DNA from: a bacterium
GTDB taxonomy: Bacteria > Patescibacteriota > Minisyncoccia > Phycocordibacterales > UBA5272
Assembly (NCBI GenBank): GCA_043745785.1
Contig: JAYTSG010000004.1
Location: 570-64,569, forward strand
Length of the DNA stretch: 64,000 nt
Reading direction: 5' to 3'
Notes under the pieces: model-generated
Database searches by the model: none
Told to the model about the DNA's origin: nothing
The model's input: the letters and a program-made list of their open reading frames with translations, nothing else
Part shown: piece after piece, positions 1-64,000 of the stretch
How the letters are laid out: the number at the start of each line of letters is the position of its first letter
How positions within the stretch are numbered: position 1 is the stretch's first letter
Program-made: the position numbers and the translations under genes

Positions 1-522
1 TAAGTTTTGCCATCATTCTTGTTTCTTGTAAATTCTCAAGACTTGCTTTTACCGTCACTTCATCTTTTCTAGAAGAAAGAATAATATCCTTAAGTGCTTC
101 CTTTTTCTTAAGGCGAGCAATTATTTCATTTTTATCTACAGCGAGGACGACAGCAAGACTATCTGCCATTGCTTCCTGTAAATAATTTTTTTCTGTTTCA
201 TTTAACTCAGTAAATTCTCCTCGCCTTATTTTTTTATCTTTTTCATTTCGTTTACTTACAACAGGAGAATCCCCTGCGTGCATAGTAAGAACACTCACCA
301 GAGCTGCTGTGCCTGCGAAAGCTAAGAATGTTTTTTTCATTATTTCATTGAAATGGCATTAGTACACATCTCTTATGCAGTTACTTTACTAGTACGCTTA
401 CTATATCGTACATTGTTATTACAAAGAAGTGACTCAAATATTTCAAATATGAAAGAATCACTAATTCGAGATTAAGAAAAATTCGAGAAATAGATAGTAA
501 CTTTAGAGTTTTTCTTAAATAA

Positions 523-1302
523 CTATTTTATTTTCTTTTGTTTTTTCTCTTCTTCTTTATACTCCTCTTGTTTATCTTCAAAAAAATCTTTGTCAGGCTT
601 GGTAATCTCACGCACGGCACGAGCTACAATAAATGAACCTTCCTTATCTCCAAAAATAAGAATCTCATCTCCCTGTACTATATTTGTATTATCTATAAAT
701 TTTGTTGTCTTGTCAGTACGAACCAAAGAGGTAACTCCATTTGACCCCAAGATGCTAAAAGTGACCCCTGTGCTTGTAGAAATAAGTGTTCCAACATGTA
801 TATGGTGTGACTCAGGACGAGCGTAGCGAGGAACAAAATCAAACCCTACAGCTTTCTCACTATGTTTCATCTGACGCAGTAGTAATGGATGCATTTGTGA
901 CTTAGCTACGACGAGTCCCGTAATACCTACAAAACCAATAACAAAAAGAAATAAATACATTAGTGGTAATCGGTAGACAGAGAAAGTATTTTTTGCGAGT
1001 AGCAACAGTGTAAACAATGAGACCAGTGACAGTAAAACTATTTTCCAGGGCAAATCATTTAAAATAGTCATGATACCAAAAAAACCAAAAGGAGACATGA
1101 GAAAGATACCACTCTTTGAAAGAGCGAATAGTATAAAAGAAATAATATAAAGTAATGCTAAAAAAAGAATAGCAATACCAGAGACAGCAACCGCTGCGCG
1201 CAAGAAGAAATAGAGTTTACTATGGGGGGTAATCTTATCGGTATCTATCTCTTGCATTATTCTCTCTTTCAAAGAGTTGTATTTTTTTTCTAGTTCTTTC
1301 AT
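523..1302 (-). CDS. Membrane protein, putative anti-sigma factor partner of the ECF sigma (N-terminal TM helices, C-terminal ~90-aa soluble domain)
   Basis: 259-aa ORF with an ATG start. It lies 9 bp downstream of the ECF sigma gene in the same orientation, the usual sigma/anti-sigma arrangement. Several hydrophobic helices are present in the N-terminal half. No recognisable catalytic motif. Confidence 0.4.
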   Translation of the reverse strand: MKELEKKYNSLKERIMQEIDTDKITPHSKLYFFLRAAVAVSGIAILFLALLYIISFILFALSKSGIFLMSPFGFFGIMTILNDLPWKIVLLSLVSLFTLLLLAKNTFSVYRLPLMYLFLFVIGFVGITGLVVAKSQMHPLLLRQMKHSEKAVGFDFVPRYARPESHHIHVGTLISTSTGVTFSILGSNGVTSLVRTDKTTKFIDNTNIVQGDEILIFGDKEGSFIVARAVREITKPDKDFFEDKQEEYKEEEKKQKKIK

Positions 1303-1311
1303 AGTTTTTGG

Positions 1312-1857
1312 TTATTTGAGTAGCTCTGCCAACTGTTTCTTTGCTCTCATGATTCTCACTCCGACGGTCGCTTTCGGTATTTCTAAAATATCACTTATTT
1401 CTTCATAACTTTTATCTTCATACAGAAAAAGTAGTAATGGCTCTTTATACTTATTATCTAAGGTCTCCATGGCTTTCTCTACTCTTACCTTTTCTTCTTT
1501 TTCTATTGCTTCATCATAAGGACTCTTACCGGCAACCAAATGAGGAAAGAAAGTATCAAATTCAAATAATGAAAAGAAACTGACTGCCTTTTTTTTCTTG
1601 AGTACATTCACATATTCATTGTGTGCTATACGGTATATCCACGATGAGAAAGATCTCTTGGTGTCAAAACTATTGATATGTGTATATGCTTTCATGAAGA
1701 CTTCTTGTACAACATCTTCTATATCATCATTGTCATACAAAAAACGCCTTCCGTACCTGGTCAGTTTCTTTTCATATCGCTCAATGAGCATACCGTAGCT
1801 ATCTTGATCTCCTCCTTGTACTAATGAGGCTATTTCTTCGTCTTTGAGGTCTATCAT
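1312..1857 (-). CDS. ECF-type RNA polymerase sigma factor (sigma-70 family, sigma-24 subfamily)
   Basis: 181 aa. The region-2 motif is ...DIEDVVQEVFMKAYTHINSFD...SWIYRIAHNEYVN... and the region-4 HTH is ...SYEEISDILEIPKATVGVRIMRAKKQL..., both typical of ECF sigma factors. Confidence 0.85.
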   Translation of the reverse strand: MIDLKDEEIASLVQGGDQDSYGMLIERYEKKLTRYGRRFLYDNDDIEDVVQEVFMKAYTHINSFDTKRSFSSWIYRIAHNEYVNVLKKKKAVSFFSLFEFDTFFPHLVAGKSPYDEAIEKEEKVRVEKAMETLDNKYKEPLLLFLYEDKSYEEISDILEIPKATVGVRIMRAKKQLAELLK

Positions 1858-1960
1858 GTTATCTTCTCCTTAGTATTACATAGTTTCATCTATTTTCTTT
1901 CAAAATAAATACCTTTTCTCGAATACTCTATAAACTTAACAGTCCTTAAAAAACAAAAAA

Positions 1961-1984
1961 GAGCCATAGTATGGCTCTTTTTTG
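1961..1984. terminator. Rho-independent terminator hairpin (GAGCCATAGTATGGCTC) with T-tracts on both strands
   Basis: Perfect 7-bp stem with a 3-nt loop. On the + strand it is followed by TTTTTTG. On the - strand it is preceded by A-runs, which read as T-runs on that strand. It sits 18 bp downstream of the minus-strand membrane protein gene that ends at 2002. Confidence 0.55.
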
Positions 1985-2001
1985 AAAATAACTGTGTTCT
2001 A

Positions 2002-2670
2002 TTAGTCTCTTTTTGAAAGTTTTTCGAGCAGTCTTGCAGCAGTGTCTCGTCCGCCGAGACCAAAAGATAGTCCAACAGCGAGAGCCAATGCAAAAACGAT
2101 ACCCGCAAACAGTGTCTGCACGAGCGGGCCTGCGATATTAAGCTGAATTAAAGCTGGAAGTACCCCCGCGATAATAACGATAGACCATCTTGCGATAACA
2201 GCAACAAAGCCAGCCTGATGTATACCAGTCGCCTTCACAGAATGTTCTACGAGTCGTCCAATAAAATCTCCAAAGAGTGACGCAATGACAAGGATAATTA
2301 CTGCAACAATAACCTTTGGAATATAAGTAAGAACATCTGAAAGGAGTGTCGTTACTTGATCGAGACCAAGAACGTTGGTAGCTGCAACAGTAAAGCCGAG
2401 TATGATAAACCATTTGATAAGTCCATCAAAGAAGCCGGCGATAGTAATATGAAATCCAGCTTTTTCACTGATAACATCGAGACCTGCCTGATGAAGAGCT
2501 CTGTCTATCTTAAGACTAAGAATGATTTGTCTAACCACCTTGCCGGCAATAGAGCCAAGGACAAAGCCTAGACCAAAGAGCACCAGCGCGATGATTGCTG
2601 CAGGCAAAAACATCATGACTGTCATCCATGTCGCTTTAAGGGACATAGTGAGTATTTCGAGTGGGTTCAT
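2002..2670 (-). CDS. Integral membrane protein with repeated conserved TM-helix segments (mechanosensitive-channel-associated TM_helix-like)
   Basis: The track ORF 2002..2754 begins with TTG. The first in-frame ATGs are at 2682 and 2670 (MNPLEIL...). The protein is almost entirely hydrophobic helices with short GxxxG-rich loops. The true start is uncertain. Confidence 0.5.
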   Translation of the reverse strand: MNPLEILTMSLKATWMTVMMFLPAAIIALVLFGLGFVLGSIAGKVVRQIILSLKIDRALHQAGLDVISEKAGFHITIAGFFDGLIKWFIILGFTVAATNVLGLDQVTTLLSDVLTYIPKVIVAVIILVIASLFGDFIGRLVEHSVKATGIHQAGFVAVIARWSIVIIAGVLPALIQLNIAGPLVQTLFAGIVFALALAVGLSFGLGGRDTAARLLEKLSKRD

Positions 2671-2907
2671 GTAAGTATGCATAAATAATTTGTGTGTATA
2701 TACACCCTTATACCGACATATAAAGGTAAGTACAGTATACAGAAGTATCTGCAATTATGGAGGGGATATCCTCAGAAAATACTCAGCAAAACTGATATCT
2801 GTATCATTTTCGACGAGGACTTAGTCTGCTTACCAGCAAAATAAAAAGTACTGTAGTTAGACAAATAGAAATGAAGTAAATAAACTCGAAAACTTTACAA
2901 GAGAGCT

Positions 2908-3525
2908 CTAGAGATTTCCTTTCAGTTTATCGATAATAATTTCATGATCGAGCACAAACACGTCCCCAACGAACTTATCGTACATTTTTCTTCTATATTC
3001 AAATTCTTCTGTATCCATGAGAGAGCTAGTGAGAGTTCTACCGAGTTCTGCTGAAAGTCCATCGAGCACTTTATCCGCCATCGTTTTTTTGAGTGATTCA
3101 CCGACAATAAAGACGTCAACACGCAGCTTATCAGATTCTACAAAAACTCCTGCTAAAACAAAGAGTTTAATACGTCCAACCTGTTTAAAACGATTGGCAA
3201 TCTCTTTTTTATCAATATTTTTGAAATCAAAAAGCAATTCTTTGAGAGCTTCATTATGAGGGAAGGCAGAGTTCAGTTTAAATAGTACTGCTTCTTTTAT
3301 TTTTGTCTCCCCTTTTTTACCAACAATAACAGGAGCCTTACCCTTTCTTTTTTCCAAAAAGCCCAGTGAAGCAAGTGACATCAGTTCTTTACGAACATTT
3401 GGAAGTCTACCCTTCACTTTCTGAGAAAGAGAGCTGGCGTCTATTTGTGTTTCAGTTTGATGCAAGAAAAAACGCATGATTTTTACCCTTTCGTATCCGC
3501 CAAGTAGTTTTGCAAGAAGTTCCAT
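2908..3525 (-). CDS. Hypothetical protein with probable N-terminal winged-helix DNA-binding fold
   Basis: 205-aa ORF with an ATG start. The N-terminus (VKIMRFFLHQ...LMSLASLGFLEKRKG) resembles a wHTH. No confident family assignment. Confidence 0.35.
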   Translation of the reverse strand: MELLAKLLGGYERVKIMRFFLHQTETQIDASSLSQKVKGRLPNVRKELMSLASLGFLEKRKGKAPVIVGKKGETKIKEAVLFKLNSAFPHNEALKELLFDFKNIDKKEIANRFKQVGRIKLFVLAGVFVESDKLRVDVFIVGESLKKTMADKVLDGLSAELGRTLTSSLMDTEEFEYRRKMYDKFVGDVFVLDHEIIIDKLKGNL

Positions 3526-3600
3526 AGGTGCTCATTGTAGCAAGAAAAAAAGCCTTGCGGAACTTGTTTTTTTTGAAAAAAATGGCGGTTGAGGAGTGAG

Positions 3601-3634
3601 TTCTAGGTTCTAGGTTCTAGGTTCTAGGTTCTAG
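3601..3634. repeat. Tandem heptamer microsatellite (TTCTAGG)x~5
   Basis: The sequence ttctaggttctaggttctaggttctaggttctag is read directly. It lies ~75 bp upstream of the ATG of the 2908..3525 gene, in its putative promoter region. Confidence 0.9.
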
Positions 3635-3860
3635 AAAGATTATGTCACTTTCAAAAATTTCAAACTTCCAAGTATTTTCATTCTTGAACTAGTAAGTTCA
3701 CATCTTGGATGCTGCGAAGGCAAGAATCCAGTATATGAAATCCATCATCATACGTTAATGTATACCTCAACCACTTTTATAAGATCTCAAGTATTTTGGT
3801 TCACCCCTCGATACTCATGCGAAATCCAGGTTGCAAGTTGCATAATTTTTACAAACAAAA

Positions 3861-3885
3861 AAGCTCCCTAGAGAAGCGGAGCTTC
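3861..3885. terminator. Hairpin terminator (AAGCTCC...GGAGCTT) flanked by A/T runs
   Basis: The + strand reads aaaaaagctccctagagaagcggagcttctttt, giving a 7-bp stem. The minus-strand reading ends in TTTTTTG. It marks the left boundary of the GC-rich island. Confidence 0.5.
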
Positions 3886-4184
3886 TTTTGGGAGCCTTGG
3901 GGCTCGTCCTATCTAAGTAGGAAGCTGATTGATGAGCCAGATAAGTACTGGGAACAGGAAGATGGTTCCACAGATGGAGAACCGAAAGGCTATAGCTTTG
4001 CGCCTCGCCACTTCGGCGTCGCTCATGTTGGACGGGTTCATGTACGTGCCTTCTTAACCGAAGTCAAGATGAGCAAGGGCTTTGCGCTCTCGTACTGTGG
4101 TACCGGAGAATTCACACATTTCCGGCGGAAGTCCAACGCCATGGGGCTCATCAAACCTTCTGATGAGCCGACAACACCGGTGAT

Positions 4185-4403
4185 CTACCAGCGAAAGTCT
4201 GGCGCGCTCATCAGCTGCGGACAGGTCACCTGCACCCACAATATGGACATGTCGGACATGATGCGGGACTTTTCAAGCAGTTCAGACGGTTTGAAAGACT
4301 TGTGCACCGCGCTCGGTTGCGCGTAGGTCGCCGCTGAGAAGCAGCAACCGAGGACAACGGCGGCAAGGAGAACAAGGACGGACTGGCGAGAAATGTGGAA
4401 CAT
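4185..4403 (-). CDS. Small (72-aa) putative secreted or lipoprotein-like peptide encoded inside the GC-rich island
   Basis: An ATG at 4403 gives MFHISRQSVLVLLAAVVLGCCFSAATYAQP..., a classic signal peptide with an LGC lipobox-like motif. Codon usage is GC3-rich, unlike the rest of the window. No homolog recognised. Confidence 0.3.
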   Translation of the reverse strand: MFHISRQSVLVLLAAVVLGCCFSAATYAQPSAVHKSFKPSELLEKSRIMSDMSILWVQVTCPQLMSAPDFRW

Positions 4404-4771
4404 GATGGATCTTTCTGTGGTCGTTAGGGGGGGTTGAAAAGGGCGGGAAACTTTAGTCTTTACTATATCATAATTAAGTATAAAAGTCAATAGTAAAGTG
4501 CTAGTTTTAGGCTCTCTTTCCTTTAAAAAGCTTTACAAATCAACAATATAGTCAATAATTTTGTGAAATAGTTTTGTTACAAATATACCCTCTTTTATCT
4601 TTTCTTTTACCTCTAAAATAACTCTTATTCAACGAGTAAATCTATTCAGTGGGATGACTAACCTTCACTTCATATGGCTTTAGACTTTTTTCAAAACTCT
4701 GACAGCCCAAGCTATCTCCTTTAGCTCTTTAAGGATAAACTTCACTCATTAACAATAATTTTTCAAAAAAT

Positions 4772-5575
4772 ATGGAAAAAGAATCAAGCATGCTCTTCAA
4801 ATTAAAAGAAACTATCTTCTCACCACTCGTGCTATTTGGATTTCTCATTCTCGCTGGATTCATTTTTTCGGGACTCATGTTTAAGTCTGGTCTCTCTGAT
4901 ATATCGGTACTCACCAATGCAAACGGTATCACCGTCTCTGGTACGGCAGAAAGATTTGTAAAAAGTGATAGAGGGTCACTAAGTCTGTCACTAAAAACAA
5001 GCTCACTCTCTCTTTCGGATGCTGAAGCGCAAAAACAGCTATCAGTTGCTCGCGAAGCTCTTGTAAAATACCTCGTCACTAAAGGTATCGATGAAAAAGA
5101 GATTGATGTTTTACCCTACACTTCCTCCCTTGAATGTTCAATGCGGCAGTCAAATAACTGGGAAAATTGTCTAGGCAAAAAATATGCTGAATACAGCCAA
5201 ATACTTAATCTTGCCTCAAATGACGTTTTAAAAATAAAAGATTTTTCGCTTAACATAAACTCAAACGTAAATGATACGTTGAAAAAAGAATTTGCTACTA
5301 CCGAACTTACTATACAAAATACGCAGTACTTCTATACAAATATCTCAAAGATAAAATCCGAGATGCTTAATGAAGCTACAAAGAATGCCTTTGAGAGGGC
5401 AGAAGCGATTGCAAAGAGTACAGGAAATAATGCAGGTGCTGTAATCACTGCCTCAAATAAGGAGTTTTCCAGATTACCACCAAGGATAGCACTGATAGTC
5501 AAGATTATGGATCGTATGACACTTCAGCCATTGAGAAGAAAATCACTGCAGTTGTTCGTGTTAGCTTTAAGGTGA
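4772..5575 (+). CDS. SIMPL-domain (DUF541 / BP26 / YggE-like) periplasmic protein with N-terminal membrane anchor; apparent frameshift near 5455-5465
   Basis: The N-terminal TM is followed by ITVSGTAERFVKSDRGSLSLSL...AEAQKQLSVAREALVKYLVTKGIDEKEIDV, typical of the SIMPL family. The canonical C-terminal strand (...SAIEKKITAVVRVSFKVK*) is in the +2 frame, ending at 5580. This indicates an indel around 5458-5462. Confidence 0.7.
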   Translation: MEKESSMLFKLKETIFSPLVLFGFLILAGFIFSGLMFKSGLSDISVLTNANGITVSGTAERFVKSDRGSLSLSLKTSSLSLSDAEAQKQLSVAREALVKYLVTKGIDEKEIDVLPYTSSLECSMRQSNNWENCLGKKYAEYSQILNLASNDVLKIKDFSLNINSNVNDTLKKEFATTELTIQNTQYFYTNISKIKSEMLNEATKNAFERAEAIAKSTGNNAGAVITASNKEFSRLPPRIALIVKIMDRMTLQPLRRKSLQLFVLALR

Positions 5576-5682
5576 AGTAAGGTATCTTGGAAAATATCGT
5601 GTTTGTATAAAGTGTTCTACGAAAAAAAAAAAGAAAAGAGAGGGGTATTTAAACATATAAAGACATCTCTCTTAACCTTAGA

Positions 5683-5718
5683 AATACAAAAGCGCGCCGT
5701 AGGCGCGCTTTTGTATTT
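5683..5718. terminator. Bidirectional rho-independent terminator (AAATACAAAAGCGCGCC gta GGCGCGCTTTTGTATTT)
   Basis: Long perfect GC-rich palindrome with A/T flanks. It lies 26 bp downstream of the rplL stop on the minus strand and downstream of the SIMPL gene on the plus strand. Confidence 0.8.
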
Positions 5719-5743
5719 CTTTGAGAAAGAGGAAACCAAGAGC

Positions 5744-6103
5744 TTACTTTAGTTCAACCTTTGCTCCTGCTTCTTCAAGCTTCTTCTTGAAATCTTCAGC
5801 TTCTGCTTTCTTCACGTCTTTCTTGAGATCTACTGGAGCTCCGTCAACAAGATCCTTAGCCTCCTTAAGTCCAAGCGCGAGGACTTCCTTGACTACCTTC
5901 ATCACCGCAATCTTCTGCTCTCCTGGAGCAACAAGATGTACTGTGTAAGAGTCCTTTCCTTCTTCTGCAACAGCTGCTACAGGTGCTGATGCAACTGCTT
6001 GCGCTGAAACACCGAACTTTTCCTCAATCGCTTTAACGAGATCGTTAAGCTCAAGCACTGACATGTTCTCAATTTTTGTGAGAATATCGTTAAACTTTTC
6101 CAT
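5744..6103 (-). CDS. rplL: 50S ribosomal protein L7/L12
   Basis: 119 aa. [32 protein letters not shown]... is followed by an Ala/Glu-rich hinge and [24 protein letters not shown]...[13 protein letters not shown]. Confidence 0.95.
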
Positions 6104-6151
6104 ACTGTATAAATTAAATTGTTTGTTGTAATGAAGAGAAACTAATTGATG

Positions 6152-6643
6152 CTACGCTACCTTTGTCTTTGCTACTTCAGAGACCGCGATTGCAATACGC
6201 TGCATAGGAGACTTAAGGAGGTACGCAAGCTGAGAGAGAAGCACCTCACGAGAGGGAATGGTCGCAATAGCGGTCATTTCTCCTTGTGACTTGAACTCTC
6301 CATCGAAGATACCACCCATCAGCATGAGAAGTCCCTTGTGAGTTTTTGCAAACTCATAAGAGATTCTCGCTGGTGAGAGAAGGTCTTCACCACAAACAAC
6401 AGCCATCTCACTTGCAACAAGCGGGAAATCTCCTTTGATGCCAACCTCTTTGACTGCACGGTCCCAGAGGGTTTTTTTGACAACAAAGTAAGTACTGTTT
6501 TCGGCGCGGAGAGAGCGACGTAGTTCTTCGGTTGCCTTAACTGGCAAGCCTTTGAAACTAACGTATGCCACTGACTTTGCTCCTTTGAGGGCTTTTGTAT
6601 AACTTTCAATCAGTTCAATCTTCTTTGCTTTTGGTAGTGCCAT
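6152..6643 (-). CDS. rplJ: 50S ribosomal protein L10
   Basis: 163 aa. It lies immediately upstream of rplL. ...VAYVSFKGLPVKATEELRRSLRAENSTYFVVKKTLWDRA... is a typical L10 sequence. Confidence 0.9.
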   Translation of the reverse strand: MALPKAKKIELIESYTKALKGAKSVAYVSFKGLPVKATEELRRSLRAENSTYFVVKKTLWDRAVKEVGIKGDFPLVASEMAVVCGEDLLSPARISYEFAKTHKGLLMLMGGIFDGEFKSQGEMTAIATIPSREVLLSQLAYLLKSPMQRIAIAVSEVAKTKVA

Positions 6644-6844
6644 AGCAAGAGAAAATTAATTTGTAAGTCAAAAGTTCTTGTGAAAAAACTTTTGATAAAC
6701 CGTAAAAACGAGATGATACAAGGGTTTTCCTTGTATTCCTCCGCAGGAATTATGTGCCAGAAAGAATCTTTCGAAACGTTTTGGGACACCTACTTCTTAG
6801 GTTTACAAGAGGTAGTGTACCATAAAACGAAGGAAGATTCAATA

Positions 6845-6930
6845 GACTTCTTTCAAAACTCTCCCATGTCATTCCTGAATTAGCAGATTCACGATTGGCG
6901 CTGAGCAGTTTTGTCATCAAAAGTGAGTCC
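6845..6930. repeat. MITE-like dispersed repeat copy (left end GACTTCTTTCAAAACTCTCCCATGTCATTCCTGAATTAGCA; right end degenerate)
   Basis: It shares GAC(C/T)TCTTTCAAAAG and the CTCCCA..ATTCCTGAAT core with copies at 11153, 28733 and 30006. It lies in the rplJ upstream leader region. Confidence 0.55.
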
Positions 6931-6970
6931 AGAATCTAGGTTTGTATTGTAGAAATGCAATACTAACCTA

Positions 6971-7010
6971 GATCCCCGGTTCATTTGGGTACAAATGCCC
7001 GAGGATGACA
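6971..7010. repeat. 40-bp exact dispersed repeat, copy A (GATCCCCGGTTCATTTGGGTACAAATGCCCGAGGATGACA)
   Basis: Identical 40-mer at 11094..11133. Both copies are preceded by CAATACTAAC. Confidence 0.9.
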
Positions 7011-7055
7011 AATGAAGGGAAATCGTACAGATATACTTCGAAGTCCAAAAACGAC

Positions 7056-7081
7056 AAAAGCGCATCTTACGATGCGCTTTT
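7056..7081. terminator. Bidirectional hairpin terminator (AAAAGCGCATC ttac GATGCGCTTTT)
   Basis: 11-bp perfect stem with A/T runs on both sides. It lies ~85 bp downstream of the stop of the 7167..10283 minus-strand gene. Confidence 0.75.
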
Positions 7082-7166
7082 GTCTAGCTATGCTCTACCC
7101 CCTTAAACTATTTGTTCAGAATATTACTTTCAAAGATATATTCTTTGAAAGTAATTCGTGACGCAA

Positions 7167-10100
7167 TTAGTTCTTGATTGAGTAGCTTGCTGTAGGGAAG
7201 TTGTAAATCTTAACTCCGTCGTATGTTGTGTTACCACCAACAACGTCAGTCCACTGGAAATCATTAGCAGTATTGGTAACCTGTGTTGAAACAGATACCG
7301 TAGCTCCTGATACAACTGTTCCTGTAGGAACAGCGTAAAGACTGAAAGTCTTAGAAGATCCAGCTGAAAGTGAATATGCTGTTGAGAATGAACACGTAGT
7401 AACGGTTGAAGCGATTGTACACGTTACATTAGGAATCGTTGCTGAACCATCTGCGAGTCTTGCTGAAGCGAGAGTAAGAGCTCCTGAGAGTCCTGACGCA
7501 CCGCTTGAGAACTTGAGCTGGTTAACATTGATTGAACCATTAGCGTCTGGAACGACAGTAACTTCGCCAATCTTATTCTCAGCACCAAGGATGAGACCTG
7601 ATTTTTGAACTGTGTCAACAGTAACTGATGGCTTTGATGCAACGAGTGTCATTGCATTTGCTGAAATGGCAGTAGTTGTTGAAACTGTAGTACCATTTCC
7701 TGATGTAGCCTCAATGTAAGTAAGTGTCGTTGTTGAGATGACACCTGCTGTCAGTGATCCACCAGTTGAAGAATTCTTAAAGCCTGAGTACTTAACGGTC
7801 ACTGGTACATCGGTACCGTTGAGACCAATTGCAATACTAAGACCTGTTACCTTTGCAATACCACCTACGACTGAAGCCTGTACGCCATTAACAGTAACTG
7901 ACTCTACTGAATCATTTCCTGTAATAGAGAAACGAAGCTCACGCACGGTTGCGGCACTGTCTTGTGCAGTCTTGATCTTGTAGGTTGCTACATTACTACT
8001 GACGCCACCGACCACAAATTGTGAAACTGGTGATGATGAGACAATAGCAGGGAGACCAAGAGTTGCCGCTGTTGTTGTAATAGCGACACCAAGTCCTGTT
8101 CCAGAGACGGTAGTATTAGTACCTGAAACTGGTCCACGAGTTGAAAGATCAAGAGTTGCTGTAACTGTACCTGAAGTAACACTTCCTATATCTGCATACA
8201 CATCGAATGTCTTTGTTCCGTTCATAGGGACAACAACATCAGAGAATGAAATAACAGTTGAAGAAGCGCTCACATTTCCTACTGGAGTACCAAGAGTCAT
8301 TGAACCAGTCTTAAGTGAAAGGTTAGTGATATTGGTAAGAGGATAACCAGTAGTACTAAGCGTGACTGTCGCGCTGTTTACTACTGCATCTTCCGCTGAA
8401 TCAGCCTGAAGGGTAAATGAACCAATACGTACGTTTGCAGTATTTGGAGCAACGGTAGCTGCAGCAAAACCTGATGTGCGTCCGTAGCTTCCTACACCAG
8501 ATGAAACAGTAAGGTTGTTACCATTAACACCTGAGCTAGCAACACTCACGATCTCGCTTGAGCTTTGACCTTGAGCATTGTTACCTGCACTACTAAGCTG
8601 AGCTAGTACAGAACCTGCTGTATAGCTTACTGATGTAGTTGACTTGATGTCAGCCTTTACCGATACAGTGACTGTCTGTCCTGCAGGGATAATGAGTGAT
8701 GAACCAAGATTATAGGTAAGAGCACCAGATGACCAGTTCTGTGAAGAACTGATTTGTCCACCATTGAGGTAAAGTCCTACGTTTGTAAGACCCGCCGCTG
8801 CTGGAGTCATTGAACCTAGTACTGGAGTGACATTAAGGGTATTAACCTTAACATCTTCTCCGTATGCCTTCATGGTAAATGAACCAATAGTCATGTTCGT
8901 AGCACCGCCAGTTACTTTACTAGCAACGAAAGCTGGGTCGACGTTCACAACCACGGTTCCTTTGTTGACGGTAATCTGTGGATATGCTGAGTTACTACTG
9001 TTAAGAGGTAGCGTTGCGACTGTTGCAGCAACGTTCACTCCAGTAAGATCACGATCTTCGAACATAAGGTCTGCCACGTTCTCAACTGAGAAAGTCATAG
9101 TACGGTTTGAACCTTTTACTATGTCTCCTCTCACATTGATAGTGTGTGAACCAGTGCGAAGGAAGTAAGGCATAGTCCCAAGATCAAAGACAACTTTATT
9201 GTTGTTCATTGCATTGATCATAGCTGGACCTGCAACCTTAGTGCCATCTACATAGAGTGAAAGATTTGCAACAGAGTCAACTGGTGCAGAACCGACAAAC
9301 TTAAAGGTAGCTGCCTTAAAGTAGACATCGCGAACACCTACACTTGCTGTTGCATCCCAAACGTTGTAGTTGGTTGTTCCAGCATCCACGGTGCGAGCAC
9401 CAGTGACAAGAGGGTTGAAGTTGACGCTTGCGGTAGTAATACCAGAAGCGACAGTAAGGGTGTTACCCATTACATTTGTGAAAGTAGAAGCTGCTGAACC
9501 CATAGCAGTGACGCTGTTGAGTTTAACACCAACTGCATTACCTCCAGATGTTGATGAAAGGTCAGCTCTAACAGTAATAGTACGAGTACCACTAACTGAG
9601 AAGAGTCCTGTTCCTGCATTAAAACGGATGTAACCACCTGTTACAACAGAAGCTGCGTCTGTAAGACGAGTGTTTCCATCGTAAAGGTATACGTTGTTAA
9701 GTGTAGAATCTGTAGAAACACCGATTCTTTGTAGTTCGATGTTTGTTACGGTTCCATTACCTTTGAAAGTAAAATCAGCGAGACGAGCTCCTGACTGTCC
9801 TTGTACAAGCTGTCCTGTAGGCTGTGATCCTGAAAGCATTACAGATACTGGACCTGTGTTACCGGTAGGTGGTACTGGATTTCCCGGTGTTGGCACAGGG
9901 TTACCAGTAACTGAACATAGCTGATTGAGGAGACCACGAGTTCCTGCGAACACGTTTCCTGTAGGAGAGTTGATTCCGAGTTCAGCAAGCTGAAGCATCT
10001 GGAATTTATTAACAGCGGCACGAGTAGCTGGACCAAACTTACTGGTTTCCATTCCTGGAGATCCAGCACCTGATTCAGCGACACGTGTCTGAGGGTACAT

Positions 10101-10283
10101 GTTAAGAACTTTTTGAAGATTCATGACTTGTACTCCTTTTGAACCCATCTTCATGTTCGTATTGAACACGTAAGAACAGTTCATGGTTGGAAGGGCGAGA
10201 GCTGCAGATGCTGTTGAAGCACCAACGATAGCTCCTCCTAGGGCTACTGCAATTGCAGCGGCCTTGATTGAGAGTTTACTCAT
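7167..10283 (-). CDS. Large secreted cell-surface protein: Sec signal peptide, N-terminal peptidoglycan-binding (PGBD-like) domain, Pro-rich linker, then ~900 aa of repetitive Thr/Ser/Val/Gly/Asn-rich beta-sandwich (Ig-like) repeats
   Basis: 1038 aa. The signal peptide is MSKLSIKAAAIAVALGGAIVGASTASA. The PG_binding_1-like segment is GSKGVQVMNLQKVLN...SKFGPATRAAVNKFQ. The linker is NPVPTPGNPVPPTGNTG. The remainder is low-complexity repeats, so the many antisense ORFs in the track are artefacts. Confidence 0.8.
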   Translation of the reverse strand: MSKLSIKAAAIAVALGGAIVGASTASAALALPTMNCSYVFNTNMKMGSKGVQVMNLQKVLNMYPQTRVAESGAGSPGMETSKFGPATRAAVNKFQMLQLAELGINSPTGNVFAGTRGLLNQLCSVTGNPVPTPGNPVPPTGNTGPVSVMLSGSQPTGQLVQGQSGARLADFTFKGNGTVTNIELQRIGVSTDSTLNNVYLYDGNTRLTDAASVVTGGYIRFNAGTGLFSVSGTRTITVRADLSSTSGGNAVGVKLNSVTAMGSAASTFTNVMGNTLTVASGITTASVNFNPLVTGARTVDAGTTNYNVWDATASVGVRDVYFKAATFKFVGSAPVDSVANLSLYVDGTKVAGPAMINAMNNNKVVFDLGTMPYFLRTGSHTINVRGDIVKGSNRTMTFSVENVADLMFEDRDLTGVNVAATVATLPLNSSNSAYPQITVNKGTVVVNVDPAFVASKVTGGATNMTIGSFTMKAYGEDVKVNTLNVTPVLGSMTPAAAGLTNVGLYLNGGQISSSQNWSSGALTYNLGSSLIIPAGQTVTVSVKADIKSTTSVSYTAGSVLAQLSSAGNNAQGQSSSEIVSVASSGVNGNNLTVSSGVGSYGRTSGFAAATVAPNTANVRIGSFTLQADSAEDAVVNSATVTLSTTGYPLTNITNLSLKTGSMTLGTPVGNVSASSTVISFSDVVVPMNGTKTFDVYADIGSVTSGTVTATLDLSTRGPVSGTNTTVSGTGLGVAITTTAATLGLPAIVSSSPVSQFVVGGVSSNVATYKIKTAQDSAATVRELRFSITGNDSVESVTVNGVQASVVGGIAKVTGLSIAIGLNGTDVPVTVKYSGFKNSSTGGSLTAGVISTTTLTYIEATSGNGTTVSTTTAISANAMTLVASKPSVTVDTVQKSGLILGAENKIGEVTVVPDANGSINVNQLKFSSGASGLSGALTLASARLADGSATIPNVTCTIASTVTTCSFSTAYSLSAGSSKTFSLYAVPTGTVVSGATVSVSTQVTNTANDFQWTDVVGGNTTYDGVKIYNFPTASYSIKN

Positions 10284-10928
10284 AATTTTTTTGAAGTGAT
10301 AAGATTTTTCTAACTCGTTTCTCTTTATAGAGTCAGCATTGTTTTTACTTGTGTAGTTTCGACATAACTAGTAAAAACAAACTAAATGACAAAACGAAGG
10401 GGTCGCTTATGCCAAAATACGAAGCGTTTTTATTTGCGTCACTATTCTGTTTTCAACGATCACTTTTATTCTGCCTTTTAAGATACTCTATAAATAACGT
10501 ATCTCAAATACCAGAGGACGCTCTCAAACAGAGACGTCTACAAGAGAGTATAGAGCTTCTTAAGAAAACTGCAAGGTTATTCCAAAATAATTTGAATATC
10601 ACAACTCTTCATCTTCTCAAAAAACTAATTTACAACTCTTGAAGTACATACAGTACCTAGAGGTAAGTATACCACAGAGTGGTCAAAAAGTCTACAAATA
10701 TAAAAGCTTTTTCCTCTTTTTGTATAAAAAGTAAGCTCAGTAGATTGAGGACTTTTCTTGACTCTGTGCGTATGTACGTCCCTCACAGATAAGGATACGA
10801 GAGAAATGAAGGATTTGGTTCACGAGAGACGTAAAGACATGAGGCCAAGATACCAGCGTCATACGTGAATGTGGTCATTCAGCGTCATTCGTATCTGGTG
10901 ATACAAATGATGGGCAGCACGCAACCCT

Positions 10929-11075
10929 AGTGTCATTCTGGAAGGGCTTTGTACACAAAGAACTATCCGGAATCCAGGTTGGTATTCCAGACATGAAATG
11001 CAGTTGAGTACTTTACAACCTCATTCAGATCTGGATTCCGGATATTTTTGAATACAAAAATTCCAGAATGACATA
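10929..11075. repeat. Palindromic (hairpin-forming) inverted-repeat element with nested IRs GTCATTCTGGA...TCCAGAATGAC and ATCCGGAATCCAGGT...ATCTGGATTCCGGAT
   Basis: The nested inverted repeats are read directly. They are related by motif (AACTATCCGG[A/T]ATCCAGGT) to the element at 12555-12800. Confidence 0.7.
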
Positions 11076-11093
11076 AAACTCAATACTAACATG

Positions 11094-11133
11094 GATCCCC
11101 GGTTCATTTGGGTACAAATGCCCGAGGATGACA
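11094..11133. repeat. 40-bp exact dispersed repeat, copy B
   Basis: Identical to 6971..7010. Confidence 0.9.
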
Positions 11134-11152
11134 CGCGAGGAGTAATACATGA

Positions 11153-11231
11153 GACTTCTTTCAAAAGTCTCCCACGTTATTCCTGAATCAGCCCCTAGGA
11201 CAACTTTGGTAATGAGGGTTTTGAAAGAGGT
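11153..11231. repeat. MITE-like palindromic element (TIRs GACTTCTTTCAAAAG / CTTTTGAAAGAGGT)
   Basis: ~79 bp. Terminal inverted repeats and an internal CTCCCACGTTATTCCTGAAT core are shared with copies at 6845, 28733 and 30006. Confidence 0.7.
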
Positions 11232-11453
11232 TTAGTGTATCTCACCTCTATTTCTCTCTAAAATAGAACCTGTAGCCCTTTATCGAAACTTACTACTATA
11301 TACCTAATGAGTCTCCCCTCAGTAAACTGTTCCTTCACTCACTCCATTCGTTATCTACAGGGAATGTTAGGGAACCAATGGTTTTCTAAACCCTTCCTTG
11401 TGGAACACCTTCTCAGCAGAGCTGTAGGGAATAGAACAAGTAAAGAGAGAGCT

Positions 11454-12290
11454 CTAACGAAGCACATATCTACTCCATCTTTTTTCACCAATTCTTTCAA
11501 GGACATGGTCAAAGACAAGTGTATTGAGTTCTCTCTGTATTGTTTTTTCACTACAACCTTTTATCTTGCTTGATATGTCTTTTATACTCACATCTACACC
11601 TACAGAGAAGAGTCCCAATATTTGTTCCCTTCTACTCTGCTTTCTAGCTTTAAATATTCCCGCTGGAATTTTTCTTTCGATTACCATTCTTTGATACTGA
11701 TAGGGAGAGCTAACATTTTCTTTGTTTGTTTTATCATCTAATTTCATCGTATAAGCTTCTCCTGTTGTCAGAGCTTCACTCTTTTGTGTAGGTTTAGTTA
11801 TCAAATTTTGATCAGCTTTTTCTTCTACGAAAACTGCTCCAATACCTTCTTCCTTAGGGACAAATGTTGGAGGTAACCCTACAGAATGATTCTTTGCCTC
11901 GGTGAGCACTATGTCATCTTCTTTTAAAAGAAGGGCACTCGAAAAAGTCGGGCGTCTTTTTTGGAGAGCGTTACTAAGGACATTGAACCCTTCGACGAGA
12001 AGTCTTCCGTTCATCTCAGAGACAGTCCCTGAGAAGGTTGCAACATGCAGAAGTGAGACAACTTCTCTTACTTCATTTAAAGACAAAGAGTATTCACGAG
12101 CAATGTCACTTGTTTCAGAAGAGGCAACTTTAGTGACATGTCCAAGTATACTCAAAGCTGAAGATCGAAGTCTATTTTTTATAGGATCTTGAGCACTAAT
12201 TAAGTCAGTAACAAGATAAAGGCCCGTCACTAAACGCTCTGTTTTCTGTGCTATCAAGACTTCCTGTTGTGTGTTTTTTGTCTCTGACAT
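11454..12290 (-). CDS. Putative transcriptional regulator: novel N-terminal domain plus C-terminal winged-helix HTH (DeoR/ArsR-like)
   Basis: 278 aa with an ATG start. The C-terminus ...RREQILGLFS...VSIKDISSKIKGCSEKTIQRELNTLVFDHVLERIGEKRWSRYVL is an HTH followed by a wing. The gene is flanked by 1.2 kb and 0.75 kb of repeat-rich non-coding DNA. Confidence 0.5.
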   Translation of the reverse strand: MSETKNTQQEVLIAQKTERLVTGLYLVTDLISAQDPIKNRLRSSALSILGHVTKVASSETSDIAREYSLSLNEVREVVSLLHVATFSGTVSEMNGRLLVEGFNVLSNALQKRRPTFSSALLLKEDDIVLTEAKNHSVGLPPTFVPKEEGIGAVFVEEKADQNLITKPTQKSEALTTGEAYTMKLDDKTNKENVSSPYQYQRMVIERKIPAGIFKARKQSRREQILGLFSVGVDVSIKDISSKIKGCSEKTIQRELNTLVFDHVLERIGEKRWSRYVLR

Positions 12291-12295
12291 ACTGT

Positions 12296-12482
12296 CTTTT
12301 GTGTTGTAATACTGTAGAGAAGATGATCTGTATTATGTCTTTTTAAATGCTAATAATGTCTTTTAAATACTTGTCTTTTTATTTGTCCTTTTAAGGGACA
12401 AGAGGCTCGTCTGTCCCCTATTCTATTCTTTTTTTATTTTCTGTCAAAATAGACAAACTTAAATTTTATTGTCTTTTATAAA
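12296..12482. promoter_or_regulatory. Array of 5-6 direct iteron-like repeats TGTCTTTT(T)AAAT plus a small hairpin (GGGACA..TGTCCC) in the promoter region of the 11454..12290 regulator gene
   Basis: Copies are read at ~12293, 12349, 12367, 12375, 12388 and 12471. They lie immediately upstream of the minus-strand start at 12290. Confidence 0.45.
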
Positions 12483-12524
12483 TGAGCTCTACCTATTTTC
12501 TATTTCAGAAATTAATCTGTGTAA

Positions 12525-12800
12525 ATTCTGTATCTGTATCTGTGTCTGTGTCATACCGGAAGGATTTTGTACTCAAAAACTATCCGGTATCCAGGTCTAT
12601 AATTGTAGAGAGTATCCCCCTAGAAAAAATGCCAGTACGTTAAACATTCACACTGGGTGCGTGATTACTCTGGTTTGACCTATCGTTAAAGTCAAAACCT
12701 GGATCCTGGATATGATGAGTACATCATATCCAGGATGGTGCACTCGTTATTCTGGAATGGCATGCAAGATACTCAGTGCGACTGGAGACTGGAGACTGGA
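12525..12800. repeat. Composite repeat region: (TCTGTA/TCTGTG) tandem run, inverted ATCCGGTATCCAGGT / ACCTGGATCCTGGATAT / CATATCCAGGATGG motifs, and a (GACTGGA)x3 tandem run
   Basis: Read directly. It shares the ATCCGG(A/T)ATCCAGGT and TTCTGGAA(G/T)GGC motifs with the element at 10929-11075. Confidence 0.65.
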
Positions 12801-13058
12801 ATACTTGATTCTGACATACTAGACCTCTTTCAGATGTCTTATGTATACATGTGTAAACATCTAGAATACATAGAGCTGTAATAGTGCTTAGCTATATGTA
12901 TTTGCAAACCAAATGGGTGACTCAACTCCGCGAGGAATTATGTGACCACATAACTGAAATAACTGACGAAATGAGCTTTATTGTCACCACAAAAATGTCT
13001 CATATTTTGCTATACTAGAAGCAACTCATTATTAAAATAAAAACGTTTGACTACACAT

Positions 13059-15359
13059 ATGGCAGAATCAAAAGACGAGAGAAAAAGAAAAAATAAACGG
13101 GACCCTTTGCACACAGAGACTGTTCTTGCCATGCTCTCAGTAATGACTCTCATCTTTGCATTATTACTCGCACTTGGCGCGACACATTTAGGAGGTAAAG
13201 GCGGAGAAATTATTTTTAAAGGATTTTATTCTCTCTTCGGTGTCTTTGCTTTTGGTATACCTTTTGTTTTTCTTTCTCTGACCTACTACCTTTGGAAAGA
13301 AGAGCTTCCTGACCTCCCTCTTTTAAAAAGTATCGGCACTGGACTACTTCTTTTTGGAATCGCCATTGTAATGGAAGTGAGTGGTAGCTCTATCTCTCAT
13401 CCAGCCGGAATGCTTGGTGAAATGCTTTCAATGCCACTCTTAAACTACTTCTCTCCTTTCTTTGCCCTTGCTATTGGTAGCGCTATTATCTTTAGCGGAC
13501 TACTTTTGTCACTGAACAGAAAGCCAACATTTAGTTTCTTTAGCACTATGTTTCTCTTTATTTATGACTTCCTGCCCTCTTTTTCACTCTTTAAAAAGAA
13601 AGTGTCGATACAAGAAGCAGCAACTATCCCTGTTATAGAAGAAGAATTTGAAGAGATACTCCCTCTTGGTGCAGATTTTTTTGAAGAAGAGGAACAAGTT
13701 CGTCGAAAAGATGTGCGAGAAGAACTCTTTAAGACTTTACATGTCGATGACGACGAAGAGATAAAGCCAAAAAAAGCGAAAGAAGAAAAACCAAAGCAAA
13801 TTATTCTGACACCAGAATTTGTTGCGCCACCTCTCTCACTACTTAATGCTGATTCTGGTAAAAGCGGAGCGGGAGACAGTCGTGCAAAAATGGCGACCAT
13901 ACAACGTACTCTCGAACATTTTAAAATACGTGTAGAAATGGGAGAGGTTACCGTCGGGCCGACAGTAACCCAATTTACCTTAAAACCAGCACAAGGAGTA
14001 AACCTTTCCAAAATTGCGGCGTTACATGACAATCTGTCTATGGAACTCGGTGCTGAATTTCTCCGTATCGAAGCACCAATACCAGGAAAAACACTCGTCG
14101 GTATTGAAATCCCTAACGAAAGAAAGTCAACTCTTGGACTGCGGTCAATGCTTGAACTTGATCAATTTATTGAGTCAAGCGCACTGACACTTGCTATTGG
14201 TAAGAGTATTGTTGGTAAACCTATTTACGGAGACCTCTCAAAGATGCCACATCTCCTCGTCGCTGGAGCCACTCGTACTGGTAAATCAGTCACCCTGCAG
14301 AATCTCCTCATTTCTCTCCTTTATAAAAATTCCCCGTATGACCTTAAGCTTATTATCCTCGATCCAAAACGTGTAGAATTTACTGCATACAATCATTTAC
14401 CCCACCTTTATACACCTATTATTAAAGAGCCAAAAGGAGCTATCAAAGCTCTCTCTTGGTCTATACAAGAAATGGAAAGGCGTTATGAAGTCTTGTCTGA
14501 ATATGGTCAAGTAAATGTTGACGACTATAATAAAAAAATACTTTCTCCTGCACTTGAAAAAGCAAGAAAGAAACTCAAGGAAACAGGAGAAGAGCCAAAA
14601 AATCTTCCACCAAAACTACCGTATATCATTATTATTTTTGATGAATACAATGACTTCATGCTTTCTTATCCAAAAGAAATTAGTCCACTCATTACCTCAC
14701 TTACTCAAAAAGGACGTGCGGCTGGAATACATCTCATACTCGCAACACAACGTCCTGATGTGAAAGTTATTACGGGTACCATTAAAGCGAATATTCCAGC
14801 TCGTATCGCATTGAAAACTACGTCACAAATAGACTCACGCACTATTTTGGACACTTCTGGCGCAGAAGACCTTCTTGGTAACGGCGACCTGCTTTATATG
14901 GCGAGTGACAATCCTCGCCTTGTACGTATACAGGCACCTTTTGTTTCAACCGAAGAGATACGTGCCGTTGTATCCCATATCAAAGAATCATTCCTTGATT
15001 TTATTCCTGATCATATTGATTTCTCAAAAGTAAAAGCAACACAGTCTCACGACAACGACAATAATAATGAAGAGTCTGGTGCTGAACCAGAAAATGACGA
15101 GGATTATATGAGCGCCAAGGATTATGTGCTTTCTACAGGCAAAGCTTCAACTTCTTCATTACAAACTGCCTTTAGATGGGGGTATAACAAAGCTGCACGT
15201 ATCATGAATGATCTGGAAAGATATAGTATTATCGGCCCTGCTCGCCCAGGAGAAAGATATAGAGAATTACTTACAAGTAGCACAGAAAGCTCAAAAACAT
15301 CTTCAGAAAGAGAAATAGAAAGCGACCCGCTCGATACCATGTTTGAAAATACAAAATAA
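13059..15359 (+). CDS. ftsK: DNA translocase FtsK/SpoIIIE (N-terminal TM domain, acidic linker, RecA-like motor, C-terminal gamma wHTH)
   Basis: The Walker A motif is VAGATRTGKSV. The beta-domain ...HLILATQRPDVKVITGTIKANIPARIALKTTSQIDSRTIL... and the gamma domain ...ASTSSLQTAFRWGYNKAARIMNDLERYSIIGP are present. The track ORF starts at TTG 13047, and the first ATG is at 13059. Confidence 0.9.
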   Translation: MAESKDERKRKNKRDPLHTETVLAMLSVMTLIFALLLALGATHLGGKGGEIIFKGFYSLFGVFAFGIPFVFLSLTYYLWKEELPDLPLLKSIGTGLLLFGIAIVMEVSGSSISHPAGMLGEMLSMPLLNYFSPFFALAIGSAIIFSGLLLSLNRKPTFSFFSTMFLFIYDFLPSFSLFKKKVSIQEAATIPVIEEEFEEILPLGADFFEEEEQVRRKDVREELFKTLHVDDDEEIKPKKAKEEKPKQIILTPEFVAPPLSLLNADSGKSGAGDSRAKMATIQRTLEHFKIRVEMGEVTVGPTVTQFTLKPAQGVNLSKIAALHDNLSMELGAEFLRIEAPIPGKTLVGIEIPNERKSTLGLRSMLELDQFIESSALTLAIGKSIVGKPIYGDLSKMPHLLVAGATRTGKSVTLQNLLISLLYKNSPYDLKLIILDPKRVEFTAYNHLPHLYTPIIKEPKGAIKALSWSIQEMERRYEVLSEYGQVNVDDYNKKILSPALEKARKKLKETGEEPKNLPPKLPYIIIIFDEYNDFMLSYPKEISPLITSLTQKGRAAGIHLILATQRPDVKVITGTIKANIPARIALKTTSQIDSRTILDTSGAEDLLGNGDLLYMASDNPRLVRIQAPFVSTEEIRAVVSHIKESFLDFIPDHIDFSKVKATQSHDNDNNNEESGAEPENDEDYMSAKDYVLSTGKASTSSLQTAFRWGYNKAARIMNDLERYSIIGPARPGERYRELLTSSTESSKTSSEREIESDPLDTMFENTK

Positions 15360-15361
15360 CT

Positions 15362-15697
15362 ATGTTTAGAGAAAAAGGAGTACTAGCTGTATGCACGCTC
15401 ATTGGACTACTTTTTGTTATATATGGGGGTATCAAAGCTTTTCCTTATCTCAAAGGACCTGTAGTTATTATTAGTCAACCAAAAGAAGGTAGTCATGTTG
15501 GCACCAGCACCTTCTTACTTACTGGCAAAGCCATACGAAGCAAAGAACTCTACCTTTCTGGTAAAAGCGTCAGCATCGATACTGAGGGTAACTTTAGTCA
15601 GGTTTTTGTTTCTTATGCGCCATATACTATACTAACCGTTGAGGCAGTTGATCGCCATAACAAAAGATCATTACAAACATTAACCGTTGTCCCCTAA
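15362..15697 (+). CDS. Hypothetical small membrane-anchored protein (single N-terminal TM, beta-rich ectodomain)
   Basis: 111 aa. The ATG is 3 bp after the ftsK stop, so the gene is probably co-transcribed. Confidence 0.45.
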   Translation: MFREKGVLAVCTLIGLLFVIYGGIKAFPYLKGPVVIISQPKEGSHVGTSTFLLTGKAIRSKELYLSGKSVSIDTEGNFSQVFVSYAPYTILTVEAVDRHNKRSLQTLTVVP

Positions 15698-15718
15698 AGC
15701 ACTTTTATACTTACCCTT

Positions 15719-16705
15719 ATGGAAAAATTACTTACTAAACATATACTTCTCTTTCTGAGTTCTGCTTTATCGCTTCTTGCATATGTTTACCATAGCGCTA
15801 ACGCTTTTTTAATACTCGTTGGCAGGTTCTTCCCTACAATAAAAGATACAGAGTACGGATTAGACGATCTCAGTGGTTCATTTTACGGCCCGCTCTTTAT
15901 CTCTCTGTTCTTTGGTATTTCGTTTGTTATTTTGTATTTTTTCTTTCTTAAAGAATCATCTGAAGAGAATGAACTACTTTCTGGGTTGAGACGTCTTTTA
16001 AAGCTGTTCTATGTTCTAACTCTTATTACCTTTGTACCATTCACTCTTTCTTCCCTTTTTATTCTAGGAACATACAAGCAGGCTATCTATACACTTCTCT
16101 TTTTGATAACTCTCTTTTTATTAACTGGACATCTATTCTTCTTACCTAAACTAATAAAGAAAAATATTATCATAAACGCGTTTTTACCAGCTCTGATCCT
16201 TCTCCCAATTGGAATGCTCAGCCTTGGCATAATCACCTATGGTACACCTCACGAGAGGTCACTCGCATTATTAGATCTACAAAAAATACACCGTATTGAT
16301 ATTGTTGCAAGCTCTGTACCCTCTTTTGTTTCAGAGAAAAATAGACTACCGGAGACACTAGAAGAACTTTCTAACTCGATGGATGATATGGATAATACTA
16401 ACTCTTCTTCTTATGAGAAGAAGAGTTTTTTCGACCCTGAAACAGGAACTTACTTCATTATAAAAGATTATGGGGATAAACTTTTGTCACCAAACACTCA
16501 GAATAACTACCCTGTAGCAGATGGTTTGCATACAAAAAGATATGGCATTTGCACCGTCCTGCATCTCGACTTCGAGAGAATTACCTTCCTCCTTGGTAAG
16601 GACTACTTAGTATCGAAAAGTAGAGCAAAGGCTGGTACTTACTGCAAGATGTCTGATTACACAATATTTGACCAAGCTAACACAATTAATCCCCCTTACG
16701 AGTAA
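15719..16705 (+). CDS. Hypothetical polytopic membrane protein
   Basis: 328 aa. ~6 predicted TM helices are followed by a soluble C-terminal domain. No recognised family. Confidence 0.45.
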   Translation: MEKLLTKHILLFLSSALSLLAYVYHSANAFLILVGRFFPTIKDTEYGLDDLSGSFYGPLFISLFFGISFVILYFFFLKESSEENELLSGLRRLLKLFYVLTLITFVPFTLSSLFILGTYKQAIYTLLFLITLFLLTGHLFFLPKLIKKNIIINAFLPALILLPIGMLSLGIITYGTPHERSLALLDLQKIHRIDIVASSVPSFVSEKNRLPETLEELSNSMDDMDNTNSSSYEKKSFFDPETGTYFIIKDYGDKLLSPNTQNNYPVADGLHTKRYGICTVLHLDFERITFLLGKDYLVSKSRAKAGTYCKMSDYTIFDQANTINPPYE

Positions 16706-16845
16706 TGGCTTTTCTAAAGAATCACCGATAAGCTCCTTACTTGTTTCTTTACTGTCATATATTATACTGATAAATGAGGCACTCTACCCGAGTAAAAAAA
16801 TACACTATAACCACCTAATTGTTAACCACTAAGCACCCCCAAGAT

Positions 16846-17931
16846 ATGATGAAGAAAAAAGTAGTGAAAGAACCAAAAAAAGTAGGGGCTAAATCAAATG
16901 AAGGAGTCGACTCTGATGCTCTTCTCCGTGAAATACAAAGTAAATTTGGTGAAGGGGCGATTATGAAACTTGGGGACGCACCAAAGGTAGACGTAGGCAT
17001 CGTGCCGACTGGGTCACTTGGTCTTGATGCTGCGCTCGGCGTCGGAGGCCTCCCACGTGGACGTATCGTTGAAATATATGGCCCTGAGTCTTCTGGTAAA
17101 ACGACGCTCACCCTCCATGTCATCGCCGAGGCTCAAAAACTCGGGGGTATCTGTGCTTTTATCGACGCAGAGCATGCTATGGACCCTGAGTATGCAAGAA
17201 AGCTCGGTGTAAATATCAATGAACTCCTTATCTCACAACCAGATAACGGAGAGCAGGCTCTGGAAATAACGGAGTCTCTTGTCCGCTCTGGTAAAATAGA
17301 CGTACTGGTTATCGACTCTGTGGCAGCACTTACTCCAAAAGATGAAATCGAAGGAGACATGGGAGCTCAACATATGGGGAAGCAAGCAAGACTAATGAGT
17401 CAAGCTCTCCGCAAGCTGACCGCTATTGCTCATAAATCAAAGACAGTTATCATTTTTATCAACCAGATACGTATGCAAATCGGTGTCATGTTTGGTAACC
17501 CTGAAACAACTCCAGGAGGAAAAGCTCTCAAATTTTACTCCTCTGTTCGTATTGATATTCGTAAAATAGCACAAATTAAAAAAGGAGAAGACGTAGTCGG
17601 AGCACGCACGAAAGTAAAAGTAGTAAAAAATAAAGTGGCTGCTCCCTTTAAAACAACAGAGTTTGACATTATGTACAACGAAGGAATCAGCCGTGAAGGT
17701 GAGCTTCTTGCCCTCGGTGAGAAGTTCAAAATAGTCACTAAAAGTGGCACAAGCTATGTTTACGGCGAAGAAAAGCTCGGGCGTGGCTATGATGCAGCTC
17801 GTACTTTCCTTCGTGAGAACAGTGAAGTAAAAGAAAGGTTAACTCTTGCCATACAAAAAGAACTAACTTCTGGTGGACTTTCCTATGCAGGCACTCCTGA
17901 TGTTGGGGAAGAAGAAGCGCCAGCGGAATAA
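16846..17931 (+). CDS. recA: Recombinase RecA
   Basis: ...[70 protein letters not shown]... is essentially canonical RecA. The track ORF starts at TTG 16819, and the first ATG is at 16846. Confidence 0.95.
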
Positions 17932-17952
17932 TATAAGTTACACAAACTACAT

Positions 17953-18318
17953 ATGGATTTACTCTCAAAAGCTCTCAAAATTTTTTCTCAAGGAGAGAGC
18001 TCTCCTGAACTAGAAAAAGACATCTCTGGATCATTAAGTGAAGGAGATCGGCAAGAAATAGACCTTGGAGACATTGACTCTGATCTAAAAGAAGAAGAGA
18101 AGCTTAATCTTGTTGACCAAAGTGGTATGACTATCGACACGAGCAATGACCACTTAGATACCCTCGACATGGAAGGGCTACTCCAAAAGCGAAATGCTCT
18201 CGTGTGGATAGAAACCTCAGGTAGTATCGACAAGGGAAACATACCCTTTTTCCAAATTGAACTTGACAAGATAAATGCAGAATTAGTAAAAAGAGGAGTA
18301 GACATAACTACTCTTTAA
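17953..18318 (+). CDS. Hypothetical acidic protein (121 aa) downstream of recA
   Basis: ATG start. Highly acidic (D/E-rich). It does not resemble RecX, which is basic and helical. Confidence 0.35.
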   Translation: MDLLSKALKIFSQGESSPELEKDISGSLSEGDRQEIDLGDIDSDLKEEEKLNLVDQSGMTIDTSNDHLDTLDMEGLLQKRNALVWIETSGSIDKGNIPFFQIELDKINAELVKRGVDITTL

Positions 18319-18489
18319 AAGAAAAACTATGCCAGAGGAAAACAAAGAGCTTACTGATAAAGAAATAATGATACTTTATCAGCAAAAGGTACAGGAAACA
18401 CTCTTTGCTTTTGAAGACAACATGATTGAGATAGAAAATACTTTAGAAGAAAAAAGCGTAGAACCCTTACAAGATAAGGCTTGTAATAC

Positions 18490-19110
18490 ATGAAGCAAGA
18501 GAATACCCCGAGCAGATCAAACGAAGAAGAAGCGCCAGAAAGAAGTAATCTTACTGAGAGTACAGCCGAGGTACGAGAGCGTAACAAAAGTGTAGATAAA
18601 AAAATAGAGAATAGAGCCAAAGGGGTCATAGAACGAGCCGAAAAACTTGGTAATTCCCCCAGAGCACAGGAGGTGCGAGGACTTTTAGAAACATCTCGAA
18701 GGAAACTTGCCCTTGTGGCAGCTTCCGCAACATTTCTTTTGGCAATAAATAGCCATGCAATGGCGAGCGAAAGTAAGGAAAAAATACATGATTTACCGAG
18801 AGCGGAAAGTGCCGGTGAAGAACAGGTAGATATAGGAAAAGAACTACTCACCCCCGCAAGACTAGACGAAGCTTTACAAGATGGTAAAGACATCTCATTT
18901 GCGGTAGGAACCTTGGTTAAAAATCATATAGAAGAAAAGAAAGGTCAGATAAATAATACTATTAAAATACTCACTAATGAAGATAGCTCAGAGGAGAGCC
19001 AAGGAGAAGACCTTTCACAAAAAATTCAAAAGAAAGTAGACGCAGGACTAGAGCTCGCCACAAATACTCCCATCATTAGTAAGGTTATTACCAAAAAATA
19101 CCAATTTTAA
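18490..19110 (+). CDS. Hypothetical protein with central TM segment
   Basis: 206 aa. An acidic N-terminus is followed by a hydrophobic segment LALVAASATFLLAINSHAMA. A 54-aa upstream ORF at 18329-18493 overlaps its ATG with ATGA. Confidence 0.35.
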   Translation: MKQENTPSRSNEEEAPERSNLTESTAEVRERNKSVDKKIENRAKGVIERAEKLGNSPRAQEVRGLLETSRRKLALVAASATFLLAINSHAMASESKEKIHDLPRAESAGEEQVDIGKELLTPARLDEALQDGKDISFAVGTLVKNHIEEKKGQINNTIKILTNEDSSEESQGEDLSQKIQKKVDAGLELATNTPIISKVITKKYQF

Positions 19111-19516
19111 ACACCATCTCTGCTTTAAACGACTTACAAACAGAGCTAAGAAAACCTAATGCAACAGCGATGAGCATCTTGATAAAAATTAGTAGACTCG
19201 TGATTGATGCAAAAACTTTTGGTCTCGGAACAATAGCGCTAGACACTCTCTATAGTCTCTCTAAATCACCGGAACCTCCTAAAAATGACTCTTCTTCCCC
19301 TAGCGTAGCGTCCATACATCCTGAAACTAACCAGTCAAGTATATCTCACTAAGAGTGAGATATCTGTCTGCACTTGTTACGCGCTCAAACAATGTGGACA
19401 GAGACTCTAGCGCAAACTTTTGGCAAAAATAGATTTTTTTGGTAGAATTCTTGTACCTGCACATCGATGCTGTATTTCGTAAGAAATTAACTAATTATAA
19501 ATAACTATTTACCCCT

Positions 19517-20107
19517 ATGGCAACACTTGATTATGATGAAATAAAACCAAAGAAGTGCATACTCATCAATGATGAGCCTTACGAAGTGCTCGAATATCAC
19601 GTTGCCAGAACACAAAAGCGTAAGCCTCAAAACCAAGTAAAGATGAGAAATCTTCTCAACGGTAAAGTACTTCCTCACACCTTTCATGCCTCAGATACTG
19701 CTGAGGAAGCGGAGGTGAGGCGTAGCGAAGCAAAATTTCTCTACGAAAGAGGTGGTGAATTTTGGTTCTGTGATCCACGTGATCCAAGTAAGCGTTTTCT
19801 CATCAGCGATAGAGTTATCGGAGATGATTCTCGCTATCTGAAAGAAAATACAGTGATAGAAACAAAAGTATTTGAATTTGATGATGAAGAGAGAATCATT
19901 GGCATCAGTCTTCCTATCAAGATGAACTTTATGGTAAAAGATGCCCCTCCTGCAATCAAAGGCAACACCGCATCTGGCGGAGGAAAGCTCGTCACACTAG
20001 AAACGGGCGCGCAAATTACTACACCCCTTTTTATTGAAGCTGGCGAAATAGTAGTGGTGAATACTAGTACTGGAGAGTATGTAGAGAGATTTAAGGTAGA
20101 GAAATAA
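19517..20107 (+). CDS. efp: Translation elongation factor P
   Basis: 196 aa. ...KPQNQVKMRNLLNGKVLPHTFHASDT... and the C-terminal ...GAQITTPLFIEAGEIVVVNTSTGEYVERFK are typical of EF-P, with the conserved Lys in the KPQ loop. Confidence 0.9.
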   Translation: MATLDYDEIKPKKCILINDEPYEVLEYHVARTQKRKPQNQVKMRNLLNGKVLPHTFHASDTAEEAEVRRSEAKFLYERGGEFWFCDPRDPSKRFLISDRVIGDDSRYLKENTVIETKVFEFDDEERIIGISLPIKMNFMVKDAPPAIKGNTASGGGKLVTLETGAQITTPLFIEAGEIVVVNTSTGEYVERFKVEK

Positions 20108-20142
20108 ACTGATATATTTCTCTAGGTATTTTTTAAAATATG

Positions 20143-20184
20143 AAATACAAAGTGCGACGCCTTCGGCGTCGCACTTTGTATTTG
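20143..20184. terminator. Bidirectional rho-independent terminator (AAATACAAAGTGCGACGCC ttcg GCGTCGCACTTTGTATTT)
   Basis: Long perfect palindrome with a ttcg loop. It lies 36 bp after the efp stop and serves the convergent minus-strand gene ending at 20385. Confidence 0.85.
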
Positions 20185-20384
20185 GATTCTCTTTAGGCAA
20201 AATGAATCAGCTGACAGTAATTTGAGAGACTCTTCATCCTCTTGTTATTTTATTTTTTATAGGACCTACACACTTGGTGACCCTCTTTGTCAAAACCATC
20301 TCTTTTTCAATCAACGTACTATAGATATGTCTCTTTTACAATAAAGGGCTTTCCTCGAATCTTATTCAAGTGTGTAGACCTTAT

Positions 20385-20735
20385 TTAATAAAACGGAATT
20401 AACTCTGTACCTGGATCAAAACCAATAGAAGCATAGCTACAGGATTCACCTCTTTCTTTTGCAGCATCATACTTTCCACCGAGCTCATAGCACATCTCTG
20501 CGTCAGAAACCAGAAACATTATTTGTCCATTTTCATCCACGCACTTAGTTGTATTAAATGTTTCACCTTTATTTCTACAAGCCGTAATGAGAAGAACTTC
20601 TTCCATTTCAAGAAAGTTAGAAACATCACCGAAAGGGCTCTTACAAATACCTGAGGTAAACGACTCCCTAAGCACAGTATCGCAACTGACAGCGAACACA
20701 ATATCATCATCAGTACTTTTTGATACATCCAGCAT
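20385..20735 (-). CDS. Hypothetical small cysteine-containing protein (116 aa, 8 Cys, no signal peptide)
   Basis: ATG start. It is adjacent to the Cys-rich VirB2-like protein gene. No recognised domain. Confidence 0.35.
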   Translation of the reverse strand: MLDVSKSTDDDIVFAVSCDTVLRESFTSGICKSPFGDVSNFLEMEEVLLITACRNKGETFNTTKCVDENGQIMFLVSDAEMCYELGGKYDAAKERGESCSYASIGFDPGTELIPFY

Positions 20736-20892
20736 GTTTACCTGCTTAAAACCAGGAACAGTGCATGTGTAATTTATTTATAGTCCCTCGCATCTGTGAG
20801 CAGGCATTACTGAGAGATTCGCAGTCTAAACTGACGTCACCACAGTAAGCAACTTCTTTTCTATATTCTGTTTTCAGAATACTTTCACTGCT

Positions 20893-21990
20893 TTAAAGTT
20901 TGCTTACATCTTGTTGACAAGAATACAATTGATTTCCTCCTGTTAATCCAGCTTGACTGCAAGTGAGGCCTGGTCCACAAAATTTATTATTATGAGCTTC
21001 TGGATTACAATATGATCTCTCTTTTAATTCCTCTGCTCCAATAGCGCAATATAATTGCGCTCCTCCTTGGGCATAACATTTACCAGCGTCTCCATTAAAA
21101 GAACAATTTGCCCATAGACTTTTACCATAGCACGTTTCTCCGTTTGATATGCCTGTACTTGGGACTTTACAATAAAATCCGCCGTAAAGATTACTATCAC
21201 ATGTGCCTTTTGTCCCTCCATTATCAGTACATGACTCATTTTGAGTAGAACAATTGGCGTCATCTTGTACAGAAACAGGAGCAGTGCCACCAGCACAGAA
21301 AAGAGCCGTGCGATTGGCATTGTAAGCACAACCCCCACTGATAGTTCTTCTATCATCGTCTCTAAAGGTACAAGGACTTCTTTCCCCTTTCCCGCTACAT
21401 GCATCAAGGGACGCTTGATTGACATTCACAGAACTCACTGCCTTAACAGTACAGAGCACTGGACCGAATGCATTGGAACAAACCCCTACTGAACCATTGG
21501 GTAATGTACAACTTGCTCCGACCTGTTTCCCTGGAGACTTTGCACAATCATCAGAGACTTCGGACTGCGGATCTATCGACTGATTGGTTGGAGTAAGTCC
21601 AGTCGAAGTTTTAGTGCAATCCGTCACAAAATTGAGGCATGGCTTTGCTATTGTGGTAACATCTTTAATCCCCAGCGTCTGCTGCATAAAGTAGATAATG
21701 CCATAGAGAGAGAAGATGATAAAGATAGCAAGGAGAGACCAGAGCATAAATTTTTTTCCTTCATCTGCTTTTTTTGCTTCCCCTTCTTTGATAGACCAGA
21801 TGAATCTGACGAGGCCAGCAAAGAAAGCGACGATAGCAAGAGACATAAGGAGCACTCCGACGACAGCAACTACATTGCCGTTGACGTTTTCTATGAACTT
21901 GCCGAGTTCGTTAACTTGTACGGAAGAGAAGCCGGAGGCAGATGTGTAAGAGAGGGAGAGTGAGGCAAGAAAAATGGTGAGTAGTCTCAT
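20893..21990 (-). CDS. TrbC/VirB2-like pilin-fold N-terminal domain (signal peptide + two TM helices) fused to a ~250-aa extracellular domain with ~38 cysteines
   Basis: The signal peptide is MRLLTIFLASLSLSYTSASG. TM1 is VVAVVGVLLMSLAIVAFFAGLV, followed by a short charged loop. TM2 is FMLWSLLAIFIIFSLYGIIYF. The C-terminal ectodomain is rich in C, G, S, T and N, with many CxxxC / GxC spacings. Confidence 0.6.
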   Translation of the reverse strand: MRLLTIFLASLSLSYTSASGFSSVQVNELGKFIENVNGNVVAVVGVLLMSLAIVAFFAGLVRFIWSIKEGEAKKADEGKKFMLWSLLAIFIIFSLYGIIYFMQQTLGIKDVTTIAKPCLNFVTDCTKTSTGLTPTNQSIDPQSEVSDDCAKSPGKQVGASCTLPNGSVGVCSNAFGPVLCTVKAVSSVNVNQASLDACSGKGERSPCTFRDDDRRTISGGCAYNANRTALFCAGGTAPVSVQDDANCSTQNESCTDNGGTKGTCDSNLYGGFYCKVPSTGISNGETCYGKSLWANCSFNGDAGKCYAQGGAQLYCAIGAEELKERSYCNPEAHNNKFCGPGLTCSQAGLTGGNQLYSCQQDVSKL

Positions 21991-22289
21991 AAAAGGCTTA
22001 TTTTATATAATAGTTTTAGTATAGCAAGGGATTTATTACTTTTCTCTGTTTATACACAGATGGTCTATGTAGATTTCTTTTGACTAGTAGGCATTTTTTA
22101 TAATGTTCATTGACCTCTGACACACTATTGAGTGCATTATTTTTAAGAGCTAAGAAATAACCTACCTCTGGAAACAAGTCTACTCACCTACAAGGTTGTC
22201 GTAGAGATTGATTTAACAATGACTCACTTATGAATACTTATTAGAGAGATACTCAACCAAGTTTCAAAAAATATCATCTTTTCGTTGGG

Positions 22290-23012
22290 TTAGTTAAAAA
22301 AACCTGATAGTGCGTCAGTAAAAAACATAAGTAGTCCCTGCACAAAAATAACGAAGACAGAGAAAATAAGCACGGCAAGGATGTATCCATGAGCCTCTTT
22401 TATTTTCTCTGGTTTTCCTTGTGCTAAGACATACTTAGCCCCCGACATAAACCAGCCAACAACCATAGCAGGGAGTACTACCCAGTTCCATACCATGTTA
22501 CCAAAAATCTTTACCCACACCACTGGTCCACCGGGAAAAAGTGGTGGCGCTTCACTGGCATAGGCATGGTCAATAGGGAGTAATGACGAGAATATCTTGA
22601 AGTATTCAAATGGTTTACGGTAAGCTGGGTCAAGACCAAGTCCGGCTAATATGGATAAAGCTTTTAAACACACAAATATTCCAAAAAATCCTCCAGCAAT
22701 CTGTAGTAATCGTTTTTTCATATTGGTATGTATCTGAGCTTGCTCACCAAACGCTCCAGCAGCAACATCTTTAGCATAATAAAAACCAAACATTATTAGT
22801 GAAAAAACAGCTCCAAGAAGTAGAAGTAGCTGTACATTATTATCAAAATAAGAAGGAATATCTGATACTTTGCATTGTTGCGTATTCATATCTGGTCCTG
22901 GCAGACAAACGAGCTTAGACAAACCAGATCCCTGCGCATGAACACTAACTAAACCGACAAACATAATCACTGTACTCAGTAGTCCCCTCAGGAATATTTT
23001 TTTACTTTGCAT
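22290..23012 (-). CDS. Membrane protein with signal peptide and TrbC/VirB2-like two-helix core plus additional TM helices
   Basis: An ATG at 23012 gives MQSKKIFLRGLLSTVIMFVGLVSVHAQ, a signal peptide, followed by 4-5 TM helices. The track ORF extends to 23072 and overlaps the upstream gene. Confidence 0.5.
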   Translation of the reverse strand: MQSKKIFLRGLLSTVIMFVGLVSVHAQGSGLSKLVCLPGPDMNTQQCKVSDIPSYFDNNVQLLLLLGAVFSLIMFGFYYAKDVAAGAFGEQAQIHTNMKKRLLQIAGGFFGIFVCLKALSILAGLGLDPAYRKPFEYFKIFSSLLPIDHAYASEAPPLFPGGPVVWVKIFGNMVWNWVVLPAMVVGWFMSGAKYVLAQGKPEKIKEAHGYILAVLIFSVFVIFVQGLLMFFTDALSGFFN

Positions 23013-24306
23013 ACATATCATTGAGCGCTGACACAAAAGTAGCAGATGCTTCAGAGTCTCCTTTTTTGCCACTTACTATGTCATTTACTGCAGTAGTGAG
23101 TAAATTAGTCGATGCCGATTCCCTCAAATCATACCAGCCACGTGTTACCAGGATGCTCGCTTTCATGCCCGAGTCGAGATTTTGATCAGCGGAAAGCACA
23201 GAGCGTATAGGGCTTAATTTATAGGTGGCAACATCGAGTAAACTGGCATACTTACTAGTGGCAAGCGTCGACTGCGCGACATACGCGGTATTTAATAATG
23301 CAGGCGGTGTACGCTTCATCACCGCTATGCCATACATCTTCATGCTGTTAGCTCGCGATTCATACCCTCTTGCTTGCGGAAATGGACTCAAATAAAAATT
23401 GAGACGCTCATTCTTCGCTATAATATCTTTATATTCTCCTGAGTATCCAAAATAAAGGGCAAGTTTACCCGCAGAAAATGCATCAATATCGGTCATTCCT
23501 GTATAATTATTCCACGAATAGGACTCTTTGCTCGGATCAGAAAATTGTGTAAAAAGCTTCAGAGATTCGCGTAGCGGTAGTACGACACTTTGTTCCGAAA
23601 GCGGTACATTACCACTAAAATGAAGAGCTCCATTATTATCCACTGACACTGGATCTTGGCCAAGAGACTCAACAAGACTCATAATAATTTCTTTGGCATG
23701 AATGACGTTAGTCATCGAACCGAGACCCACACCATAGGTAATAAATGAACCATTTTGGTCTCTCTTGGTAATCTTTGGCGTCACAGAGAGCAGATCGTCC
23801 CAATATGCAGGGACTGTCGCTAAGCCATTTTTAGAAATGATGTCACGATTTACAAACATCATCATTGGCTCAACTGTCATAGGGAATGCCAAGATACCTT
23901 CCCCTGTCAAAAAGATAGAGGCGCCATCAATATAAGCATTTTTAAAATCATTCACCGGAAAAGAAGCAAGTGGATAAGGATTTACTCTCTGCTTTTGAGA
24001 CAAAATAGTCTTATAATTAGCAAGTATCATGTCTGGCCCCTCGCCATTAGCGAGTGCGTTAACTAAAATATCCTCAAATCTATCTTCTGGCATTTCTTCA
24101 TAAGAAACAGAATAGGTCTTTGCGTCAACATTAAATTTATTGAGTACGTCATTGACCTGATCTGCAGGAAGTGTCCCCCACATGACTAGTTTACCGATAG
24201 TTTTACCACTCTTTTCTGAACAGCCAATAGGAAGCTTACAAGAAAAGAGGAGAAAGGCAAAGACAGCTGACATGATAGCTATAGCAGTAATGATTTTTTT
24301 ATACAT
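23002..24306 (-). CDS. Lipoprotein, extracellular solute-binding protein (ABC-transporter substrate-binding protein family 1-like)
   Basis: 434 aa. The signal/lipobox is ...AFLLFSCKL. The overall composition and length fit a periplasmic-binding-protein fold (sugar/oligosaccharide-type SBP). No adjacent permease or ATPase genes are present. Confidence 0.55.
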   Translation of the reverse strand: MYKKIITAIAIMSAVFAFLLFSCKLPIGCSEKSGKTIGKLVMWGTLPADQVNDVLNKFNVDAKTYSVSYEEMPEDRFEDILVNALANGEGPDMILANYKTILSQKQRVNPYPLASFPVNDFKNAYIDGASIFLTGEGILAFPMTVEPMMMFVNRDIISKNGLATVPAYWDDLLSVTPKITKRDQNGSFITYGVGLGSMTNVIHAKEIIMSLVESLGQDPVSVDNNGALHFSGNVPLSEQSVVLPLRESLKLFTQFSDPSKESYSWNNYTGMTDIDAFSAGKLALYFGYSGEYKDIIAKNERLNFYLSPFPQARGYESRANSMKMYGIAVMKRTPPALLNTAYVAQSTLATSKYASLLDVATYKLSPIRSVLSADQNLDSGMKASILVTRGWYDLRESASTNLLTTAVNDIVSGKKGDSEASATFVSALNDMYAK

Positions 24307-24309
24307 ACA

Positions 24310-24834
24310 CTAAAGGCTTTTTGCAATAAATGCATAGTGATAATCTCCCGCTGGTAAACGAGCCATGATACGAAATCCGCCAGAGACAAAAAGGTCTTCC
24401 GCCTGACTTTCAGTGAAAACATGGTCTTTGTGTGGTCCGATACCTGCATGACTTTTTGACCAATCGACGACGAGGGCAAGACCTTCTGGAATAAGAACTC
24501 TTTTGATTTCTTTGAGTGCCTTCTTTTTATCTTCTATCATAAAGAGAGTGTTGGAAACAACAACAGCATCTAGTGAATACGAGTCGAGATACAGCCCTTC
24601 CTCTATATCGGCCCAAATAATATCGACATTAACATAACCAAGTGCATCGAGAGTCTTTTTTGCAGAGTCTAATACTTCTTTATGTATATCAACAGCATAT
24701 ACTTTTCCTTCTTCTCCAACTTTTTTAGCAAGTGAAATGAGATACGCCCCACTCCCCGAACCAATATCAGCTACGACCCCCCCATCTCGTATAAAAAGAT
24801 GATCTATCAAATGTTCTGGTGTGAGAAATGCCAT
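24310..24834 (-). CDS. Class I SAM-dependent methyltransferase
   Basis: Motif I is VVADIGSGSGAYLISLA, followed by an acidic residue after beta-2 (VYAVDI). 174 aa. Confidence 0.75.
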   Translation of the reverse strand: MAFLTPEHLIDHLFIRDGGVVADIGSGSGAYLISLAKKVGEEGKVYAVDIHKEVLDSAKKTLDALGYVNVDIIWADIEEGLYLDSYSLDAVVVSNTLFMIEDKKKALKEIKRVLIPEGLALVVDWSKSHAGIGPHKDHVFTESQAEDLFVSGGFRIMARLPAGDYHYAFIAKSL

Positions 24835-24910
24835 GAGAACAGTATATAGCCTTTATGGTGCAAGAGCTAGGGGAGAATACGGGTCATATTAAAACATCTA
24901 ACAGATACTT

Positions 24911-25765
24911 TCACCCTATTTTTATTAAAATAATGCCCACGACACAAACCATCATGAAAAGAACTTTTTGAGCAGTCATTTTTTCTTTATACAAAAAAAC
25001 ACCTAGAATTGCAGTGATAAAAATATAACCAGAAGCGATCGGATATACACCCGAAAGCGGACCAGTAGCGAGAGCCTTCAGAAAGGCATACCCAGCAATT
25101 GTCATAAATAGTCCGGCTGCAAGTGATATCTTCCAAGTATCTTTAATGATATGGAGATGTATAATACTTTTTCTTTCAAATGTATATACAAGAAGAAGCG
25201 AACAGACCACTGCCCCAAGATACTGATATGGTGCATAATGAAACATTAATTCATGAGTTGCTCCAAACTTTTGTATCACCTTTCCAAGAGTAGACGAAAT
25301 GATAATACCTAAGCCAAGCGTGATTGAGTGAGTGTCTAAAATGAGTTCTTCTTTTTTACGAGAATATATAAATACCAAGCAGAGAATAATACATATACCG
25401 AAATACTGAACTAACGATACCCGTTCTGAAAAAAGAAGAATACCCAAAAATACAGTAACCACGTTAGAAAGAGCAGAAGTTACTGGGAGTAAGGTAGTAG
25501 TTTCCATTCTATGAAGAAGAATTTTTTGAAGCGCAGTAGTAACCGCAAAGCAAATACCCCAAAGAATACCGGTCCATGAAATCGGAGCGAGATTATCTAT
25601 TCCAAGATAAAAGATAGCGATGACAAAGCTAAGTAGCAGTGAGAATACATTCATCCAAAAAGTTGAATGAAGAGAACTGTATCTTTTAAACGATGGCATC
25701 TTAAAAAATGCCGTCGACACACCTACTCCTACCATCGCAATCAGCGCGTAGAATACCCAATCCAT
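24911..25765 (-). CDS. DMT-superfamily (EamA-like) transporter, 10 TM
   Basis: 284 aa. Two repeated 5-TM halves are typical of EamA/RhaT permeases. Confidence 0.7.
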   Translation of the reverse strand: MDWVFYALIAMVGVGVSTAFFKMPSFKRYSSLHSTFWMNVFSLLLSFVIAIFYLGIDNLAPISWTGILWGICFAVTTALQKILLHRMETTTLLPVTSALSNVVTVFLGILLFSERVSLVQYFGICIILCLVFIYSRKKEELILDTHSITLGLGIIISSTLGKVIQKFGATHELMFHYAPYQYLGAVVCSLLLVYTFERKSIIHLHIIKDTWKISLAAGLFMTIAGYAFLKALATGPLSGVYPIASGYIFITAILGVFLYKEKMTAQKVLFMMVCVVGIILIKIG

Positions 25766-25768
25766 TTT

Positions 25769-28237
25769 TTAAAGCAGATTGAAACTCGCAACGCTGTCTC
25801 CTTCGCGTAATTTCATAATTCTCACTCCTTGAGTATCACGTCCAAGTGTCGGCACTGAGGAGAGCAGAGTTCGAATGACTTGAGAAGCCTTGGATACTGC
25901 AAGAAGTTCTACTATTTCTTCTGTTACAACACGTGCAATCATGAGCTTGCCAGTCTTTTCTGTCACTTTCACTGTCTTGATACCACTTCCACCACGCTTT
26001 TGGATTTTATACTCGGTCATTTTAGTCTTCTTTCCATAGCCATTTGCCGTCATGATGAGTAGCTCTGTACCCTTTTGTCCTTTTGCTATTTTGTCAGTTG
26101 CAACGATAATGTCACCTTTATCTAACTTCATACCAATAACCCCTGCTGCAGTACGTCCCATTTCGCGCACATCAGAATGGAGAAAACGTATTGACTGACC
26201 ATTCTGTGTTGTCATAACCACAGAATCTTCATCTCCCACAAAAAGAGCACAGAGTAACTCGTCTTTATCTTCAAGTTTAATAGAAATAAGGCCATTTCTT
26301 CGCACATCTTTAAAGCTTTCTGCAGCACTCTTTTTCACGGTACCAAGTTTGGTAACCATCATGAGAGATACTCCAGTGAGCTCCTTCATATCTTTTGGCA
26401 TAGCGAGAATAGATGTCACTTTTTCACCATCTGAAAGCTGAAGGAAATTCATAATACTCTTGCCTCTCGTGGCACGTTTTCCTTCTGGTATGTCATACAT
26501 TTTAATCTGATACGCTTTACCTTTGTCAGTAAAGAAAAGAAGATCAGAGTGAGATGAAGTCTGTAATGACATGGTTACAAAATCTTCTTCTTTGGTGTTC
26601 ATATCAACCACACCAACTCCCCCGCGCTTTTGTACACGGAATTCGTCTGGGTCAGTACGCTTTACATACCCTCCTGATGTAAAGACTATCATTTCTTCAC
26701 GCTCTGGAATAAGATCTTCTGGATTAAATTCTTTAACACGATGCTTGACTATCTTTGTTCTTCTTTCATCTCCATATTTAGCTTTGATCTCCTCAAGCTC
26801 AGCACGAATGATAGCAATCATTTTCTTTTCACTAGCGAGTATTGCGCGTAAGTCTCCTATGAGTGTTTGCACTGCTTTGAGCTCATCTTCAATTTTTTTC
26901 TTTTCAAGAGAGGCAAGGCGTTGTAGCTTCATTTCTAAAATAGCTGTCGCCTGTATCGAAGAAAAATCAAATTTCTTACAAAGATTTGCATGTGCATCTG
27001 GCGTGTCTTTTGACTTCTTGATGAGCTGTATGATTTCGTCTATATGATCGAGTGCTTTCTTGAGACCAAGCAGTATATGTTCTTTTTCAAGAGCTCGCGC
27101 GAGATCGTATTCTGTACGACGACGCACCACTTCTTTGCGATGACCAACGAATGCCTCAAGAGCTCCTTTAAGTGAAAGTGTCTGGGGAATACCATCAACA
27201 AGCGCCACCACATTGAAATGGAAAGCACTTTCAAGTTCTGTATGTTTATAGAGATAGTTAAGTATCTTTTGTGGTTGAGCCCCACTCTTTAAGTCTATCA
27301 CCACACGTATGTCTTTGGTCGACTCATCACGAAGCCCTTTAATGCCTTCAATCTTTTTCTCACGCACATGGTCGGCGATATTTTCTATCAAATTACTTTT
27401 GACTACACGAAATGGAAGTGAGGTAATGATGATTTGGAATTGTCCATTTTTGGTTTCAAAGACTTCTGCTTCGCCACGTACGACTACTCCCCCGCGACCT
27501 GTAGCGTATGCCTGACGAATATCAGCTTGTCCAAAAGCTACGCCACCAAGAGGAAAATCAGGTCCTTTGACAAACTCACAGAGATCTTCTGTAGTTGCAT
27601 CTTTATTTTCTACGAGATGTATAGTCGCATCCATAATTTCTGTAAGATTATGCGGCGGGATATTGGTCGCCATACCGACAGCAATACCGAGAGTACCATT
27701 AAGAAGAAGGCTTGGAACAGCGGTCGGAAGTACTACAGGCTCTTTTTTAGTCCCGTCATAGTTTGACACCATATTCACGGTATTTTTTTCAATATCACGC
27801 ATCATCTCCATAGATATCTTTGACATTTTTGCTTCGGTATAACGATACGCAGCGGCTCCATCTCCATCAACAGAACCAAAGTTACCTTGCCCTTGTACGA
27901 GAGGGTATCTGTAGGAGAAATCTTGAGCAGACTTGACCATCGCGTCATATACAGACGCATCACCATGAGGGTGATAGTTACCTAGCACCTCTCCGACAAT
28001 AGTTGCCGATTTACGAAACTTTGCCCCTGGGGTGAGCCCCATATTGTTCATAGCAAAAAGAATGCGGCGATGTACTGGTTTGAGACCGTCACGAGCATCA
28101 GGGAGAGCTCTCGCAGTAATAACACTCATCGCATAGTCGAGATATGCGGTACGCATTTCTTTGGTAAGAGAAACTGGAAGTAAATTATCCCCCTTTGGAG
28201 GAATTATTTCTTCACTTTTTTCAGATTTTTTCGCCAT
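25769..28237 (-). CDS. gyrA: DNA gyrase subunit A
   Basis: 822 aa. ...[33 protein letters not shown]...[13 protein letters not shown]... includes the active-site Tyr region (AAAYRYTEA). The C-terminal beta-pinwheel repeats are present. Confidence 0.95.
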
Positions 28238-28325
28238 GAGGACAGTATAGCAAAAAAAAGGAAAGAAGGCGAGCTAAAGGCGGTAAAAATATCTTATAAA
28301 AGCCTTACAAGCAAAGGTCTAAATT

Positions 28326-28604
28326 TTATTCACTCTTATTGATTACTTCAAGAGTCCTCCCTGTTTTAACAGCTCCGAGCACCTCTCTTATTTGAGAAGT
28401 AAACAGATCAAAGGGTGATGGGTAGGATGTAGAAGCAACTGGCACTCCTTCTGCGTTATTTGTGTTAGATACACTACCAATAGAGACATAAAGAAAAACA
28501 AACATGAGCATGCCGACAGTAGCGAACAAGAGAGCGTGTACTTCACGTATTGAAGACGACTGTCTTTTGACATGATGAAGATATTTTGAAAGTAAGCGAC
28601 GCAT
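28326..28604 (-). CDS. Hypothetical small membrane protein (92 aa)
   Basis: ATG start with one central TM segment. Low confidence. Confidence 0.3.
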   Translation of the reverse strand: MRRLLSKYLHHVKRQSSSIREVHALLFATVGMLMFVFLYVSIGSVSNTNNAEGVPVASTSYPSPFDLFTSQIREVLGAVKTGRTLEVINKSE

Positions 28605-28732
28605 GCAAATAGTATACCACTTTGGTTTATCATTAATAATTCTAGATCTTCCGTCATTTATTGTTAATGAGCAGAGAAAGTATTTTTATATTTTGAACTA
28701 AATCATATTTTTTTCTTTCTTTTTATACAATA

Positions 28733-28890
28733 GACCTCTTTCAAAAGTCTCAAAACTTTCCTGCATTAGGATTCCTGCGAAGACAGGCCCAAGACATGAA
28801 TTTGATAATTCAGAATACAGTATGTATTATAATACTATTTGATTTCAATTTTTACTTAGAGTGATAGCAGAGAGGCTTTTGAAAGAGCTC
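28733..28890. repeat. MITE-like palindromic element, longest copy (TIRs GACCTCTTTCAAAAGTCTC / AGGCTTTTGAAAGAGCTC)
   Basis: ~158 bp. The ends match the family at 6845, 11153 and 30006. The internal ATTCCTG...AATTCAGAAT motif is shared. Confidence 0.7.
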
Positions 28891-29159
28891 TACTACTTTC
28901 CAGAATCATCAAGAAATCTAGCTTCGAAGAGTTAGAAATAACCACAATTTCTAATAAGACAAATCTGAATTTACCTTTATTCCTTCCTACGCTATATGCA
29001 ACCCGCAAGAGTTATCTTAGGGGTTGACCGTCTCATCTGCCTTGTTCTAAGAGTTGTGGGAGCTTTTTGAACTACTGAGAAAGGTCTAGGTCTTACAAAA
29101 CTAATTCTATTTCTTTTTAGTTGCATGCCGAACAACTTTGAAAATATCTCAACTAAACA

Positions 29160-29795
29160 CTACATCTCATGGAAAAGCACCACTTCACCAAGTTTTCCTT
29201 CTATATCTTTTCTCTTGATAGTCAATTTTTCTACTGGCTGCAAACCTTCTGCTCCCGATTCTTTTAGAAAGAGAGGCAATGATATTTCATCATAATCCAT
29301 AGGGATGATGAGCTTTGGTTCGAGAGACACTGCCAGCTTGTGTGCATCATAAGCATTTAAGAGAAAATCGTCACGTCCAACAGGAATAAAAAGCACATCT
29401 GTCTCATCGATAACTTCTTTATGATGAGGGTCGAGCATATGAGAAAGCGCACCCAGGAAAGTGATACGTATACCGTCAAAGGTAAAAACATAGCTCGCAT
29501 TCTGATACATTTTATCTGTTGCGCCATCCTTTAGTTTTGTCTCTGTGCAAAAACTTTTAATAAAGACCCCGGCGACTTCATATTCCCCTGGACCTCTTAT
29601 AACATAGGGAGTTTTATCACTTTTCTCTACCTGTTCCGCACCATTATAGTCGACATGGTTGACGGTTATCAGACAGACATCTGCCCCATATTTTGTAATC
29701 TTTCCTTTACTGTCTTTCGATATAGGATTAAGCGCAAATACCGTATCCCCTACCTGAAATTTAAAATGCTGCTTTCCAAAATTCGTGATGATCAT
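29160..29795 (-). CDS. MBL-fold (beta-lactamase superfamily) metal-dependent hydrolase
   Basis: 211 aa. ...DVCLITVNHVDYNG...ITFLGALSHMLDPHH...LFIPVGRDD... shows His/Asp metal-ligand spacing typical of the UPF0173/MBL fold. Confidence 0.65.
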   Translation of the reverse strand: MIITNFGKQHFKFQVGDTVFALNPISKDSKGKITKYGADVCLITVNHVDYNGAEQVEKSDKTPYVIRGPGEYEVAGVFIKSFCTETKLKDGATDKMYQNASYVFTFDGIRITFLGALSHMLDPHHKEVIDETDVLFIPVGRDDFLLNAYDAHKLAVSLEPKLIIPMDYDEISLPLFLKESGAEGLQPVEKLTIKRKDIEGKLGEVVLFHEM

Positions 29796-30005
29796 GGGGA
29801 TATTTTACCACAAAAATGAGAAACAAAAAATGTTGTTTCAATGAGCTGTGAGTTACTAATAAGTCTTCGTCTTAAAGTTTCTTTTTCAGAATGAAAACCC
29901 CTTAGCACAACTAAAATCTAGTCGCGCGCGTAGTTTAAAAGAAACACACATTTAGTGCTACTACTCAGAGGAAAAGCACTCTACCTTTTTACAACACTTA
30001 TAATA

Positions 30006-30092
30006 GACTTCTTTCAAAACCACCCCCCTATCATTCTTGAATTGGGTAATTCAGGGATGATAACTTTGTTTGTTAGGGTTTTGAAAGAGGTC
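30006..30092. repeat. MITE-like palindromic element, near-perfect copy (16-bp TIR GAC(T/C)TCTTTCAAAACC)
   Basis: GACTTCTTTCAAAACC...GGTTTTGAAAGAGGTC with an inner IR CATTCTTGAATT / AATTCAGGGATG. 87 bp. Confidence 0.8.
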
Positions 30093-30350
30093 TATTAAAC
30101 TGTCTTCCTCTAGTGTCCTTCGCTTGCGTTAGTAAACTATCTAAAAACTCTCCGCAAGAAACAGTAACTCTCACTGTGAGGGAGCAGGTCTATCGATGAT
30201 CATCGTAAAACAAATTTGATGTACACTAAACATCCCAGGACTTACGCCACGGGGTATTATGCGCGAATAAATCGCTCCACGATATGTTATGAGCTTGTTT
30301 TATGTCTATAAAATACTGTGTTTTAATGAAGAGAAACTTTTTGAAAAACA

Positions 30351-32393
30351 TTATGAGGCCATTTTTTTTAAAACATCTTCCGAGACCACAACAACGCCGA
30401 GCTTGTTTGCATCTTCTAATTTACTTCCTGCTTTTTCACCAGCAACGAGAAAATGTGTATTTTTAGAGACACTACTAGCAACTTTTCCTCCAGCGTCTTC
30501 AATCAGTTTTTTTGCCTCATCACGAGAAAGTGTGGGAAAGCTCCCTGTAAGTACAAATATTTTTCCTGCGAGTGCTCCCGCTTTGTCTTTACCGTACAAA
30601 CTATTTCTGATAGTTAAATGAGGAAGTAATCTCTGAAGTCTTTGCAGAGATTCTTCATCACTACAATAAAAAGTGAGTGATAGAGCTACTTTTTCACCGA
30701 TACCCGAAATAGTCATGAGGTCCTGATATCCTACATGAAGAAGGTCGTCTATAGTTTTTATTTTTTTGGCGAGCTCTTTTGCTGTCTCTTCACCAACATG
30801 ACGTATACCAAGAGCTCCGAGTAATTTATACAACTCAACATTTCTCGATCTCTCTCTTTCTTTAAGGAAATTATCGGCACTTTTTTCACCAAAACCTTCT
30901 AGATCTTTTAAATCCTCTTTCTTTATTTCAAAGAGAGAGGCATAATCAGTGACGAGACCAAGATCATGAAGCAACTCCACAATTTTTTCCCCGAGCCCTT
31001 CAATATTCATGCCTTTTTTAGAAACAAAGTAGCTGAGATTCTCGAGATGCTTCGCGGGGCAATTTTTATTCTTACAATAAAGTGCCGAAGAAAGTTCTTT
31101 ACCAAGATTCTCACGCTGTAATGATGAATGACATTCTGGACAATGACTTGGAAATATAAAAGGTTCAGCATTGACTACTCGTAGTGATGTAAAAACAGAG
31201 AATATCTCTGGTATGACATCACCCGCTTTTCGAAGGCCGACAGTATCTCCTGCGTACAGGTCAAGTCGTTTCATTTCATCGATATTATGTAGTGTTGCAC
31301 GTCTTACGAGAGAGCCCGCAATACGAGTCGGAGTAAGTTCTGCTACTGGGGTTATAGCTCCAGTTCGACCAACCTGATAGGTCACACCAAGTATTTTTGC
31401 AGTCGCCTCTTCTGCGGGAAACTTATAGGCAATGCCGGCCCGTGGACTCTTTGCAGTATAACCAAGAGTGCTCCATATTTTTCTATCATTTATTTTAATC
31501 ACTAAGCCATCGATACCGTATTCTTCATTATCTTTTCTTTCTTTCCATGAATCATAAAAAGCTTGCACCTCTTCAAGATTTTGACAGAGTTTACGTTCTT
31601 TGTTGACTAAAAAACCAAGTTCCTCAAGCAGAAAGAGCTCATCTTGTTGCGTGGCAAGTGTCAAGCCTTCAGTCTCTTCTTGTTTACTCTCTATATCATA
31701 AGCAAAAATTTTAATATTTCTCTTTGCTACTACTTGTGGATCAAGGAGACGTAAAGTGCCAGCTGAAAGATTGCGAGTATTTGCGTACACTTGTTCACCC
31801 TCCTTTATCCTCTCTTCATTAATGGTATATAAATCACTTTTTTTTATCCAAGCCTCCCCAATGACAGTGAGTGAAATATCTCTGGGTAGAATAAGAGGAA
31901 TACTTTTAACTGTCTTAATATTTTCAGTAATATCTTCACCTATTTTTCCATCACCTCTGGTGCTCGCCCGTATGAGCTCACCCTTTTCATACGTCATAAT
32001 AACTTTAAGCCCATCTATTTTCATTTCTACAAGATAAGAAGGGAGCTCAAACCTGTCACTTCTATTCTCATTTTTCATTAATAATTTTAGATTACGTTCC
32101 TGCCAAGAAGAAAGTTCCTCAAAAGAAAAAACATTATCAAAACTCCACTGAGGGTATTCATGCGTAACTTTAACAAAAGTTTCAATAGATTCGCCTCCTA
32201 TTCTTTGCGTCGGGGAAAGAGGGTGAGCAAGCTCTTCATGTTCTTTTTCAAGACCATCAAGCTCAGAAAGCAAAGAATCATAGGCTTCGTCGCTGATGGT
32301 TGGAGCATCATGCACATGATACAAAATCCTATGCTTTTCAAGCTCGTTACGGAGCTTCAGAACTCTTTCTTTTGCTTCTTCGTATGAAGTCAT
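30351..32393 (-). CDS. ligA: NAD-dependent DNA ligase
   Basis: 680 aa. The adenylation motif KIDGLKV (KxDG), the OB fold, the Zn finger CPECHSSL...CKNKNCPAK, HhH repeats and a C-terminal BRCT domain are present. Confidence 0.95.
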   Translation of the reverse strand: MTSYEEAKERVLKLRNELEKHRILYHVHDAPTISDEAYDSLLSELDGLEKEHEELAHPLSPTQRIGGESIETFVKVTHEYPQWSFDNVFSFEELSSWQERNLKLLMKNENRSDRFELPSYLVEMKIDGLKVIMTYEKGELIRASTRGDGKIGEDITENIKTVKSIPLILPRDISLTVIGEAWIKKSDLYTINEERIKEGEQVYANTRNLSAGTLRLLDPQVVAKRNIKIFAYDIESKQEETEGLTLATQQDELFLLEELGFLVNKERKLCQNLEEVQAFYDSWKERKDNEEYGIDGLVIKINDRKIWSTLGYTAKSPRAGIAYKFPAEEATAKILGVTYQVGRTGAITPVAELTPTRIAGSLVRRATLHNIDEMKRLDLYAGDTVGLRKAGDVIPEIFSVFTSLRVVNAEPFIFPSHCPECHSSLQRENLGKELSSALYCKNKNCPAKHLENLSYFVSKKGMNIEGLGEKIVELLHDLGLVTDYASLFEIKKEDLKDLEGFGEKSADNFLKERERSRNVELYKLLGALGIRHVGEETAKELAKKIKTIDDLLHVGYQDLMTISGIGEKVALSLTFYCSDEESLQRLQRLLPHLTIRNSLYGKDKAGALAGKIFVLTGSFPTLSRDEAKKLIEDAGGKVASSVSKNTHFLVAGEKAGSKLEDANKLGVVVVSEDVLKKMAS

Positions 32394-32415
32394 AGGACGA
32401 AGTATACCATGTTGA

Positions 32416-33069
32416 CTATGAACCTTCTGCGGACGATACGATGACTCTTTCTAATCTGTGCAGCGAATTAACTTCGCATGTTGAATAACCACTAACAATA
32501 ATTTGATTAAAACTAGGTGTTTTATTAAAAACTACTTTTGCACAACGACTGTCGCCATTAGTGAGAGGTAGCGAAAGTGTTAATGTTGATTTCTTACCAT
32601 CTTCGACAGAACCGTCAGACTTTGTGTATGTGTATGCGCTATAGGCAATACTCGTTACACTAGTATCAAAAATACGAACTCCTCCACATTTTACGTCAGT
32701 AAGGGCGATAGAAGGAAGACCTCTCACACTTCTATCAAAATTAGTCTGAACGATAGTGTCATCTATCTCACTTTGACTTTGAGCTACACTAAAAGGGGTA
32801 ATACTCGTAGGGAAAATACCATAACCAGTACTTCTATTGGTATAACTATTGTCTATAAATGCTACACAAGTCACTGCCATATCGGCGGCATTATAAGCAA
32901 TAAAACTATCACGAACGATACGCGTAAATTTTGCCTCTCTCACAATAATTGACGTAATACCAAATGATACAAGAAGTATAAGAGTTGAGAGAAGCATAGC
33001 AAGAGGGAGTATAAATCCATCAAGAGATACTTTCTTTTTTTTCATAAAATGGATGAAGATTCTTTTCAT
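32416..33069 (-). CDS. Putative minor pilin / pilus assembly protein (PilX-like, hydrophobic N-terminus without canonical GFTLIE)
   Basis: 217 aa. The N-terminal helix is LDGFILPLAMLLSTLILLVSFGITSIIV. It is the last gene of the pilus locus. Confidence 0.4.
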   Translation of the reverse strand: MKRIFIHFMKKKKVSLDGFILPLAMLLSTLILLVSFGITSIIVREAKFTRIVRDSFIAYNAADMAVTCVAFIDNSYTNRSTGYGIFPTSITPFSVAQSQSEIDDTIVQTNFDRSVRGLPSIALTDVKCGGVRIFDTSVTSIAYSAYTYTKSDGSVEDGKKSTLTLSLPLTNGDSRCAKVVFNKTPSFNQIIVSGYSTCEVNSLHRLERVIVSSAEGS

Positions 33070-33070
33070 A

Positions 33071-33826
33071 CTAGGATCTTGGTTTAATAAAATCTGTTAC
33101 AACTATACTTTTCTGTGTCCCTCGATAATTATAAAAAATGGTGACGTCAACCCTTACATCATCACGATATGAACATTCATACGAGGGACAAACTGAACCC
33201 ATCGATGTTAATTTAACAACCCTTCTTATTTGGGTGTTTATAGCTTTCGTTGTCGTGTGATCATTACAAAGATACATAAAATCTGTTGAAGATGTTGACG
33301 TAATGTTGTTTATTTGAACACTTCTGTCTTGATTAAGACTACTACAGTTACTAGTTGAGGCGTCATAAAGGTCTACAGGTATAGCGTTGGCGTTTGGATT
33401 TTTGAGTATGCCATACATATCAAAAACACAACCATTTACAGAGAAACAATAAGTATTACTCGTACCTCCAAACTGATTTTTAAAAACTTTCCAAGCAGTT
33501 TCATTCGGTGTTTCTTGCACTCCAGTAGACAAAATCGTAGACGAAGCAGCCAAGCACATAGCAGAACTAGGATCAGAACATTCCATAAAGACACTGTCGC
33601 GTCTAAAACGAACTAGTTCAATAGCCTCCTGACCTAAGAAAGTTGCTGTAAAAAGTTCTCGGCTGTAACGTATTTCTTGCGCTGCACGCCCGGCTATTAC
33701 CATTGGTCCACCAATAGAAACTGAAATAATAAAAATACCAATCATGGCTTCAATGAGAGTAAAGCCACACAACGGTTGATGAGAGAGACTCTTTTTTATA
33801 CGTCTGACAATGTGTAGTATATTCAT
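33071..33826 (-). CDS. Prepilin-type N-terminal cleavage/methylation domain protein (minor pilin)
   Basis: N-terminus ...LCGFTLIEAMIGIFIISVSIGG, a class III signal peptide. 251 aa. Confidence 0.7.
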   Translation of the reverse strand: MNILHIVRRIKKSLSHQPLCGFTLIEAMIGIFIISVSIGGPMVIAGRAAQEIRYSRELFTATFLGQEAIELVRFRRDSVFMECSDPSSAMCLAASSTILSTGVQETPNETAWKVFKNQFGGTSNTYCFSVNGCVFDMYGILKNPNANAIPVDLYDASTSNCSSLNQDRSVQINNITSTSSTDFMYLCNDHTTTKAINTQIRRVVKLTSMGSVCPSYECSYRDDVRVDVTIFYNYRGTQKSIVVTDFIKPRS

Positions 33827-33829
33827 ATG

Positions 33830-34519
33830 TTATATATCGATATGCCTTGCCGTAATAGTTGTCTGTAGCTGAAAATGAGAATCACCTGACTTAGTGTTCG
33901 AAATGATGGCTCTTCCTGCGATAATCATGGTTATCACTGGTTGAAAATTATCTGCTGTTGATCCAGGAGCATTTGCGGTGCTGTCATTAGTCATCACCGT
34001 CTGTGTCGTGTTTGCTCCTTGCACGAAAAAACGAAGTGTATCTATATAAACATCATCTCCGGTAATAGGGAGAGTGGAAGTAGCTCCAAGAGTATCGAGT
34101 ACATATTCATACACTTTTCCTCCAGAAAGATAATATCCTTTACGTACGTTAGCTGCCACTGCCCCCGAGGGCTTAAACATGAGAGCAGTTCCCCCTTCTA
34201 GACTGACGCCAGGATAACTACTCCACAGAAAAGGACAGCCTTGTCGATAGGCTCTATACGTATCTTCTATATTGTTACTACAAAAGAAGACACTACCGTA
34301 ACGAACATCTCGAGAGATAAGGTCAAAACTATTATTAAGATTATCCATCACCAGACGCAAACCATCGACCCTAGCATATGAATGTTGTACCGCGAAGAGC
34401 GCTTCTATTGCTATAGTCATAGCCGTCACGAATATAGAAGAAGCGATAAGGAGTTCAATCAAAGTAAAGCCACTACGTGAGTTACCTTTTATTATTTTTA
34501 TGAGAGACCTCTTATGCAT
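33830..34519 (-). CDS. Prepilin-type N-terminal cleavage/methylation domain protein (minor pilin)
   Basis: N-terminus ...SRSGFTLIELLIASSIFVTAMTIAIEAL. 229 aa. Confidence 0.7.
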   Translation of the reverse strand: MHKRSLIKIIKGNSRSGFTLIELLIASSIFVTAMTIAIEALFAVQHSYARVDGLRLVMDNLNNSFDLISRDVRYGSVFFCSNNIEDTYRAYRQGCPFLWSSYPGVSLEGGTALMFKPSGAVAANVRKGYYLSGGKVYEYVLDTLGATSTLPITGDDVYIDTLRFFVQGANTTQTVMTNDSTANAPGSTADNFQPVITMIIAGRAIISNTKSGDSHFQLQTTITARHIDI

Positions 34520-34525
34520 GAGTAT

Positions 34526-36232
34526 TTAGTGTACTAAAATTTTAGTAACATTATTTGAACCATTGTTTGCAGTGTAAACATTGCCAAAGTTGTCTACCGT
34601 AATAGATTCTGGCGAGTTTCCAGTAGTTCCATAATTGACGGTAACAATGCCAGCGGTAGATATTTTTGTCACAGTACTTGAGTTTTGATTTGCAGTAAAG
34701 ACATTTCCTGAAGAATCAGTAGCGATAGCTGCTGGACTTGCTCCTGTCGATCCTCCAAAATTTAGTGTAACGATACCAGAACTGTTAATTTTAGTAACAC
34801 TATCCTTACTAGTATTTGCAGTAAAAACATTATTAAAAACATCAGTCGCAATTGCATAGGGAGTAACTCCTGTACTAGCAAAATTAATGGTAACGAGTCC
34901 ACTTGCATCTATTTTAGAAACAGTATTATTGCCAAAATTTGCAGTATAGACATTATCAGCTGTATCAATTGCAATATCATTAGGATTTGTTCCGACGGAA
35001 AACTGAGCTACTAAAACCCCTGCTGGACTTACTTTTAGAACTTTACTTTGACTAAATAGAGCGACATAAATATTTCCAAATGAGTCAACATCTATAGCAA
35101 CTGGACGCCCCCCAGTGAGATAAAAAGGAGTGACAGCAACCCCCGTACTCATATCAACTTTTGAAATACTGCCAGGCGCTCCATAGTCTGCTGTGTAGAG
35201 GCTTGACCTCGCTTCATCAAGTACGATTCCTTTTGGTAAGGGTCCGACATTACTAAAAAATACACCAAGTCCAGCGGGACTTATTTTAGCCACGTCTGAA
35301 GGACCGAAATTTGATGTGTACATATTTCCTAGCGAGTCTACAGCTATATCCGATGGATTGACACCTGAAAATCCGCTAATAGGAAAAGTCTGACTATTTG
35401 ATTTATTTTCAGTACAGCTACTAGTTCCACCACCATTTTGCCCACTACATTGCCAAGTCCATGTGTTTACTCCACTTAGGGGGCTACTGCTATTGCCAGT
35501 CACACAAGAATAATGCAGGGTACTACAAACTCCAGAAGTAGGGAGTAGTGTCAACGGTCCCACTTGCGTACACCTGCCCAATAAAGTTGAAATAAGTCCA
35601 GTCTTAGTTACTAGTACACTTCTTGAATAGCCATTTTTATGACTTGCTTCGTCAATTTTATTTGAAACAAGTTCGACGCAACTAGCCGCATACAGTGTAC
35701 TTGTGCTATTGTTAACAAAAATCCATGGCTCTGGGTTCGGCCTTTCATACTCAATACTTAAATCTGTAAAATCACCATTCTTACTACAAAAGGAAAATGG
35801 TCTGCTGATAGTAGTGCTACTGACACAGGTGTTATCTATATGAAATCCTTCAGGAAGGGTTACCGTCTTAAAATTTTCAGTCACCCCATCGTAAAGACGA
35901 TTACCAAGAAATATGCCATTTCTCTGGTTGGTAGTTATTTTATCTGCGTACTCTTTATACATTTGACTGCTGTTGCTTGCAAATTGCATACCAAATCCTG
36001 CATATGCTTGTCCGTAAGTGCTGACAGAACTCGCTTTAAGTTGAGCTTCACGAATATCACTTCCTAAATCACCTGTCATATTTGATAATCTCGTTTTCTC
36101 TGCTGAGTCTGGGTATCTTGAAAGCACCACAGTAGAGAGAGTTCCAATAATAGCGAGCACCACCATCATTTCAATAAGAGTAAAGCCTTTTCTATGAAAT
36201 ATTTTGCTGGGCAGCTGATAACGAGACTTCAT
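34526..36232 (-). CDS. Pseudopilin (GspH/PilV-like N-domain) fused to a C-terminal multi-blade beta-propeller (NHL / YVTN-like repeats)
   Basis: The N-terminus is HRKGFTLIEMMVVLAIIGTLSTVVL. The C-terminal half carries ~7 repeats of the form P.AIA.D..GNVYTAN.G.NTV(S/T)KI. Confidence 0.75.
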   Translation of the reverse strand: MKSRYQLPSKIFHRKGFTLIEMMVVLAIIGTLSTVVLSRYPDSAEKTRLSNMTGDLGSDIREAQLKASSVSTYGQAYAGFGMQFASNSSQMYKEYADKITTNQRNGIFLGNRLYDGVTENFKTVTLPEGFHIDNTCVSSTTISRPFSFCSKNGDFTDLSIEYERPNPEPWIFVNNSTSTLYAASCVELVSNKIDEASHKNGYSRSVLVTKTGLISTLLGRCTQVGPLTLLPTSGVCSTLHYSCVTGNSSSPLSGVNTWTWQCSGQNGGGTSSCTENKSNSQTFPISGFSGVNPSDIAVDSLGNMYTSNFGPSDVAKISPAGLGVFFSNVGPLPKGIVLDEARSSLYTADYGAPGSISKVDMSTGVAVTPFYLTGGRPVAIDVDSFGNIYVALFSQSKVLKVSPAGVLVAQFSVGTNPNDIAIDTADNVYTANFGNNTVSKIDASGLVTINFASTGVTPYAIATDVFNNVFTANTSKDSVTKINSSGIVTLNFGGSTGASPAAIATDSSGNVFTANQNSSTVTKISTAGIVTVNYGTTGNSPESITVDNFGNVYTANNGSNNVTKILVH

Positions 36233-36481
36233 AGAGATATGATACCACGAGAATCTACCTACGTCATTGGAACAAGAAAGCTTTCAAAGTTTTTTAAACG
36301 CTACTTTAGGTGATACTGCATCACACCTTTATCTGCTGGAGACAGCTCTAACTTAAACTAGCAACTACACAGACGCAAGCTCGGGTGAATTAAATCCGTG
36401 CAAAAGTTTTCACGAAAGTAGTTTAAGGACTTGCTCATATGATATACCTAGTACTCTCTTACTAGACTAGTACTTGTATAT

Positions 36482-38065
36482 CTAAGGTACTAAGTAACAA
36501 AGATCAGATCTCCACGTACAGTCTGGTTGTCTAGGAGTAAGAGTAGTGTCACCTCCTGGACAGTACAGAGGAGTTCCTGTACACGTCCCTGGTGTTACTG
36601 CTATTGGTGGCACAGTTACTATATATCGAGATTTTCTAGCAGTGTTTCCAGCCACATCTGCCACTGAGTAGACTTCTGTAGTGACTGCGTCTGGTATAGA
36701 GGTATTAAGAGTGGTTGTAGCGAGGGTGATGCGGGTAGAGGTGGCTTGCGTGACGGTGATTTTGCTGACATTATTTGAGTAATAGTTTGCGGTATAGATA
36801 TTGCCGGATGAGTCGATGGTGATTCCTTGAGGACTTGTACCCGTACTACCTAAGATACTTGATACTCCAGCGGGGGTGATTTTGCTGACATTATTTGAGG
36901 TATAGTTTGCGGTATAGATATTGCCGGATGAGTCGATGGTGATGGCATAAGGAGATGTACCCGTACTACCTACTAAGATACTTGATACTCCAGCGGGGGT
37001 GATTTTACTGACATTATTTGAACCAACGTTTGCGGTATAGATATTGCCGGATGAGTCGATGGTGATTCCTTGAGGATTTGAGCCATTAAGAAACTGAGCG
37101 AGAATAGAAGAAGTCGCAGACTCTGGCGTAGCCACTGTATATGCGACAGTAGTATACGCTCTCGTAATCTTTGAAGTAATGTTGCCATCGACATTGTCCA
37201 TCGCAGTTGCGCCTGGGTCGATATAGCCACTAGACTGTGTGAGCCAGTATATTTGAGAGTTATTGAGTGTGATAACTGGTGCAGTCTTGTCGGTACCAAA
37301 AATAGTTGAGGTATTACCCGAAGTTATCAAACCACCTACACCAGAGTTGGGAGTGGTGTTGAATGTAACATCAGTCGGTGCTTCATCGCAGGCTCCGAGT
37401 GCGGTTGTAGAAAAGCCAGACTGAGAGATAATCATGTTACGCACTTTACCGACTGCTATAGAATTTTTAGAAGCAAACTCAATACACGTAGCAGCATAGC
37501 GGGTACTGGTTGCATTGTTGATATAAATAATTGGCTGAGTCGTTGAACGAGCATAACTAACCGTGACGGTACCTAAAGCACTATTAGTGCGAGAACAAGA
37601 AGAAGTAGCAAAAGGACGTGCTGTGCCGTCTCCAACGCAAATATTACGCAAATAGAAACCTTCAGGGATTTTGACTATTTTTGAGATTTCTGTTGCAGCA
37701 TTAAAAATGCTATCACCGATAAGACTACCAGAGAGGTCAGTACTCGATCCTATTTGCATATCTTTAAACTGCACAAACTTCGTTGTTGAGGCAGCGTCAA
37801 AATAAAGACCATACCCTGCTGCTGTATCGCCTGATGTTTCAATACCTCCAGCTTTCAATTGTGAATCTCTAGCGACACCTTGCATGTCTGAGACAGCATT
37901 AGCAAGTTCTACTTTAGTCGCAGAATCTGGATAATTTGCAAGAAGTATTGATGAAATCAGTGCAAAAAGAGCCATGGTAACCATGACATCAATAAGAGTA
38001 AAGCCAGACTCTTTTTCATTACTTTCTTTTAATAATTTTCCAAGCTTTGTAAGTATTTTTTTCAT
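36482..38065 (-). CDS. Pseudopilin fused to an Ig-like (DUF5011-like) domain and NHL-type beta-propeller repeats
   Basis: The N-terminus is KESGFTLIDVMVTMALFALISSILL. A DUF5011-like segment is DKTAPVITLNNSQIYWLTQSSGYIDPGATAMDNVDGNITSKI. Three 41-aa repeats SPQGITIDSSGNIYTAN..SNNVSKITPAGVSSIL follow, and the tail is Cys-rich. Confidence 0.75.
   Translation of the reverse strand: MKKILTKLGKLLKESNEKESGFTLIDVMVTMALFALISSILLANYPDSATKVELANAVSDMQGVARDSQLKAGGIETSGDTAAGYGLYFDAASTTKFVQFKDMQIGSSTDLSGSLIGDSIFNAATEISKIVKIPEGFYLRNICVGDGTARPFATSSCSRTNSALGTVTVSYARSTTQPIIYINNATSTRYAATCIEFASKNSIAVGKVRNMIISQSGFSTTALGACDEAPTDVTFNTTPNSGVGGLITSGNTSTIFGTDKTAPVITLNNSQIYWLTQSSGYIDPGATAMDNVDGNITSKITRAYTTVAYTVATPESATSSILAQFLNGSNPQGITIDSSGNIYTANVGSNNVSKITPAGVSSILVGSTGTSPYAITIDSSGNIYTANYTSNNVSKITPAGVSSILGSTGTSPQGITIDSSGNIYTANYYSNNVSKITVTQATSTRITLATTTLNTSIPDAVTTEVYSVADVAGNTARKSRYIVTVPPIAVTPGTCTGTPLYCPGGDTTLTPRQPDCTWRSDLCYLVP
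36761..37097. repeat. Intragenic tandem DNA repeat, ~123-bp period x ~2.7 copies (encodes NHL-like 41-aa blades)
   Basis: Near-identical units begin GTGATTTTGCTGACATTATTTGAG... at 36770, 36888 and 37011. Confidence 0.85.
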
Positions 38066-38068
38066 TAT

Positions 38069-38857
38069 TTATAGCATAGCACGATAGATAAGCGTCACGA
38101 GCTCTGATACTTGCCAACCTGTGAACAATACAAGCAGAAAAGAGATAATAATAAATGGTGCGAAGGGAATAGCTCTATCTTTTTTTATCTTTTTAAGAAG
38201 TAAAAGTGGGATAACGGTGAGTGTCCCTATCCAAAGGGATAACAAAAAGACCATAATACCTTCATCCAGAGTTACAAATGCACCAACACCCGCAAAAAGA
38301 AGCACGTCACCAAAACCTACCCCTCTACCGAGGGTAATAAGAAAAAGCAAGAGGTACGGAAGAGCTACGATGAAAGGACTCGCCAGTTCGAGATATGAAT
38401 GGCTGACTCCAAATCTACTAATAAGTGGAAAGAGTGACAACGTTAGAAAAAGATAGAGAAAAACTCTTGGAATAATCTTATGATTGAGATCATACAGAAA
38501 AATGACTCCGAGAGTAACGATTGTGACGAGAAGAAAGGCAAGATACATCAGTTCATGAGAAGAAAGGATATGGAGCGGAAGTATGTATTTTGCTGTAACG
38601 ACAGCAAAAAGGAAACCAAACACTGCTTCAAAAATGGCATGAGTATACCCAAATCGAACTTTACAATAGCGACATTTCCCTCTCAATAAAAGACACGATA
38701 CCATAGGTATCATGTCTTTCGTTGAAAGCATATGTGAGCAGGAGAGACACTTACTGCGACTATTTATTATTGGAGCGACATGAAGTCTGCCAGCAATAAC
38801 GCCAACAAAACTACCAAACGCAGTACCGACAATAAATGAGAGAGCGAGAATCACCAC
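38069..38857 (-). CDS. pilD: Prepilin peptidase (A24 family, PilD/GspO) with N-terminal Zn-binding CxxC...CxxC
   Basis: The Zn-binding cysteines are CLSCSH...CRYCKV. The catalytic Asp motifs are ...IFLYDLNHKIIP and ...GRGVGFGDVLLFAG. The start is GTG. Confidence 0.85.
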   Translation of the reverse strand: MVILALSFIVGTAFGSFVGVIAGRLHVAPIINSRSKCLSCSHMLSTKDMIPMVSCLLLRGKCRYCKVRFGYTHAIFEAVFGFLFAVVTAKYILPLHILSSHELMYLAFLLVTIVTLGVIFLYDLNHKIIPRVFLYLFLTLSLFPLISRFGVSHSYLELASPFIVALPYLLLFLITLGRGVGFGDVLLFAGVGAFVTLDEGIMVFLLSLWIGTLTVIPLLLLKKIKKDRAIPFAPFIIISFLLVLFTGWQVSELVTLIYRAML

Positions 38858-38872
38858 AAACTTTTTGTATAC

Positions 38873-39679
38873 TTAGTAAGCGTCAGAGAGATCAAAAACA
38901 CACATATCTACTGTCGCGCAAGTTGATGAGGCATTTTCATTTGTTCCTTTTCCGTAGAAGTCAGAATCTTGGTTTGGAATCATGGTATGCGCTAGGAAAT
39001 TATAGTGCTGGAAACCCCACGGTGAAGGCCCTACAACTGCAAGTGGAGTACCAACGGGTGTAACACCAGTAAGTAAGGCTGACGTTCCTACCACTGGACT
39101 AGTAGATGAAGTAAGAGGGTGGAAGAAAGCTGAGGATACAGATGACGTAGACTGAACAATGAAGTTCACGCACGGTCCACCAATCTTTTGTCCTGTCATA
39201 CCTGAGGTTGATGTACTAATAACCCCCCAACAGTCATTGTCGTCCGCAAGTACTGTGTTAAAGACTTCGAGTGAAACTCCGAGGTGATATCCAAATGTTG
39301 TTGTTCCGTAAGTTGCGCTTGCAAGTGAGGAAGGAGAGAGACCTCTGTATGAGACAAACATAGTCTTATCCTTAGCTGATCCTGACTTGAGACTCGATGG
39401 TAGGTTTGGCATATACTGAGGTGAAAGACTAGAGAGGTCAATACCTAGTGCTGTTGTAGAACCCGCCGGGTACTGCCCATTGTCATTAGCGAAGTTTGCA
39501 AGAGCAGTTTGCATCTGCTTGATTTCAGCAATTTTCTTAACGTCTTTAGCTTTCTTACGAGCTGTCTGCACTGGTGCTGCAACGATGGTCGAAAGAAGAC
39601 CAATGATGGCGATTACCACGAGTAGTTCGATAAGGGTAAAGCCTTTAAATGATTTTTTTGTTAATGTAGTAAGTTGCAT
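38873..39679 (-). CDS. pilA: Type IV major pilin (PilA-like)
   Basis: An ATG at 39679 gives MQLTTLTKKSFKGFTLIELLVVIAIIGLLSTIVAAPVQ. The C-terminal region is Cys-containing. The track ORF extends further upstream. Confidence 0.8.
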   Translation of the reverse strand: MQLTTLTKKSFKGFTLIELLVVIAIIGLLSTIVAAPVQTARKKAKDVKKIAEIKQMQTALANFANDNGQYPAGSTTALGIDLSSLSPQYMPNLPSSLKSGSAKDKTMFVSYRGLSPSSLASATYGTTTFGYHLGVSLEVFNTVLADDNDCWGVISTSTSGMTGQKIGGPCVNFIVQSTSSVSSAFFHPLTSSTSPVVGTSALLTGVTPVGTPLAVVGPSPWGFQHYNFLAHTMIPNQDSDFYGKGTNENASSTCATVDMCVFDLSDAY

Positions 39680-39785
39680 AATATTATGTACTAATAATTG
39701 TACTCTTTTAGTGTAGCAAGTATCTTTTGTATTACAAGCAGTTATGCACAGTTTTTTCGTGAAATATATCTGCAAATGATTCGCA

Positions 39786-41015
39786 TTAGAAGGTATTAGC
39801 AAGATTAAAGATAGGGAGCATGATAGCCATAACAAGGAGTGACACCATCAAACCCATACCAACGATCATGATTGGCTCAATAAGACCAATAGTAGAATCA
39901 ATAGCACCGTCTACTTCTCTCTTATAAAACGACGCAAGATTTTTTAAAATATAACCGAGCTCACCTGTCTCTTCACCAATTTTCGCCATCTGCGTCAGTA
40001 TACGAGGTACATCATCTTCTTCAGAAAGTGCTTGAGAAAAGGTCATACCATTTTGCACTTTATCGGAAACTCTAAAAAGAAGGTCATGGTAAATAACATT
40101 CTCGACTACGTCTGCCGTAATCTCAATAGAGCGAACAATAGGCACCCCACTCGTCAGCATCGTATTCATGTTATCAGACAATCGTGCGAGGAATATCTTT
40201 TGTGTTAAATCTTTTATAGCGGGCATTTTTGTAGAAAGTTTATCAAAGAAATAATGACCACTTTTTGTTCTCGAAAATAAAACTACTCCCCAGCCGCCGC
40301 CTATAACTATAGGAAAAATAATATAGGCATTGTGTTGTACAAACTCACTCATGGCAAGAATAATACGGGTAATGGCAGGAAGGTCTGCTTTATTATCAAA
40401 CATTGACGCCATCTTTGGAATAACGAAGGTAAACATACCCAGGAGTATAAAAATAAAGACAACAACGACAAAAATTGGATACATAAGTGCCTTTTTTGTT
40501 TTCTGTTTGAGCTCATAATCACGGTCGAGAGAATCTGCAAGATAGAGAAAAGATTCATTGAGCTTTCCACTTTCTTCCCCTGCTTTTACCATACTCACGT
40601 AAAAGGTTGAAAAAAGATCTGGCTCTTTGAGCATGGCATCCGACATAGACATACCTGTTTGTATATCATCAGCCACCGAATTGAGTCTCTTAACGAGTGT
40701 TTTATTTGGGTTTTCTGCAGCCAGCATCGTAAAAGCTTTCAGCGCTGACACACCAGCTTCAAAGAGTGTTGATATTTGTCTCGAGAAAATAACAATATCT
40801 TTTGGTTTGATACTTGGTTCAAAAATAGCGAGAGATATTTTAAAAGGAGGATTTTCAGGCTCTGCTTGTGCTAACTCTACTTTCTTTTCTTCTATATCAG
40901 TTACGACAATACCATTTGTCTGAAGTTCAGCGACAGCTTCATCGTGGCTAACACTTTCTATGTCTCCTGTTTGCTCAATTCCATCTGCTTTCACTCCTTT
41001 GAATGTAAAAAACAT
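39786..41015 (-). CDS. pilC: Type IV pilus assembly platform protein PilC (GspF family)
   Basis: 409 aa with two GspF repeats, each with 3 TM helices. The N-terminal cytoplasmic domain is MFFTFKGVKADGIEQTGDIES... Confidence 0.85.
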   Translation of the reverse strand: MFFTFKGVKADGIEQTGDIESVSHDEAVAELQTNGIVVTDIEEKKVELAQAEPENPPFKISLAIFEPSIKPKDIVIFSRQISTLFEAGVSALKAFTMLAAENPNKTLVKRLNSVADDIQTGMSMSDAMLKEPDLFSTFYVSMVKAGEESGKLNESFLYLADSLDRDYELKQKTKKALMYPIFVVVVFIFILLGMFTFVIPKMASMFDNKADLPAITRIILAMSEFVQHNAYIIFPIVIGGGWGVVLFSRTKSGHYFFDKLSTKMPAIKDLTQKIFLARLSDNMNTMLTSGVPIVRSIEITADVVENVIYHDLLFRVSDKVQNGMTFSQALSEEDDVPRILTQMAKIGEETGELGYILKNLASFYKREVDGAIDSTIGLIEPIMIVGMGLMVSLLVMAIMLPIFNLANTF

Positions 41016-41021
41016 ACAGTA

Positions 41022-42080
41022 TTAAAAAAGTCTCTTAAGTAACGATGGGTTACGACTACGTTCGAGAGCAACGTCCGGAAGGACTTCCCCCCTACGCACA
41101 AGATCAGCGAGACAACGATTAAGATCTATCATGCCATCCCCCGAACCCGTTTCTATAACTACGTCTATTTCGTGTGTTCTTTTTTCACGAATAAGATTCG
41201 AGACTGCATTATTATTAATAAGAAGCTCGTACGCAGGCACCAGCCCTCCAGACGCACGGGGAAGTAGTCTTTGGGAAAAAATACCGAGTAGTGATGCGGC
41301 GAGCTGTATGCGAATTTGATCTTGCCCATCTGACGGGAAAGAGTCAATAATTCTGTCGACTGCTTGGGCAGCACTGTTGGTGTGTAGCGTCGAGAGGACT
41401 AAGTGTCCTGTCTCAGCTGCCGTCACCGCAGTCGAAATAGTATTTTTATCGCGCATTTCACCAATAAGTATCACATCTACATCTTGTCTAAAAGCGGAAA
41501 CAAGAGCTGTACTAAAGTCTGCTGTATCAATACCTACTTCACGCTGATCAATCATTGACTTATCATGCTCAAAAACGAATTCTATCGGGTCTTCGATGGT
41601 TACAATGTGTTTTTTTGTTTCTTTATTGATTTGGTCGACCATCGAAGCGAGCGTTGTTGATTTTCCTTGTCCTACTGAACCAACGACAAGAAAAAATCCT
41701 TGCCTTGCCCTTGCCATTTGACTAATTTGAGAAGGAAGACTCAAATCATTTAATTGCCTTGCACGTGGTATGAGACGAAGAGCAACAGCTACAGAACCTT
41801 TTTGGAAAAATGCATTCCCTCGAAAACGATACTCCCCTTTATGGTTATAAGAAAAATCAAGTTCTTGTCTCACAACAAAGTTAGTAAAGACACGTTCACT
41901 GACCATCTGCCTTAATAAGCCTGCTGTATCTTCAGCAGTAAGTTGTTTTCGTTTCAGTAATGGAATCAAATCTCCATTCATACGAATAGTCGGAAATGTT
42001 CCAACAGTAATATGGAGGTCGGAGCCTCCTTCTTTAATAACTGTCATAATGAGTTCATCTAACTCTTGTGTGTAATTCAT
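41022..42080 (-). CDS. pilT: Twitching-motility / retraction ATPase PilT
   Basis: 352 aa. The Walker A motif is GSVGQGKSTTLASM. The Asp box, His box (LVLSTLHTNSAAQAVDRI) and the PilT-specific C-terminus are present. Confidence 0.85.
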   Translation of the reverse strand: MNYTQELDELIMTVIKEGGSDLHITVGTFPTIRMNGDLIPLLKRKQLTAEDTAGLLRQMVSERVFTNFVVRQELDFSYNHKGEYRFRGNAFFQKGSVAVALRLIPRARQLNDLSLPSQISQMARARQGFFLVVGSVGQGKSTTLASMVDQINKETKKHIVTIEDPIEFVFEHDKSMIDQREVGIDTADFSTALVSAFRQDVDVILIGEMRDKNTISTAVTAAETGHLVLSTLHTNSAAQAVDRIIDSFPSDGQDQIRIQLAASLLGIFSQRLLPRASGGLVPAYELLINNNAVSNLIREKRTHEIDVVIETGSGDGMIDLNRCLADLVRRGEVLPDVALERSRNPSLLKRLF

Positions 42081-42106
42081 AGTGACAGTATAGCAAGAGT
42101 TATGAA

Positions 42107-43843
42107 TTAAAGACTGTTAATTTCTTCAAAGGGAACTTTTTGCTGTATGCACTTTATCATCGCATCTTCACGGAGTGTCATCATTCCATTCTTTCTGGCA
42201 ATCATTTTTAATTCATCTTCTCTTTTTTGCTGTATAATAGCCTGTTCAAGTTCAGTATCAATGGTAAGAATTTCAAAAACAGGAATACGACCTTTCATTC
42301 CCGTTGGATATTCATCATTTCCTTCTGCTTCAGTAAAAGGTTTATCAAGAGGCAGTATACTTCTAAAAGATTCTGGTAAATCTTTAAACTCATCTTGTGC
42401 CATCGTTATCAATGCTGGAGTCATCTCCATCGTTTTAGCACAGCCTGGCGCCACACCACGGACCAGACGCTGACCGATGGCAGCGTTTAATACTGGAGCA
42501 ATAAGGTAAGGTTCGATTCCCATATCAAGTAGTCGCGTTACAACACCGATAGCACTATTGGTGTGAATTGTCGAAAACACCAAGTGACCAGTAAGTGCAG
42601 CCTGTATCGCAAGACCTGCAGTCTCAGCATCTCGAATTTCTCCTACCAGAATCACATCAGGATCTTGACGAAGTATAGAGCGGAGTCCTGATGCAAAGGT
42701 ATAACCAATTTCAGGAAACACCTGAGATTGGTTAATCCCCGCAATGTTGTATTCGATAGGATCTTCCAGAGACACTACATTACGATGTTCCTTATCTACC
42801 TGTCCAAGCATCGAGTAAAGTGTTGTCGTTTTACCAGAACCAGTCGGACCAGAAACGAGAATAATACCATATGGTTTTCCTATGGCTACTTGTATTTGAG
42901 ACCAGTGTTGCTTCGAGAGACCTACAGTGTCCAGTGGTCTAATACCTTTATGACTATCCAAAATACGAAGCACAACCTTTTCACCATAATAACCTGGAAA
43001 AGTTGAAACACGATAATCCACTTTGTACTCATTTAATTTTGTACTAAAACGTCCGTCTTGTGGTTTTCTTTTTTCATCAAGCTTAATAGAGCAAAGAATT
43101 TTAATCCTGGCAATAAGTACTGCATGAAAAGTTGGAGGCATAACAAGTACCTGCTCAAGAGATCCATCGATACGACATCTCACACGTACATTTGGTCCGA
43201 CATGCTCTATATGAATATCAGAAGCATTATGGGTTAATGCAAATTTAAGCACTTGATTAAAAATTTCTGGTATTGGTTGTTCGAGGAGATGTTCATCTTT
43301 CAGGTCACCACTATACTCCGTGAGATCTGCAACGCCGTCAGCATCTTTTTTTGGTTCCCCTTCTTTCTTTTTTATTTCTGTATTTGGCTTTGCTATCGCA
43401 GCAGGAGTTTCTTTCGTTTCAAGTGATTTCAATAAGCGAGTATACTCAAGATATTTTGCCTCTGAAATAATAAAAAGTTTATAGACAGTCAACTTTTGAC
43501 TAAAAATAAACTGTAGAGCTGAGAGGGCGTTAGAGAACTCAGGGTCAACAAGGCCAACAGACAGCACCTGATCATCGAGCATAAGTGGTACCGCTTTATA
43601 TTGTTTTGTCTGCTCCAGACTAATGGTAGCTAGCAAAGCGTCGCTCTTTTTTACTTCTCCCACATACACAGGAAGACCGTACAAAAGTGACCGAGCTTCG
43701 GCCACATCTTCTTCTTTAATTCCTTTTTCAATCAAAATCGTATCAATTGATTTACCTGTCCCTTGCGAAAAGACACGGTCAATCTCTTTTGAAACGACTT
43801 CAGTTATTTTATTTTGACTAACGAGAAGATCGAGAAGGAGCAT
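42107..43843 (-). CDS. pilB: Type IV pilus assembly ATPase PilB (GspE family, with N-terminal GSPII domain)
   Basis: The Walker A motif is GPTGSGKTTTLYSM. HLVFSTIHTNSAIG and the C-terminal Cys motif CAKTMEMTP.. are present. The track ORF starts at TTG 43852, and the first ATG is at 43843. Confidence 0.85.
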   Translation of the reverse strand: MLLLDLLVSQNKITEVVSKEIDRVFSQGTGKSIDTILIEKGIKEEDVAEARSLLYGLPVYVGEVKKSDALLATISLEQTKQYKAVPLMLDDQVLSVGLVDPEFSNALSALQFIFSQKLTVYKLFIISEAKYLEYTRLLKSLETKETPAAIAKPNTEIKKKEGEPKKDADGVADLTEYSGDLKDEHLLEQPIPEIFNQVLKFALTHNASDIHIEHVGPNVRVRCRIDGSLEQVLVMPPTFHAVLIARIKILCSIKLDEKRKPQDGRFSTKLNEYKVDYRVSTFPGYYGEKVVLRILDSHKGIRPLDTVGLSKQHWSQIQVAIGKPYGIILVSGPTGSGKTTTLYSMLGQVDKEHRNVVSLEDPIEYNIAGINQSQVFPEIGYTFASGLRSILRQDPDVILVGEIRDAETAGLAIQAALTGHLVFSTIHTNSAIGVVTRLLDMGIEPYLIAPVLNAAIGQRLVRGVAPGCAKTMEMTPALITMAQDEFKDLPESFRSILPLDKPFTEAEGNDEYPTGMKGRIPVFEILTIDTELEQAIIQQKREDELKMIARKNGMMTLREDAMIKCIQQKVPFEEINSL

Positions 43844-44198
43844 AGGTTTCAAAAGGATTAGTACGTCCTTTTGGACCTTCTATTATTTGTGTTATGTGCT
43901 CTGTATTATCTTTTAATCCTTCAATATTTTTTTTCAGTATCTCAGAACCATCGAAAGTCACTCCAGTCTGAGCTTTTAGAGCCTCTATTTCTGGACTTAA
44001 AGGTACTGATTGTGCTTTTGCTGGTTCTTGTAAACTTAAGAGATTAACAGAAAAAAAGTAACCATAGACAGCGAAGAAGATTACAACAATAAAGGTATAA
44101 ATAACACCTTGAAATGCCTCAAATCTCTTGGTGACATTACTCACTATTGGTTTGTTTTTTAGGTCGATTATTTGCATATTATCGTAATTTATAGACAT
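43818..44198 (-). CDS. Hypothetical single-TM protein in pilus operon (PilP-like position)
   Basis: 126 aa with an ATG start. It overlaps the pilB start by ~26 nt. One TM is followed by a soluble domain. Confidence 0.4.
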   Translation of the reverse strand: MSINYDNMQIIDLKNKPIVSNVTKRFEAFQGVIYTFIVVIFFAVYGYFFSVNLLSLQEPAKAQSVPLSPEIEALKAQTGVTFDGSEILKKNIEGLKDNTEHITQIIEGPKGRTNPFETYAPSRSSR

Positions 44199-44751
44199 CC
44201 ACTAAGACATCCATGTCATAGATTGGATTAAGACTATCTGAAGGTGAAACTAACTTAACACTCTTTACCGACATAAACCGTAAGTTCTCCTCGAAGGAAA
44301 CAATAAGGTTTTTCAGGGACTCATAAGATCCTTTTACTTTAAAAGAAAGAGTTAAAGTCTTAACTCCATTAAGATCTGCCGATTGAGAAACTATTATTTT
44401 CCCTGGATCAAGTCCATTTTTTTCAACTAAAGTAGTGACTTCACTCACTAACGGCAGTTCTTCAACTGTGTCAGGTATAGACTTTTGTACTGTTGTGATA
44501 ATACTTTTATCTACGCTTTTATAAGCAGTTTGGAGTTTTTCATATTTTGCAATAAGGTCTTTTGACTGAACTATTGTCGTATCATACATTCCAATTTGTC
44601 CACGGTAAGCATTGATAGAAGTAGCCTCCGTTGCTGGGTTGTAAAAATCAAAACCTTTACCCGAAAAGAGTGGGTTCCAGAAAAGTACGAACAAGCCAGC
44701 AGGTATTGCTGCAAGGATGAGGCTGAATAAAACTGTGTCTTTAGTGGTCAT
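44179..44751 (-). CDS. pilO: Pilus assembly protein PilO-like (bitopic inner-membrane protein)
   Basis: 190 aa. An N-terminal TM is followed by a coiled segment and a ferredoxin-like C-terminal domain. It sits in the conserved position after pilN. Confidence 0.55.
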   Translation of the reverse strand: MTTKDTVLFSLILAAIPAGLFVLFWNPLFSGKGFDFYNPATEATSINAYRGQIGMYDTTIVQSKDLIAKYEKLQTAYKSVDKSIITTVQKSIPDTVEELPLVSEVTTLVEKNGLDPGKIIVSQSADLNGVKTLTLSFKVKGSYESLKNLIVSFEENLRFMSVKSVKLVSPSDSLNPIYDMDVLVDVYKLR

Positions 44752-44752
44752 A

Positions 44753-45535
44753 TTAAATAGTATTGTTAGTCACTGGCGCCGAAGATGAAGAGTGCTCCGT
44801 TTTCACTTTTGTGCTTGTGGAAGTTACTGTTTTAAAGGTTGTCGCTTCATTTACTACTGGAGTTATAACTACAGGCATTTTATCTATGTCTTGATCATTG
44901 GTGCTTTGTCTAACAGGTTTACTCAGATCAATGAGAACATTCGTTTTTGAGAATCTACCTACTGAAATTTGCATTTTCATGGTAAATTTAACCCCACCAT
45001 TTATAGTATTTAAATCGTAAGAACTGACAACAACATCTGAGACATAATTAGAATATTCTTTTGAACGAAAAATATCACGCTGTGCGATAAGATCCTGAAA
45101 AGACTTTGCACTTCCGGTAAGTGTCACTGTGTAAGACTTTGTACCCTCAATTCTCACCGCAACCATATCGGTAAGAGTGATTCCTCGAATAATAGCCTGC
45201 TCAAGTATCGTAAATAAACTATACGAAGAAGGAGCATTATTAAAAATAGCAGAGAAGGCTTTGATTCTTCCAGAAAAATCTTGCATTGTCTGTAGAGTGA
45301 CATCACTAGTAAAGACAACTTTACTCAAATTTTCTTTCTTACTATTATTCTGTGTTTCATAACTACTTTTCATATAAAAAGCGTACCCAACAAGACTTCC
45401 GGCAACAATATTCAAAAATATAAGACCAAAAACAAGTATAAGTGGCGACTTATCTGTCTTTGGTACACCCAAAGCAGAGCCTGCACTAAATGGTGAGCCT
45501 GCTGGTACTGATTGATTTTGATTGATGGTAAACAT
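44753..45535 (-). CDS. pilN: Pilus assembly protein PilN-like
   Basis: 260 aa. A short cytoplasmic N-terminus is followed by the TM helix ILVFGLIFLNIVAGSLVGYAFY and a periplasmic domain. It lies adjacent to pilM. Confidence 0.55.
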   Translation of the reverse strand: MFTINQNQSVPAGSPFSAGSALGVPKTDKSPLILVFGLIFLNIVAGSLVGYAFYMKSSYETQNNSKKENLSKVVFTSDVTLQTMQDFSGRIKAFSAIFNNAPSSYSLFTILEQAIIRGITLTDMVAVRIEGTKSYTVTLTGSAKSFQDLIAQRDIFRSKEYSNYVSDVVVSSYDLNTINGGVKFTMKMQISVGRFSKTNVLIDLSKPVRQSTNDQDIDKMPVVITPVVNEATTFKTVTSTSTKVKTEHSSSSAPVTNNTI

Positions 45536-45537
45536 AA

Positions 45538-46605
45538 TTATTCTGCTTCAAAAGCTTTAAGTGCCAAGCCGACACTCACAGCATACGTAGGACCAACTCG
45601 TCGCAACATTTCCTTAAGGAAAGCTGGTGTTTCTATTTTCGTAAAGGGATCAGCGATGACTAACTTACCTTTGAGTACCTCTCCTGCTACTTCTAGTATT
45701 CCTGGTACTCTTGCTCCAGCACCAGTAAAAACAATTTTATCTACTATTTGATTATACTTTCTTTCATACATAAGTAAAAGGCGTCCTATATCACCAAACA
45801 GTGGATAAGTCGAAAGTTTCATGACTTCTGCTATATATTTATTCGAAGGATCTCCAGTATAACCGACTTCACGTTTATATCTCTCACTTTCATCTTCAGA
45901 CATAGAGAGCGCTTTAGAGAGTTGCATAGTGCTTTCCTGAGACCCTCGAGGTATGAGATGTACATCGAGGATCACACTTTTATGAACAAGAATAACAGTT
46001 GAATATTGGGCCCCAATATCAAGTATAATACTAAAGGGATCGTTATCAAGCAGGCTACGATTTAAACTAAATGCCTCAATCTCAAAGAGAGGTTCTGTTG
46101 TTCCAAGTCTCTGAGCTATTCTACTGTAGAGGGTGAGAGTCTCATGCTTGATAGCTGCAAGTACTACTTGTAGTATTTGTGGATTAGCTTCAAACATACC
46201 AGCAGGAATAAGCCAGTGATCAATATCAACAGTAGAAAGAGGTACTGGTAAAAACTTTCGAGCTTCAAAAGCAAGAGCTGTAGGTATGTCTTCTGCTGCT
46301 GATTTCGGTAGTGGTATAGTGGTCACAAATGTTGACGCAGGGTCAACAGAATAAATAGCTCTCTTGGCCGTTATTTTTGCTTCTTTAAAAAGAGTGACGA
46401 CAGCACCCACAATAAGATCTTCCCCCGCACTAATAGCTCTTCCATCTGTTTGTCCATGTAATGAACCAAGAAAAATCTCACCGTATGTAACGAGTTTTAT
46501 TTTTCCATCTTCTTTCTTGAGCTGTACTGCTTTAATCGATGATTTTCCTATATCAATGCCTACAACATGTCCCGTGTCATTTTTTGAAAAAAAAGATAGA
46601 CTCAT
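45538..46605 (-). CDS. pilM: Type IV pilus assembly protein PilM (actin-like ATPase fold)
   Basis: An ATG at 46605 gives MSLSFFSKNDTGHVVGIDIGKSSIKAVQL..., a typical PilM/FtsA-like N-terminus. Confidence 0.8.
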   Translation of the reverse strand: MSLSFFSKNDTGHVVGIDIGKSSIKAVQLKKEDGKIKLVTYGEIFLGSLHGQTDGRAISAGEDLIVGAVVTLFKEAKITAKRAIYSVDPASTFVTTIPLPKSAAEDIPTALAFEARKFLPVPLSTVDIDHWLIPAGMFEANPQILQVVLAAIKHETLTLYSRIAQRLGTTEPLFEIEAFSLNRSLLDNDPFSIILDIGAQYSTVILVHKSVILDVHLIPRGSQESTMQLSKALSMSEDESERYKREVGYTGDPSNKYIAEVMKLSTYPLFGDIGRLLLMYERKYNQIVDKIVFTGAGARVPGILEVAGEVLKGKLVIADPFTKIETPAFLKEMLRRVGPTYAVSVGLALKAFEAE

Positions 46606-46650
46606 AGTTAAAGTATACCACTCTCTTCCTATAAAAAATGTAGACAAACT

Positions 46651-47271
46651 ATGAACAAAATAATTGACTCTTTCTTCCCTCTCTCCTGCACATTTTGTCA
46701 TCTTAAAAACTTGAGTATTTGTACTACTTGTCTTTACTCACTTAAGCGCTCTACCCTTGATCCTTTAATTGACACCTTTGCGCTCTTTTCTTACCAGGAT
46801 AAACAAGTGAAATTAGTATTACAGCGTGCGAAATACTCACATCAATTCTCACTCTATCAACCACTTTCTAAGTATCTTGCAGAGAAGCTGCCTCAAACGT
46901 ATCTTACAGAAAATGAAAAACTAGTAGTTATCCCTATGCCTATGCATTTCCTTCGCCGTTTATTCCGAGGTCAAAATCATGCCGAACATATAGCACGACA
47001 TTTTGCGGAGTCACTTCACCTACCTTATACTCATAAGCTACTTTTTAAAGTAAAATACACTAGGAGGCAGGCACTACTTAGTCGCAGTCAAAGAGCTACT
47101 CAACAAAAAAATTCTTTTTCAGTGAAAGCGTCCTCGATGATTGATCTACAAGACTTTACCATTATTCTTATTGATGACATCGTGACAACAGGAAGTACCA
47201 TTCTTGAAGCAAAAAAGACACTTGAACTGGCAGGTGCTAAAAAAGTTATCACTGTTGTCCTCGCACATTAG
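46651..47271 (+). CDS. comFC: Competence protein ComFC (phosphoribosyltransferase-fold, N-terminal Cys4 zinc finger)
   Basis: 206 aa. The Zn finger is CTFCHLKN...CTTC. The C-terminal PRTase motif is IILIDDIVTTGSTILEA. It is divergent from pilM with a 45-bp AT-rich spacer containing TATAAAAAAT. Confidence 0.8.
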   Translation: MNKIIDSFFPLSCTFCHLKNLSICTTCLYSLKRSTLDPLIDTFALFSYQDKQVKLVLQRAKYSHQFSLYQPLSKYLAEKLPQTYLTENEKLVVIPMPMHFLRRLFRGQNHAEHIARHFAESLHLPYTHKLLFKVKYTRRQALLSRSQRATQQKNSFSVKASSMIDLQDFTIILIDDIVTTGSTILEAKKTLELAGAKKVITVVLAH

Positions 47272-47562
47272 AGATACCTTTTTATAGATTATTTTTCTAG
47301 ATACACCACATTATGGAAATAGTTCGTTAGGTAACTATTCAATATAACCATTACATTTTACTCTCTTACTTTCTTCTTTTTTACAGAATACTTTCCGTAA
47401 ATATTTGAAAGCTGATCCAAGACATACCTTTACTAAGTTAGCTTAGAAGAGTTAGAAATTGACCACAACTTCAAACAAAAAATACTAACACAGTATGAAT
47501 ACAGACCTACTTGTTTTGAAGATATCAAGAATACTTAGTTCCGAGGTTTGTACATAAAGATA

Positions 47563-48528
47563 TTATTCGCTATCATAGGAAAAATCTCCTTCATAATTCT
47601 GTAGCGCATCAAAGATGGGGTCAAGATAGCCGATCATTATTTTTGGTAGCCCATGCCATGATTCTTTGATACGGTGATCAGTAATTCTATCTTGTGGGAA
47701 ATTATACGTACGCACTTTTTCACTTCTATCCCCTGTTCCTACTTGAGCCCGTTTTGCGTCGCGCACATCATCACCTTCTTTAGCTCGAGAAAGTTCATCG
47801 AGCTTTGCTTGTAACATCGCGAGAGCTCGTTCTTTATTTTTAAGCTGACTACGCTCAATAGTACAACGTATGGCAATACCTGTTGGTTTATGTATAACTC
47901 TTACTGCAGTCTCTACCTTGTTCACATTTTGACCACCAGCACCCCCAGAACGAGATGTTTCAAATTCAAGATCTGCTGGACTAATAGTCACTTTCTTTGC
48001 TTCTTGGAGTGGTAACACTGAGACAGTAATAGTCGAAGTATGTATTCGTCCATTTTTCTCTGTGTCAGGAATTCTCTGTACACGGTGCACCCCACCTTCG
48101 TATTCAAAATATTTCCACGCATCTTTACCTCGTATTTCGAAGGTGACCGATTTATACCCTCCGACATCACTTTGATTTTCATCTACTTTTTCAAAAGCGA
48201 TTTTATGCATTTCACAAAAAGCAGAATAAGCACCCGTCAGTTCAGCTGCAAAAAGAGTTGCCTCATCTCCTCCTGTACCTGCTTGTACTTCCATAATGAG
48301 CGCCTTAGGTATACTTGTCTCCTCTTTTTCTTTTTCAAAAGTATCTTCCATTTGTTTCCAAAGATTTTCTTTTTGAATACTGAGTTCTCCCAGTTCTCCT
48401 TCCGCCATTTCTTTCATGCTGTCATCGGATAAAAGATCTTCTGCTTCAGCAATAGAAACTAGTATCCTTTCATACTCACTGGCAATATACATAGTTCTAG
48501 GGCTGTTTTTAAAATCGTCGAGTGTCAT
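47563..48528 (-). CDS. prfA: Peptide chain release factor 1
   Basis: 321 aa. The GGQ motif is [16 protein letters not shown]. The codon-recognition tripeptide is P-D-T (a PxT-type motif, as in RF1) within [21 protein letters not shown]. The C-terminus is [22 protein letters not shown]. Confidence 0.8.
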
Positions 48529-48554
48529 ACTGTTTATACTATGTTAGAAAAACA

Positions 48555-48584
48555 AAAACATCAAAGAAATCTTTGATGTTTTTG
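48555..48584. terminator. Hairpin (CATCAAAG aaat CTTTGATG) with flanking A/T runs between rpmE and prfA
   Basis: 8-bp perfect stem. T-runs follow on both strands. Confidence 0.5.
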
Positions 48585-48588
48585 TGAG

Positions 48589-48798
48589 TTAAGCTTTCTT
48601 TGCAAGCACTCTTTTCTTGAACTTATCAACACGTCCTGTAATATCAAGTACTTTTTCGAGTCCTGTATAAAAAGGATGGCACGTAGCACAGATCTCCACA
48701 GAGATAGTTTCCTGTGTTGAACCAACGGTATATGTTGCTCCACAGGCACATGTCGCAATAGCTTCCGGATAGTACTTTGGGTGAATATCAGTTTTCAT
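48589..48798 (-). CDS. rpmE: 50S ribosomal protein L31 (type A, Zn-ribbon)
   Basis: An ATG at 48798 gives [29 protein letters not shown]...[10 protein letters not shown]. Confidence 0.85.
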
Positions 48799-48821
48799 AG
48801 TGTAGAGATTATAACACAATC

Positions 48822-50162
48822 TTAGGATTTCTGCAAAGTGTCGATATCTGTCTGTATGGAGTAGACCCGCCTCATAACCTGATTACCATACTGAGCTCCA
48901 TCATTACTTTTTGAACACGATGAGCCCGAATAATATTTACAAGCTGCAGTTCTTTCTGTTGTCTCATTACCAGAAACAGCTCCAAGATCAGAGAGATATA
49001 TTGCTGTTGCTGTTATAGCATGATACGGTAGCCATGGATCTGCAGCAGCTCCTACATCCTGCGATATACGATTTGCAAGAATTTTCCATGTTGATGGAAT
49101 AAACTGTGAAGGCCCCATCGCCCCTCCCCATCCGTAGGGATTCCCTTTGTTATACAGTGGTATCCAACAAGAAACAGGCGTCTTTAATGGATCTCGACCG
49201 AGCTTTTGAGTAATCTCAATAAATACAGGAACGTCACGCGTTGGACTCATGGTGCGTATTTTACTAGCTCCACTTTTAATACCTATTCCATTTCCTGTTA
49301 GGTAGTCAGAGATGTAGCAAGCTCCAATGTCTTTACCGAGCTGTGACTCTTGTGTCAAAATTGCAAGTATAAGAGCCGGCCTAACTCCTGTAGCTTTAGA
49401 AGCAAGTAAAGCATAATCATATGCTTGTCCAAAAGATATATTACTGCTGTCACGCAGCGCAAATATCTTCGCACGTATTTTAGAAGCTTCAACTTGCCTA
49501 GTGGCAAGCACTTTTTTGTACTGAGTTTCTTGACCTTTAGTTTGACTAAGCAAATCATTCTTTTCTTTTTGATTCATCTCTACTCTCTTTTTTTCCACCT
49601 CTTGTATAATCTTTCTCGCCACTTCTTCATCTTTAGCATCTTGTAGTTCTGTCTTAACATCTTCAATCTTATCTTTTGACACTTTGATGTCATTAAAAGA
49701 ATGATTGATAGATTTCTCTAATGTCTGATACGAATCTCTGTCTGAGAAAAAACCAGAAAGAGTTTTTTCTTGAAGTGAATAGTCAAGTAGATTATAGGCA
49801 GTTAAATAGTTTTTCTTTCGGAAAATTTGTGCTAAAGATTCTTTTTCTCGAGCAATCTTTGCATCGAGTTCTTCAAGAGCTTTATCTTTTTCAGTAATAT
49901 TACTGTTTAATTTAAGTATCGTCGACTGGGTTGATTTTATTTTTAACTTACTCTCTGAAATTTTTTTTTCGAGAAGTTTAATATCACTTTGGAGACCCGT
50001 ACCTTTGCCACGAGCGACGCTAATATTGTCTTGTAATCCTCGTATTTCATCTTCAAGGCTCTTTAACTGATCACGAAGATCAGATTCAGTATCCGCATGA
50101 ACTGTAATGAAGGACAATACCAAGAAGAGAGGTAGTACAAAGTGGAACAGTTTATTTTTCAT
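48822..50162 (-). CDS. Secreted coiled-coil protein with C-terminal lytic transglycosylase domain (MltB/Slt-like)
   Basis: The signal peptide from the ATG at 50162 is [23 protein letters not shown]. ~230 aa of coiled coil follow. The catalytic region is ...[14 protein letters not shown]...[16 protein letters not shown].... Confidence 0.7.
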
Positions 50163-50268
50163 TGTTACTTTAGTATACCAAAAAAGTAGGTACTTTGGTG
50201 CGATTGTACCCATAACAAAAAGCGAGAACTATCTCGCTTTTTGTTATGGGTACACTGAAATAGTGATA

Positions 50269-50811
50269 TTACGCCTTCTTAAAAGGGATGCCGATAATTT
50301 CAAAGAAACGAGTAGCTTCTTCTTTTGTTGTTGCTGTCGTACCGACAGTAATAGCCATACCGAATACATCTTTTAAATCTTCTTCACCTACTTCTGGAAA
50401 AATAGTTTGTTCTTTGATACCAAAAGTGATATTACCCATAGAGTCAACAGAAGTACGACTGATGCCACGGAAGTCTTTTGTACGAGGAAGAGAAATATTG
50501 AGAAGTCTATCTAAAAATCCGTACATACGTTGACCACGAAGAGTCACTGCGACACCAATCTCATCACCTTCACGAATCTTAAATGAGGCATTTGACTGCT
50601 TCGCTTTTCTGACGGTAGGCTTCTGACCAGTTATCTTTGCAATTCTGTCTACGACTAGGTCATTTCTCTTACGATCTTTTTTCATCATGGTTCCTGTTGC
50701 GACAGAAACATTTATCTTGGTGAGCTTTGGAGCTGCATGGATATTTTTGTAACCAAATTCTTTCTGAAGAGTCTCGTAAGAAGCTTTTTGTTTATCTTGT
50801 ACTTTGTTCAT
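50269..50811 (-). CDS. rplE: 50S ribosomal protein L5
   Basis: An ATG at 50811 gives MNKVQDKQKASYETLQKEFGYKNIHAAPKLTKINVSVATG.... It is separated from rplX by an inserted ATPase gene and a ~1 kb spacer. Confidence 0.9.
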   Translation of the reverse strand: MNKVQDKQKASYETLQKEFGYKNIHAAPKLTKINVSVATGTMMKKDRKRNDLVVDRIAKITGQKPTVRKAKQSNASFKIREGDEIGVAVTLRGQRMYGFLDRLLNISLPRTKDFRGISRTSVDSMGNITFGIKEQTIFPEVGEEDLKDVFGMAITVGTTATTKEEATRFFEIIGIPFKKA

Positions 50812-51892
50812 ATGACTTTGAAGCATGATTAGCAAGGATACCCTTGCGTTATACATCGCTTTCTTAATTAATAGTGTCCGTGTACTCTACCATAAAATAG
50901 AGGAAAAGACAACAAAGAGACAAAAAGAAAGACATACTTTCTCACACTCTTGAAACTAAACAAACGTCATCACAAAACCAACCCCAACCCTTGATTCACA
51001 AGATCTTCCAGTGCATCTCTCATTCTCGAAAGAAGTACTTTCAGAACTTTTTCAAAACCATTTACCAATGTTTTAACATCCACAAAGAATGAAAAGTGGC
51101 TCGTAAGATTTTCTCAATCGAAATAAAGTCTACATTTCTCCACCACACTCCAGTCAATCACTCGAATTTTGGTTTTAGGATATCATTCCACTACAGACAG
51201 GATCTGCTCTGCTCTTGTAGGCAACTCAGTCCTCTGCTTCGTATCGTCACCACACCCCCAAGTGAGGGGTAAAAACCATGAAGAACACTTCCACGATGGG
51301 GGCGATGGGTACACGGATCATGAGAAACAAAAACTGGTAGCTTACCTGTGTCTAACACTAGCAAAAAAGGTCTTTCCTCACTCATTTCAGTAAACACTTG
51401 AAGGACCCTCATTAACTAATGAAGCGTGTAGTTTCGTCTACGCTAAATACCGACAACCTTGCTCATATTGTGACAATAAAGTTCCAGGTCAGATACCTTC
51501 CCTCACTCCATTCGTATCGGCGAGGTATCTACAGGAAATGCGGCAGAGACCGCAGGGAATCAAATTTAAAACCTTTCTCTCCACTCAGAGGAACTGTAAA
51601 ACTGTTAAGAACTCTCCAGAAAAACTAGGCTTTTATGAGATTTTTTGCAAATTTTTTTTGAAGGATTCTGGCTTAGCCGTATATGAGATTGACATATCCA
51701 TCTAGTATCTAAAAACTCTTTACTGTTTAAAAATGAGATGCTTAGCCTTGCTACAAGAGGTAGGCAGAGGACTGGTACCATTCCCCAGCATTGGATAATG
51801 TATATACATATATGGTGTTTACTATCAATCACAGATATACATACAAATAATCATCAAAAACAATCACAGTGTTCCTACTTTTGCTTTTATTT

Positions 51893-53086
51893 TTACAAAA
51901 CTGTCGCGATATTCTCAAGAGTAGTAATGCCCGCATACACTTTTTCTAAGGCATCAGTCTTGAGTAATTTGGTACCGCTCGTTACTACATACAGCTCTAG
52001 ATCTGCCATAGACCGGCCTTCCACAATCATAGAGCGGAGTTTTGTATCAAATTCAAGCACTTCAAATATCCCTGTTCTCCCAAAGAAGCCTTTTTTATCA
52101 CATTTTTCACAACCAGCACCATGTACGAAGTGATGTTCTGAAGGGTCGATTTTAAAATGAAGAAGAAATTCTTGCGCTGGTACATACTCTACTTTACAAA
52201 ATTCACAATTCTTTTTAACGAGCCTCGTCGCTATGACACCATTAACGGCATAGGCAACCATGCTCTTCTCTATATTCATATCTATAAGTCTCGCGATAGT
52301 TCCAGCACTAGAATTGGAGTGAAGAGTAGAAAAGACAGTACGTCCGACCAATGCTGCACGCACAGCGTATTCAGCGGTCTCTGCATCGCGAATTTCGCCA
52401 ATCATAATAGTGTCTGGGTCTTGGCGCAAGATAGATTTCATACCTGAAGCAAAAGTAAGTCCTCTATCTGGATTCATTTGTATTTGACGGATTTTATCAA
52501 AACGGAACTCAACAGGATCTTCGAGGGTAATGACATTTTTATCTTCTGCCATGGTTTCATTAAGCACTGCATAGAGAGTAGAGGTTTTACCTGATCCAAC
52601 AGGACCAGTAACAAGCATCATGCCGTTATTTCTTCTTGCTATTCCTCTTACTTTTTCAAGAGTGATTGGATCCATGCCAAGCTGGTCGAGATGTAAGACA
52701 TGCGAAACAGAGTTAGCTATACGAAAAACAGCAGCATCTCCATAAATGGTAGGGAAGACAGAGATACGTATGTCAATAACCATCGGTTTGTTTTTAGCTG
52801 GATCATTATCCTCATACATAAAGTTAAGGGAAAAGTGACCATCTTGAGGAGTAAACACTGACGTTGTATTGAGTTCGGCGAGGACTTTCAAATGAGTGAG
52901 CAGCTGATCATGGTAACTCATTGGAAAACTAATATAAGGCGTCAGTGTTCCATCTACTCTAAACCGTATTCTAACCTCATTGATACTTGGGTCAATATGT
53001 ATATCAGACGCACGACGATTCACACCATCCAAAAACATAGTTCGCACAAAATTAGGAACGTCATTTGAATGAGTGTTTGTTTCCAT
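51893..53086 (-). CDS. Third GspE-family secretion/pilus ATPase (short form, ComGA/PilB-like N2+CTD with C-terminal tetra-Cys Zn site) inserted in the ribosomal protein cluster
   Basis: An ATG at 53086 gives METNTHS.... The Walker A motif is GPVGSGKTSTLYAV. The Asp box is ITLEDPVEF. The His box is VFSTLHSNSSAGTIARL. The Cys motif is CEFC...CEKCDKKG. ~397 aa. Confidence 0.8.
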   Translation of the reverse strand: METNTHSNDVPNFVRTMFLDGVNRRASDIHIDPSINEVRIRFRVDGTLTPYISFPMSYHDQLLTHLKVLAELNTTSVFTPQDGHFSLNFMYEDNDPAKNKPMVIDIRISVFPTIYGDAAVFRIANSVSHVLHLDQLGMDPITLEKVRGIARRNNGMMLVTGPVGSGKTSTLYAVLNETMAEDKNVITLEDPVEFRFDKIRQIQMNPDRGLTFASGMKSILRQDPDTIMIGEIRDAETAEYAVRAALVGRTVFSTLHSNSSAGTIARLIDMNIEKSMVAYAVNGVIATRLVKKNCEFCKVEYVPAQEFLLHFKIDPSEHHFVHGAGCEKCDKKGFFGRTGIFEVLEFDTKLRSMIVEGRSMADLELYVVTSGTKLLKTDALEKVYAGITTLENIATVL

Positions 53087-53191
53087 AAAAGGTACTAGTT
53101 CTAGTATAATGAGTTTACAAGAAAAAGCGAGGAAGTTGTGAGAAAAAAAGAAATCCGCAAAGCGGATTTCTTTTTTTCTCACGTTTTTTTC

Positions 53192-53449
53192 TTACTCAGA
53201 CTTCAACTTTGCAACCTTCTTTTCTGGTTTTGCTTTTTCTTCAATAAGCTTCACATTTGAAATGTGTATTGGTGCCGGCAAGGACACAAGTCCACCTTTC
53301 TCACCTGTTTTTGTTGGCTTTACGTGACGCTTCATGAGATTAAGCCCTTCGATAACAACTTTATCTTGATCACGAAGTACGCGAGCAATAACACCCTTCT
53401 TTCCTTTTTCTTTTCCTGCAATGACTAGTACGGTATCTCCTTTTTTCAT
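53192..53449 (-). CDS. rplX: 50S ribosomal protein L24
   Basis: MKKGDTVLVIAGKEKGKKGVIARV.... Confidence 0.9.
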   Translation of the reverse strand: MKKGDTVLVIAGKEKGKKGVIARVLRDQDKVVIEGLNLMKRHVKPTKTGEKGGLVSLPAPIHISNVKLIEEKAKPEKKVAKLKSE

Positions 53450-53454
53450 ATATA

Positions 53455-53835
53455 TTAAATTACTTCAGGTGCAAGTGATGCGATCTTTTTAAATCCGTCG
53501 ACACCCTTCTCTGAAATCTCGCGAGGAATAGGTCCAAAGACGCGCCCTGCTTTTGGCTCTAGTTTATTCTTATCAACAATGACGACTGCATTATCATCGA
53601 AAGAAATATAAGAACCATCTTTACGGCGAAACTGCTTCACCGTGCGTACAACAACAGCGTACACAACATCTTTCTTCTTGACAGTCTTTCTTGGTTCTGC
53701 AACCTTAACGGAAAGTACTACTAAATCACCAAGAGACGCATATCTTCTTTTTGAACCTCCAAGCACCTTAAAGACTCGGCCAAACTTTGCGCCTGAGTTG
53801 TCGGTTATTTTTACATTTGTTCCTGCTTGTATCAT
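53455..53835 (-). CDS. rplN: 50S ribosomal protein L14
   Basis: [37 protein letters not shown]...SLAPEVI. Confidence 0.9.
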
Positions 53836-53838
53836 ACG

Positions 53839-54105
53839 CTAGTTATTTTCCACCTTACTGATTACTACAAAAGACTTATCTTTTGAAATGGGTTTTGATT
53901 CTGCAATGATGACTTTATCCCCTACTTTATAGGTGTTATTCTCATCATGAGCTTTGTACTTCTTATCTATCTTAAAGTACTTTCCGTATTTCTTGTGCGC
54001 GATAAAGCGAGTCACATTCACGACGACTGTCTTATCCATTTTATCTGATACGACAGATCCCTGTAATGTTTTCTGTATTCCTTTGTTGTGTGTCGTTGTT
54101 GTCAT
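53839..54105 (-). CDS. rpsQ: 30S ribosomal protein S17
   Basis: ...KTLQGSVVSDKMDKTVVVNVTRFIAHKKYGKYFKIDKKYKAHDE.... Confidence 0.9.
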   Translation of the reverse strand: MTTTTHNKGIQKTLQGSVVSDKMDKTVVVNVTRFIAHKKYGKYFKIDKKYKAHDENNTYKVGDKVIIAESKPISKDKSFVVISKVENN

Positions 54106-54109
54106 ACCT

Positions 54110-54538
54110 TTAGTTTAAATCTCTTCCAATTACGCGTGTCCTTACGGGAAGCTTTGTTCCTGCTTTTCGAAGTGCTTCGCGGGCAACTTCTTCAGTTACA
54201 CCATCTACTTCAAAAAGTACTCTTCCTGGTTTTACTTGAAAACAGTACCCCTGAAGATCTCCCTTACCTTTACCCATCGGAACTTCAGCCGCTTTCTGTG
54301 TTACTGGTCTGTCTGGGAAGATGCGAATCCAAATCTTTGCTGTCTTGCCTGCATGACGGGTCATAGCTCTTCTTGCTGCTTCGATTTGCTTTGAATCAAT
54401 GCGAGATGGCGTCTCTGCTTTGAGACCAAATGAGCCAAAGGCAACAGTGATACCTCTTGTCTCAGGACGCGCTAGCTTTGCTTCTGAAAGCCTTGCTGTC
54501 TGCCACTTTCGATGTTTAACTTTTTTTGGGAATAACAT
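54110..54538 (-). CDS. rplP: 50S ribosomal protein L16
   Basis: [41 protein letters not shown].... Confidence 0.9.
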
Positions 54539-54563
54539 ACTCGCTTCTTAAATTACTGATTAA

Positions 54564-55232
54564 TTATTTTGTCTCCTTCTTACCATCATACTTCATACCT
54601 CTGTATATCCACACTTTCACACCAATAACACCGTAGGTCATATTAGCTCTTTCTTTAGCAAAAGAAATATCAGCGCGAAGTGTCTGAAGCGGAATACCTC
54701 CTCGCTTTATTTCTTCACGGCGAGCCATTTCAGCTCCTCCTAGGCGTCCTGATACTGCAATACGAGCTCCCTTCACATCACGATTAGCCATTACCTTTTC
54801 GATAGTAGTCTTAAGGACACGACGGAAAGGAAGACGTTTCTCGATAGCTTCAGTAACCATCCATGCCACGATAGCCGCATCAGCTTCTGGACTGTTTACT
54901 TCTACGATATCTATCTTAACATCAGGAAGAACCAGCTTATGACGGGCAATTTCTTTTTTAAGAGAAAGCTTAAGGTCTTCAATACCCTTTCCTTCGCGAC
55001 CAATAATCATTCCTGGGCGTGAAGTATGTATAGCGATGCGATATTGCTTTGCACTTCTCTCGATATCAACGGTTGCAACATAACTACCACGAAGTTTCTT
55101 GTCAAGAAAACGGCGTAGCAGAATATCTGCTTTAAGATGTGAAGCATACTGATCTTTATCGGCGAACCAGCGGCTCTTCCAGTCACGAATGATACCGAGG
55201 CGGTGGGCGTATGGATGTACTACGTGTGTCAT
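54564..55232 (-). CDS. rpsC: 30S ribosomal protein S3
   Basis: MTHVVHPYAHRLGIIRDWKSRWFADKDQYASHL..., with KH and S3-C domains. Confidence 0.9.
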   Translation of the reverse strand: MTHVVHPYAHRLGIIRDWKSRWFADKDQYASHLKADILLRRFLDKKLRGSYVATVDIERSAKQYRIAIHTSRPGMIIGREGKGIEDLKLSLKKEIARHKLVLPDVKIDIVEVNSPEADAAIVAWMVTEAIEKRLPFRRVLKTTIEKVMANRDVKGARIAVSGRLGGAEMARREEIKRGGIPLQTLRADISFAKERANMTYGVIGVKVWIYRGMKYDGKKETK

Positions 55233-55246
55233 GTTATTATATAAAA

Positions 55247-55582
55247 TTATTTTGTTTTCTTGTCAGCAACCTTTTCACCAAGTTCAATAACAACTTTTGA
55301 AGTATGCTTATGAATAGGGAAGGCTCGACCCATAGCTCTTGGCATAAATCTTTTAAGAACAACTCCCTTATCAACGCGAGCTGATTTTATAAAAAGAGCA
55401 CTCGCCTCTTTTCCAGAGTTAGCAACAGCTGAAGCAAGTAGCTTTCTGATAGGAAGAGCTCCACGCTTAATAAGTCTGTTTAAGATAGCGTCTGCTTCGA
55501 CGGCTCCTTTACCGCTAACAAGAGACGTGACGAGACGGACCTTGCGTGGTGATTGACGATAGTTGTTAAGATATGCTTTCAT
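55247..55582 (-). CDS. rplV: 50S ribosomal protein L22
   Basis: MKAYLNNYRQSPRKVRLVTSLVSGKGAVEADAIL.... Confidence 0.9.
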   Translation of the reverse strand: MKAYLNNYRQSPRKVRLVTSLVSGKGAVEADAILNRLIKRGALPIRKLLASAVANSGKEASALFIKSARVDKGVVLKRFMPRAMGRAFPIHKHTSKVVIELGEKVADKKTK

Positions 55583-55609
55583 GTTTTTTGTATAAGTGAT
55601 TCGTTAAGA

Positions 55610-55960
55610 CTATTTCTTCTTGGTCTTAGTATCAGTAGTTGCCTTTGCTTGCTTTGCTGCATCGATTTCAGATTGCTTCTTCTTCTGGTCAATTTCCTTT
55701 TGCATCTTACCTCCATGTCTTACGAATTTGCGGGTTGGTGAAAATTCACCCAACTTATGACCGACCATGTCTTCAGTGATAAAGACAGGAATATGCTCTT
55801 TGCCATTATAGACTCCAAAACTGAAGCCGACCATCTCTGGTGAGATGTCGCAAGCGCGTATCCATGTCTTAATAACGCCTGTGCTTTCTGGGCGTTTGCC
55901 GAGTACTTTTTTGAGTACTCGTTCATCGACATATGGGCCTTTTTTAAGTGATCGTGTCAT
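55610..55960 (-). CDS. rpsS: 30S ribosomal protein S19 (with Lys-rich C-terminal extension)
   Basis: [19 protein letters not shown]...[18 protein letters not shown], followed by a K/Q/T-rich tail. Confidence 0.9.
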
Positions 55961-56022
55961 AGCTGTGATTGGGTATTAATTCTAACAAATTTTAGTGTAA
56001 AGTCAATGGTTTTTGAGGATTC

Positions 56023-56859
56023 TTATTTCTTTCCTACTTTTCTTCTCGAAACAATGTGCACATTTGAGTACTTCTTCGGGCTTCTTGTCTTTCTTCCGCC
56101 AGTAACTTTACCTTGCTTTGTCTTCGGACGCTTGGTACCTCGTGGTGCTTTTCCTTCACCTCCTCCATAAGGGTGATCTACGGCGTTCTTGGCCATTGCT
56201 CTGGTCTTTGGTCTCCAACCAAGATGGCGGGCACGCCCTGCCTTACCGAGATTACGAAGTCTGTACTCTTCATTGGAAACTTCTCCAATACAAGCAGAGC
56301 AAAGATCGCGTATCTTTCTTACTTCTGTTGAAGGAAGTTTAACTGAAGTGAATCCTCCATCATGAGCCACCACTTGAGCAAAGACTCCAGCTGAACGAAC
56401 AAGCTTTGATCCTGAGCCAGGATGTAATTCAATATTATAAATGTAAGTACCTACGGGAATATTCTTGAGCGCAGTACGGTTTCCTGGTTCTAGTGGAGCT
56501 TCATCTCCTACTTGGAAAGTGCTACCTACTTTCACTGATTGTGGAAGGAGCACATAACGCTTCTCACCATCCATATAACAAACAAGTCCAATAAAGCCTG
56601 ATCTGTTTGGATCGTACTCTACGGTCTCAATCTTAGCTTTTATACCAATCTTGTTGTAGGAAAAGTCAATATCTCTAAAAGAGCGCTTATGTCCTCCTCC
56701 TCTTGCTTGACTGGTGATTCTTCCAAACGCATTGCGTCCTGATCCTCGGCGAAAACCTTTAGTGAGTGGCTTATACGGCTCATTGGTCGTCAGTACACCA
56801 CGATAGGTGACCGTTGCCATGTTTCTCCTTGATGGGGTAGTTGGTTTATATGTCTTCAT
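56023..56859 (-). CDS. rplB: 50S ribosomal protein L2
   Basis: 278 aa. ...HPGSGSKLVRSAGVFAQVVAHDGGFTSVKLPSTEVRKI...GGGEGKAPRG.... Confidence 0.95.
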   Translation of the reverse strand: MKTYKPTTPSRRNMATVTYRGVLTTNEPYKPLTKGFRRGSGRNAFGRITSQARGGGHKRSFRDIDFSYNKIGIKAKIETVEYDPNRSGFIGLVCYMDGEKRYVLLPQSVKVGSTFQVGDEAPLEPGNRTALKNIPVGTYIYNIELHPGSGSKLVRSAGVFAQVVAHDGGFTSVKLPSTEVRKIRDLCSACIGEVSNEEYRLRNLGKAGRARHLGWRPKTRAMAKNAVDHPYGGGEGKAPRGTKRPKTKQGKVTGGRKTRSPKKYSNVHIVSRRKVGKK

Positions 56860-56869
56860 ACGTGGTTAC

Positions 56870-57178
56870 TTATGCGAGTTTAATAGAGTCACCTTTCTTT
56901 AAAAAGACGATAGCTTTTTTTAGTTGTGATGACATACCCCACTTACCACGAACAAACACTCTTTGGGAAGGTATATTCGTAATGTTGATACGCTTTGGAG
57001 ATACTTTGTAGGTAACTTTTATCTCATCAGCGAGAGTGAGCTTGGTAGATTCAGTTCTTACATCAAAAGTGTAAGCGTTTTGATTTCCCTGTAGTGAAGC
57101 TTTCTCCGTGAGGCGTGGTGCCAGAATAAGCTTCTTTACTTCGTCTTCTTTCTTAGTTGTCAGTTCTTTTTTTGCCAT
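56870..57178 (-). CDS. rplW: 50S ribosomal protein L23
   Basis: ...LILAPRLTEKASLQGNQNAYTFDVRTESTKLTLADEIK.... Confidence 0.85.
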   Translation of the reverse strand: MAKKELTTKKEDEVKKLILAPRLTEKASLQGNQNAYTFDVRTESTKLTLADEIKVTYKVSPKRINITNIPSQRVFVRGKWGMSSQLKKAIVFLKKGDSIKLA

Positions 57179-57190
57179 AGATAGTAAAAA

Positions 57191-57853
57191 TTAAGCGATT
57201 TTCTTAGAAAGAAGCGCAATGGTCTCTTCTGGGTTAGTAATAACGAGGTAACGAGTATTCGCAAGATCAAGAGGGTTGAGATTCGAGATGTTGGTTAGAG
57301 TTACATACGGAAGATTACGGAAACCTTTCTTTTCAGCATCTCCTAACTTTGGAGAGGTCATCATAACATTTCCGATTTTCTTGTATGCAAGGTTCTTGAA
57401 AGTTGTTCCTTCTGCAAGGTTTTTCATGATAGTTTCAGCAGATTTTGTTTTACCATCAACTGCAGAAATACCATCAACAAAGAGAACTTTACCTTCCTTC
57501 ACTTTTGCAGAGAGCAGAGTAAAGAGTGCTGCACGATTCATAGAATCAGTGAGTACGCGTTTGTAATTCTTGTCATTACGTGGCCCATGGGTAACACCAC
57601 CGTGTCTCCAAAGTGGGGAACGTGATGAACCGTGACGAGCACGTCCTGTCCCTTTTTGTGCCCATGGTTTCTTTCCACCACCAGACACTTCACTTCTATC
57701 TTTAGTGTGAGCGGTGCCAGCACGGCGGTTTGAACCTTGAATATAAAGTACTTGGGAGACAAGGTCTCCATTCCACTTTACTCCAAAGAGTTCTTCCGGA
57801 AGCATAAGCTTCTTTGATTCTTTACCTTCTTGTGTATATACTGCTACTTCCAT
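57191..57853 (-). CDS. rplD: 50S ribosomal protein L4
   Basis: 220 aa. ...SGGGKKPWAQKGTGRARHGSSRSPLWRHGGVTHGP.... Confidence 0.9.
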   Translation of the reverse strand: MEVAVYTQEGKESKKLMLPEELFGVKWNGDLVSQVLYIQGSNRRAGTAHTKDRSEVSGGGKKPWAQKGTGRARHGSSRSPLWRHGGVTHGPRNDKNYKRVLTDSMNRAALFTLLSAKVKEGKVLFVDGISAVDGKTKSAETIMKNLAEGTTFKNLAYKKIGNVMMTSPKLGDAEKKGFRNLPYVTLTNISNLNPLDLANTRYLVITNPEETIALLSKKIA

Positions 57854-57855
57854 AT

Positions 57856-58461
57856 CTATCCTTTAATTTCAACTAATGTTCCCCTCTTACCTGCAACCGC
57901 TCCTTTGACAAGAATAAAGCCATTCTCGAGGTCAATATCGAGAATTTCTCTATTCTTTTCAGTAACACGGTCACTACCCATTCTTCCTGGCATTCTTTTT
58001 CCACGGTTAACTCTCTGCTGACCAGTCGAACCAATAGAACCAACTTCACGCATTGAGTGTTTCTGTCCGTGCTGATGCCAACCTCCATGCATACCATGGA
58101 GTTTCATAACTCCCTGAAAACCTTTACCCTTTGACACTGATGAGACAGAGACAATATCTCCTGCTGAAAAAATATCTGCTGCAATAGTAGCACCGACAGC
58201 TAAATCTCCTGGTGACGTACGAAACTCTTTGACTACTTTATAGCCTTGACCCTTGAAGTGGCCAAGTTCAGCTTTTGAGACACGTGATTCTTTTTGTTTG
58301 AAGACAGCAACCTGAATGGCATCGTAACCATCTTTTCCATCAGCGCGCTTGATGCTGGTCACAGACAATGGCTCACAAGTGAGCACTGTCGCGGCAAACA
58401 CTCTCCCGTCTTCGGAGAAAAACTGTGTCATGCTGGACTTTTTTGCTAGAGTAAATTTCAT
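57856..58461 (-). CDS. rplC: 50S ribosomal protein L3
   Basis: 201 aa. ...GKGFQGVMKLHGMHGGWHQHGQKHSMREVGSIGS.... Confidence 0.9.
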   Translation of the reverse strand: MKFTLAKKSSMTQFFSEDGRVFAATVLTCEPLSVTSIKRADGKDGYDAIQVAVFKQKESRVSKAELGHFKGQGYKVVKEFRTSPGDLAVGATIAADIFSAGDIVSVSSVSKGKGFQGVMKLHGMHGGWHQHGQKHSMREVGSIGSTGQQRVNRGKRMPGRMGSDRVTEKNREILDIDLENGFILVKGAVAGKRGTLVEIKG

Positions 58462-58482
58462 ACAGTACTAATAGGGATTTTG

Positions 58483-58845
58483 TTAAGCCATCTTGACGTC
58501 AACGTCGACGCCGGATGGAAGGGAAAGGTTAGTGAGAGCTTCGATAAGCTTCGGACTTGGATTGACAATGTCAATGAGTCTCTTGTGGGTTCTCATCTCG
58601 AATTGCTCACGAGCATCTTTGTAGATGAAGGAGGAACGGTTGACCGTATACTTCTTTATTTCTGTTGGAAGTGGTATTGGTCCGAGTATGACTGCTTCAA
58701 ATCGTCTTGCTGTATCGATGATTTGCTTGACTGAAGCATCGAGAATCTTACTTTCGTAAGCTCTCACGCGGATTCTGAGTTTTTGCACATCAGAAACAGC
58801 TGCTGCTTTTTGCTTTTTTGGAGTTGTAGTTGCTGGAGCGCTCAT
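58483..58845 (-). CDS. rpsJ: 30S ribosomal protein S10
   Basis: ...[51 protein letters not shown].... Confidence 0.9.
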
Positions 58846-58874
58846 GGGAGTAATAAATAAAGGGGAAACAAAAA

Positions 58875-60071
58875 CTATGCGATAATCTTAGTGACGACAC
58901 CTGCCCCGACAGTCTTGCCTCCTTCACGGATAGCAAAGCGCTGTTGTTCTTCAAGAGCGATAGGAGCGTGAAGCTTCACGGTAAACTTTACGGTATCTCC
59001 TGGCATGACCATTTCTGTTCCTGCAGGAAGAGTTACTTCACCAGTAACATCAGTAGTACGTACGTAGAACTGTGGCTTGTAACCATTGAGAAATGGTGTA
59101 TGACGACCACCTTCATCTTTCTTAAGAATATATACTTCACATTCGAAATCTGTATGAGGCTTGACGGTACCTGGCTTACAAAGTACCTGACCACGCATGA
59201 TATCTTCTTTCTTGATACCACGGATAAGTATACCCGCGTTATCACCTGCTTGACCTTCTGAGAGAGACTTGTTGAACATTTCAATACCCGTAACAGTAGT
59301 AGTCACTGTATCCTTGAGACCGACAATTTCTACTGTGTCGTTAATTTTAAGAAGCCCACGTTCAATTTTACCAGTAACAACAGTACCACGTCCTTCAATG
59401 GTGAAGATATCTTCAACAGGCATAAGGAAAGGCTTTGCAACGTCACGAATAGGAACTGGAATGTAGTTATCGAGAGCATCCATTAGTTCTACTACTTTCT
59501 TTGCCCATGGATCATCGAGAGATGTCGCAACAGAAGCTTTCAGTCCAGATCCTCTGATAATTGGAGTAGTAACACCATCAAAGCCTTGCTTTGTAAGGAG
59601 TTCTCGGATTTCTTCTTCAACGAGTTCGATCATTTCTTCATCATCAACCATGTCACACTTGTTGAGGAAGACGACGATTTTTGGCACACCCACCTGCTTG
59701 GCAAGGAGAATGTGTTCACGAGTCTGTGGCATAGGACCATCAGTTGCTGCAACAACGAGTATAGCACCGTCCATTTGTGCGGCACCGGTGATCATGTTCT
59801 TGATATAGTCAGCATGCCCTGGTGCATCGATATGAGCGTAGTGGCGAGCCTTAGTCCAGTATTCTGAGTGAGAAAGTGAAATAGTGATACCACGAGCTTT
59901 TTCTTCTGGAGCCTTGTCGATATCATCAACACCCTTCACTTTAATGGTTGGATCCATGAGGTGAAGTACGTTAAGGATAGCCGCGGTAAGAGTTGTCTTT
60001 CCGTGGTCTACGTGCCCGATGGTTCCTACGTTTACGTGTGGTTTGTCGCGATTGAATTCTATTGCTGCCAT
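58875..60071 (-). CDS. tuf: Translation elongation factor Tu
   Basis: An ATG at 60071 gives [32 protein letters not shown].... DCPGHADY and NKCD are present. Confidence 0.95.
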
Positions 60072-60260
60072 ATGTTTTTGTATAGTCATGCCTCCCAAGA
60101 AATAATTTCTTGGTGGTAGTAGACTTTTAAATTAAAATTGAATAAAAATACACTTAGCCAAGCGGACACATAGAGAAATGCTAAGTGGTAGAATTATAGC
60201 ACGCTCTTTACACATTTGCAAGACAAGACCTCATCTTACTCTTATGCTGACAGCCAAGAT

Positions 60261-60297
60261 AAATACAAGCGCGGTTCCTGCGGAACCGCGCTTGTAT
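60261..60297. terminator. Bidirectional terminator palindrome (AAATACAAGCGCGGTTCC tg CGGAACCGCGCTTGTATT)
   Basis: 18-bp perfect inverted repeat. It lies ~100 bp downstream of the stop of the minus-strand 60395..60682 gene and upstream of the tuf promoter region. Confidence 0.75.
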
Positions 60298-60394
60298 TCT
60301 ATCCCCTTTTACTCTCACTCATTCTCTTTTTTCTCCACTTTTTCGCAACTCTTTTATCCACTTACTCAAAAAGCTTGAGTAATACTCTAAAATC

Positions 60395-60682
60395 TTAGAC
60401 TTCTTGATACGTCGCTATCACTTCTTTACTGCTTTCTGCAACGAAAGCATCCAAATTGGGCACTTCTGCTTGAAAAAAGGCTTGGAGTGCTACGTTATCC
60501 GCACTTTGTAGTACCGTGTCAAAGCGTATGATTTGCTCATCTGAAAGAGACTCAGCGACTTTCAAAAAAATAGTTTGCAAAATAATACCTCCGAGAGCAG
60601 AAACAATTTTCTCTACCTCTTCTTGCGATTTTCCTTCTAAAGATAGTGCTTTGACTATTTGTTGTTGTATTTCTGGGGTCAT
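60395..60682 (-). CDS. Hypothetical small protein (95 aa)
   Basis: The ATG lies 10 bp after the stop of the upstream 1046-aa gene, so the gene is probably co-transcribed. Acidic and helical. Confidence 0.4.
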   Translation of the reverse strand: MTPEIQQQIVKALSLEGKSQEEVEKIVSALGGIILQTIFLKVAESLSDEQIIRFDTVLQSADNVALQAFFQAEVPNLDAFVAESSKEVIATYQEV

Positions 60683-60691
60683 GATATTGCT

Positions 60692-63600
60692 TTATTTATT
60701 AGTATTAATACTTATACTTAGCATCCTATCTAAGAAGGATCCTCCATCCCTTAATTGATTTACCCCAGGAATGCTGTACTGTACATGATATTTTTTTGCT
60801 AACCCAACCAACTTCTCTAAATTAATTTTATCTTCAGGAACTAAACGATTGATATCTCCGCTTGAAAAACCAATAGCTCTAAGTTCTTCCGCAGAAAGGA
60901 AAGAAAGGTTTCCTATAAGGTTTTTTATACCTTCACTATTTAACTCATTGAAATTATCGCCAAATTTGCTAACTAACATATCCCTTATTACATCTTTATG
61001 GGCAATGAGAAGCTTCGTCGCGGTATCTCCTGGTGCAACGCCTACCATGATAGCACTTACTGTATCTGTTGTGTCATGATCTGTTGATATCTCAGTAATT
61101 TTTTCCAAACTAGCTGAAGAAGCAGTACTAGCTGAAGGTTTCTCTATACCTCCAGCCATCTCACTTGCAGGCACGCCGAAAGAAATATGCTCTGAAACCC
61201 ATGTACCAAAATGATGAAAATCATGTATCGACCCAAGAGCAAAGACAGCGAGTCCTACACCCCAGCCAATTTTATTCGCGTCTTTTTTCCAATTCTCATT
61301 CAATCTACTTGCTTCAATGAATTTTTGAGCTCCTTTTGCAGCTGCTATAGCAGAGAATCCGCGAAGAACTACTTTTGCTACTCCTACCGTTGCTATCACA
61401 GGCGCCACGCTGAGAGCTGTACCTACGAAACCTAAACCAATCAAAGAAGCTGAGAGGACGAGCTTTGTTTTTGGTTCTAATTTTTCATACTTTTCTGGCA
61501 AACTTTTTATAAAAAGGTACACCCTTTTTTCAGCTTTTTCTGCTTCGGGTGTACGAATCGAAGTAAGCGCTTCAGCTTGAGGGGCCTGTATACTCACTGG
61601 CGAATCTAAAACAGGTTCAATTCTCGCTAGCTGTGGACCAGTTCCAACTGTTCTTTTCATGCCAAATCCTTCTCGCAGGTTACCGTACATTTCATCTTTT
61701 AATGCCTTGACAGAATTGAGCATTTTTTCCTTAACAGAATCAGTTTTTTCAAGAATCTTTTTTAGAGAATGTTCTTTTGCTTGTTTTATACCACCCACAA
61801 TCCTCGCTCTCGTCTTTGTAGCGAATCCTCGCAACACTGAACCAAGTTTACTCACACTACTCGCTTCAATTTGTATACGTGGGTAAAACTGATTAAGAAT
61901 ACCAAGAAAAGCTTCCAGTTTTGCTATTTTTTCATTGTCACCATCTTCCTTATGTTCTTTATTTTCCAAAGTATTCTTTTCCCTAAGAATACCTTTTTTA
62001 GTTGCTCGAATTTTCTTCTCTGCTTCATTGGTAACCTTTTCAGCCACAAGATTTGCACCAAAGATTGAAAGATTTTCTAGAATTAAAGCTGAGTTTTGGT
62101 ATAGTTCTTCGAAATTAAGGTTATGTAACAGTTCGAAAGAGTTTTCTGCATTTTCTTTTTCCAATGCACGCTGATCACTAAGACTAGGCACAGCCGAATC
62201 ATTACTTGCTTCAGCACCTATCACTTGAGGTTTCTCACCGTCACCTACAGGAGACATTTCTCTTAGCAGTTTTTTTAAACTAGTTATAACATTTTCAAAG
62301 ATGCCATTAACTTTACGTCCGTCTCCGGCTTCACTTTTTTCAGTCTTATCTTCATCTTCATTAAGACTCTCCAATAAATGAATCATGACTTCAATATTAT
62401 GTTGTGAATCACACTTTTTCTTTATTTCTTTAAGGATTTCGTTCTTTTTTTCAACGAAAAGGAGTTTTATCTGCTCAGCATTTTTAGTAATAGAAAACGC
62501 TTCACCCGTAAGTAGTATTTGCGCAGCTGCTTCCACTGTAAGATTATTCTTCTCTCTTTCTTCAGGTTTTTCTACAAAAAGAGAAGACTCACCCGTAGCT
62601 TGTGGCACTTCATTTTGACTTTGCTGAGCATTTACTACATCACCAGTGAGCTGATTTACTACATCTTGAACTTGCTCATCTGTGAAAGCTTTTTTAATAC
62701 CAGCAACGGCTGCTAGATCGTCTGGACTTACTGTCCCCCTATTCATCAGAATAAGCCTCTTTACGTACACAACAATTTTAGCAATAAACTCAGGGTTCTT
62801 ACCCAATGATTCAATTGCATTTCCATTATTTGGTTGCACTAAAGCAATGAGAATTGCACCAAAATCGGGAGCAGCTCCGCCACTTTGGAATAACGGTTCG
62901 AATACTGTTTCAACATTCTTTATCCGTTGTTCTTCGCTTACTTGGATTGTAGCATTAGACTCTGCTACAGCATCAAAAGACTCTACGGTCGCTACAAAGT
63001 CAGAAGGGTCAGTACTTACATTATATAGGTAATCTATAAGCTTTTCCTCAGCATCTACTCTATTTTTCATTGCAGTTGCGGTATCTTCATCTGTCTCAGA
63101 TTTCATACCCTCTTTTACAGAAGCGACCCTATCGACCAGACTTATAATAGAACCACTAAAACTTGATTGTTTTTGAAGATAATTTTTAACTTCATCTCCA
63201 TCTCTATCCATTACAATATCTTTACATAAAGCTTGAAGATCTGTTGTAGAAATATTATCGCCGTTTAGAAAGTTTTTTAGTTTATCGGCTAGTAATTTTT
63301 TATTTTGAGAGAGCCTGTCATACGCACCTACTAAACTTGCTTCTAAGCTTATTTGAGAGTTTGCATTTAATAAAGCTTCACGTGTATCTTGTGTAGAAGG
63401 TCCACCAAAAGGAGTCAGTGTGTCGTCTCTTGGTGTTACTGTTACCAAACCTCTAGTTGTGATTAACATAACTTTATTTATTAGAGCGATTGCCTGCTCA
63501 CACAAAGCTGTCGCTGAATGGTCATTCTTATCACGAGAATCCTGTAAACGAAGAAAGATCCTATCATGAGCTTCACTGAGAATTATATTAAACCTATCTT

Positions 63601-63832
63601 CATGACCATGTATTTTTTCTCGCAATAGACCAACCATAAGTTTGTCATCAAGAGACCTTTTAAGATCATCTAGGTTTTCAATAGTACCTCGAAGCAAACC
63701 ATTGAGACTTCCTAAAAATATTTTTTCTGGAGTTGCTTCAATAATATTCATATCTCTCAGAAGATCTGGACCATCTGGGTGTGGTATTGTATCTTGTGCT
63801 GTAACTAAATAATTTGGAGGTAACTCTGACAT
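60692..63832 (-). CDS. Large hypothetical protein (1046 aa): long soluble helical/coiled N-terminal region, C-terminal segment with 3-4 TM helices and an HDFHHF motif
   Basis: ATG start. No recognised catalytic domain. The hydrophobic stretch LVLSASLIGLGFVGTALSVAPVIATVGVAKVVL...IGWGVGLAVFALGSI lies near residue 800. Confidence 0.5.
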   Translation of the reverse strand: MSELPPNYLVTAQDTIPHPDGPDLLRDMNIIEATPEKIFLGSLNGLLRGTIENLDDLKRSLDDKLMVGLLREKIHGHEDRFNIILSEAHDRIFLRLQDSRDKNDHSATALCEQAIALINKVMLITTRGLVTVTPRDDTLTPFGGPSTQDTREALLNANSQISLEASLVGAYDRLSQNKKLLADKLKNFLNGDNISTTDLQALCKDIVMDRDGDEVKNYLQKQSSFSGSIISLVDRVASVKEGMKSETDEDTATAMKNRVDAEEKLIDYLYNVSTDPSDFVATVESFDAVAESNATIQVSEEQRIKNVETVFEPLFQSGGAAPDFGAILIALVQPNNGNAIESLGKNPEFIAKIVVYVKRLILMNRGTVSPDDLAAVAGIKKAFTDEQVQDVVNQLTGDVVNAQQSQNEVPQATGESSLFVEKPEEREKNNLTVEAAAQILLTGEAFSITKNAEQIKLLFVEKKNEILKEIKKKCDSQHNIEVMIHLLESLNEDEDKTEKSEAGDGRKVNGIFENVITSLKKLLREMSPVGDGEKPQVIGAEASNDSAVPSLSDQRALEKENAENSFELLHNLNFEELYQNSALILENLSIFGANLVAEKVTNEAEKKIRATKKGILREKNTLENKEHKEDGDNEKIAKLEAFLGILNQFYPRIQIEASSVSKLGSVLRGFATKTRARIVGGIKQAKEHSLKKILEKTDSVKEKMLNSVKALKDEMYGNLREGFGMKRTVGTGPQLARIEPVLDSPVSIQAPQAEALTSIRTPEAEKAEKRVYLFIKSLPEKYEKLEPKTKLVLSASLIGLGFVGTALSVAPVIATVGVAKVVLRGFSAIAAAKGAQKFIEASRLNENWKKDANKIGWGVGLAVFALGSIHDFHHFGTWVSEHISFGVPASEMAGGIEKPSASTASSASLEKITEISTDHDTTDTVSAIMVGVAPGDTATKLLIAHKDVIRDMLVSKFGDNFNELNSEGIKNLIGNLSFLSAEELRAIGFSSGDINRLVPEDKINLEKLVGLAKKYHVQYSIPGVNQLRDGGSFLDRMLSISINTNK

Positions 63833-64000
63833 AGAAAAAGTATAGCAGATACTTATACAACAGAGTGGGAATAACTCTTTTAGAATCTGATAGAGCTAAC
63901 GTTTTTTTGCAGGAGAGCTATACTAACATGAGGGATATAATGAACTACCCCGACTTGAAGGCAAGGGGAACTCTTTAGGTTAAAATACTCATCACTATGA

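Follow-up and report, generated by a model that had tools for sequence, protein, structure and literature searches.

Introduction

Small bacteriocins that depend on the Sec pathway are encoded in operons together with small membrane immunity proteins, as exemplified by divergicin A and its immunity gene. Type I toxin-like peptides are shorter than 60 aa and have a single transmembrane helix; toxicity and an antisense RNA encoded in cis complete their definition. The antisense strand of genes with G+C-rich third codon positions tends to stay open, which is a known artefact of gene finding.

Horizontal transfer into the reduced genomes of Patescibacteria (CPR) is documented (PMC12455944). The locus described here, a G+C-rich island within a 64-kb stretch of patescibacterial DNA (hereafter, the window), resembles the ORFan islets of these genomes in its atypical composition amid core genes, its short genes and its variability between strains. 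It differs in that the published cases are defined by a donor-recipient pair, whereas the present island measures ~0.6 kb and no homologue or donor was found for it.

We consider it probable, though well short of certain, that the island is a minus-strand unit of two genes with foreign codon usage, the first (ORF1) encoding an exported small protein and the second (ORF2) a 42-aa membrane peptide. In the order and sizes of its parts, a signal-peptide precursor followed by a small membrane protein, this cassette is similar to operons of the divergicin A type; like them it has a promoter and terminator of its own, varies among strains and looks foreign, although the likeness is only an analogy. 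It departs from bacteriocin operons in that neither product matches a family, and the mature ORF1 peptide is longer (~92-101 residues) and not markedly cationic. The island is genuine and, in kind, ordinary: a foreign-looking insert of small size that carries short ORFs. It does not overturn current knowledge, but is instructive in combining a truncated allele, a shadow ORF wrongly listed in databases and an untraceable origin.

Composition and reading frames of the island

The island and its open reading frames are as follows.

3886..4455, no strand: G+C-rich compositional island, with the excess in one codon phase
4185..4403, minus strand: ORF1 as found in the window, 72 aa and a TAG stop, truncated
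4038..4403, minus strand: ORF1 at full length in other strains, 121 aa (118 aa in contig L006)
3913..4041, minus strand: ORF2, MNPSNMSDAEVARRKAIAFRFSICGTIFLFPVLIWLINQLPT, 42 aa, with its G+C peak at third codon positions
3796..4326, plus strand: 176-aa ORF, deposited as proteins P0001-P0004 in public collections and read here as a probable shadow ORF

An earlier note on this DNA had described a G+C-rich island on an AT-rich background, containing a 72-aa ORF of atypical codon usage, and the composition bears this out on both counts. The G+C content of 3886-4455 is 54.0-54.4%, compared with a window mean of 39.6% (s.d. 3.3%, 550-nt windows), which makes it the richest 550-nt stretch of the 64 kb at ~4.5 s.d. 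above the mean. The excess follows codon phase. Between ~4060 and 4403, coordinates divisible by three have a G+C content of 66-87% against 40-55% in the other two phases, and between 3910 and 4060 the peak shifts to the next phase. This switch, from coordinate class 0 to class 1, falls near 4040-4060, where ORF1 hands over to ORF2. Because the phases of the peaks are the third codon positions of ORF1 and ORF2, the two minus-strand ORFs fit the pattern.

The GC3 is 0.74 for the 72-aa ORF1, 0.69 for its long form and 0.67 for ORF2, compared with 0.32 ± 0.04 (maximum 0.43) for 47 native ORFs in the window, and the GC1 and GC2 of the island ORFs are close to native values. Measured against dinucleotide shuffles, the three-base periodicity is significant for the short ORF1 (4185-4403; p = 0.0007), for the long ORF1 (4038-4403; p < 0.0003) and for ORF2 (3913-4041; p = 0.03). 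Taken alone, the part of ORF1 that lies past the TAG gives p = 0.25. In composition, the island has the look of a foreign gene with different synonymous codon usage.

The two overlapping ORFs that had been listed previously, 3796-4326 (plus) and 4185-4490 (minus), were both recovered, as was the 72-aa ORF starting at ATG 4403. That ORF had been regarded as the only protein-like feature of the region. We instead recognize two ORFs and read the whole island, from promoter to terminator, as transcribed and coding. Reassignment of a stop codon was considered for the broken minus-strand frames and rejected, as TAG, TGA and TAA all occur among their in-frame stops.

Strain variants

Five variants of the island were compared: the window and the Logan contigs L001, L004, L005 and L006, which come from four other sequencing runs (SRR22198275, SRR23617274, SRR22198270 and SRR23617267). 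Each contig reaches across the island and its two borders and includes the SIMPL gene next to it. The identity of L001 to the window is 99.94%, and SNPs and indels of their own set the contigs apart. Since the island and both borders are found in contigs of four other runs, the island is not a chimera. Such an artefact, in which an assembly error or contamination would have joined foreign DNA to the AT-rich genome, had been raised earlier, and only the abrupt change in composition speaks for it. It is contradicted, as far as sequence can show, by the four independent contigs that hold the island with both flanks and with strain-specific differences; the promoter and terminator at the borders, described below, also match the style of the host, and we give this explanation practically no credence.

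Three SNPs and one in-frame indel lie inside ORF1 and ORF2 among the five variants, too few for a test of purifying selection. All four allele combinations of sites 3991 and 4185 occur, which suggests either recombination or contigs of mixed strains. The Logan contigs break at a (GTTCTAG)5 repeat at 3600-3634, 250 nt outside the island.

Promoter, leader and terminator

Three elements at the edges of the island frame the minus-strand ORFs.

4462..4490, minus strand: putative promoter, with a -35 element TTGACT (4490-4485), a 17-nt spacer and an extended -10 element TGATATAGT (4470-4462)
4404..4455, minus strand: putative C-rich 5' leader of ~52 nt, in which L006 lacks one C of the C7 run at 4427
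3853..3898, minus strand: intrinsic terminator, with a stem (3898-3860) followed by UUUUUUGUUU on the minus strand only

The putative promoter (TTGACT-17-TATAGT) matches 10 of 12 hexamer positions, carries the additional TG and sits in the AT-rich flank directly outside the island. Its extended -10 motif, TGnTAnAnT, is enriched about threefold in intergenic DNA, which holds 23 of the 48 copies while making up 24% of the window, and it precedes many native genes. Many of the copies are followed by an ATG after 7-9 nt, a spacing suggestive of leaderless mRNAs, and the window generally lacks Shine-Dalgarno sequences. Given this general absence in the genome, the lack of a ribosome-binding site before ORF1 is no argument against ORF1. 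We infer that 4490-4462 is a promoter of the host's extended -10 type.

At the left edge, a hairpin terminator had been placed at 3861-3885. The hairpin exists, but that span is too small: the 18-bp stem extends over 3898-3860 (-26.8 kcal/mol, z = -4.1) and the minus-strand T-run continues to 3853. A stem-loop with a U-run on the transcribed strand, the hallmark of an intrinsic terminator, is present on the minus strand only. L006 differs from the window at 3887, 3889 and 3896, and all three changes improve the stem, from -26.8 to -37.7 kcal/mol. All five variants keep the putative promoter and the terminator intact, and both elements point in the minus direction and lie at opposite edges of the island.

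ORF1 and its alleles

Two features of ORF1 bear on its length and on the fate of its product.

4185..4187, minus strand: polymorphic codon, TAG (stop) in the window and L001, TAC (Tyr) in L004, L005 and L006
4317..4403, minus strand: signal peptide of ORF1, MFHISRQSVLVLLAAVVLGCCFSAATYA, read from the translation with the help of a rule and a shuffle test

The plus-strand base at 4185 is C in the window and L001 and G in the other three contigs. In those three, the TGA of full-length ORF1 (4040-4038) overlaps the ATG of ORF2 as ATGA (distance -4), and this junction is the exact point at which the periodicity changes phase. In the window allele, by contrast, 143 nt separate the ORF1 stop from ORF2, without an ATGA overlap. 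L006 additionally has a 9-nt in-frame deletion (4245-4253), which accounts for its 118-aa form. Judged by these alleles, the 72-aa ORF1 is a nonsense-truncated version of the 121-aa ORF.

A signal peptide with a lipobox-like motif had been noticed in the 72-aa ORF, and our reading concurs. ORF1 starts with MFHISRQSVLVLLAAVVLGCCFSAATYAQP, which contains Arg 6, a 13-residue uncharged hydrophobic core (SVLVLLAAVVLG) and a lipobox-type VVLG-C20, with TYA/Q as an alternative signal-peptidase I site. Both direct reading and a heuristic rule assign it a putative Sec/lipoprotein signal peptide. A simple form of the rule is passed by only 5 of 6,737 ATG-started ORFs of at least 50 aa in dinucleotide-shuffled islands (0.07%); in the window it is passed by ORF1 and five other ATG-started ORFs, at least four of which are long native ORFs. 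At the level of pattern, ORF1 shares with lipoprotein and Sec signal peptides (PROSITE PS51257 type) the basic n-region, the uncharged core, the VVLG-Cys20 motif and the TYA/Q site, whereas its Leu at position -2 is less usual and its mature part has no family match. AlphaFold, run on the single sequence, models residues 6-27 as a helix and gives no confident fold beyond this signal helix. Because 4403-4317 lies almost wholly outside the plus-strand ORF, whose stop is at 4324-4326, the signal-peptide segment is not a shadow of that ORF. The product of ORF1 is probably exported, to judge by these motifs, and would be either lipid-anchored or cleaved after TYA.

ORF2

ORF2 (ATG 4041, TAG 3913) encodes a basic N terminus followed by one hydrophobic helix, and it is intact in all five variants. 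As far as the translation tells, it shares with type I toxin-like peptides the small size (<60 aa) and the single hydrophobic helix.

The plus-strand ORF

Public gene sets call a plus-strand protein of 169-176 aa at this locus (3796/3817-4326), represented by four near-identical sequences. It had been suspected of being spurious, and it is probably a shadow ORF. The opposite arrangement, in which it would be the real gene and the minus-strand ORFs its shadows, is very unlikely in our estimation, even though it is the longest open frame, stays open in all variants and has an amino-acid composition that looks globular. A likelihood comparison of sense and antisense, based on codon positions 1 and 2 of native genes, is also mildly positive for it (+9.7, compared with -3.5 for the long ORF1), though neither value comes near the native means, both lying far below them, and scores under 0 are also seen for 11-17% of hydrophobic native segments.

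Several observations argue against the plus-strand ORF as a gene. Its length is within chance for this composition, as an open stretch of 146 codons in the island has p = 0.095. No start codon is available to it within the island ahead of 4069, and it must start in AT-rich DNA and read through the 18-bp terminator stem. In L006, the changes that restore pairing in that stem are three non-synonymous substitutions within four consecutive codons of the plus-strand frame (FFWEPW to FSRELW). As the protein sequence is altered while the stem improves, the segment is constrained as a hairpin and not as a protein. No promoter-like site was found upstream of the ORF and no terminator after it.

The distribution of G+C is likewise difficult to reconcile with coding on the plus strand. 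The stretch 4327-4455 is equally G+C-rich but lies outside this ORF and codes for the signal peptide on the other strand, and in 3913-4041 the G+C peak falls on the first codon position of the plus-strand ORF, not the third. Where the ORF overlaps ORF1, the third codon positions of the two coincide. In the single-sequence AlphaFold model of the plus-strand ORF, pLDDT averages 35. Near-identical strain copies were its only hits among 5.8 billion proteins in a word-indexed search, and when 1.84 billion representative proteins were scanned in full with phmmer, the ORF matched only itself.

The plus-strand ORF is similar to the shadow ORFs known from the antisense of GC3-rich genes, in that it shares third positions with ORF1 and has been miscalled in public sets. 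Its stop falls at a sense Tyr codon preceded by a codon ending in C, and we see no difference of substance from such shadows. For annotation, this means that public gene sets call the wrong strand here: what they list as a protein of 169-176 aa is probably a shadow, and gene callers pass over the likely real genes, which are too short and too atypical.

Homology searches and neighbourhood

The minus-strand ORFs, searched in 101-aa and 121-aa forms, had no homologue in the word-indexed search of 5.8 billion proteins, and neither ORF1 nor ORF2 had a meaningful match in Pfam, NCBIfam, PHROGs, PADLOC or PDB sequences. With regard to bacteriocin, immunity, defence and phage families (Pfam, NCBIfam, PADLOC and PHROGs), nothing scored below E = 0.1. 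Neither blastn and tblastn comparisons with phage and plasmid sequences nor a scan of viral contigs gave a match to the island, and a scan of genome and metagenome contigs with the island ORF uncovered no related locus. The case for coding is consequently built on statistics and sequence signals.

The neighbours of the island are core genes, including those for an ECF sigma factor, an MscS-like channel, L10/L12, FtsK, RecA and EF-P. A scan for loci related to a 205-aa neighbour gene found none. The same scan with the SIMPL neighbour found two distant loci in Saccharibacteria MAGs (54% and 33% identity); the closer of the two (L002) has neither synteny nor the island. No integrase or other mobility gene, tRNA or flanking direct repeats were found at the island, whose borders show only short low-complexity repeats. 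A similarity between 3534-3560 and 3845-3902 was considered as a target-site duplication and rejected, because it is short, of low complexity and judged to be due to chance.

A model for the two-gene unit

In the organization that we favour, a unit of ~600 nt would comprise the promoter, the ~52-nt leader, ORF1, ORF2 and the intrinsic terminator, in this order. Transcription would start ~7 nt downstream of the extended -10 element (4470-4462) and end at the hairpin and U-run of 3898-3853. Translation from ATG 4403 would give ORF1 a Sec-type signal peptide with the lipobox Cys 20, and the product would be an exported small protein or lipoprotein; ORF2 would give a membrane peptide of 42 aa with a single helix. 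Because the stop of intact ORF1 overlaps the start of ORF2 (ATGA), the two ORFs would be translationally coupled. In the window strain, the change from TAC to TAG would cut ORF1 to 72 aa and uncouple ORF2, and both alleles are found among the five variants. From these sequence signals we infer expression, export and coupling of the pair.

As for origin, the extra G+C is almost all in third codon positions, so that acquisition from an organism of higher G+C content and placement under a promoter of the native type are the most likely course. On compositional grounds, the pair is most likely foreign. No donor lineage or phylogenetic conflict was found, and composition is the one criterion by which transfer can be recognized here. 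The earlier proposal of a horizontally acquired gene for a small secreted peptide is the reading that we favour as well, with the amendments that there are two ORFs, that the 72-aa form is truncated and that the origin is read from composition.

As to function, we would guess at an accessory factor, secreted or on the surface, that has a small membrane protein as its partner. Should the products be made, the pair would be a candidate for a surface or secreted factor that varies among strains, in a lineage with poorly understood cell interactions. A more elaborate picture, which we think quite unlikely, is that of a functional two-component module of an ultra-small episymbiont-type bacterium, in which an effector, exported or anchored by a lipid, would be coupled to the 42-aa membrane peptide, the two acting, for example, as a toxin/immunity or host-contact pair. 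This module would have been captured from an organism of higher G+C content, possibly the host, and its TAC and TAG alleles would segregate as on and off states. More generally, even a reduced genome can harbour very small foreign-looking inserts in its core chromosome, and third-position composition together with strain variants allows them to be recognized where they have no homologue.

Possible signs of decay

The cassette appears to be dispensable in this lineage and may be decaying. In L006, the island carries 7 SNPs and 2 indels in 570 nt, compared with 1 SNP in 927 nt of the left flank on contig L013 of the same sample. The adjacent SIMPL gene is frameshifted, and in L006 it has a 237-nt deletion. 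With this gene included, the region gives the impression of being variable and perhaps in decay; relaxed selection is suggested by the nonsense allele, the raised diversity and the frameshift in the neighbour.

These observations raise the possibility that the island is a non-functional relic of inserted foreign coding DNA, in which the periodicity and the signal peptide are merely historical and from which this strain makes no useful product. The nonsense allele of ORF1 in the window and L001 would agree with this, as would the want of homologues of the island ORFs in the searches described above. However, no variant has a broken ORF2, promoter or terminator, and in L006 the terminator is even improved. 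The length of the indel within the ORFs is divisible by three, three of the five variants keep full-length ORF1 with its ATGA junction, and the GC3 of the island has not drifted toward the host value. We regard a relic as unlikely, yet count a dispensable or decaying element as a serious alternative to the two-gene unit, which we retain as the preferred reading.

RNA structure and repeats

A structured non-coding RNA had also been put forward for this stretch, and our results do not support it. In its specific form, the island would be a ~600-nt minus-strand RNA of structured or dual function, in which the UGAUGAGC/GCUCAUCA repeats form alternative helices of a switch or attenuator. The promoter and terminator do bound the G+C-rich stretch exactly within an AT-rich genome, and the island contains the following hairpin and further palindromes.

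4145..4169, minus strand: palindromic hairpin GGCUCAUCA-N7-UGAUGAGCC, -16 kcal/mol, z = -4.05

The self-complementary 7-mer GATGAGC/GCTCATC occurs in five copies in the island (p about 0.003), one of which forms this hairpin. Besides the perfect hairpin at 4145-4169, the copies can pair over long range in several ways that exclude one another.

Folding of the minus-strand unit as a whole gives z = -2.3 to -2.7 (120 shuffles), or -3.6 with the terminator included (20 shuffles), compared with z = -0.2 to -1.2 for the plus strand. Its two halves, however, are no more stable than shuffled sequences (z = +0.3 and -1.4), and 13 native coding segments of the same length have a mean z of -0.96 (s.d. 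1.03) with a lowest value of -2.7. Since native mRNA segments reach z = -2.7, the folding of the island is within the native range. Rfam (release 15) has no match at the gathering score in the whole window; at E ≤ 10, the region 3700-4600 yields four weak matches only, each of which falls on the terminator hairpin and scores far under the threshold. ARAGORN detected no tRNA or tmRNA in the 64 kb. The strong, significant three-base periodicity and the signal peptide would be unexpected in a pure RNA gene, and the linked SNPs at 3991 and 4032 are not complementary. We see only a slim chance that the island is such an RNA, and continue to read it as a coding unit.

Hammerhead-like CUGAUGAG motifs were examined as a possible ribozyme and rejected, as the geometry of helix II and the GAAA is wrong and Rfam has no match. 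The fivefold GATGAGC and the palindromes are not accounted for by a plain coding model, and the 7-mer may have a regulatory function in the RNA. A distance of 60 nt separates two of the GATGAGC copies, which share a frame of ORF1 and lie within the similar segments LMSAPDFRW and LMSPMALDFRR, and this likeness may reflect an internal duplication.

Repeats and strain variation in the island

The island contains five copies of GATGAGC or its complement GCTCATC, together with two palindromes, imperfect or perfect, and in the minus-strand RNA these elements permit mutually exclusive pairings.

3931, 4068, 4146, 4162 and 4206: GATGAGC/GCTCATC copies
3975-4010 and 4145-4169: palindromes

Sites 3991, 4032 and 4185 were compared across L001, L004, L005 and L006, the Logan contigs from four other sequencing runs that carry the island and both its borders. 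All four possible allele combinations are present at 3991 and 4185, which indicates either that co-existing strains have recombined or that the consensus contigs are mosaics.

Sequences flanking the island

The SIMPL/DUF541 gene adjoining the island is frameshifted close to its 3' end, such that the conserved C-terminus GVFQITTKDSTDSQDYGSYDTSAIEKKITAVVRVSFKVK, which matches the homologue of a distant Saccharibacteria MAG (L002), sits in a different frame.

4772-5575: SIMPL/DUF541 gene, with the frameshift near 5455-5462

The frameshift is common to L001 and L004, the variants that span the site without a deletion there. In L006, the gene bears an additional in-frame deletion of 237 nt (5212-5448), and 20 SNPs are clustered at 4963-5050.

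An intergenic perfect tandem repeat serves as an assembly breakpoint, as most of the fetched Logan contigs from the window's organism terminate inside it. Its copy number may be variable.

3600-3634: (GTTCTAG)5

Gene content and putative leaderless transcripts

Across the 64 kb (1-64000), neither tRNA or tmRNA genes nor Rfam families at gathering score were found. For several long open reading frames, one of them encoding 1038 residues with a signal peptide, Pfam gave no match at E <= 1e-5.

523-1302 (-), 7167-10283 (-), 11454-12290 (-), 15719-16705 (+) and 20893-21990 (-): long open reading frames lacking a Pfam match

Throughout the window, many genes carry an extended -10 box (TGnTAnAnT) just 7-9 nt upstream of the ATG and lack a Shine-Dalgarno sequence.

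63847-63839, 42095-42087, 32409-32401, 29810-29802, 28252-28244 and 3542-3534: examples of the extended -10 box

The short spacing and missing Shine-Dalgarno sequence suggest that leaderless mRNAs are widespread in this genome.

Follow-up and report, generated by a model that had tools for sequence, protein, structure and literature searches.

The palindromic repeats in the 64,000-nt stretch of patescibacterial DNA analysed here (the window) are, with a probability of about 85% on the sequence comparisons made, MITEs: non-coding derivatives, 80-160 bp long, of ISAba27/ISCysp19-type insertion sequences (IS) of the IS5 family. To judge by the organisms named for its nearest protein homologues, the DNA comes from an ultra-small, Parcubacteria/Patescibacteria-like bacterium. 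The original prediction of a MITE family is supported in that autonomous IS5-family elements of several phyla have ends matching the termini, the right arm retains a block belonging to the 3' part of the transposase gene, related elements carry 3-bp duplications and orthologous sites in relatives are empty. The same prediction described the family as proliferating, a term that does not suit the window. Because the copies are diverged, their duplications have decayed and are non-identical, one end is broken and no transposase is encoded within the 64 kb, they are best read as old, that is as fossils of past mobilisation and not as an active burst.

Four clear copies and two to three remnants lie in the 64 kb; the copies are 80-160 bp long and contain no ORF. 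All four predicted repeats are present where they had been placed (boundaries as given here count the terminal A/T in), every one is intergenic, as had also been claimed, and every one has + orientation. Copy A (6844-6930, +; profile E = 1e-15) has an intact left TIR, AGACTTCTTTCAAAAC, and the left flank AAT (6841-6843). Its right end had been called degenerate; a right end is present, but it is broken by a 6-nt insertion and reads GTTTTG[TCATCA]AAAGTGAGTCC. Copy B (11152-11233, +; profile E = 3e-22) runs from AGACTTCTTTCAAAAG to TTTTGAAAGAGGTTT between the non-identical flanks ATG and AGT. Copy C (28732-28891, +; left end E = 5e-5) is a long variant of 160 nt with the ends AGACCTCTTTCAAAAG and TTTTGAAAGAGCTCT, flanked by AAT and ACT. 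Copy D (30005-30093, +), found by both the profile and the repeat finder (I24), is the best preserved; it is flanked by AAT and ATT, its extended inverted repeat TAATAGAC...GTCTATTA, flanking bases included, pairs at 20 of 21 positions, and its interior forms a 15-pair hairpin. Copies C and D recur unchanged in a separate public contig, Logan SRR23617280 (L001). The remnants comprise a weak, probable decayed copy (GTCACTTTCAAAAA ... TCATTCTTGAACTAGTAAGTTCA) at 3646-3730 (+; repeat finder D14, profile E = 0.045), a likewise weak, probable solo left end (TAGACTTTTTTCAAAACTCTGAC) lacking any recognisable right TIR at 4682-4757 (+; E = 0.06-0.17), and a very weak, possible solo end (TAGACCTCTTTCAGATGTCT) at 12820-12841 (+; repeat finder D17, profile E = 5).

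The termini of the window copies read (T)AGACYTCTTTCAAAA. With up to two mismatches the 14-nt terminus GACYTCTTTCAAAA matches 12 times in the window against 3.3 matches expected, a number reached in none of 100 shuffles, and the repeat finder independently recovered the families as D8, D12, D13, D16, I11, I13 and I24. The profile was built from copies A, B and D together with L027, a copy from Moraniibacteriota, hence the scores of A, B and D (E = 1e-15 to 3e-22) are partly circular; copy C, which stood outside the profile, scored 5e-5, and the three remnants were marginal. An internal core, CTCCCA..GTYATTCCTGAAT, had been described as common to all copies, which holds for A and B (85% identity over 48 nt), while the resemblance is looser in D and C. 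Genetic code 25, considered on account of fragmented-looking ORFs, was dropped, as the long ORFs are intact under code 11.

The IS group with the same TIRs belongs to the IS5 family, carries HTH_Tnp_4 and DDE_Tnp_4 domains (NCBIfam NF033581; PGAP names ISAba27 and ISCysp19) and has the consensus end AGACCTCTT(G/T)C(A/G)AAA. Seven full-length plasmid elements, from Gloeothece, Nostoc, Pseudanabaena, Chroococcidiopsis, Spiroplasma, Acinetobacter (ISAba27) and Deinococcus, encode this transposase and have (T)AGACCTCTTGC(A/G)AAAGT, or a sequence close to it, at their ends. TIRs of this kind, paired at distances of 870-1420 bp and in a few cases degenerate, bracket 58 of the 80 metagenomic loci coding for transposase relatives, or 65/87 over all loci scanned when the plasmid elements are counted in. 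The window elements share with these IS the TIRs, the A-N-T flanks and a subterminal block from the transposase end, but are 80-160 bp long and without a transposase gene, and they have T where most plasmid-borne IS have G (TCTTTC vs TCTTGC). The exact TCTTTC variant occurs in the autonomous metagenomic elements L179, L190, L209, L214, L217 and L224. ISAba27 itself transposes in Acinetobacter, where it disrupts carO and adeN; some 70% of its insertions fall between genes (PMC9771954, PMC5343135). Searched for as a text string, the TIR gave no match in the literature.

Beyond the TIR, a block CAAAGTT(A/G)T is common to the right arms of copies D and B and of the Moraniibacteriota copy L027. In the 3' ends of the IS it encodes ..YNFE.., the last codons of the transposase gene, and its distance from the terminus is 22-27 nt in the MITEs and 17-36 nt in the IS elements, offsets that agree within about 10 nt; it is found in L181, L190, L214, L217 and L222 and, in diverged form, also in L203 and L216. 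The form in the right arm of copy D, CAAAGTTAT, would be a relic of the transposase gene end. Since the right arm appears to keep the last transposase codons, the MITEs look like internal-deletion derivatives. When 45-60 nt per end were compared with 46 full-length elements, nothing convincing was found beyond the TIR and the CAAAGTTAT block. Homology to the parent IS outside the TIR is proposed with moderate confidence, the stretch being short. The search for a cognate transposase that the original prediction had suggested gave no homologue within the 64-kb window.

Target-site duplications, also named as a check, were looked for at the window copies, and in all three complete copies the two 3-bp flanks differ: C and D show A-N-T on both sides with a differing middle base (AAT/ACT and AAT/ATT), and B has ATG/AGT. 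In other genomes such pairs are frequent. Among the matches listed, other Patescibacteria, Desulfobacterota, Abditibacterium and Wolbachia have short elements that share these ends, and 21 of these 32 sit between identical 3-bp flanks, for the most part AAT or ATT, besides a single AGT and a single AAA; in 5000 shuffles the mean was 7.9 and the highest count 16. These elements came from a contig scan with the pattern TCTTTCAAAA-N(40-70)-TTTTGAAAGAG, which is loose and also returns many unrelated palindromes. Identical A-N-T flanks were seen in 4/7 plasmid IS copies, and identical flank pairs in only 27/60 full-length metagenomic IS copies, whose flanks may be chimeric because many of the contigs are about 1 kb long. 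A 3-bp duplication and AT-rich targets are stated for IS5 and PIF/Harbinger elements (PMC4122938). A scan of viral contigs with a 17-mer gave six solitary matches, apparently chance or coding.

The flanks also bear on whether the element proper might be GAC...GTC flanked by TA, that is an IS630/Tc1-mariner-type MITE with a 2-bp TA duplication. This was the initial guess: copies C and D, like most foreign copies, have TA on either side, and in the full-length IS copies the base next to TA agrees on both sides at about the chance rate. In the short elements, for which assembly is reliable, the base outside TA nevertheless covaries as a direct repeat in 21 cases, far above the shuffles, giving AAT/AAT, ATT/ATT, AGT/AGT and AAA/AAA, while L151 has the flank pair CTG/CTG, which is not A-N-T. 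The autonomous elements with these ends moreover encode IS5-type and not IS630-type transposases. The guess was dropped once the IS5-type elements and the 3-bp covariation had been found, and is now considered very improbable.

Orthologous sites were compared as to whether they are filled or empty. In the 18 fetched loci of relatives (MBL-region sets of six and the rplJ loci L227-L238) no copy is present. The distance from the upstream terminator to the -35 box of rplJ is 26 nt in the syntenic locus L235 vs 212 nt in the window, where the extra sequence includes copy A, absent from L235, and a second repeat; the spacer between ligA and MBL, where copy D sits, measures 72 nt in L138/L139 vs 555 nt in the window. 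The comparison falls short of single-base precision, the relatives being 78-93% identical at the protein level: at the MBL locus they are too diverged or rearranged for an exact empty site, and spacer lengths and the absence of the element are what was compared there, and for the site of copy B no alignable counterpart was found in L236. To judge from these alignments, the element is polymorphic in presence and absence at orthologous sites.

The inferred rplJ promoter (6814-6842, -) was delimited by a phylogenetic footprint across L227-L237 and consists of the -35 box TTGAAT (6837-6842), a 17-nt spacer ending in TGG and the -10 box TACACT (6814-6819). Copy A had been placed in the rplJ leader. 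It sits instead upstream of the promoter, which it adjoins, starting 1 nt from the -35 box, and the conserved L10 leader lies downstream of it. An outward promoter, or a -10 box formed at the TIR junction, was considered and abandoned, the matches to the consensus being weak.

The position of copy A, together with stable folding of the copies (z-scores -3.4 to -5.9), could suggest a conserved RNA regulator acting in cis (for instance a ribosomal-protein leader or a riboswitch-like element) that is palindromic by chance; covariation pointing to a riboregulator had been named as the result that would speak against a mobile element. RNAalifold recovered the terminal stem only, with an unfavourable covariation term, and no Rfam family was hit at gathering or E-value thresholds, spurious miRNA hairpin matches excepted; the Rfam ribosomal protein L10 leader in particular was set aside, as it gave no match and copy A lies upstream of the -35 box. 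The true L10 leader and the promoter are conserved in relatives, from which the element is absent, the genes beside the other copies are unrelated (MBL, ligA, unknown ORFs), and conservation resides in the termini, which match IS ends, and not in the interior. This reading is largely refuted and exceedingly unlikely. Former MITEs may alternatively have been exapted, the + strand hairpin acting as an RNA or DNA structure (e.g. a terminator, or an insulator against antisense transcription), or copy A aiding the upstream region of rplJ. In the three copies tested the + strand folds better than the - strand by way of G-U wobbles (-24.8 vs -21.2, -28.6 vs -22.6 and -38.7 vs -29.7 kcal/mol), the 15-pair hairpin of copy D is followed on the + strand by ACTTTGTTTG and is terminator-like, all four copies point the same way, against the direction of the genes beside them, and the TIR of copy A, close to the -35 box, supplies a second TTGAAA 14 nt upstream. 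Agreement in sign in 3/3 and 4/4 cases does not, however, reach significance (p about 0.25 and 0.125). Close relatives use the same rplJ promoter and leader though they lack the element, the copies show no conservation of their interiors, and the covariation term of RNAalifold is positive. Exaptation is regarded as unlikely, and the regulatory or recombination role that the original prediction had raised is not supported so far.

For the preferred reading as IS5-type MITEs, the mechanism would be that a DDE transposase, provided in trans, binds the TIRs (roughly 16-20 bp), cuts the element out and reinserts it at AT-rich A-N-T targets, which it cleaves with a 3-bp stagger; copies landing between genes would be tolerated and would then decay. 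There is a small chance that the genome holds no cognate transposase and that its MITEs, like the elements with nearly the same ends in other Patescibacteria, Desulfobacterota, Abditibacterium and Wolbachia, were mobilised in trans by transposases from outside (host bacterium, phage or plasmid), or, alternatively or in addition, that copy A was co-opted as the upstream boundary of the rplJ promoter.

Several known families resemble the window elements. In their termini, which are identical (TAGACCTCTTTCAAAAG), and in their A-N-T targets, 68-70-bp elements of Desulfobacteraceae bin_101 and Desulfatirhabdium butyrativorans agree with them; the interior of these elements is unrelated to that of the window copies, and unlike the latter they are present in many nearly identical copies, have intact 3-bp duplications and look recently active. 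Tourist-like MITEs (PIF/Harbinger) of plants and animals are non-autonomous deletion derivatives with short TIRs that tend to lie near genes, and PIF/Harbinger elements need a second, Myb-like protein. Their transposase clade is related to IS5 and they share the 3-bp AT-rich duplication (PMC4122938), but they are eukaryotic, duplicate TWA where the window family has A-N-T, and show no sequence similarity to it. Correia/NEMIS (Neisseria), RUP (Streptococcus pneumoniae), Nezha (cyanobacteria) and Chunjie (Geobacter) are likewise short, intergenic, TIR-bounded repeats that form stable hairpins; Nezha shares its TIRs with ISNpu3, and such an IS may be absent from the same genome (PMC3184786). These four differ from the window elements in TIR sequences, parent IS families and host phylum, and they have many near-identical copies whereas the window copies are few and diverged. 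REP/BIME sequences are 20-40-nt imperfect palindromes with a conserved 5' GTAG-type head and are often clustered. Assignment to this RAYT-mobilised class was rejected, as the window sequences are longer, have IS5-type TIRs and lack a GTAG head.

Patescibacteria have genomes of about 1 Mb, which are usually described as poor in mobile DNA, and no description of MITEs in this group was found in the searchable literature. The element is of an ordinary kind and its mechanism is standard transposon biology; the bacterial group is one in which it had not yet been described. Fossil IS5-type MITEs would inflate several intergenic spacers and explain their unusual length, as between ligA and MBL, and they caution against annotating such hairpins as regulatory RNAs. 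They lend themselves readily as markers for typing strains and following horizontal exchange, and, if the transposases did come from outside, they would be signs that ultra-small episymbionts and their hosts exchange genes.

Four palindromic repeat copies are present in the window at the places named in the original prediction, and all of them lie between genes. With the terminal A/T included, copy A spans 6844-6930, copy B 11152-11233, copy C 28732-28891 and copy D 30005-30093. Allowing two mismatches at most, the window has 12 matches to the 14-nt terminus; dinucleotide shuffles predict 3.3, and in 100 of them 12 was never reached. The family was recovered independently by a repeat finder (D8, D12, D13, D16, I9, I11, I13 and I24), and a profile made of three window copies (A, B and D) plus a foreign one matched all four copies in the window search, as well as weak remnants at 3646-3730, 4682-4757 and 12820-12841. 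Copies C and D are carried in identical form by a separate public contig (L001). By mechanism and membership the repeats very probably belong to the bacterial MITEs derived from IS5-family elements (probability about 0.85).

Across the left 48 nt A is 85% identical to B, and across the right 36 nt B is 83% identical to D; outside these stretches the interiors can hardly be aligned. The right terminal inverted repeat (TIR) of A is interrupted by a 6-nt insertion, the terminal bases of B are mutated, and C is of double length. No transposase homologue was detected within the 64 kb by tblastn and profile search in all six frames. Because of the divergence of the copies, their damaged ends and the missing transposase homologue in 64 kb, the element cannot be called proliferating, as had been proposed; the copies look like old insertions.

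The window uses the standard genetic code, has a G+C content of 39.6% and contains no tRNA or Rfam matches; the source names of its closest protein homologues are Candidatus Parcubacteria, Nomurabacteria and Paceibacterota, which places the host among the Patescibacteria (CPR). Intergenic short tandem repeats of the types (GTTCTAG)n, (TCTGTA/TCTGTG)n and (CTGGAGA)n occur at 3603-3635, 12529-12553 and 12785-12803. A run of pilin-like genes with a common N-terminal GFTLIE-type signal occupies 33071-39835 on the minus strand (repeat families D4 and D5); two larger genes in it contain internal repeats of about 120 nt (D1-D3), and the first of these genes, covered by L001, matches Pfam N_methyl and Vgb_lyase and faintly NHL, SBBP and SGL.

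A loose palindromic scan of species-representative genomes delivered short elements with the ends TAGACCTCTTTCAAAAG...CTTTTGAAAGAGGTCTA in very different lineages. Among the matches listed are many copies of 68-70 bp in a Desulfobacteraceae MAG and in Desulfatirhabdium, and single copies in Abditibacterium, a Moraniibacteriota MAG, another Patescibacteria MAG and Wolbachia. As the ends are conserved while the interiors are unrelated, the comparison points to an end-recognising protein behind these elements. The 68-70-bp family, found as many near-identical copies in the MAGs Desulfobacteraceae bin_101 and Desulfatirhabdium butyrativorans, has the 3-bp A-N-T duplication intact at every copy (loci L008, L009, L011, L023, L024, L028, L032, L045, L051, L055, L061, L084, L091, L108, L113, L115 and L117) and looks recently active.

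In a BLAST search against plasmids, one short element matched the end of a 1212-bp Gloeothece element, which encloses an 'IS5-like element ISCysp19 family transposase' within the TIRs GACCTCTTGCAAAA. In NCBIfam its frameshifted product falls under NF033581 (IS5 family), and in Pfam it matches HTH_Tnp_4 and DDE_Tnp_4. The sequence (T)AGACCTCTTGC(A/G)AAAGT, or one very similar to it, also terminates each of six more plasmid-borne relatives, found in Nostoc, Pseudanabaena, Chroococcidiopsis, Spiroplasma, Acinetobacter (ISAba27) and Deinococcus. In Acinetobacter, ISAba27 has been documented as mobile, inserting mostly between genes (PMC9771954, PMC5343135). When the aligned transposases of the plasmid elements were used to scan metagenomes, 80 loci were returned, 58 of which carry paired TIRs AGACCTCTT(G/T)C(A/G)(A/T)AA at a distance of 870-1420 bp, a few pairs being degenerate; with the seven plasmid elements counted in, the figure is 65 of 87. 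The exact TCTTTC variant of the window also occurs in six full-length metagenomic elements (L179, L190, L209, L214, L217 and L224). In this ISAba27/ISCysp19-type group a frameshift divides the transposase genes at an A-rich run within the conserved ERPKK(K) region (L127, L131-L134); the frame change at this run, seen in five of seven plasmid copies, suggests programmed frameshifting.

The transposase gene of the full-length elements reaches with its 3' end (..NLIAGIYNFEL..) to about 20-35 nt from the right terminus; read from that terminus, this end forms the block (T)TCAAAGTT(A/G)TAAATTCC. In D, B and the Moraniibacteriota copy, the right arm has CAAAGTTAT or CAAAGTTGT at 22-27 nt from the terminus. 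This position differs by no more than about 10 nt from the offset in the IS (17-36 nt), and the block columns are near-invariant in a joint MITE/IS alignment. An internal-deletion derivative would be expected to keep such a block. Deeper in its interior, the MITE has no match among the sampled IS elements.

Taking AGAC...GTCT as the element leaves A-N-T as the flanking triplet on either side in almost every case. Identical triplets (AAT/AAT, ATT/ATT, AGT/AGT or AAA/AAA) flank 21 of 32 short elements from other genomes among the matches listed, whereas 5000 trials with shuffled right flanks averaged 7.9 identical pairs and reached 16 at most; they also flank four of seven plasmid IS copies, and one metagenomic IS copy has the pair CTG/CTG. 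A 3-bp duplication at AT-rich targets is described for IS5 and PIF/Harbinger (PMC4122938). The alternative of an IS630-type TA duplication is argued against by the covarying outer base and the transposase type. The window flanks follow A-N-T in five of six cases (D, AAT/ATT; C, AAT/ACT; B, ATG/AGT), but the middle base never matches, so that no intact target duplication is present at copies B, C and D.

At 12 loci of relatives around the MBL-fold gene (78-91% protein identity) no member of the MITE family was found; the ligA-MBL spacer measures 72 nt in two of them (L138, L139) versus 555 nt in the window, where copy D sits. In the window a conserved intergenic motif, ATTCGC(G/A)(C/A)ATAATACCC(C/T)GTGGCGTAA(G/T)TCC, lies upstream of the MBL gene (about 30225-30275, minus strand), and in L138 it lies downstream of that gene (7265-7310); motifs of the CATAATTCCTGCGG type that resemble it loosely are found at 6742-6760 in the L10 leader and at 12929-12950.

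The rplJ promoter and leader are almost identical between the window and relatives with 84-93% identical L10. Comparison with these places the -35 box, TTGAA(A/T), at 6837-6842 and the -10 box, TA(T/C)A(A/C)T, at 6814-6819 on the minus strand, separated by a 17-nt spacer ending in TGG; the leader starts with GTAAACCTAAGAAGTAGGTG. The first base of copy A, formerly assigned to this leader, is 6844, a single nucleotide upstream of the -35 box, which puts the copy outside the leader. The upstream 1038-aa ORF and its terminator are common to L235, L236 and the window, and the distance from terminator to -35 box is 26 nt, about 88 nt and 212 nt, respectively; the extra DNA in the window is made up of copy A together with a second repeat. 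The comparison is one of a filled with an empty site, though not base-exact.

Promoter and leader of about 170 nt (6644-6842, minus strand) are nearly identical in L227-L234 (93% identical L10) and recognisable in the more distant L235-L237. The leader includes a terminator-like hairpin at 6716-6736 (ATACAAGGAAAACCCTTGTAT then CATCTCGTTT) and is not matched by the Rfam L10 leader model. The second repeat, 53 nt with 96% identity (CAATACTAAC.T.GATCCCCGGTTCATTTGGGTACAAATGCCCGAGGATGACA), occurs on the plus strand at 6958-7010, downstream of A, and at 11081-11133, upstream of B. Taken with the hairpin before it, the first copy of this repeat forms a very stable fold on either strand (z = -6.7); for the second, this applies to the minus strand only (z = -2.9; plus strand z = -1.0). 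None of the fetched loci contains the repeat, nor does the syntenic region upstream of rplJ in L235, which is among them. The repeat has no Rfam match and may be a further small element, mobile or structured. The 1038-aa ORF (7167-10283) has no assigned function; about 300 nt upstream of it (10226-10581, minus strand, plus a short match at 10637-10694) are 85% identical to L236 413-759 and have no gene called, and could represent a small ORF, an ncRNA or a conserved 5' UTR of unusual length.

Every copy folds well. In all three copies tested the plus strand folds better than the minus strand, because the mismatches are G-U on the plus strand; on this strand the hairpin of D is followed by a T-rich tail. 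The four copies share one orientation, opposite to the neighbouring genes, but strand bias and orientation rest on small numbers and are not significant. The covariation by which the original prediction would have recognised a riboregulator did not appear: for three window and three foreign copies RNAalifold gave the terminal stem only, with a positive covariation term. Rfam at relaxed thresholds yielded nothing beyond spurious miRNA hairpin matches. Together with the relatives that do not carry the element, these results lead to the rejection of a conserved riboregulator. The copies may have a secondary, exapted role, but nothing requires one.

As IS5-family MITEs, the window repeats are analogous to the Tourist elements of the related PIF/Harbinger superfamily. 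Counterparts from other bacteria are Nezha, Correia, RUP and Chunjie (PMC3184786). A literature search for MITEs together with Patescibacteria found one mention in each of two works, both devoted to other topics according to title and abstract. New here are the host group and the specific MITE family; the identity of the ends across phyla is characteristic of the parent IS group.

Follow-up and report, generated by a model that had tools for sequence, protein, structure and literature searches.

The closest described relatives of the repeats studied here appear, by sequence resemblance, to be the dRS3/NIME repeats of Neisseria, in which hairpins flank spacers of 50-150 bp and build up intergenic arrays, often near surface-protein genes (PMC1797815). 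A phage recombinase that serves the integration of the Nf filamentous phage acts on dRS3 in Neisseria, and NIMEs have been stated to be absent outside this genus (PMC1797815). Here we characterise hairpin arms of this kind in a 64-kb stretch of DNA from a CPR bacterium (the window), where the 40-mer GATCCCCGGTTCATTTGGGTACAAATGCCCGAGGATGACA occurs on either side of a gene for a 1038-aa surface protein.

In good agreement with the original prediction of two exact copies, the 40-mer has exactly two matches in the window, at 6971-7010 and 11094-11133, both on the plus strand and both in non-coding DNA; allowing up to three mismatches adds no further match in the window, and none was found in 100 dinucleotide-preserving shuffles. 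The similarity extends beyond the 40 nt, since 6958-7010 and 11081-11133 form blocks of 53 nt that differ at two positions. The common sequence that had been noticed ahead of both copies is confirmed: both blocks begin with CAATACTAAC. The sequences flanking the two blocks are unrelated to each other. Copy 1 has the rplJ promoter on one side and the terminator (7053-7084) of the 1038-aa gene on the other, and copy 2 is located in the 1.17-kb spacer that leads from a 278-aa gene to the 1038-aa gene. The 40-mer was absent from an exact scan of the genome contig collection, as were its 24-mer core from metagenome contigs and its 26-mer core from viral contigs, and the two copies are the only known members of their exact subfamily. 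Logan metagenome contigs of the same organism end exactly at the 40-mer edges (L010 equals window positions 6981-11123, and L005, L006, L008 and L009 all stop at 11104), which is how a 31-mer assembly graph behaves at an exact repeat. In practical terms, the arms split short-read CPR assemblies exactly at arm edges.

Read on the minus strand, the 40-mer consists of 5'-TGTC, a 35-nt hairpin and a C, the arm ending in C(Y)AG. In copy 1 this strand reads 5'-TGTC, then ATCCTCGG-g-CATTTG-tacc-CAAATG-aa-CCGGGGAT, then C, i.e. one intact hairpin arm; as DNA the 40-mer folds at -10.4 kcal/mol (z = -3.6). We searched for further arms with a covariance model and, separately, with a family pattern accompanied by a shuffle control. 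The model detects six strong arms in the window, all of them within 6.9-12.8 kb, around the surface-protein gene. They are spread over three consecutive spacers, occur in both orientations and are arranged as three inverted doublets, with inner spacers of approximately 8-100 nt, and one singlet (copy 2). The elements, together with the neighbouring MITE1 sequences, are as follows:

6843-6884, plus strand: left half of MITE1, directly abutting the rplJ -35 box.
6911-7012: element A, a 102-nt palindromic doublet located by inverted-repeat search, with the 9-bp terminal inverted repeat TTTGTCATC/GATGACAAA.
6971-7010, minus strand: copy 1, the 40-mer arm; covariance-model match 6966-7013 (R1), 58.9 bits, E = 4e-16.
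10931-11073: doublet 2, 143 nt, with the 13-bp terminal inverted repeat TGTCATTCTGGAA/TTCCAGAATGACA; fold z = -8.6.
10928-10979, plus strand, and 11029-11076, minus strand: arms of doublet 2; model scores 54.9 and 68.4 bits.
11081-11136, minus strand: copy 2, a singlet arm (40-mer at 11094-11133); model match 11089-11136, 53.1 bits.
11151-11237: full MITE1 hairpin element, 18 nt downstream of copy 2; fold z = -5.0.
12549-12762: doublet 3, approximately 214 nt, with an extra outer TGCCATTCCAGAA end.
12546-12596, plus strand (left), and 12697-12743, minus strand (right): arms of doublet 3; model scores 62.2 and 45.3 bits.

Copy 1 is the right arm of element A. The left arm (6911-6950) has kept TGTCATC and GAATCTAGGTT and lost its hairpin, the centre of the element forms a hairpin from CTAGGTTTGTATTG/CAATACTAACCTAG, and the whole folds both as RNA (z = -4.9) and as DNA (z = -7.6). 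Copy 2 shares 13 nt of inner sequence with element A, lies 7 nt from doublet 2 and has no partner arm. When reverse-complemented, the 40-mer can be aligned to three further arms, namely the two of doublet 2 and the left one of doublet 3. The family pattern has five matches in the window and none in the shuffles; beyond the window it was found at only five loci in genome contigs and at none in metagenome contigs. The three doublets show no target-site duplication, and their empty sites are not alignable, the flanking spacers being too diverged.

Across 12 arms, two-sided changes are seen at 8 of the 14 base pairs and 93.8% of cells are paired, values that none of 500 shuffles reached; deliberately slid alignments are only 24-63% paired. 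G.T wobbles, considered as a possible strand-specific sign of an RNA or single-strand function, are found on both strands across the arms, as are A/C mismatches. The arm consensus is 5'-TGTCAT(Y)C, a stem-loop and G(R)ATC(Y)AG-3', with the termini conserved by sequence and the stem conserved only as structure. The 40-mer is one arm of a palindromic hairpin-repeat family with diverged members, six arms being present in the window and more in relatives; many diverged copies were precisely what the original prediction had named as the mark of a repeat family. As for the reasons it had offered for the exact identity, both recent copying and constraint, the latter in the form of the TGTCAT terminus and the covarying hairpin, are retained, while a small-RNA seed is not; nor is the repeat an isolated pair. 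The MITE-like element that had been placed near each copy (MITE1) is indeed close to both, in differing order, but belongs to a different, co-clustering family (D12), with copies at 6837-6884, upstream of copy 1, and 11145-11192, downstream of copy 2, that are 85% identical. Its left half holds TGTCATTCCTGAAT and a short hairpin, with a weak arm-like match at 6864-6941 (13.5 bits).

Relatives whose L10 is 79-93% identical have no arms in the orthologous spacers; those with 93% and 84% identical L10 retain the gene order as well as the terminator and the promoter and leader of rplJ. Loci L020 and L024 carry the surface-protein gene in the same place, between a 278/279-aa gene and rplJ, with no flanking arms at the window's positions. 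In L020, the closest relative that bears the arm family, two 94-aa GIY-YIG genes have window-type arms on their flanks.

Arms of this design were found beside a stand-alone GIY-YIG gene of approximately 94 codons at 12 out of 12 GIY-YIG loci, which cover CPR, Alpha-, Beta- and Gammaproteobacteria, Flavobacteria and Cyanobacteria and are hand-chosen contexts, not a random sample. Besides L020, ten lineages are represented (P0164, P0163, P0237/Patescibacteria, Bradyrhizobium, Olleya, N. gonorrhoeae, Planktothrix, Aeromonas, Azospirillum and Novosphingobium), with homologs approximately 45-70% identical to the L020 protein. Arm-to-gene gaps were measured at eight loci, and at seven of them the gene is bracketed within 0-52 nt. 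The exception is P0163, where the upstream arm is 246 nt from the gene; at L020 gene 1 the downstream arms are direct, not inverted. The gene-plus-arms unit spans approximately 370-450 bp and is found inserted in operons, between rpsQ and rplN and between sufB and sufC. Since the last 45-50 nt or so of the GIY-YIG ORF persist in the gene-less doublets of two genera, Bradyrhizobium and Olleya, we interpret such doublets as internal-deletion derivatives. The nuclease has the GIY-YIG catalytic domain (PF01541) and no recognisable DNA-binding domain; in NCBIfam it matches only a group I intron endonuclease family, below threshold, and it has no PDB sequence match. Its viral matches are approximately 38-40% identical over the full length, one 21-residue segment reaching 67%. 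Searching with tblastn revealed no GIY-YIG gene in the 64-kb window and no GIY-YIG or NYN gene remnants inside the window doublets.

The observed anatomy of the arms, their family membership, the covariation, the presence and absence at orthologous sites and the gene association are probably best explained if the 40-mer belongs to a hairpin-repeat family associated with GIY-YIG genes, as a non-autonomous member that was copied recently. We infer that mobilisation is the work of this nuclease and that a gene for it lies elsewhere in the source genome, outside the window. The identical copies are a young pair of one subfamily, one in the doublet at 6911-7012 and the other a singlet beside doublet 2, and arose through recent copying, either by a transposition-like insertion or by gene conversion. 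Given that in other genomes arms of this kind tightly bracket the nuclease gene and that the gene-less doublets there are deletion derivatives of the gene-bearing unit, we propose that the nuclease nicks arm ends. Its substrate would be the TGTCAT-hairpin ends, in extruded or single-stranded form, and repair or replication could then copy the gene-bearing unit and its gene-less derivatives.

The strongest competing explanation is that the arms are of REP/REPIN or dRS3 type and are moved or recombined by another enzyme, such as a Y1 RAYT or an IS110/Piv-type recombinase of the sort that inserts Nf phage at dRS3, the GIY-YIG gene being only a passenger or an arm-targeting homing gene. The layout of a 5' motif plus hairpin, as singlets and inverted doublets, is REP/REPIN-like, a phage-encoded recombinase has been documented to target dRS3 (PMC1797815; PMC3898611), and the window lacks the nuclease gene. 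Against this, no transposase (Y1, IS110 or other) was found in the scanned window ORFs or within 0.5-1.5 kb of the arms at the 12 GIY-YIG loci, where GIY-YIG is the only gene common to the arm surroundings; moreover, the ORF 3' end kept in gene-less doublets fits an origin from a gene-bearing unit and not the insertion of a gene into an empty doublet. We regard a different enzyme as unlikely. It is considerably less likely still that the 40-mer is a host-functional structure under purifying selection, be it a small RNA, a host-protein site or a stabiliser or terminator at an mRNA 3' end. Its stable, covarying hairpin, the orientation of both copies along the flanking genes, the location of copy 1 just past a terminator and the proposal that REP and NIME arrays influence adjacent genes (PMC1797815) would all suit such a role, but the orthologous spacers of relatives do without arms, no T-run follows the hairpin, no Rfam family matches, and arms occur in both orientations and as inverted doublets, are found with the nuclease gene across unrelated phyla and split operons. 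Least probable is a one-off local duplication, or attL/attR recombination sites of a 4.1-kb surface-protein-gene cassette: even though direct repeats flank the 1038-aa gene and contig L010 is exactly the inter-repeat segment, this is contradicted by synteny, with the gene in the same place in L020 and L024 without repeats, by four more homologous arms nearby, including a doublet outside the 4.1-kb segment, and by unrelated flanks beyond 53 nt.

Several other candidates were rejected. A tRNA-linked att site is out, as the window has no tRNA or tmRNA genes. Two open frames cross the repeat, e.g. a 29-codon ORF from the ATG of copy 2, the start of which is missing in copy 1, and there is no plausible coding context. 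The Rfam search that the original prediction had suggested yielded no match: a gathering-score search with Rfam 15 of the window and 10 related loci was empty, and E-value scans of both sites stayed at chance level. A palindrome-associated element (PATE) derived from IS200/IS605 or a TnpB omega-RNA end should show asymmetric ends with subterminal hairpins, no terminal inverted repeat, a tnpA/tnpB partner and an Rfam or omega-RNA-like scaffold; the arm ends are symmetric inverted repeats, no tnpA or tnpB was found and Rfam has no match.

On its own, the pair is a young repeat of an ordinary kind, and the weight lies in the family behind it. REP/NIME-style hairpin repeats are present in a reduced CPR genome, of which we found no published description; within the limited literature covered, we likewise found no paper on MITEs in CPR bacteria and none that ties GIY-YIG genes to REP, MITE or dRS3-type repeats. 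The very widespread, uncharacterised GIY-YIG nuclease of approximately 94 aa is supplied as a candidate partner, which bears on the origin of NIME/dRS3 arrays and on the role of this nuclease family. If it does mobilise the arms, the units would rank with the smallest known mobile units that carry a gene, with a new enzymatic basis for the spread of hairpin repeats.

Like the window arms, dRS3/NIME repeats are short hairpins, richer in GC, in which the stem ends are conserved and the centre varies; they cluster in intergenic regions, often near fast-evolving surface-protein genes, and the window arms, too, flank spacers. In its genomic context dRS3 reads GTCATTCCC-N8-GGGAATCC, with the same termini as the arms of the window family. 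The literal dRS3 pattern ATTCCC(N8)GGGAAT is matched by GIY-YIG-adjacent arms at the non-neisserial loci L042-L050 and L067 and by related arms at L065; dRS3-type arms are thus not restricted to Neisseria. A GIY-YIG homolog sits inside a gonococcal NIME array, a link not mentioned in the NIME papers examined, including PMC3898611. The window 40-mer differs in lacking ATTCCC-N8-GGGAAT, to which the window has no better-than-chance match at up to two mismatches, and in its 35-nt hairpin, where an added inner stem sets the stem ends ATCCTCGG/CCGGGGAT 19 nt apart. Neither a phage gene nor a recombinase gene was seen in the window.

Like classical MITEs (e.g. Correia elements and DDE derivatives), the doublets are intergenic, measure 100-215 bp, end in inverted repeats (9-13 bp here), show presence/absence polymorphism and stem from a gene-bearing unit through internal deletion. 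However, they show no detectable target-site duplication and no DDE partner, their only gene-bearing relative carries GIY-YIG, every arm forms a hairpin of its own, and arms are also seen singly and in tandem arrays. With GIY-YIG homing endonucleases (I-TevI, Seg proteins) the arm-linked nuclease shares the catalytic domain and the insertion of its gene into conserved operons; it differs in its length of approximately 94 aa, in having no DNA-binding domain, in not lying within an intron, in being bounded by hairpin inverted repeats and in its many gene-less copies.

Finally, the arms are like REP/REPIN sequences in combining a short 5' motif with a hairpin, in occurring as non-autonomous singlets and inverted doublets and in bracketing one gene with inverted arms. 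The motif is TGTCAT rather than GTAG, the host is a CPR bacterium, and the bracketed gene encodes a GIY-YIG nuclease and not an HUH/Y1 enzyme, none of which was seen in the scanned window ORFs or the fetched loci. As a tentative generalisation that we hold with less than even confidence, these loci may be pan-bacterial minimal units of approximately 370-450 bp, with a GIY-YIG nuclease of approximately 94 aa as their sole gene between TGTCAT-hairpin-ATCCAG arms, and with gene-less arms, doublets and arrays, dRS3/NIME included, as their non-autonomous progeny. They would then constitute a partnership resembling that of REPINs and RAYTs, with the GIY-YIG nuclease in place of the Y1 transposase.

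Both exact copies of the 40-mer described in the original prediction were recovered, each on the plus strand (copy 1 at 6971-7010, copy 2 at 11094-11133); allowing up to three mismatches, we found no further match in the window, and none in 100 shuffles. The shared block is nevertheless longer, extending over 53 nt with two mismatches (6958-7010 and 11081-11133), and in both copies it opens with the expected common lead-in, CAATACTAAC. This identity would reflect a recent copying or conversion event inside one subfamily. Metagenome contigs of the same organism end precisely at the 40-mer edges (L010 corresponds to 6981-11123; four others stop at 11104), as a 31-mer assembly graph does at an exact repeat. 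The window is a chromosome segment of a CPR bacterium, its L10 homologs being named Paceibacterota or Parcubacteria; it contains no tRNA genes, and Rfam yielded no family in it. Besides ftsK and recA, the region has the following features:

5744-6103, minus strand: rplL
6152-6643, minus strand: rplJ
6911-7012: palindromic element of 102 nt, with copy 1 as its right arm
7053-7084: strong terminator of the 1038-aa protein gene
7167-10283, minus strand: 1038-aa secreted protein, rich in repeats (surface protein)
10931-11073: palindromic element of 143 nt, terminal inverted repeat TGTCATTCTGGAA
11454-12290, minus strand: 278-aa protein
12549-12762: third element
4681-4700, 6843-6884, 11151-11237, 12818-12839, 28731-28895, 30004-30096: second palindromic family

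On the minus strand, the sequence of the 40-mer runs 5'-TGTC-ATCCTCGG-g-CATTTG-tacc-CAAATG-aa-CCGGGGAT-C, which structure prediction renders as a 35-nt hairpin with an outer stem of 8 bp and an inner stem of 6 bp (DNA fold -10.4 kcal/mol, z = -3.6). The 102-nt element to which copy 1 belongs has the terminal inverted repeat TTTGTCATC/GATGACAAA; its left arm no longer has a hairpin. Copy 2 is a single arm, with the 143-nt element beginning 7 nt away; on its opposite side lies a hairpin element, the 'MITE-like element' that had been placed near both copies. That element does adjoin copy 2, but it belongs to a second repeat family, defined by an outer inverted repeat (TAGACYTCTTTCAAAAS/SGTTTTGAAAGAGGTCTA) and a core mini palindrome, T(G/A)TCATTC-hairpin-GGATGAYA. 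At 6843 a member of this second family lies directly against the rplJ -35 box; four Logan contigs all end inside it, at 6870, so a 31-mer of the family recurs elsewhere in the genome. Other repeats of the window are a microsatellite, (GTTCTAG)5, within the spacer that lies 5' of a 176-aa ORF (3598-3634), and a gene run at 33.7-39.7 kb whose products have N-termini like those of type IV pilins (GFTLIE...) and internally repeated units of ~41 aa, which shows up as direct-repeat families D1-D5.

In reverse complement, the 40-mer aligns base for base to both arms of the 143-nt element and can also be aligned to the left arm of the third element; a summary pattern of the arm has five matches in the window and none in shuffles. 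Across 12 arms from the window and its relatives, pairing in the two stems reaches 93.8%, and 8 of the 14 stem pairs have changed on both sides (e.g. C-G/U-A/A-U at one position and G-C/C-G/A-U at another). None of 500 shuffles attained these values, and sliding the partner column gave pairing of 24-63%. The arm termini are conserved as sequence (5' TGTCAT and 3' GRATCYAG) and the stems solely as structure, a pattern that would be expected for a protein-recognised hairpin. A scan of the window with R1, a covariance model of the arms, returned six strong arms, all within 6.9-12.8 kb, where they occupy three successive spacers round the surface-protein gene; the remaining 58 kb has none.

Outside the window, neither the exact 40-mer nor its core occurs in the collections of genome, metagenome and viral contigs. 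The family pattern is found among genome contigs only in the MAG of L020 (a related locus with 79% identical L10), one Liptonbacteria MAG and one further contig, with no match in the metagenome collection. R1 additionally picks up relatives of the arm with shorter stems, such as TGTCATCCC-loop-GGGATCCAG directly past the rplL terminator in relatives with 93% identical L10. Truncated arm ends alone form tandem arrays, e.g. (GGGGATGACAAAGTRTAGNTT)n and (TGTCATTCTGAGTATTTTTCCTT)n (L031 185-450; L043 2040-2160; L066 200-260 and 840-900), which suggests repeated abortive or end-targeted copying.

L020 has two paralogous 94-aa GIY-YIG genes (PF01541) flanked by arms of the window type: each start codon has an arm 36-37 nt 5' of it, more arms follow 3', and an inverted arm closes the unit. 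The 94-aa protein has more than 2000 homologs; the matches listed share 60-70% identity and come from Patescibacteria, Omnitrophota, Rhizobiales and Flavobacteria. In a non-random sample of 12 GIY-YIG loci from 11 lineages (ten beyond L020), the association of arms with the stand-alone gene is tight and crosses phyla. The contexts beyond L020, some named by handle, are:

P0164: arm 16 nt 5' of the ATG; inverted arm overlaps the stop
P0237 (Patescibacteria): gaps of 43 and 42 nt; unit between rpsQ and rplN
P0163: one arm 19 nt downstream, another 246 nt upstream; arrays of arms, varying in number between samples
Bradyrhizobium: gaps of 14 and 11 nt
Olleya: gaps of 4 and 0 nt
N. gonorrhoeae: GIY-YIG gene within a repeat array
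Planktothrix, Aeromonas, Azospirillum, Novosphingobium: arms on either side of the gene; Azospirillum unit between sufB and sufC

The operons interrupted by the gene and its arms, rpsQ-rplN in the Patescibacteria MAG (L050 1378-1983) and sufB-sufC on the Azospirillum replicon (L068 357-975), are otherwise contiguous. The gonococcal homolog (L065 690-705, NZ_CP119142.1) is unannotated and has no in-frame ATG just before the aligned region; it may be truncated or use an alternative start codon. Gene-less doublets beside the Bradyrhizobium and Olleya genes still carry the final 45-50 nt of the ORF, which marks them as derivatives of the gene-bearing unit by internal deletion. They stand to it in the classical relation of miniature copies to an autonomous element.

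We propose that the TGTCAT-hairpin ends are what the nuclease recognises; since enzymes of the GIY-YIG class, Slx1 and UvrC among them, are structure-specific, it would probably do so on extruded or single-stranded DNA. Nicking at the arm ends would then trigger copying not only of the unit but also, in trans, of arms without a gene; the arms of the window would rely on a gene copy elsewhere in the genome, or be orphans. Alternatively, a different enzyme could move the arms, with the nuclease gene a passenger or homing into them. We regard this as unlikely: no gene besides GIY-YIG is common to the examined loci. The 64-kb window itself holds no GIY-YIG gene.

Comparison with relatives bears on what the 40-mer pair itself represents. 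Those with 93% identical L10 retain the terminator, the L10 leader and the rplJ promoter (TTGAAT/TTGAAA-17-TAnnnT), and between terminator and promoter their DNA is quite unlike that of the window: a short spacer, an NYN-domain gene or other ORFs. L024-L026 (84% identical L10) have the gene order of the window and no arms, and L020 retains the surface-protein gene between a 279-aa gene and rplJ, with arms absent at the window's positions. That the pair serves the host as a functional RNA or DNA site is thus highly improbable, and absence in relatives rules out a conserved regulatory site. Still less credible is a local duplication or the att sites of a cassette, the latter ruled out by relatives that keep the gene order without arms at these positions. 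Rather, the two copies are insertions or deletion survivors within a hypervariable spacer. An insertion hot spot lies between the terminator of the surface-protein gene and the rplJ promoter (6828-7052): this spacer holds repeats in the window, an NYN-domain gene in L014/L015 (L014 485-979), other small ORFs in L012/L018, and in L020 (7947-9504) a GIY-YIG gene together with one of 206 aa. Ahead of the surface-protein gene (10284-10694, minus strand) are a promoter-like site, TAGACT-17-TATACT, and a 5' leader of ~375 nt. The leader is 88% identical to the L020 and L024 leaders, compared with 63-64% for the proteins; it has no Rfam match and may be an undescribed leader RNA.

The arms resemble the REP/REPIN-RAYT system in occurring as singlets and inverted doublets and in bracketing one gene, but no Y1 transposase was seen among the window ORFs scanned or in the loci examined. 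The literature searched, a limited search and not proof of novelty, contained no link of the GIY-YIG family with REP, MITE or dRS3-type repeats and no description of such repeats in CPR bacteria. In Neisseria, dRS3 repeats (ATTCCC-N8-GGGAAT) together with spacers form NIMEs, of which a meningococcal genome has ~700 copies grouped beside surface-protein genes; their generating factor is unknown, and they are stated to be absent outside Neisseria (PMC1797815, PMC3898611, PMC9778887). The arms in Neisseria are dRS3 repeats; those of the gonococcal locus read GTCATTCCC-N8-GGGAATCC, with the same termini as the window arms, and the GIY-YIG homolog has one of them immediately past its stop codon. 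In loci outside Neisseria, the literal dRS3 pattern is matched by arms next to GIY-YIG genes, but not by those of the window, and the 40-mer is therefore not classed as a strict dRS3. The window resembles Neisseria in that its arm-flanked genes are the fast-evolving ones, with identities to orthologs of 63-64% for the surface protein and 39% for the 278-aa protein, compared with 77-84% for L10, L12 and FtsK.

Follow-up and report, generated by a model that had tools for sequence, protein, structure and literature searches.

Introduction

Genes for abundant envelope proteins can carry long 5' leaders and tandem promoters, as is known for Lactobacillus slpA, Thermus slpA (SlrA/SlpM) and E. coli ompA with its 5' stabiliser. 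Plasmid Rep proteins provide a second point of reference, as they recognise arrays of direct DNA repeats through a winged helix. The CPR/Patescibacteria make up a large and mostly uncultured share of bacterial diversity, and their gene regulation is almost unstudied.

Here we describe the interval between a surface-protein gene and ftsK in a genome of the Paceibacteria/Nomurabacteria type (CPR). All positions refer to the window, by which we mean the whole 64-kb stretch of DNA that was analysed. We consider it fairly probable, taking the explanation as a whole, that this interval is a conserved chromosomal regulatory neighbourhood composed of four separate things: a core regulator gene, the self-repression of that gene, a structured leader for the surface-protein gene, and small palindromic repeats.

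A conserved gene neighbourhood

The p278 gene (11454-12290, minus strand) encodes a protein of 278 amino acids, and is separated from its neighbours by flanks of 1170 bp and 756 bp. Both the coordinates and the winged helix proposed from the sequence-only reading are borne out, the latter at the C-terminus of a structural model. The neighbour on the left is a 1038-aa surface-protein gene (7167..10283, minus strand) whose product has a signal peptide, a weak PG_binding_1 match and a Thr/Ser/Gly/Val-rich composition. On the right is ftsK (13047..15359, plus strand), which is divergent to p278.

The order of ftsK, the divergent 278-aa gene, a spacer and a surface-protein gene of about 1040 aa is the same at every scorable related locus from 44 species genomes, and it is unchanged down to about 40% protein identity. 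A surface-protein homolog lies immediately 3' of the leader described below at each locus with sufficient sequence. As far as the contigs of relatives extend, the longer series EF-P/RecA/FtsK, p278, gap, surface protein and L10-L12 is also kept in the closest relative (80% amino acid identity) and in relatives at 51% and 43%. The p278 gene is a core gene of Paceibacteria-type bacteria and not a passenger.

These data bear directly on an earlier proposal that a single repeat-bracketed cassette comprises the regulator and both flanks, perhaps as the decayed remains of a mobile element, without its transposase, inserted between the surface-protein gene and ftsK. Some features are in keeping with such an origin. 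There are related inverted and direct repeats in both flanks, neither spacer is matched in length by any relative compared, and a 12-nt direct repeat, AAATGAGCT(C/T)TA, at 12480 and 12969 bounds the extra DNA of the right flank. Synteny was proposed as the check for an insertion, and none is apparent, because p278 is present between the same neighbours in 44 of 44 species genomes. The unit is therefore not a repeat-flanked cassette or decayed transposon. Moreover, more than 3700 proteins belong to the p278 family, the repeats sit within the spacers and not at the boundaries of the unit, and the same repeats have copies at unrelated loci. Six-frame Pfam scans of the lineage-specific parts revealed no domain remnants, including any of a transposase. 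We regard this origin as extremely improbable.

The flanks were previously described as lacking any convincing ORF, and this description holds. The longest candidate (10349-10642, plus strand, 97 aa) has only a sub-threshold Pfam match and no NCBIfam match, and it carries frameshifting indels in the closest relative. There are no ORFs masked by an alternative genetic code in the flanks when stop codons are marked by type, and no missed genes were found. The claim that such ORF-free flanks are exceptional in a gene-dense window needs qualification. The gap of 1170 bp is indeed the largest between ORFs of 120 aa or more, but the window has eight or more further gaps of 520-920 bp.

Both spacers are nevertheless long relative to those of related genomes, by about 400-600 bp each. 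The ftsK-p278 spacer is 756 nt here versus 272-613 nt in relatives. The distance from the p278 stop codon to the P1 promoter of the surface-protein gene is 753 nt versus typically 66-200 nt in relatives, where a canonical terminator is present. This p278 terminator, found in most other species, is absent from the window lineage.

The p278 protein

There are more than 3700 homologs of p278, as noted above, and all are unnamed or generically named. An AF2 model of the protein shows a four-helix bundle (residues 2-111), a disordered linker (128-214) and a winged helix (220-277), with pLDDT above 90 in both domains. The C-terminus is predicted to be a DeoR/ArsR-like winged helix comprising a three-helix bundle (220-227, 236-242 and 248-260) and a beta-hairpin wing (strands 264-267 and 274-277), modelled with pLDDT of about 90. 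Foldseek matches this domain to BlaI, HlyU, ArsR, Fur and TubR. A sub-threshold HTH_DeoR match in Pfam is present in 54 of 60 family members (best E 0.0016).

In the model, the N-terminal domain is a four-helix bundle resembling 23S-rRNA-IVS and Avd proteins, and it would be joined to the winged helix by a flexible linker of about 90 residues. Foldseek matches for this domain include 2gsc, 2rld and bAvd (8ub7_E) at a target-normalised TM of 0.8, with an E value of 2e-4 to 2gsc. The PF05635 profile (23S_rRNA_IVP) matches over its full length, with a score of 15.8 bits that is below the curated cut-off of 33.8.

A repeat array at the p278 promoter

The predicted p278 promoter (TTGACA-16-TAGAAT, 12420..12447, minus strand) agrees with consensus at 11 of 12 positions, and its architecture is kept across species as TTTACA-17-TAGAAT. 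Superimposed on this promoter are eight RRGACA direct repeats (12279..12477, minus strand), which overlap the first p278 codons and span the 5' UTR and the -10 element, with one site located upstream of the -35 element. Read as TGTCYY on the plus strand, the eight sites at 12279-12470 form the sole 8-copy cluster in 64 kb. There are only two other clusters in the window, with four sites each.

The same arrangement is found across the family, wherein 5-9 same-strand repeats are distributed over the p278 promoter and its 5' UTR of about 125 nt. In 42 species, the region upstream of p278 carries 5.1 RRGACA copies per 260 nt in the sense orientation versus 0.24 antisense and a background of 0.41. 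Copies are fixed at -8 from the ATG in 27 of the 42 species and at -19 in 20 of the 42, the commonest spacing is 11 nt, and further conserved copies are found around the -35 element, the -10 element and the predicted start. Thus, conservation, strand specificity and fixed positions across 42 species make the promoter iterons noticed in the sequence-only reading look like a true operator array.

Given this operator-like array upstream of p278, autoregulation is plausible, and the repeats are probably an autoregulatory operator array. The p278 protein would bind the array and repress its own transcription. Less likely, it might act on its own translation. The related idea of a locus bracketed by its own binding sites fares less well, as the palindromes in the flanks are not copies of the promoter repeat and there is no enrichment of RRGACA downstream of p278.

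A possibility that we take seriously while judging it somewhat unlikely is that the array works at the RNA level or through a factor other than p278, for example as an A-rich site that enhances or represses translation in place of a Shine-Dalgarno sequence. The extreme strand bias (5.1 versus 0.24) would also suit an RNA element, and the two best-fixed copies occupy the position of a ribosome-binding site in a genome that lacks Shine-Dalgarno sequences (seen at 5 of 49 genes). In addition, the N-terminal fold is common to the RNA-associated Avd and 23S-IVS proteins. However, conserved copies lie upstream of or over the -35 element and at -10/+1, which is outside the transcript or at its very edge. 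The motif is also absent from the other leadered genes of the window, the surface-protein gene and ftsK. Finally, there is precedent for winged-helix proteins on direct DNA repeat arrays, and TubR is among the structural matches. Transcriptional self-repression by p278 is the reading that we prefer.

We also considered a plasmid-type iteron origin or oriC and rejected both. There are no DnaA boxes in the interval and two in the window versus 2.9 expected. GC skew stays negative nearly throughout the window and does not switch in a sustained way at the locus, and the synteny of p278 is chromosomal.

A probable structured leader for the surface-protein gene

In the left flank there is a structured element of extreme conservation, the probable leader of the surface-protein gene, which had escaped the sequence-only reading.

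Two tandem promoters are predicted upstream of this gene on the minus strand. P1 (TAGACT-17-TGGTATACT, 10666-10694) has a -10 element of the TGnTATACT type that is also found 5' of many genes in this genome, and it is followed directly by a short hairpin, AGGTACTGTATGTACTT (10642-10658). The P2-like promoter (TTGCAG-16-TATACT, 10547..10574) is suggested by its sequence, wherein the TTGC of the -35 element and the TATAC of the -10 element are invariant or nearly so in 34 species. The leader, when counted as a 5' UTR from the proposed P2, corresponds to 10284..10545 (minus strand). SL1 (10511-10544) would form the 5' end of the P2 transcript. Together, P1 and P2, each with a hairpin directly after it, would drive a structured leader of about 260-375 nt that is presumably continuous with the ORF for this cell-wall-anchored protein.

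The leader hardly varies from species to species. SL1 and SL2 (10477-10508) carry the invariant core TGTAGACGTCTCTGTTTGAGAGCGTCCTCTGGTATTTGAGATAC... that is 100% identical in 34 of 34 aligned species, and in total about 45 nt are invariant across these alignments. Each of 44 species genomes has one and only one copy of a 23-nt portion of the core, always 231-362 nt 5' of the ATG of the surface-protein gene and downstream of p278 by 230-920 nt. A covariance model of the core matches 10404-10561 as a single hit of 126.5 bits. There is no Rfam entry for the leader. A search of the whole window with Rfam (release 15) yielded no match at the gathering threshold, and within the interval only chance-level matches to miRNA models were found (E of 0.08 or more).

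The consensus structure includes 38 pairs with 97.5% of cells paired, and its covariation score is reached by none of 500 shuffles, although the covariation comes only from SL3 and one long-range pair, as most of the core never varies. The SL3 hairpin (10339..10382, minus strand) exhibits compensatory changes such as TAC/GTA in the window to CGT/ACG at the related locus L001. Both sides change in 7 of 7 pairs of its outer helix, while the inner 5-bp helix is invariant. The long-range helix shows GC to AU compensation. There are G.U pairs on the gene strand only, and folding is more favourable for the gene strand (z = -3.3) than for the opposite strand (z = -1.9).

The conservation and pairing of these nucleotides indicate that the left flank belongs to the surface-protein gene, where the RNA most likely acts in mRNA stabilisation, mRNA control or both. 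The leader stands out because the host genome is otherwise largely leaderless and without Shine-Dalgarno sequences.

Invariance of the core could mean a DNA-level or protein-binding constraint instead of RNA structure. Carried further, this would make the ultra-conserved block not a 5' UTR but either the gene of a separate small RNA or a site that acts as DNA, for example a platform for protein binding. About 45 invariant nucleotides without covariation suit sequence-specific recognition better than simple helix maintenance. There is a -10-like TATAAA about 10 nt 5' of the ATG in a genome where leaderless mRNAs are common, and 31 of the 34 species have a DnaA-box consensus, TTATCCACA, between P1 and P2. 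Nevertheless, the block holds a fixed position and orientation relative to the surface-protein ATG in all genomes, SL3 covaries and has its G.U pairs on the gene strand, and there is neither a cluster of DnaA boxes nor a GC-skew switch. Furthermore, no intrinsic terminator, as would be seen from a terminator-like hairpin and U-run, was detected between the core and the ATG. We therefore consider a role other than that of a 5' leader quite unlikely.

Palindromic repeats in the spacers

The spacer between p278 and P1 includes a segment (10701..10930) that is shared with L001 at 84% identity and partly with the related loci L009 and L049, and that includes the hairpin GTGAGGGACG. It is followed by the palindromic element M3/M3' (10931..11073, 143 bp), which was reported earlier as a nested hairpin of 147 bp. 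The hairpin is real, with outer arms that match at 13 of 13 positions, inner arms of 17 nt at 94% and a fold with z = -7 to -8 on either strand. Its right arm (M3') and part of its loop are absent from the orthologous site at L001, and the M3' arm is an indel relative to that locus. Next is M2 (11081..11133), a module that is a diverged M3-type right arm, with a second copy at 6958-7010 that is 96% identical. The H element (11144..11240, plus strand) has the arms AGACTTCTTTCAAAA and TTTTGAAAGAGGT, whose mismatched positions read as U.G wobbles on the plus strand only, and is also present at the orthologous site of L001 at about 90% identity.

Related motifs had been noted in the right flank as well, and these prove to be parts of a region of window-lineage-specific DNA (12500..12985) between the divergent promoters. 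This region includes a scrambled second M3-type element (12548-12596 and 12697-12761) and a remnant of an H arm (12821-12835). Positions 12548-12596 are 86% identical to 10930-10979, positions 12697-12712 are complementary to this repeat copy, and positions 12703-12736 contain a perfect palindrome with 15-nt arms. The two tandem runs described previously are also present, TCTGTA at 12527-12549 (3.8 copies) and GACTGGA at 12780-12800 (three copies). In a strain with a contig that aligns at 98.3% identity, the length of either run differs by one unit.

Copies of these elements are found elsewhere in the window. The H arm motif occurs 11 times versus 1.2 expected in five separate gaps, and the intact H pairs and remnants are all intergenic (4682, 6844, 11152/11219, 12821, 28732/28877 and 30005/30079). 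H elements have arms of 16-22 nt and an overall length of 97-170 bp. There are two copies each of M2 and of the M3 left arm. A motif search gave a mixed outcome. There are four matches to ATCCGGWATCCAGG with at most two mismatches in 10284-13046, all in the two flanks, and one further 2-mismatch match at 3817. When three mismatches are allowed, the window-wide count of 8 versus 3.8 expected is only modestly above chance. In contrast, GTCATTCTGGAA has 17 matches versus 7.2 expected, a count reached by none of 100 shuffles.

Beyond the window, H-type termini are found around different inner sequences in 27 metagenome contigs, and one assembly has such termini on 14 or more of its contigs. Read contigs identical to the window end within M2, at 11104. 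The flanks of the copies from the window and from metagenomes show at most an ambiguous TA, with no longer target-site duplication. Neither the window nor the 27 contigs showed an autonomous IS whose termini match.

Both H and M3 have terminal inverted repeats around a short core that is non-coding and under about 300 bp, and dispersed copies are present within 64 kb of genome, as is characteristic of MITEs and palindromic repeats. Thus, the nested inverted repeats represent two families (H and M3/M2) of small, non-coding, palindromic interspersed repeats. Their repetition is evident from the copies described, and their architecture suggests a MITE/REP/BIME-like origin. Such repeats would have accumulated, duplicated and become scrambled in both spacers of the window lineage. 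Along with unexplained lineage-specific DNA and the two length-polymorphic microsatellites, they would account for the spacer lengths.

There are hints of some function, because identity to the orthologous site at L001 is about 90-92% for H and the M3 left arm versus roughly 80% for the flanking genes. Perhaps M3/M3', M2 and H are working parts of the locus, serving as RNA stabilisers or terminators of p278, as host-factor sites, or as an invertible promoter switch for the surface protein. This identity above that of coding sequence would be so explained, as would the U.G wobbles kept in several H copies and the lack in this lineage of the canonical p278 terminator. ATCCAGG-type motifs recur in the same spacer of a few distant species, and 6 of 21 ATCCAGG matches in other loci fall in this spacer, which represents 2.7% of the DNA. 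However, nearly every other species keeps the same genes and leader and has none of the elements, and the copies are mosaic, truncated and scrambled. A switch is further disfavoured by the lack of an adjacent recombinase gene, by the same orientation in 5 of 5 independent read contigs, and by a segment between the inverted repeats of only 49-117 bp without a promoter-like site. We judge a functional role of this type unlikely, and favour interspersed repeats.

A fimS-type invertible promoter switch was considered as a specific candidate, and inverted repeats are present. It was rejected on account of the short segment and the uniform orientation noted above, and of the neighbouring genes, which are ftsK and the surface-protein gene.

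Wider implications

A more speculative proposal, which we find doubtful as a whole, is that p278 and the invariant leader form a cell-envelope control circuit specific to Paceibacteria. By analogy with Avd, p278 might be a pentameric hub whose tethered winged helices read the RRGACA array, whereas the leader core might represent a new class of cis-regulatory RNA that senses a protein or ligand and governs the main surface protein. The protein encoded downstream of the leader is probably the main envelope protein. To our knowledge, an irregular RRGACA-type array read by several tethered winged helices has not been described for bacterial repressors. If this proposal is true, the main surface protein of organisms whose mRNAs are otherwise leaderless would be under the control of a new class of cis-regulatory RNA. 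Conversely, if the leader is an ordinary stabiliser and the repeats are neutral, this is a routine conserved regulatory region with junk insertions.

The components are of interest individually. The p278 family offers thousands of members with no annotation and a clear candidate operator. The leader is single-copy in each genome, has core conservation at a near-rRNA level and is not in Rfam. The small palindromic repeats appear to colonise the few long intergenic regions of reduced genomes and to break metagenomic assemblies there.

Comparison with known systems

The N-terminal 110 residues of p278 are modelled as the same four-helix bundle found in 23S rRNA IVS proteins and in bAvd of diversity-generating retroelements (PF05635). 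In p278, however, the bundle is fused to a DNA-binding domain, the locus has no reverse transcriptase or rRNA context, and the sequence score is below the curated cut-off (15.8 versus 33.8 bits).

TubR/tubC, iteron-binding plasmid Rep proteins and DeoR-type repressors resemble p278 in its predicted C-terminal winged helix, to which TubR, BlaI, HlyU and ArsR are structural matches, and in a promoter with 5-9 short repeats in the same orientation, most commonly spaced by 11 nt. Unlike these systems, p278 is a chromosomal core gene without a partition or replication partner, its repeat unit is only 6-7 nt with irregular spacing, and its winged helix would be tethered to an Avd-like bundle by a disordered linker of about 90 residues.

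The palindromic elements are similar to MITEs, REP/BIME of enterobacteria, Correia/NEMIS of Neisseria, RUP/BOX of pneumococcus and ERIC in architecture, not through a sequence relationship to any named family. They are likewise non-coding and 100-170 bp in length, and each folds into a long, imperfect hairpin whose terminal inverted repeats (13-21 nt) are conserved. They occur in several intergenic gaps as mosaic or truncated modules that vary between close relatives, and assemblies break in them. They differ in their low copy number in 64 kb (three intact and three remnant H, and 2-3 M-type), in that no target-site duplication or parent IS has been identified, and in the retention of two elements at an orthologous site over about 20% divergence in coding sequence.

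The leader differs from those of S-layer and envelope genes such as slpA and ompA in being much longer, at about 260-375 nt, and in its invariant core of about 45 nt in at least 44 species, whereas simple stabiliser hairpins have no such core. Like these leaders, it is located 5' of a gene for a large, secreted, wall-anchored surface protein and is long and untranslated, with two tandem promoters, a stem-loop that would begin each predicted transcript, and an adjacent regulator gene.

Gene content and synteny of the p278 locus

The gene for p278, a protein of 278 amino acids, lies at 11454-12290 on the minus strand, between the surface-protein gene (7167-10283, minus strand, 1038 amino acids) and ftsK (13047-15359, plus strand). 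Gaps of 1170 bp and 756 bp, respectively, separate it from these two neighbours. The sequence-only reading described a winged-helix regulator gene within repeat-laden non-coding DNA, and as an observation this holds: the gene, the gaps and the repeats are all present. Its interpretation stands in part, in that a winged-helix regulator with sites at its own promoter is supported, but a mobile cassette and a role of the flanking repeats as binding sites are not. The flanks had also been called exceptional for a gene-dense window. The 1170-bp gap is indeed the largest, but long spacers are not unique, and at least eight others, of 520-920 bp, separate ORFs of 120 amino acids or more.

There is no convincing ORF in either flank, as had been proposed. 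The longest, of 97 amino acids at 10349-10642 on the plus strand, overlaps the leader of the surface-protein gene on the opposite strand, has only a sub-threshold Pfam match and no NCBIfam match, and is disrupted by indels of 1 and 2 nt in L001, the closest relative (80% amino acid identity to p278). All three types of stop codon occur in every frame of both flanks, and thus no genes are concealed by an alternative genetic code. The lineage-specific DNA at 10690-11453 and 12490-13000 revealed no decayed transposase or pseudogene in Pfam scans of all six frames. Among known RNA genes, there is no Rfam match at the gathering threshold, none that is meaningful up to an E-value of 10, and no tRNA or tmRNA. 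A replication origin, terminus or dif site near ftsK is not indicated by any DnaA-box cluster or skew switch in the window. A phage or viral origin was rejected, as the leader core and the repeat M2 are missing from 2.9 million viral contigs. The ORF at 56023-56859, which also encodes 278 amino acids, was considered as a p278 paralog and is unrelated.

There are more than 3700 homologs of p278, 270-320 amino acids in length, and they are found exclusively in Parcubacteria- or Paceibacteria-type assemblies; p278 has no curated family match. Contigs carrying homologs of 80%, 51% and 43% identity share, as far as they reach, the order EF-P, RecA, a small gene and FtsK, then the divergent p278 homolog, a gap, a protein of ~1040 amino acids and L10/L12. 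In a synteny scan using a 23-nt block of the left flank as query and one genome per species, exactly one copy was found in each of 44 genomes. Wherever the sequence extends far enough, the block sits 230-920 nt downstream of the p278 homolog and 231-362 nt upstream of a large ORF, all on one strand, and ftsK is divergent in 41 of the 41 other loci scored. This conserved synteny rules out the cassette or decayed transposon suggested earlier: p278 is not an insertion between the surface-protein gene and ftsK. In the closest relative, a NYN-domain gene is located between rplJ and the surface-protein gene (6643-7167 in the window).

The p278 protein and its promoter repeats

An AlphaFold2 model of p278, built from a 60-sequence alignment, comprises a confident four-helix bundle (residues 2-111), a disordered and poorly conserved linker (128-214) and a confident winged helix (220-277). 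Foldseek relates the bundle to the 23S-rRNA-IVS/S23-family structures 2gsc and 2rld (target-normalised TM ~0.8) and also to the DGR accessory protein bAvd (8ub7_E), while the C-terminus resembles the winged helices of BlaI, HlyU, ArsR, Fur and TubR. The modelled fold supports the earlier proposal of a winged-helix protein. Sub-threshold Pfam matches are in agreement, and membership in a named family would be tentative. These matches comprise HTH_DeoR in 54 of 60 family members and 23S_rRNA_IVP, matched over its full length at 15.8 bits versus a cut-off of 33.8.

The regions upstream of p278 homologs in 42 species have one common architecture, wherein a promoter of the form TTTACA-17-TAGAAT is accompanied by many RRGACA repeats on the same strand. 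In the window, the predicted promoter is TTGACA-16-TAGAAT at 12420-12447 on the minus strand, and eight TGTCYY units (RRGACA on the gene strand) are located at 12279-12470 on the plus strand. No other cluster of such size occurs in the 64 kb. The direct repeats noted earlier in this promoter are present and belong to a set of own-promoter sites conserved in 42 species. Across these species there are 5.1 copies per 260 nt in the sense orientation versus 0.24 antisense and 0.41 in the background. A copy is fixed at -8 from the ATG in 27 of the 42 species and at -19 in 20, the commonest spacing is 11 nt, and further conserved copies lie just upstream of and over the -35 element and at the predicted start. 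There is no enrichment of RRGACA downstream of p278, which fails to bear out the suggestion that the flanking repeats are binding sites of the regulator.

From this conservation we infer that the repeats probably constitute an operator array through which p278 regulates its own gene, recognised by its winged helix. A serious rival is that they act at the RNA level, because their strand bias is very strong and the genome is almost devoid of Shine-Dalgarno sequences (found at only 5 of 49 genes in the window). If the array is instead an operator for p278, one can speculate that tolerance of irregular repeat spacing would be explained by the flexible linker together with an oligomeric bundle. A link to the neighbouring gene through repeats upstream of the surface-protein promoter was rejected, as RRGACA is not enriched there (0.34 per 260 nt). 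The leader includes an exact RRGACA only once, and direct control of the surface-protein gene by p278 is therefore speculative.

Palindromic repeats and spacer length

In most species a canonical terminator is located within 66-200 nt after the p278 homolog and is followed by P1, a predicted promoter of the surface-protein gene, whereas this spacer is 753 nt in the window. Similarly, the spacer on the ftsK side is 756 nt versus a typical ~350 nt. The excess consists of palindromic elements, a 230-nt segment common only to the window and its closest relatives, unexplained unique DNA and two microsatellites. The latter are the TCTGTA (12527-12549) and GACTGGA (12780-12800) tandem runs already noted. 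Each differs by exactly one unit in a strain contig of 98.3% identity, which otherwise agrees with the window throughout the right flank. About 490 bp of window-specific DNA in this flank is bracketed by a 12-nt direct repeat, AAATGAGCT(C/T)TA at 12480-12491 and 12969-12980, which may be the trace of a duplication or a coincidence.

The hairpin reported in the left flank is found at 10931-11073, with outer arms that match at 13 of 13 positions and 17-nt inner arms at 94%, and on both strands its fold is far more stable than that of shuffled sequence. Related motifs are likewise present in the right flank, including a direct copy of the left arm (12548-12596, 86% identical) with partner motifs at 12697-12761. 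Self-comparison of the window reveals that these palindromes belong to dispersed families. The H family has arms AGACYTCTTTCAAAA / TTTTGAAAGAGGTCT, and the arm motif occurs 11 times in the window versus 1.2 expected. Intact H hairpins are located at 11144-11240, ~28728-28897 and 30003-30100, and remnants at 4682, 6844 and 12821, all within intergenic gaps.

The M3/M2 family has the ends TGTCATTCTGGAA...ATGACA. M2 (11081-11133) has a copy at 6958-7010 that is 96% identical, and alignment by eye makes it a diverged M3 right arm. At 11104, inside M2, read contigs that match the window identically come to an end, as expected for a repeat. The orthologous element of the closest relative comprises the M3 left arm, a 24-nt loop and then M2; relative to it, the window has gained ~85 nt inside the loop, carrying a near-perfect right arm (M3'). 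The right-flank copy of M3 is scrambled into a left arm, 100 nt, a partial right arm, a palindrome with 15-nt arms and a second left-arm start. The 6643-7167 gap holds the H left-arm remnant at 6844, the second M2 copy and two palindromes, of which that at 7053-7084 looks like a terminator. At other loci, 6 of 21 ATCCAGG/CCTGGAT matches fall in the p278-to-leader spacer, which makes up 2.7% of the DNA; they are found in the closest relative and five other loci, two of which (L020 and L050) carry TGTCATTCCCGCGAAGGCGGGAATCCAGG, resembling the M3 arm.

A metagenome scan identified H-type termini on 27 contigs with a GC content of 0.42-0.50, whose inner sequences are unrelated to those of the window; thus, termini are shared and cores are not. 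At least 14 of these contigs come from one assembly, JFJP01, and have a common 64-nt palindromic unit. The ends of this unit are slightly asymmetric (AATAGACC... / ...GGTCTAAT versus ATTAGACC... / ...GGTCTATT), and its inner segment is found in either orientation with respect to them, in all four combinations. The copies examined have no target-site duplication, save for a possible TA, and no parent element was found. Both families fit MITE-, REP- or BIME-like repeats, a class suggested by resemblance alone with two of four defining features seen, and any mobility is inferred from conservation. At the orthologous site in the closest relative, H and the M3 arm are ~90-92% identical versus ~77-83% for neighbouring genes, which would count against pure junk. 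A literature search on the H arm sequence returned nothing relevant.

A conserved, probable leader of the surface-protein gene

The most interesting content of the locus lies outside the emphasis of the sequence-only reading. A near-invariant structured leader is present as a single copy per genome, and each genome pairs it with a regulator of the Avd-like/winged-helix type that is unannotated and has a conserved array of direct repeats. The left flank appears to be mainly the control region of the neighbouring surface-protein gene.

Alignments of 34 species define the following features, in gene orientation on the minus strand. The predicted promoter P1, TTGACT-17-TGnGATACT (10666-10694), is immediately followed by a hairpin (10642-10658) and then by P2, a second conserved promoter-like pair, TTGCAx-16-TATACT (10547-10574). 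After P2 there is an invariant stretch, TGTAGACGTCTCTGTTTGAGAGCGTCCTCTGGTATTTGAGATAC and then TTTATAAG, GTATCTT and GATCGTTGACAACAGAATAGTGAC, followed by an insert of 0-150 nt whose length differs by species. A second conserved part ends in the covarying hairpin SL3 (10339-10382), and an A/U-rich run leads up to the surface-protein ATG. Among most species aligned, identity of the flanking proteins is just 35-50%, and therefore invariance over ~45 nt of leader is extreme.

Pair counting finds 97.5% standard pairs in the proposed helices, with a covariation score reached by none of 500 shuffles. In the SL3 outer helix, all seven pairs have substitutions on either side, and a single long-range pair is compensated from GC to AU. 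The G.U pairs would become A.C on the other strand, and for the window leader the gene strand gives the stronger fold (z -3.3 versus -1.9). A covariance model of the leader core has a single match in the window, at 10404-10561 on the minus strand (126.5 bits). An RNAalifold fold of the whole leader, with the variable insert removed, was unstable and gave a different global fold, and therefore only helices that survive pair counting are relied on. Between the leader core and the ATG, no hairpin with a U-run that resembles a terminator was detected. The simplest reading is a 5' leader of ~257 nt if transcription begins at P2 or ~376 nt if it begins at P1. There is no match in Rfam 15, and a literature search on S-layer promoters or structured RNAs of CPR bacteria likewise returned nothing relevant.

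Three further observations concern this region. Many independent metagenomic contigs (L003, L009, L011, L019, L022, L023, L026, L031, L033, L042 and L053) end inside the invariant block or shortly beyond it, ~23-81 nt past its start, likely because identical k-mers common to co-occurring species break assemblies. A perfect DnaA-box consensus, TTATCCACA, is located between the P1 hairpin and P2 in 31 of 34 species (loci L012-L055; alignment columns ~178-190) and is missing from the surface-protein control region of the window and the closest relative. Upstream of P1, at 10740-10800 on the minus strand, the window's subclade has a small hairpin with a conserved AGGGACG loop start, and its stem varies from CTGTG/CACAG in the window to CTA(T)CG/CGTAG in L009 and TGTG/CGCA in L049.

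Many genes in the window have an extended -10 element, TGnTATACT, just 6-7 nt before the ATG (for example upstream of 28237, 32393, 42080, 63832 and 16705), which suggests that leaderless mRNAs are widespread in this genome. The exceptions with leaders are p278, the surface-protein gene and ftsK, and against this apparently leaderless background the surface-protein leader stands out. The transcripts predicted from P1 and P2 both begin with a stem-loop. A 5' stem-loop is the classical arrangement in mRNA-stabilising leaders of abundant envelope proteins, and tandem promoters are known from several S-layer genes. The surface-protein leader may have a comparable function.
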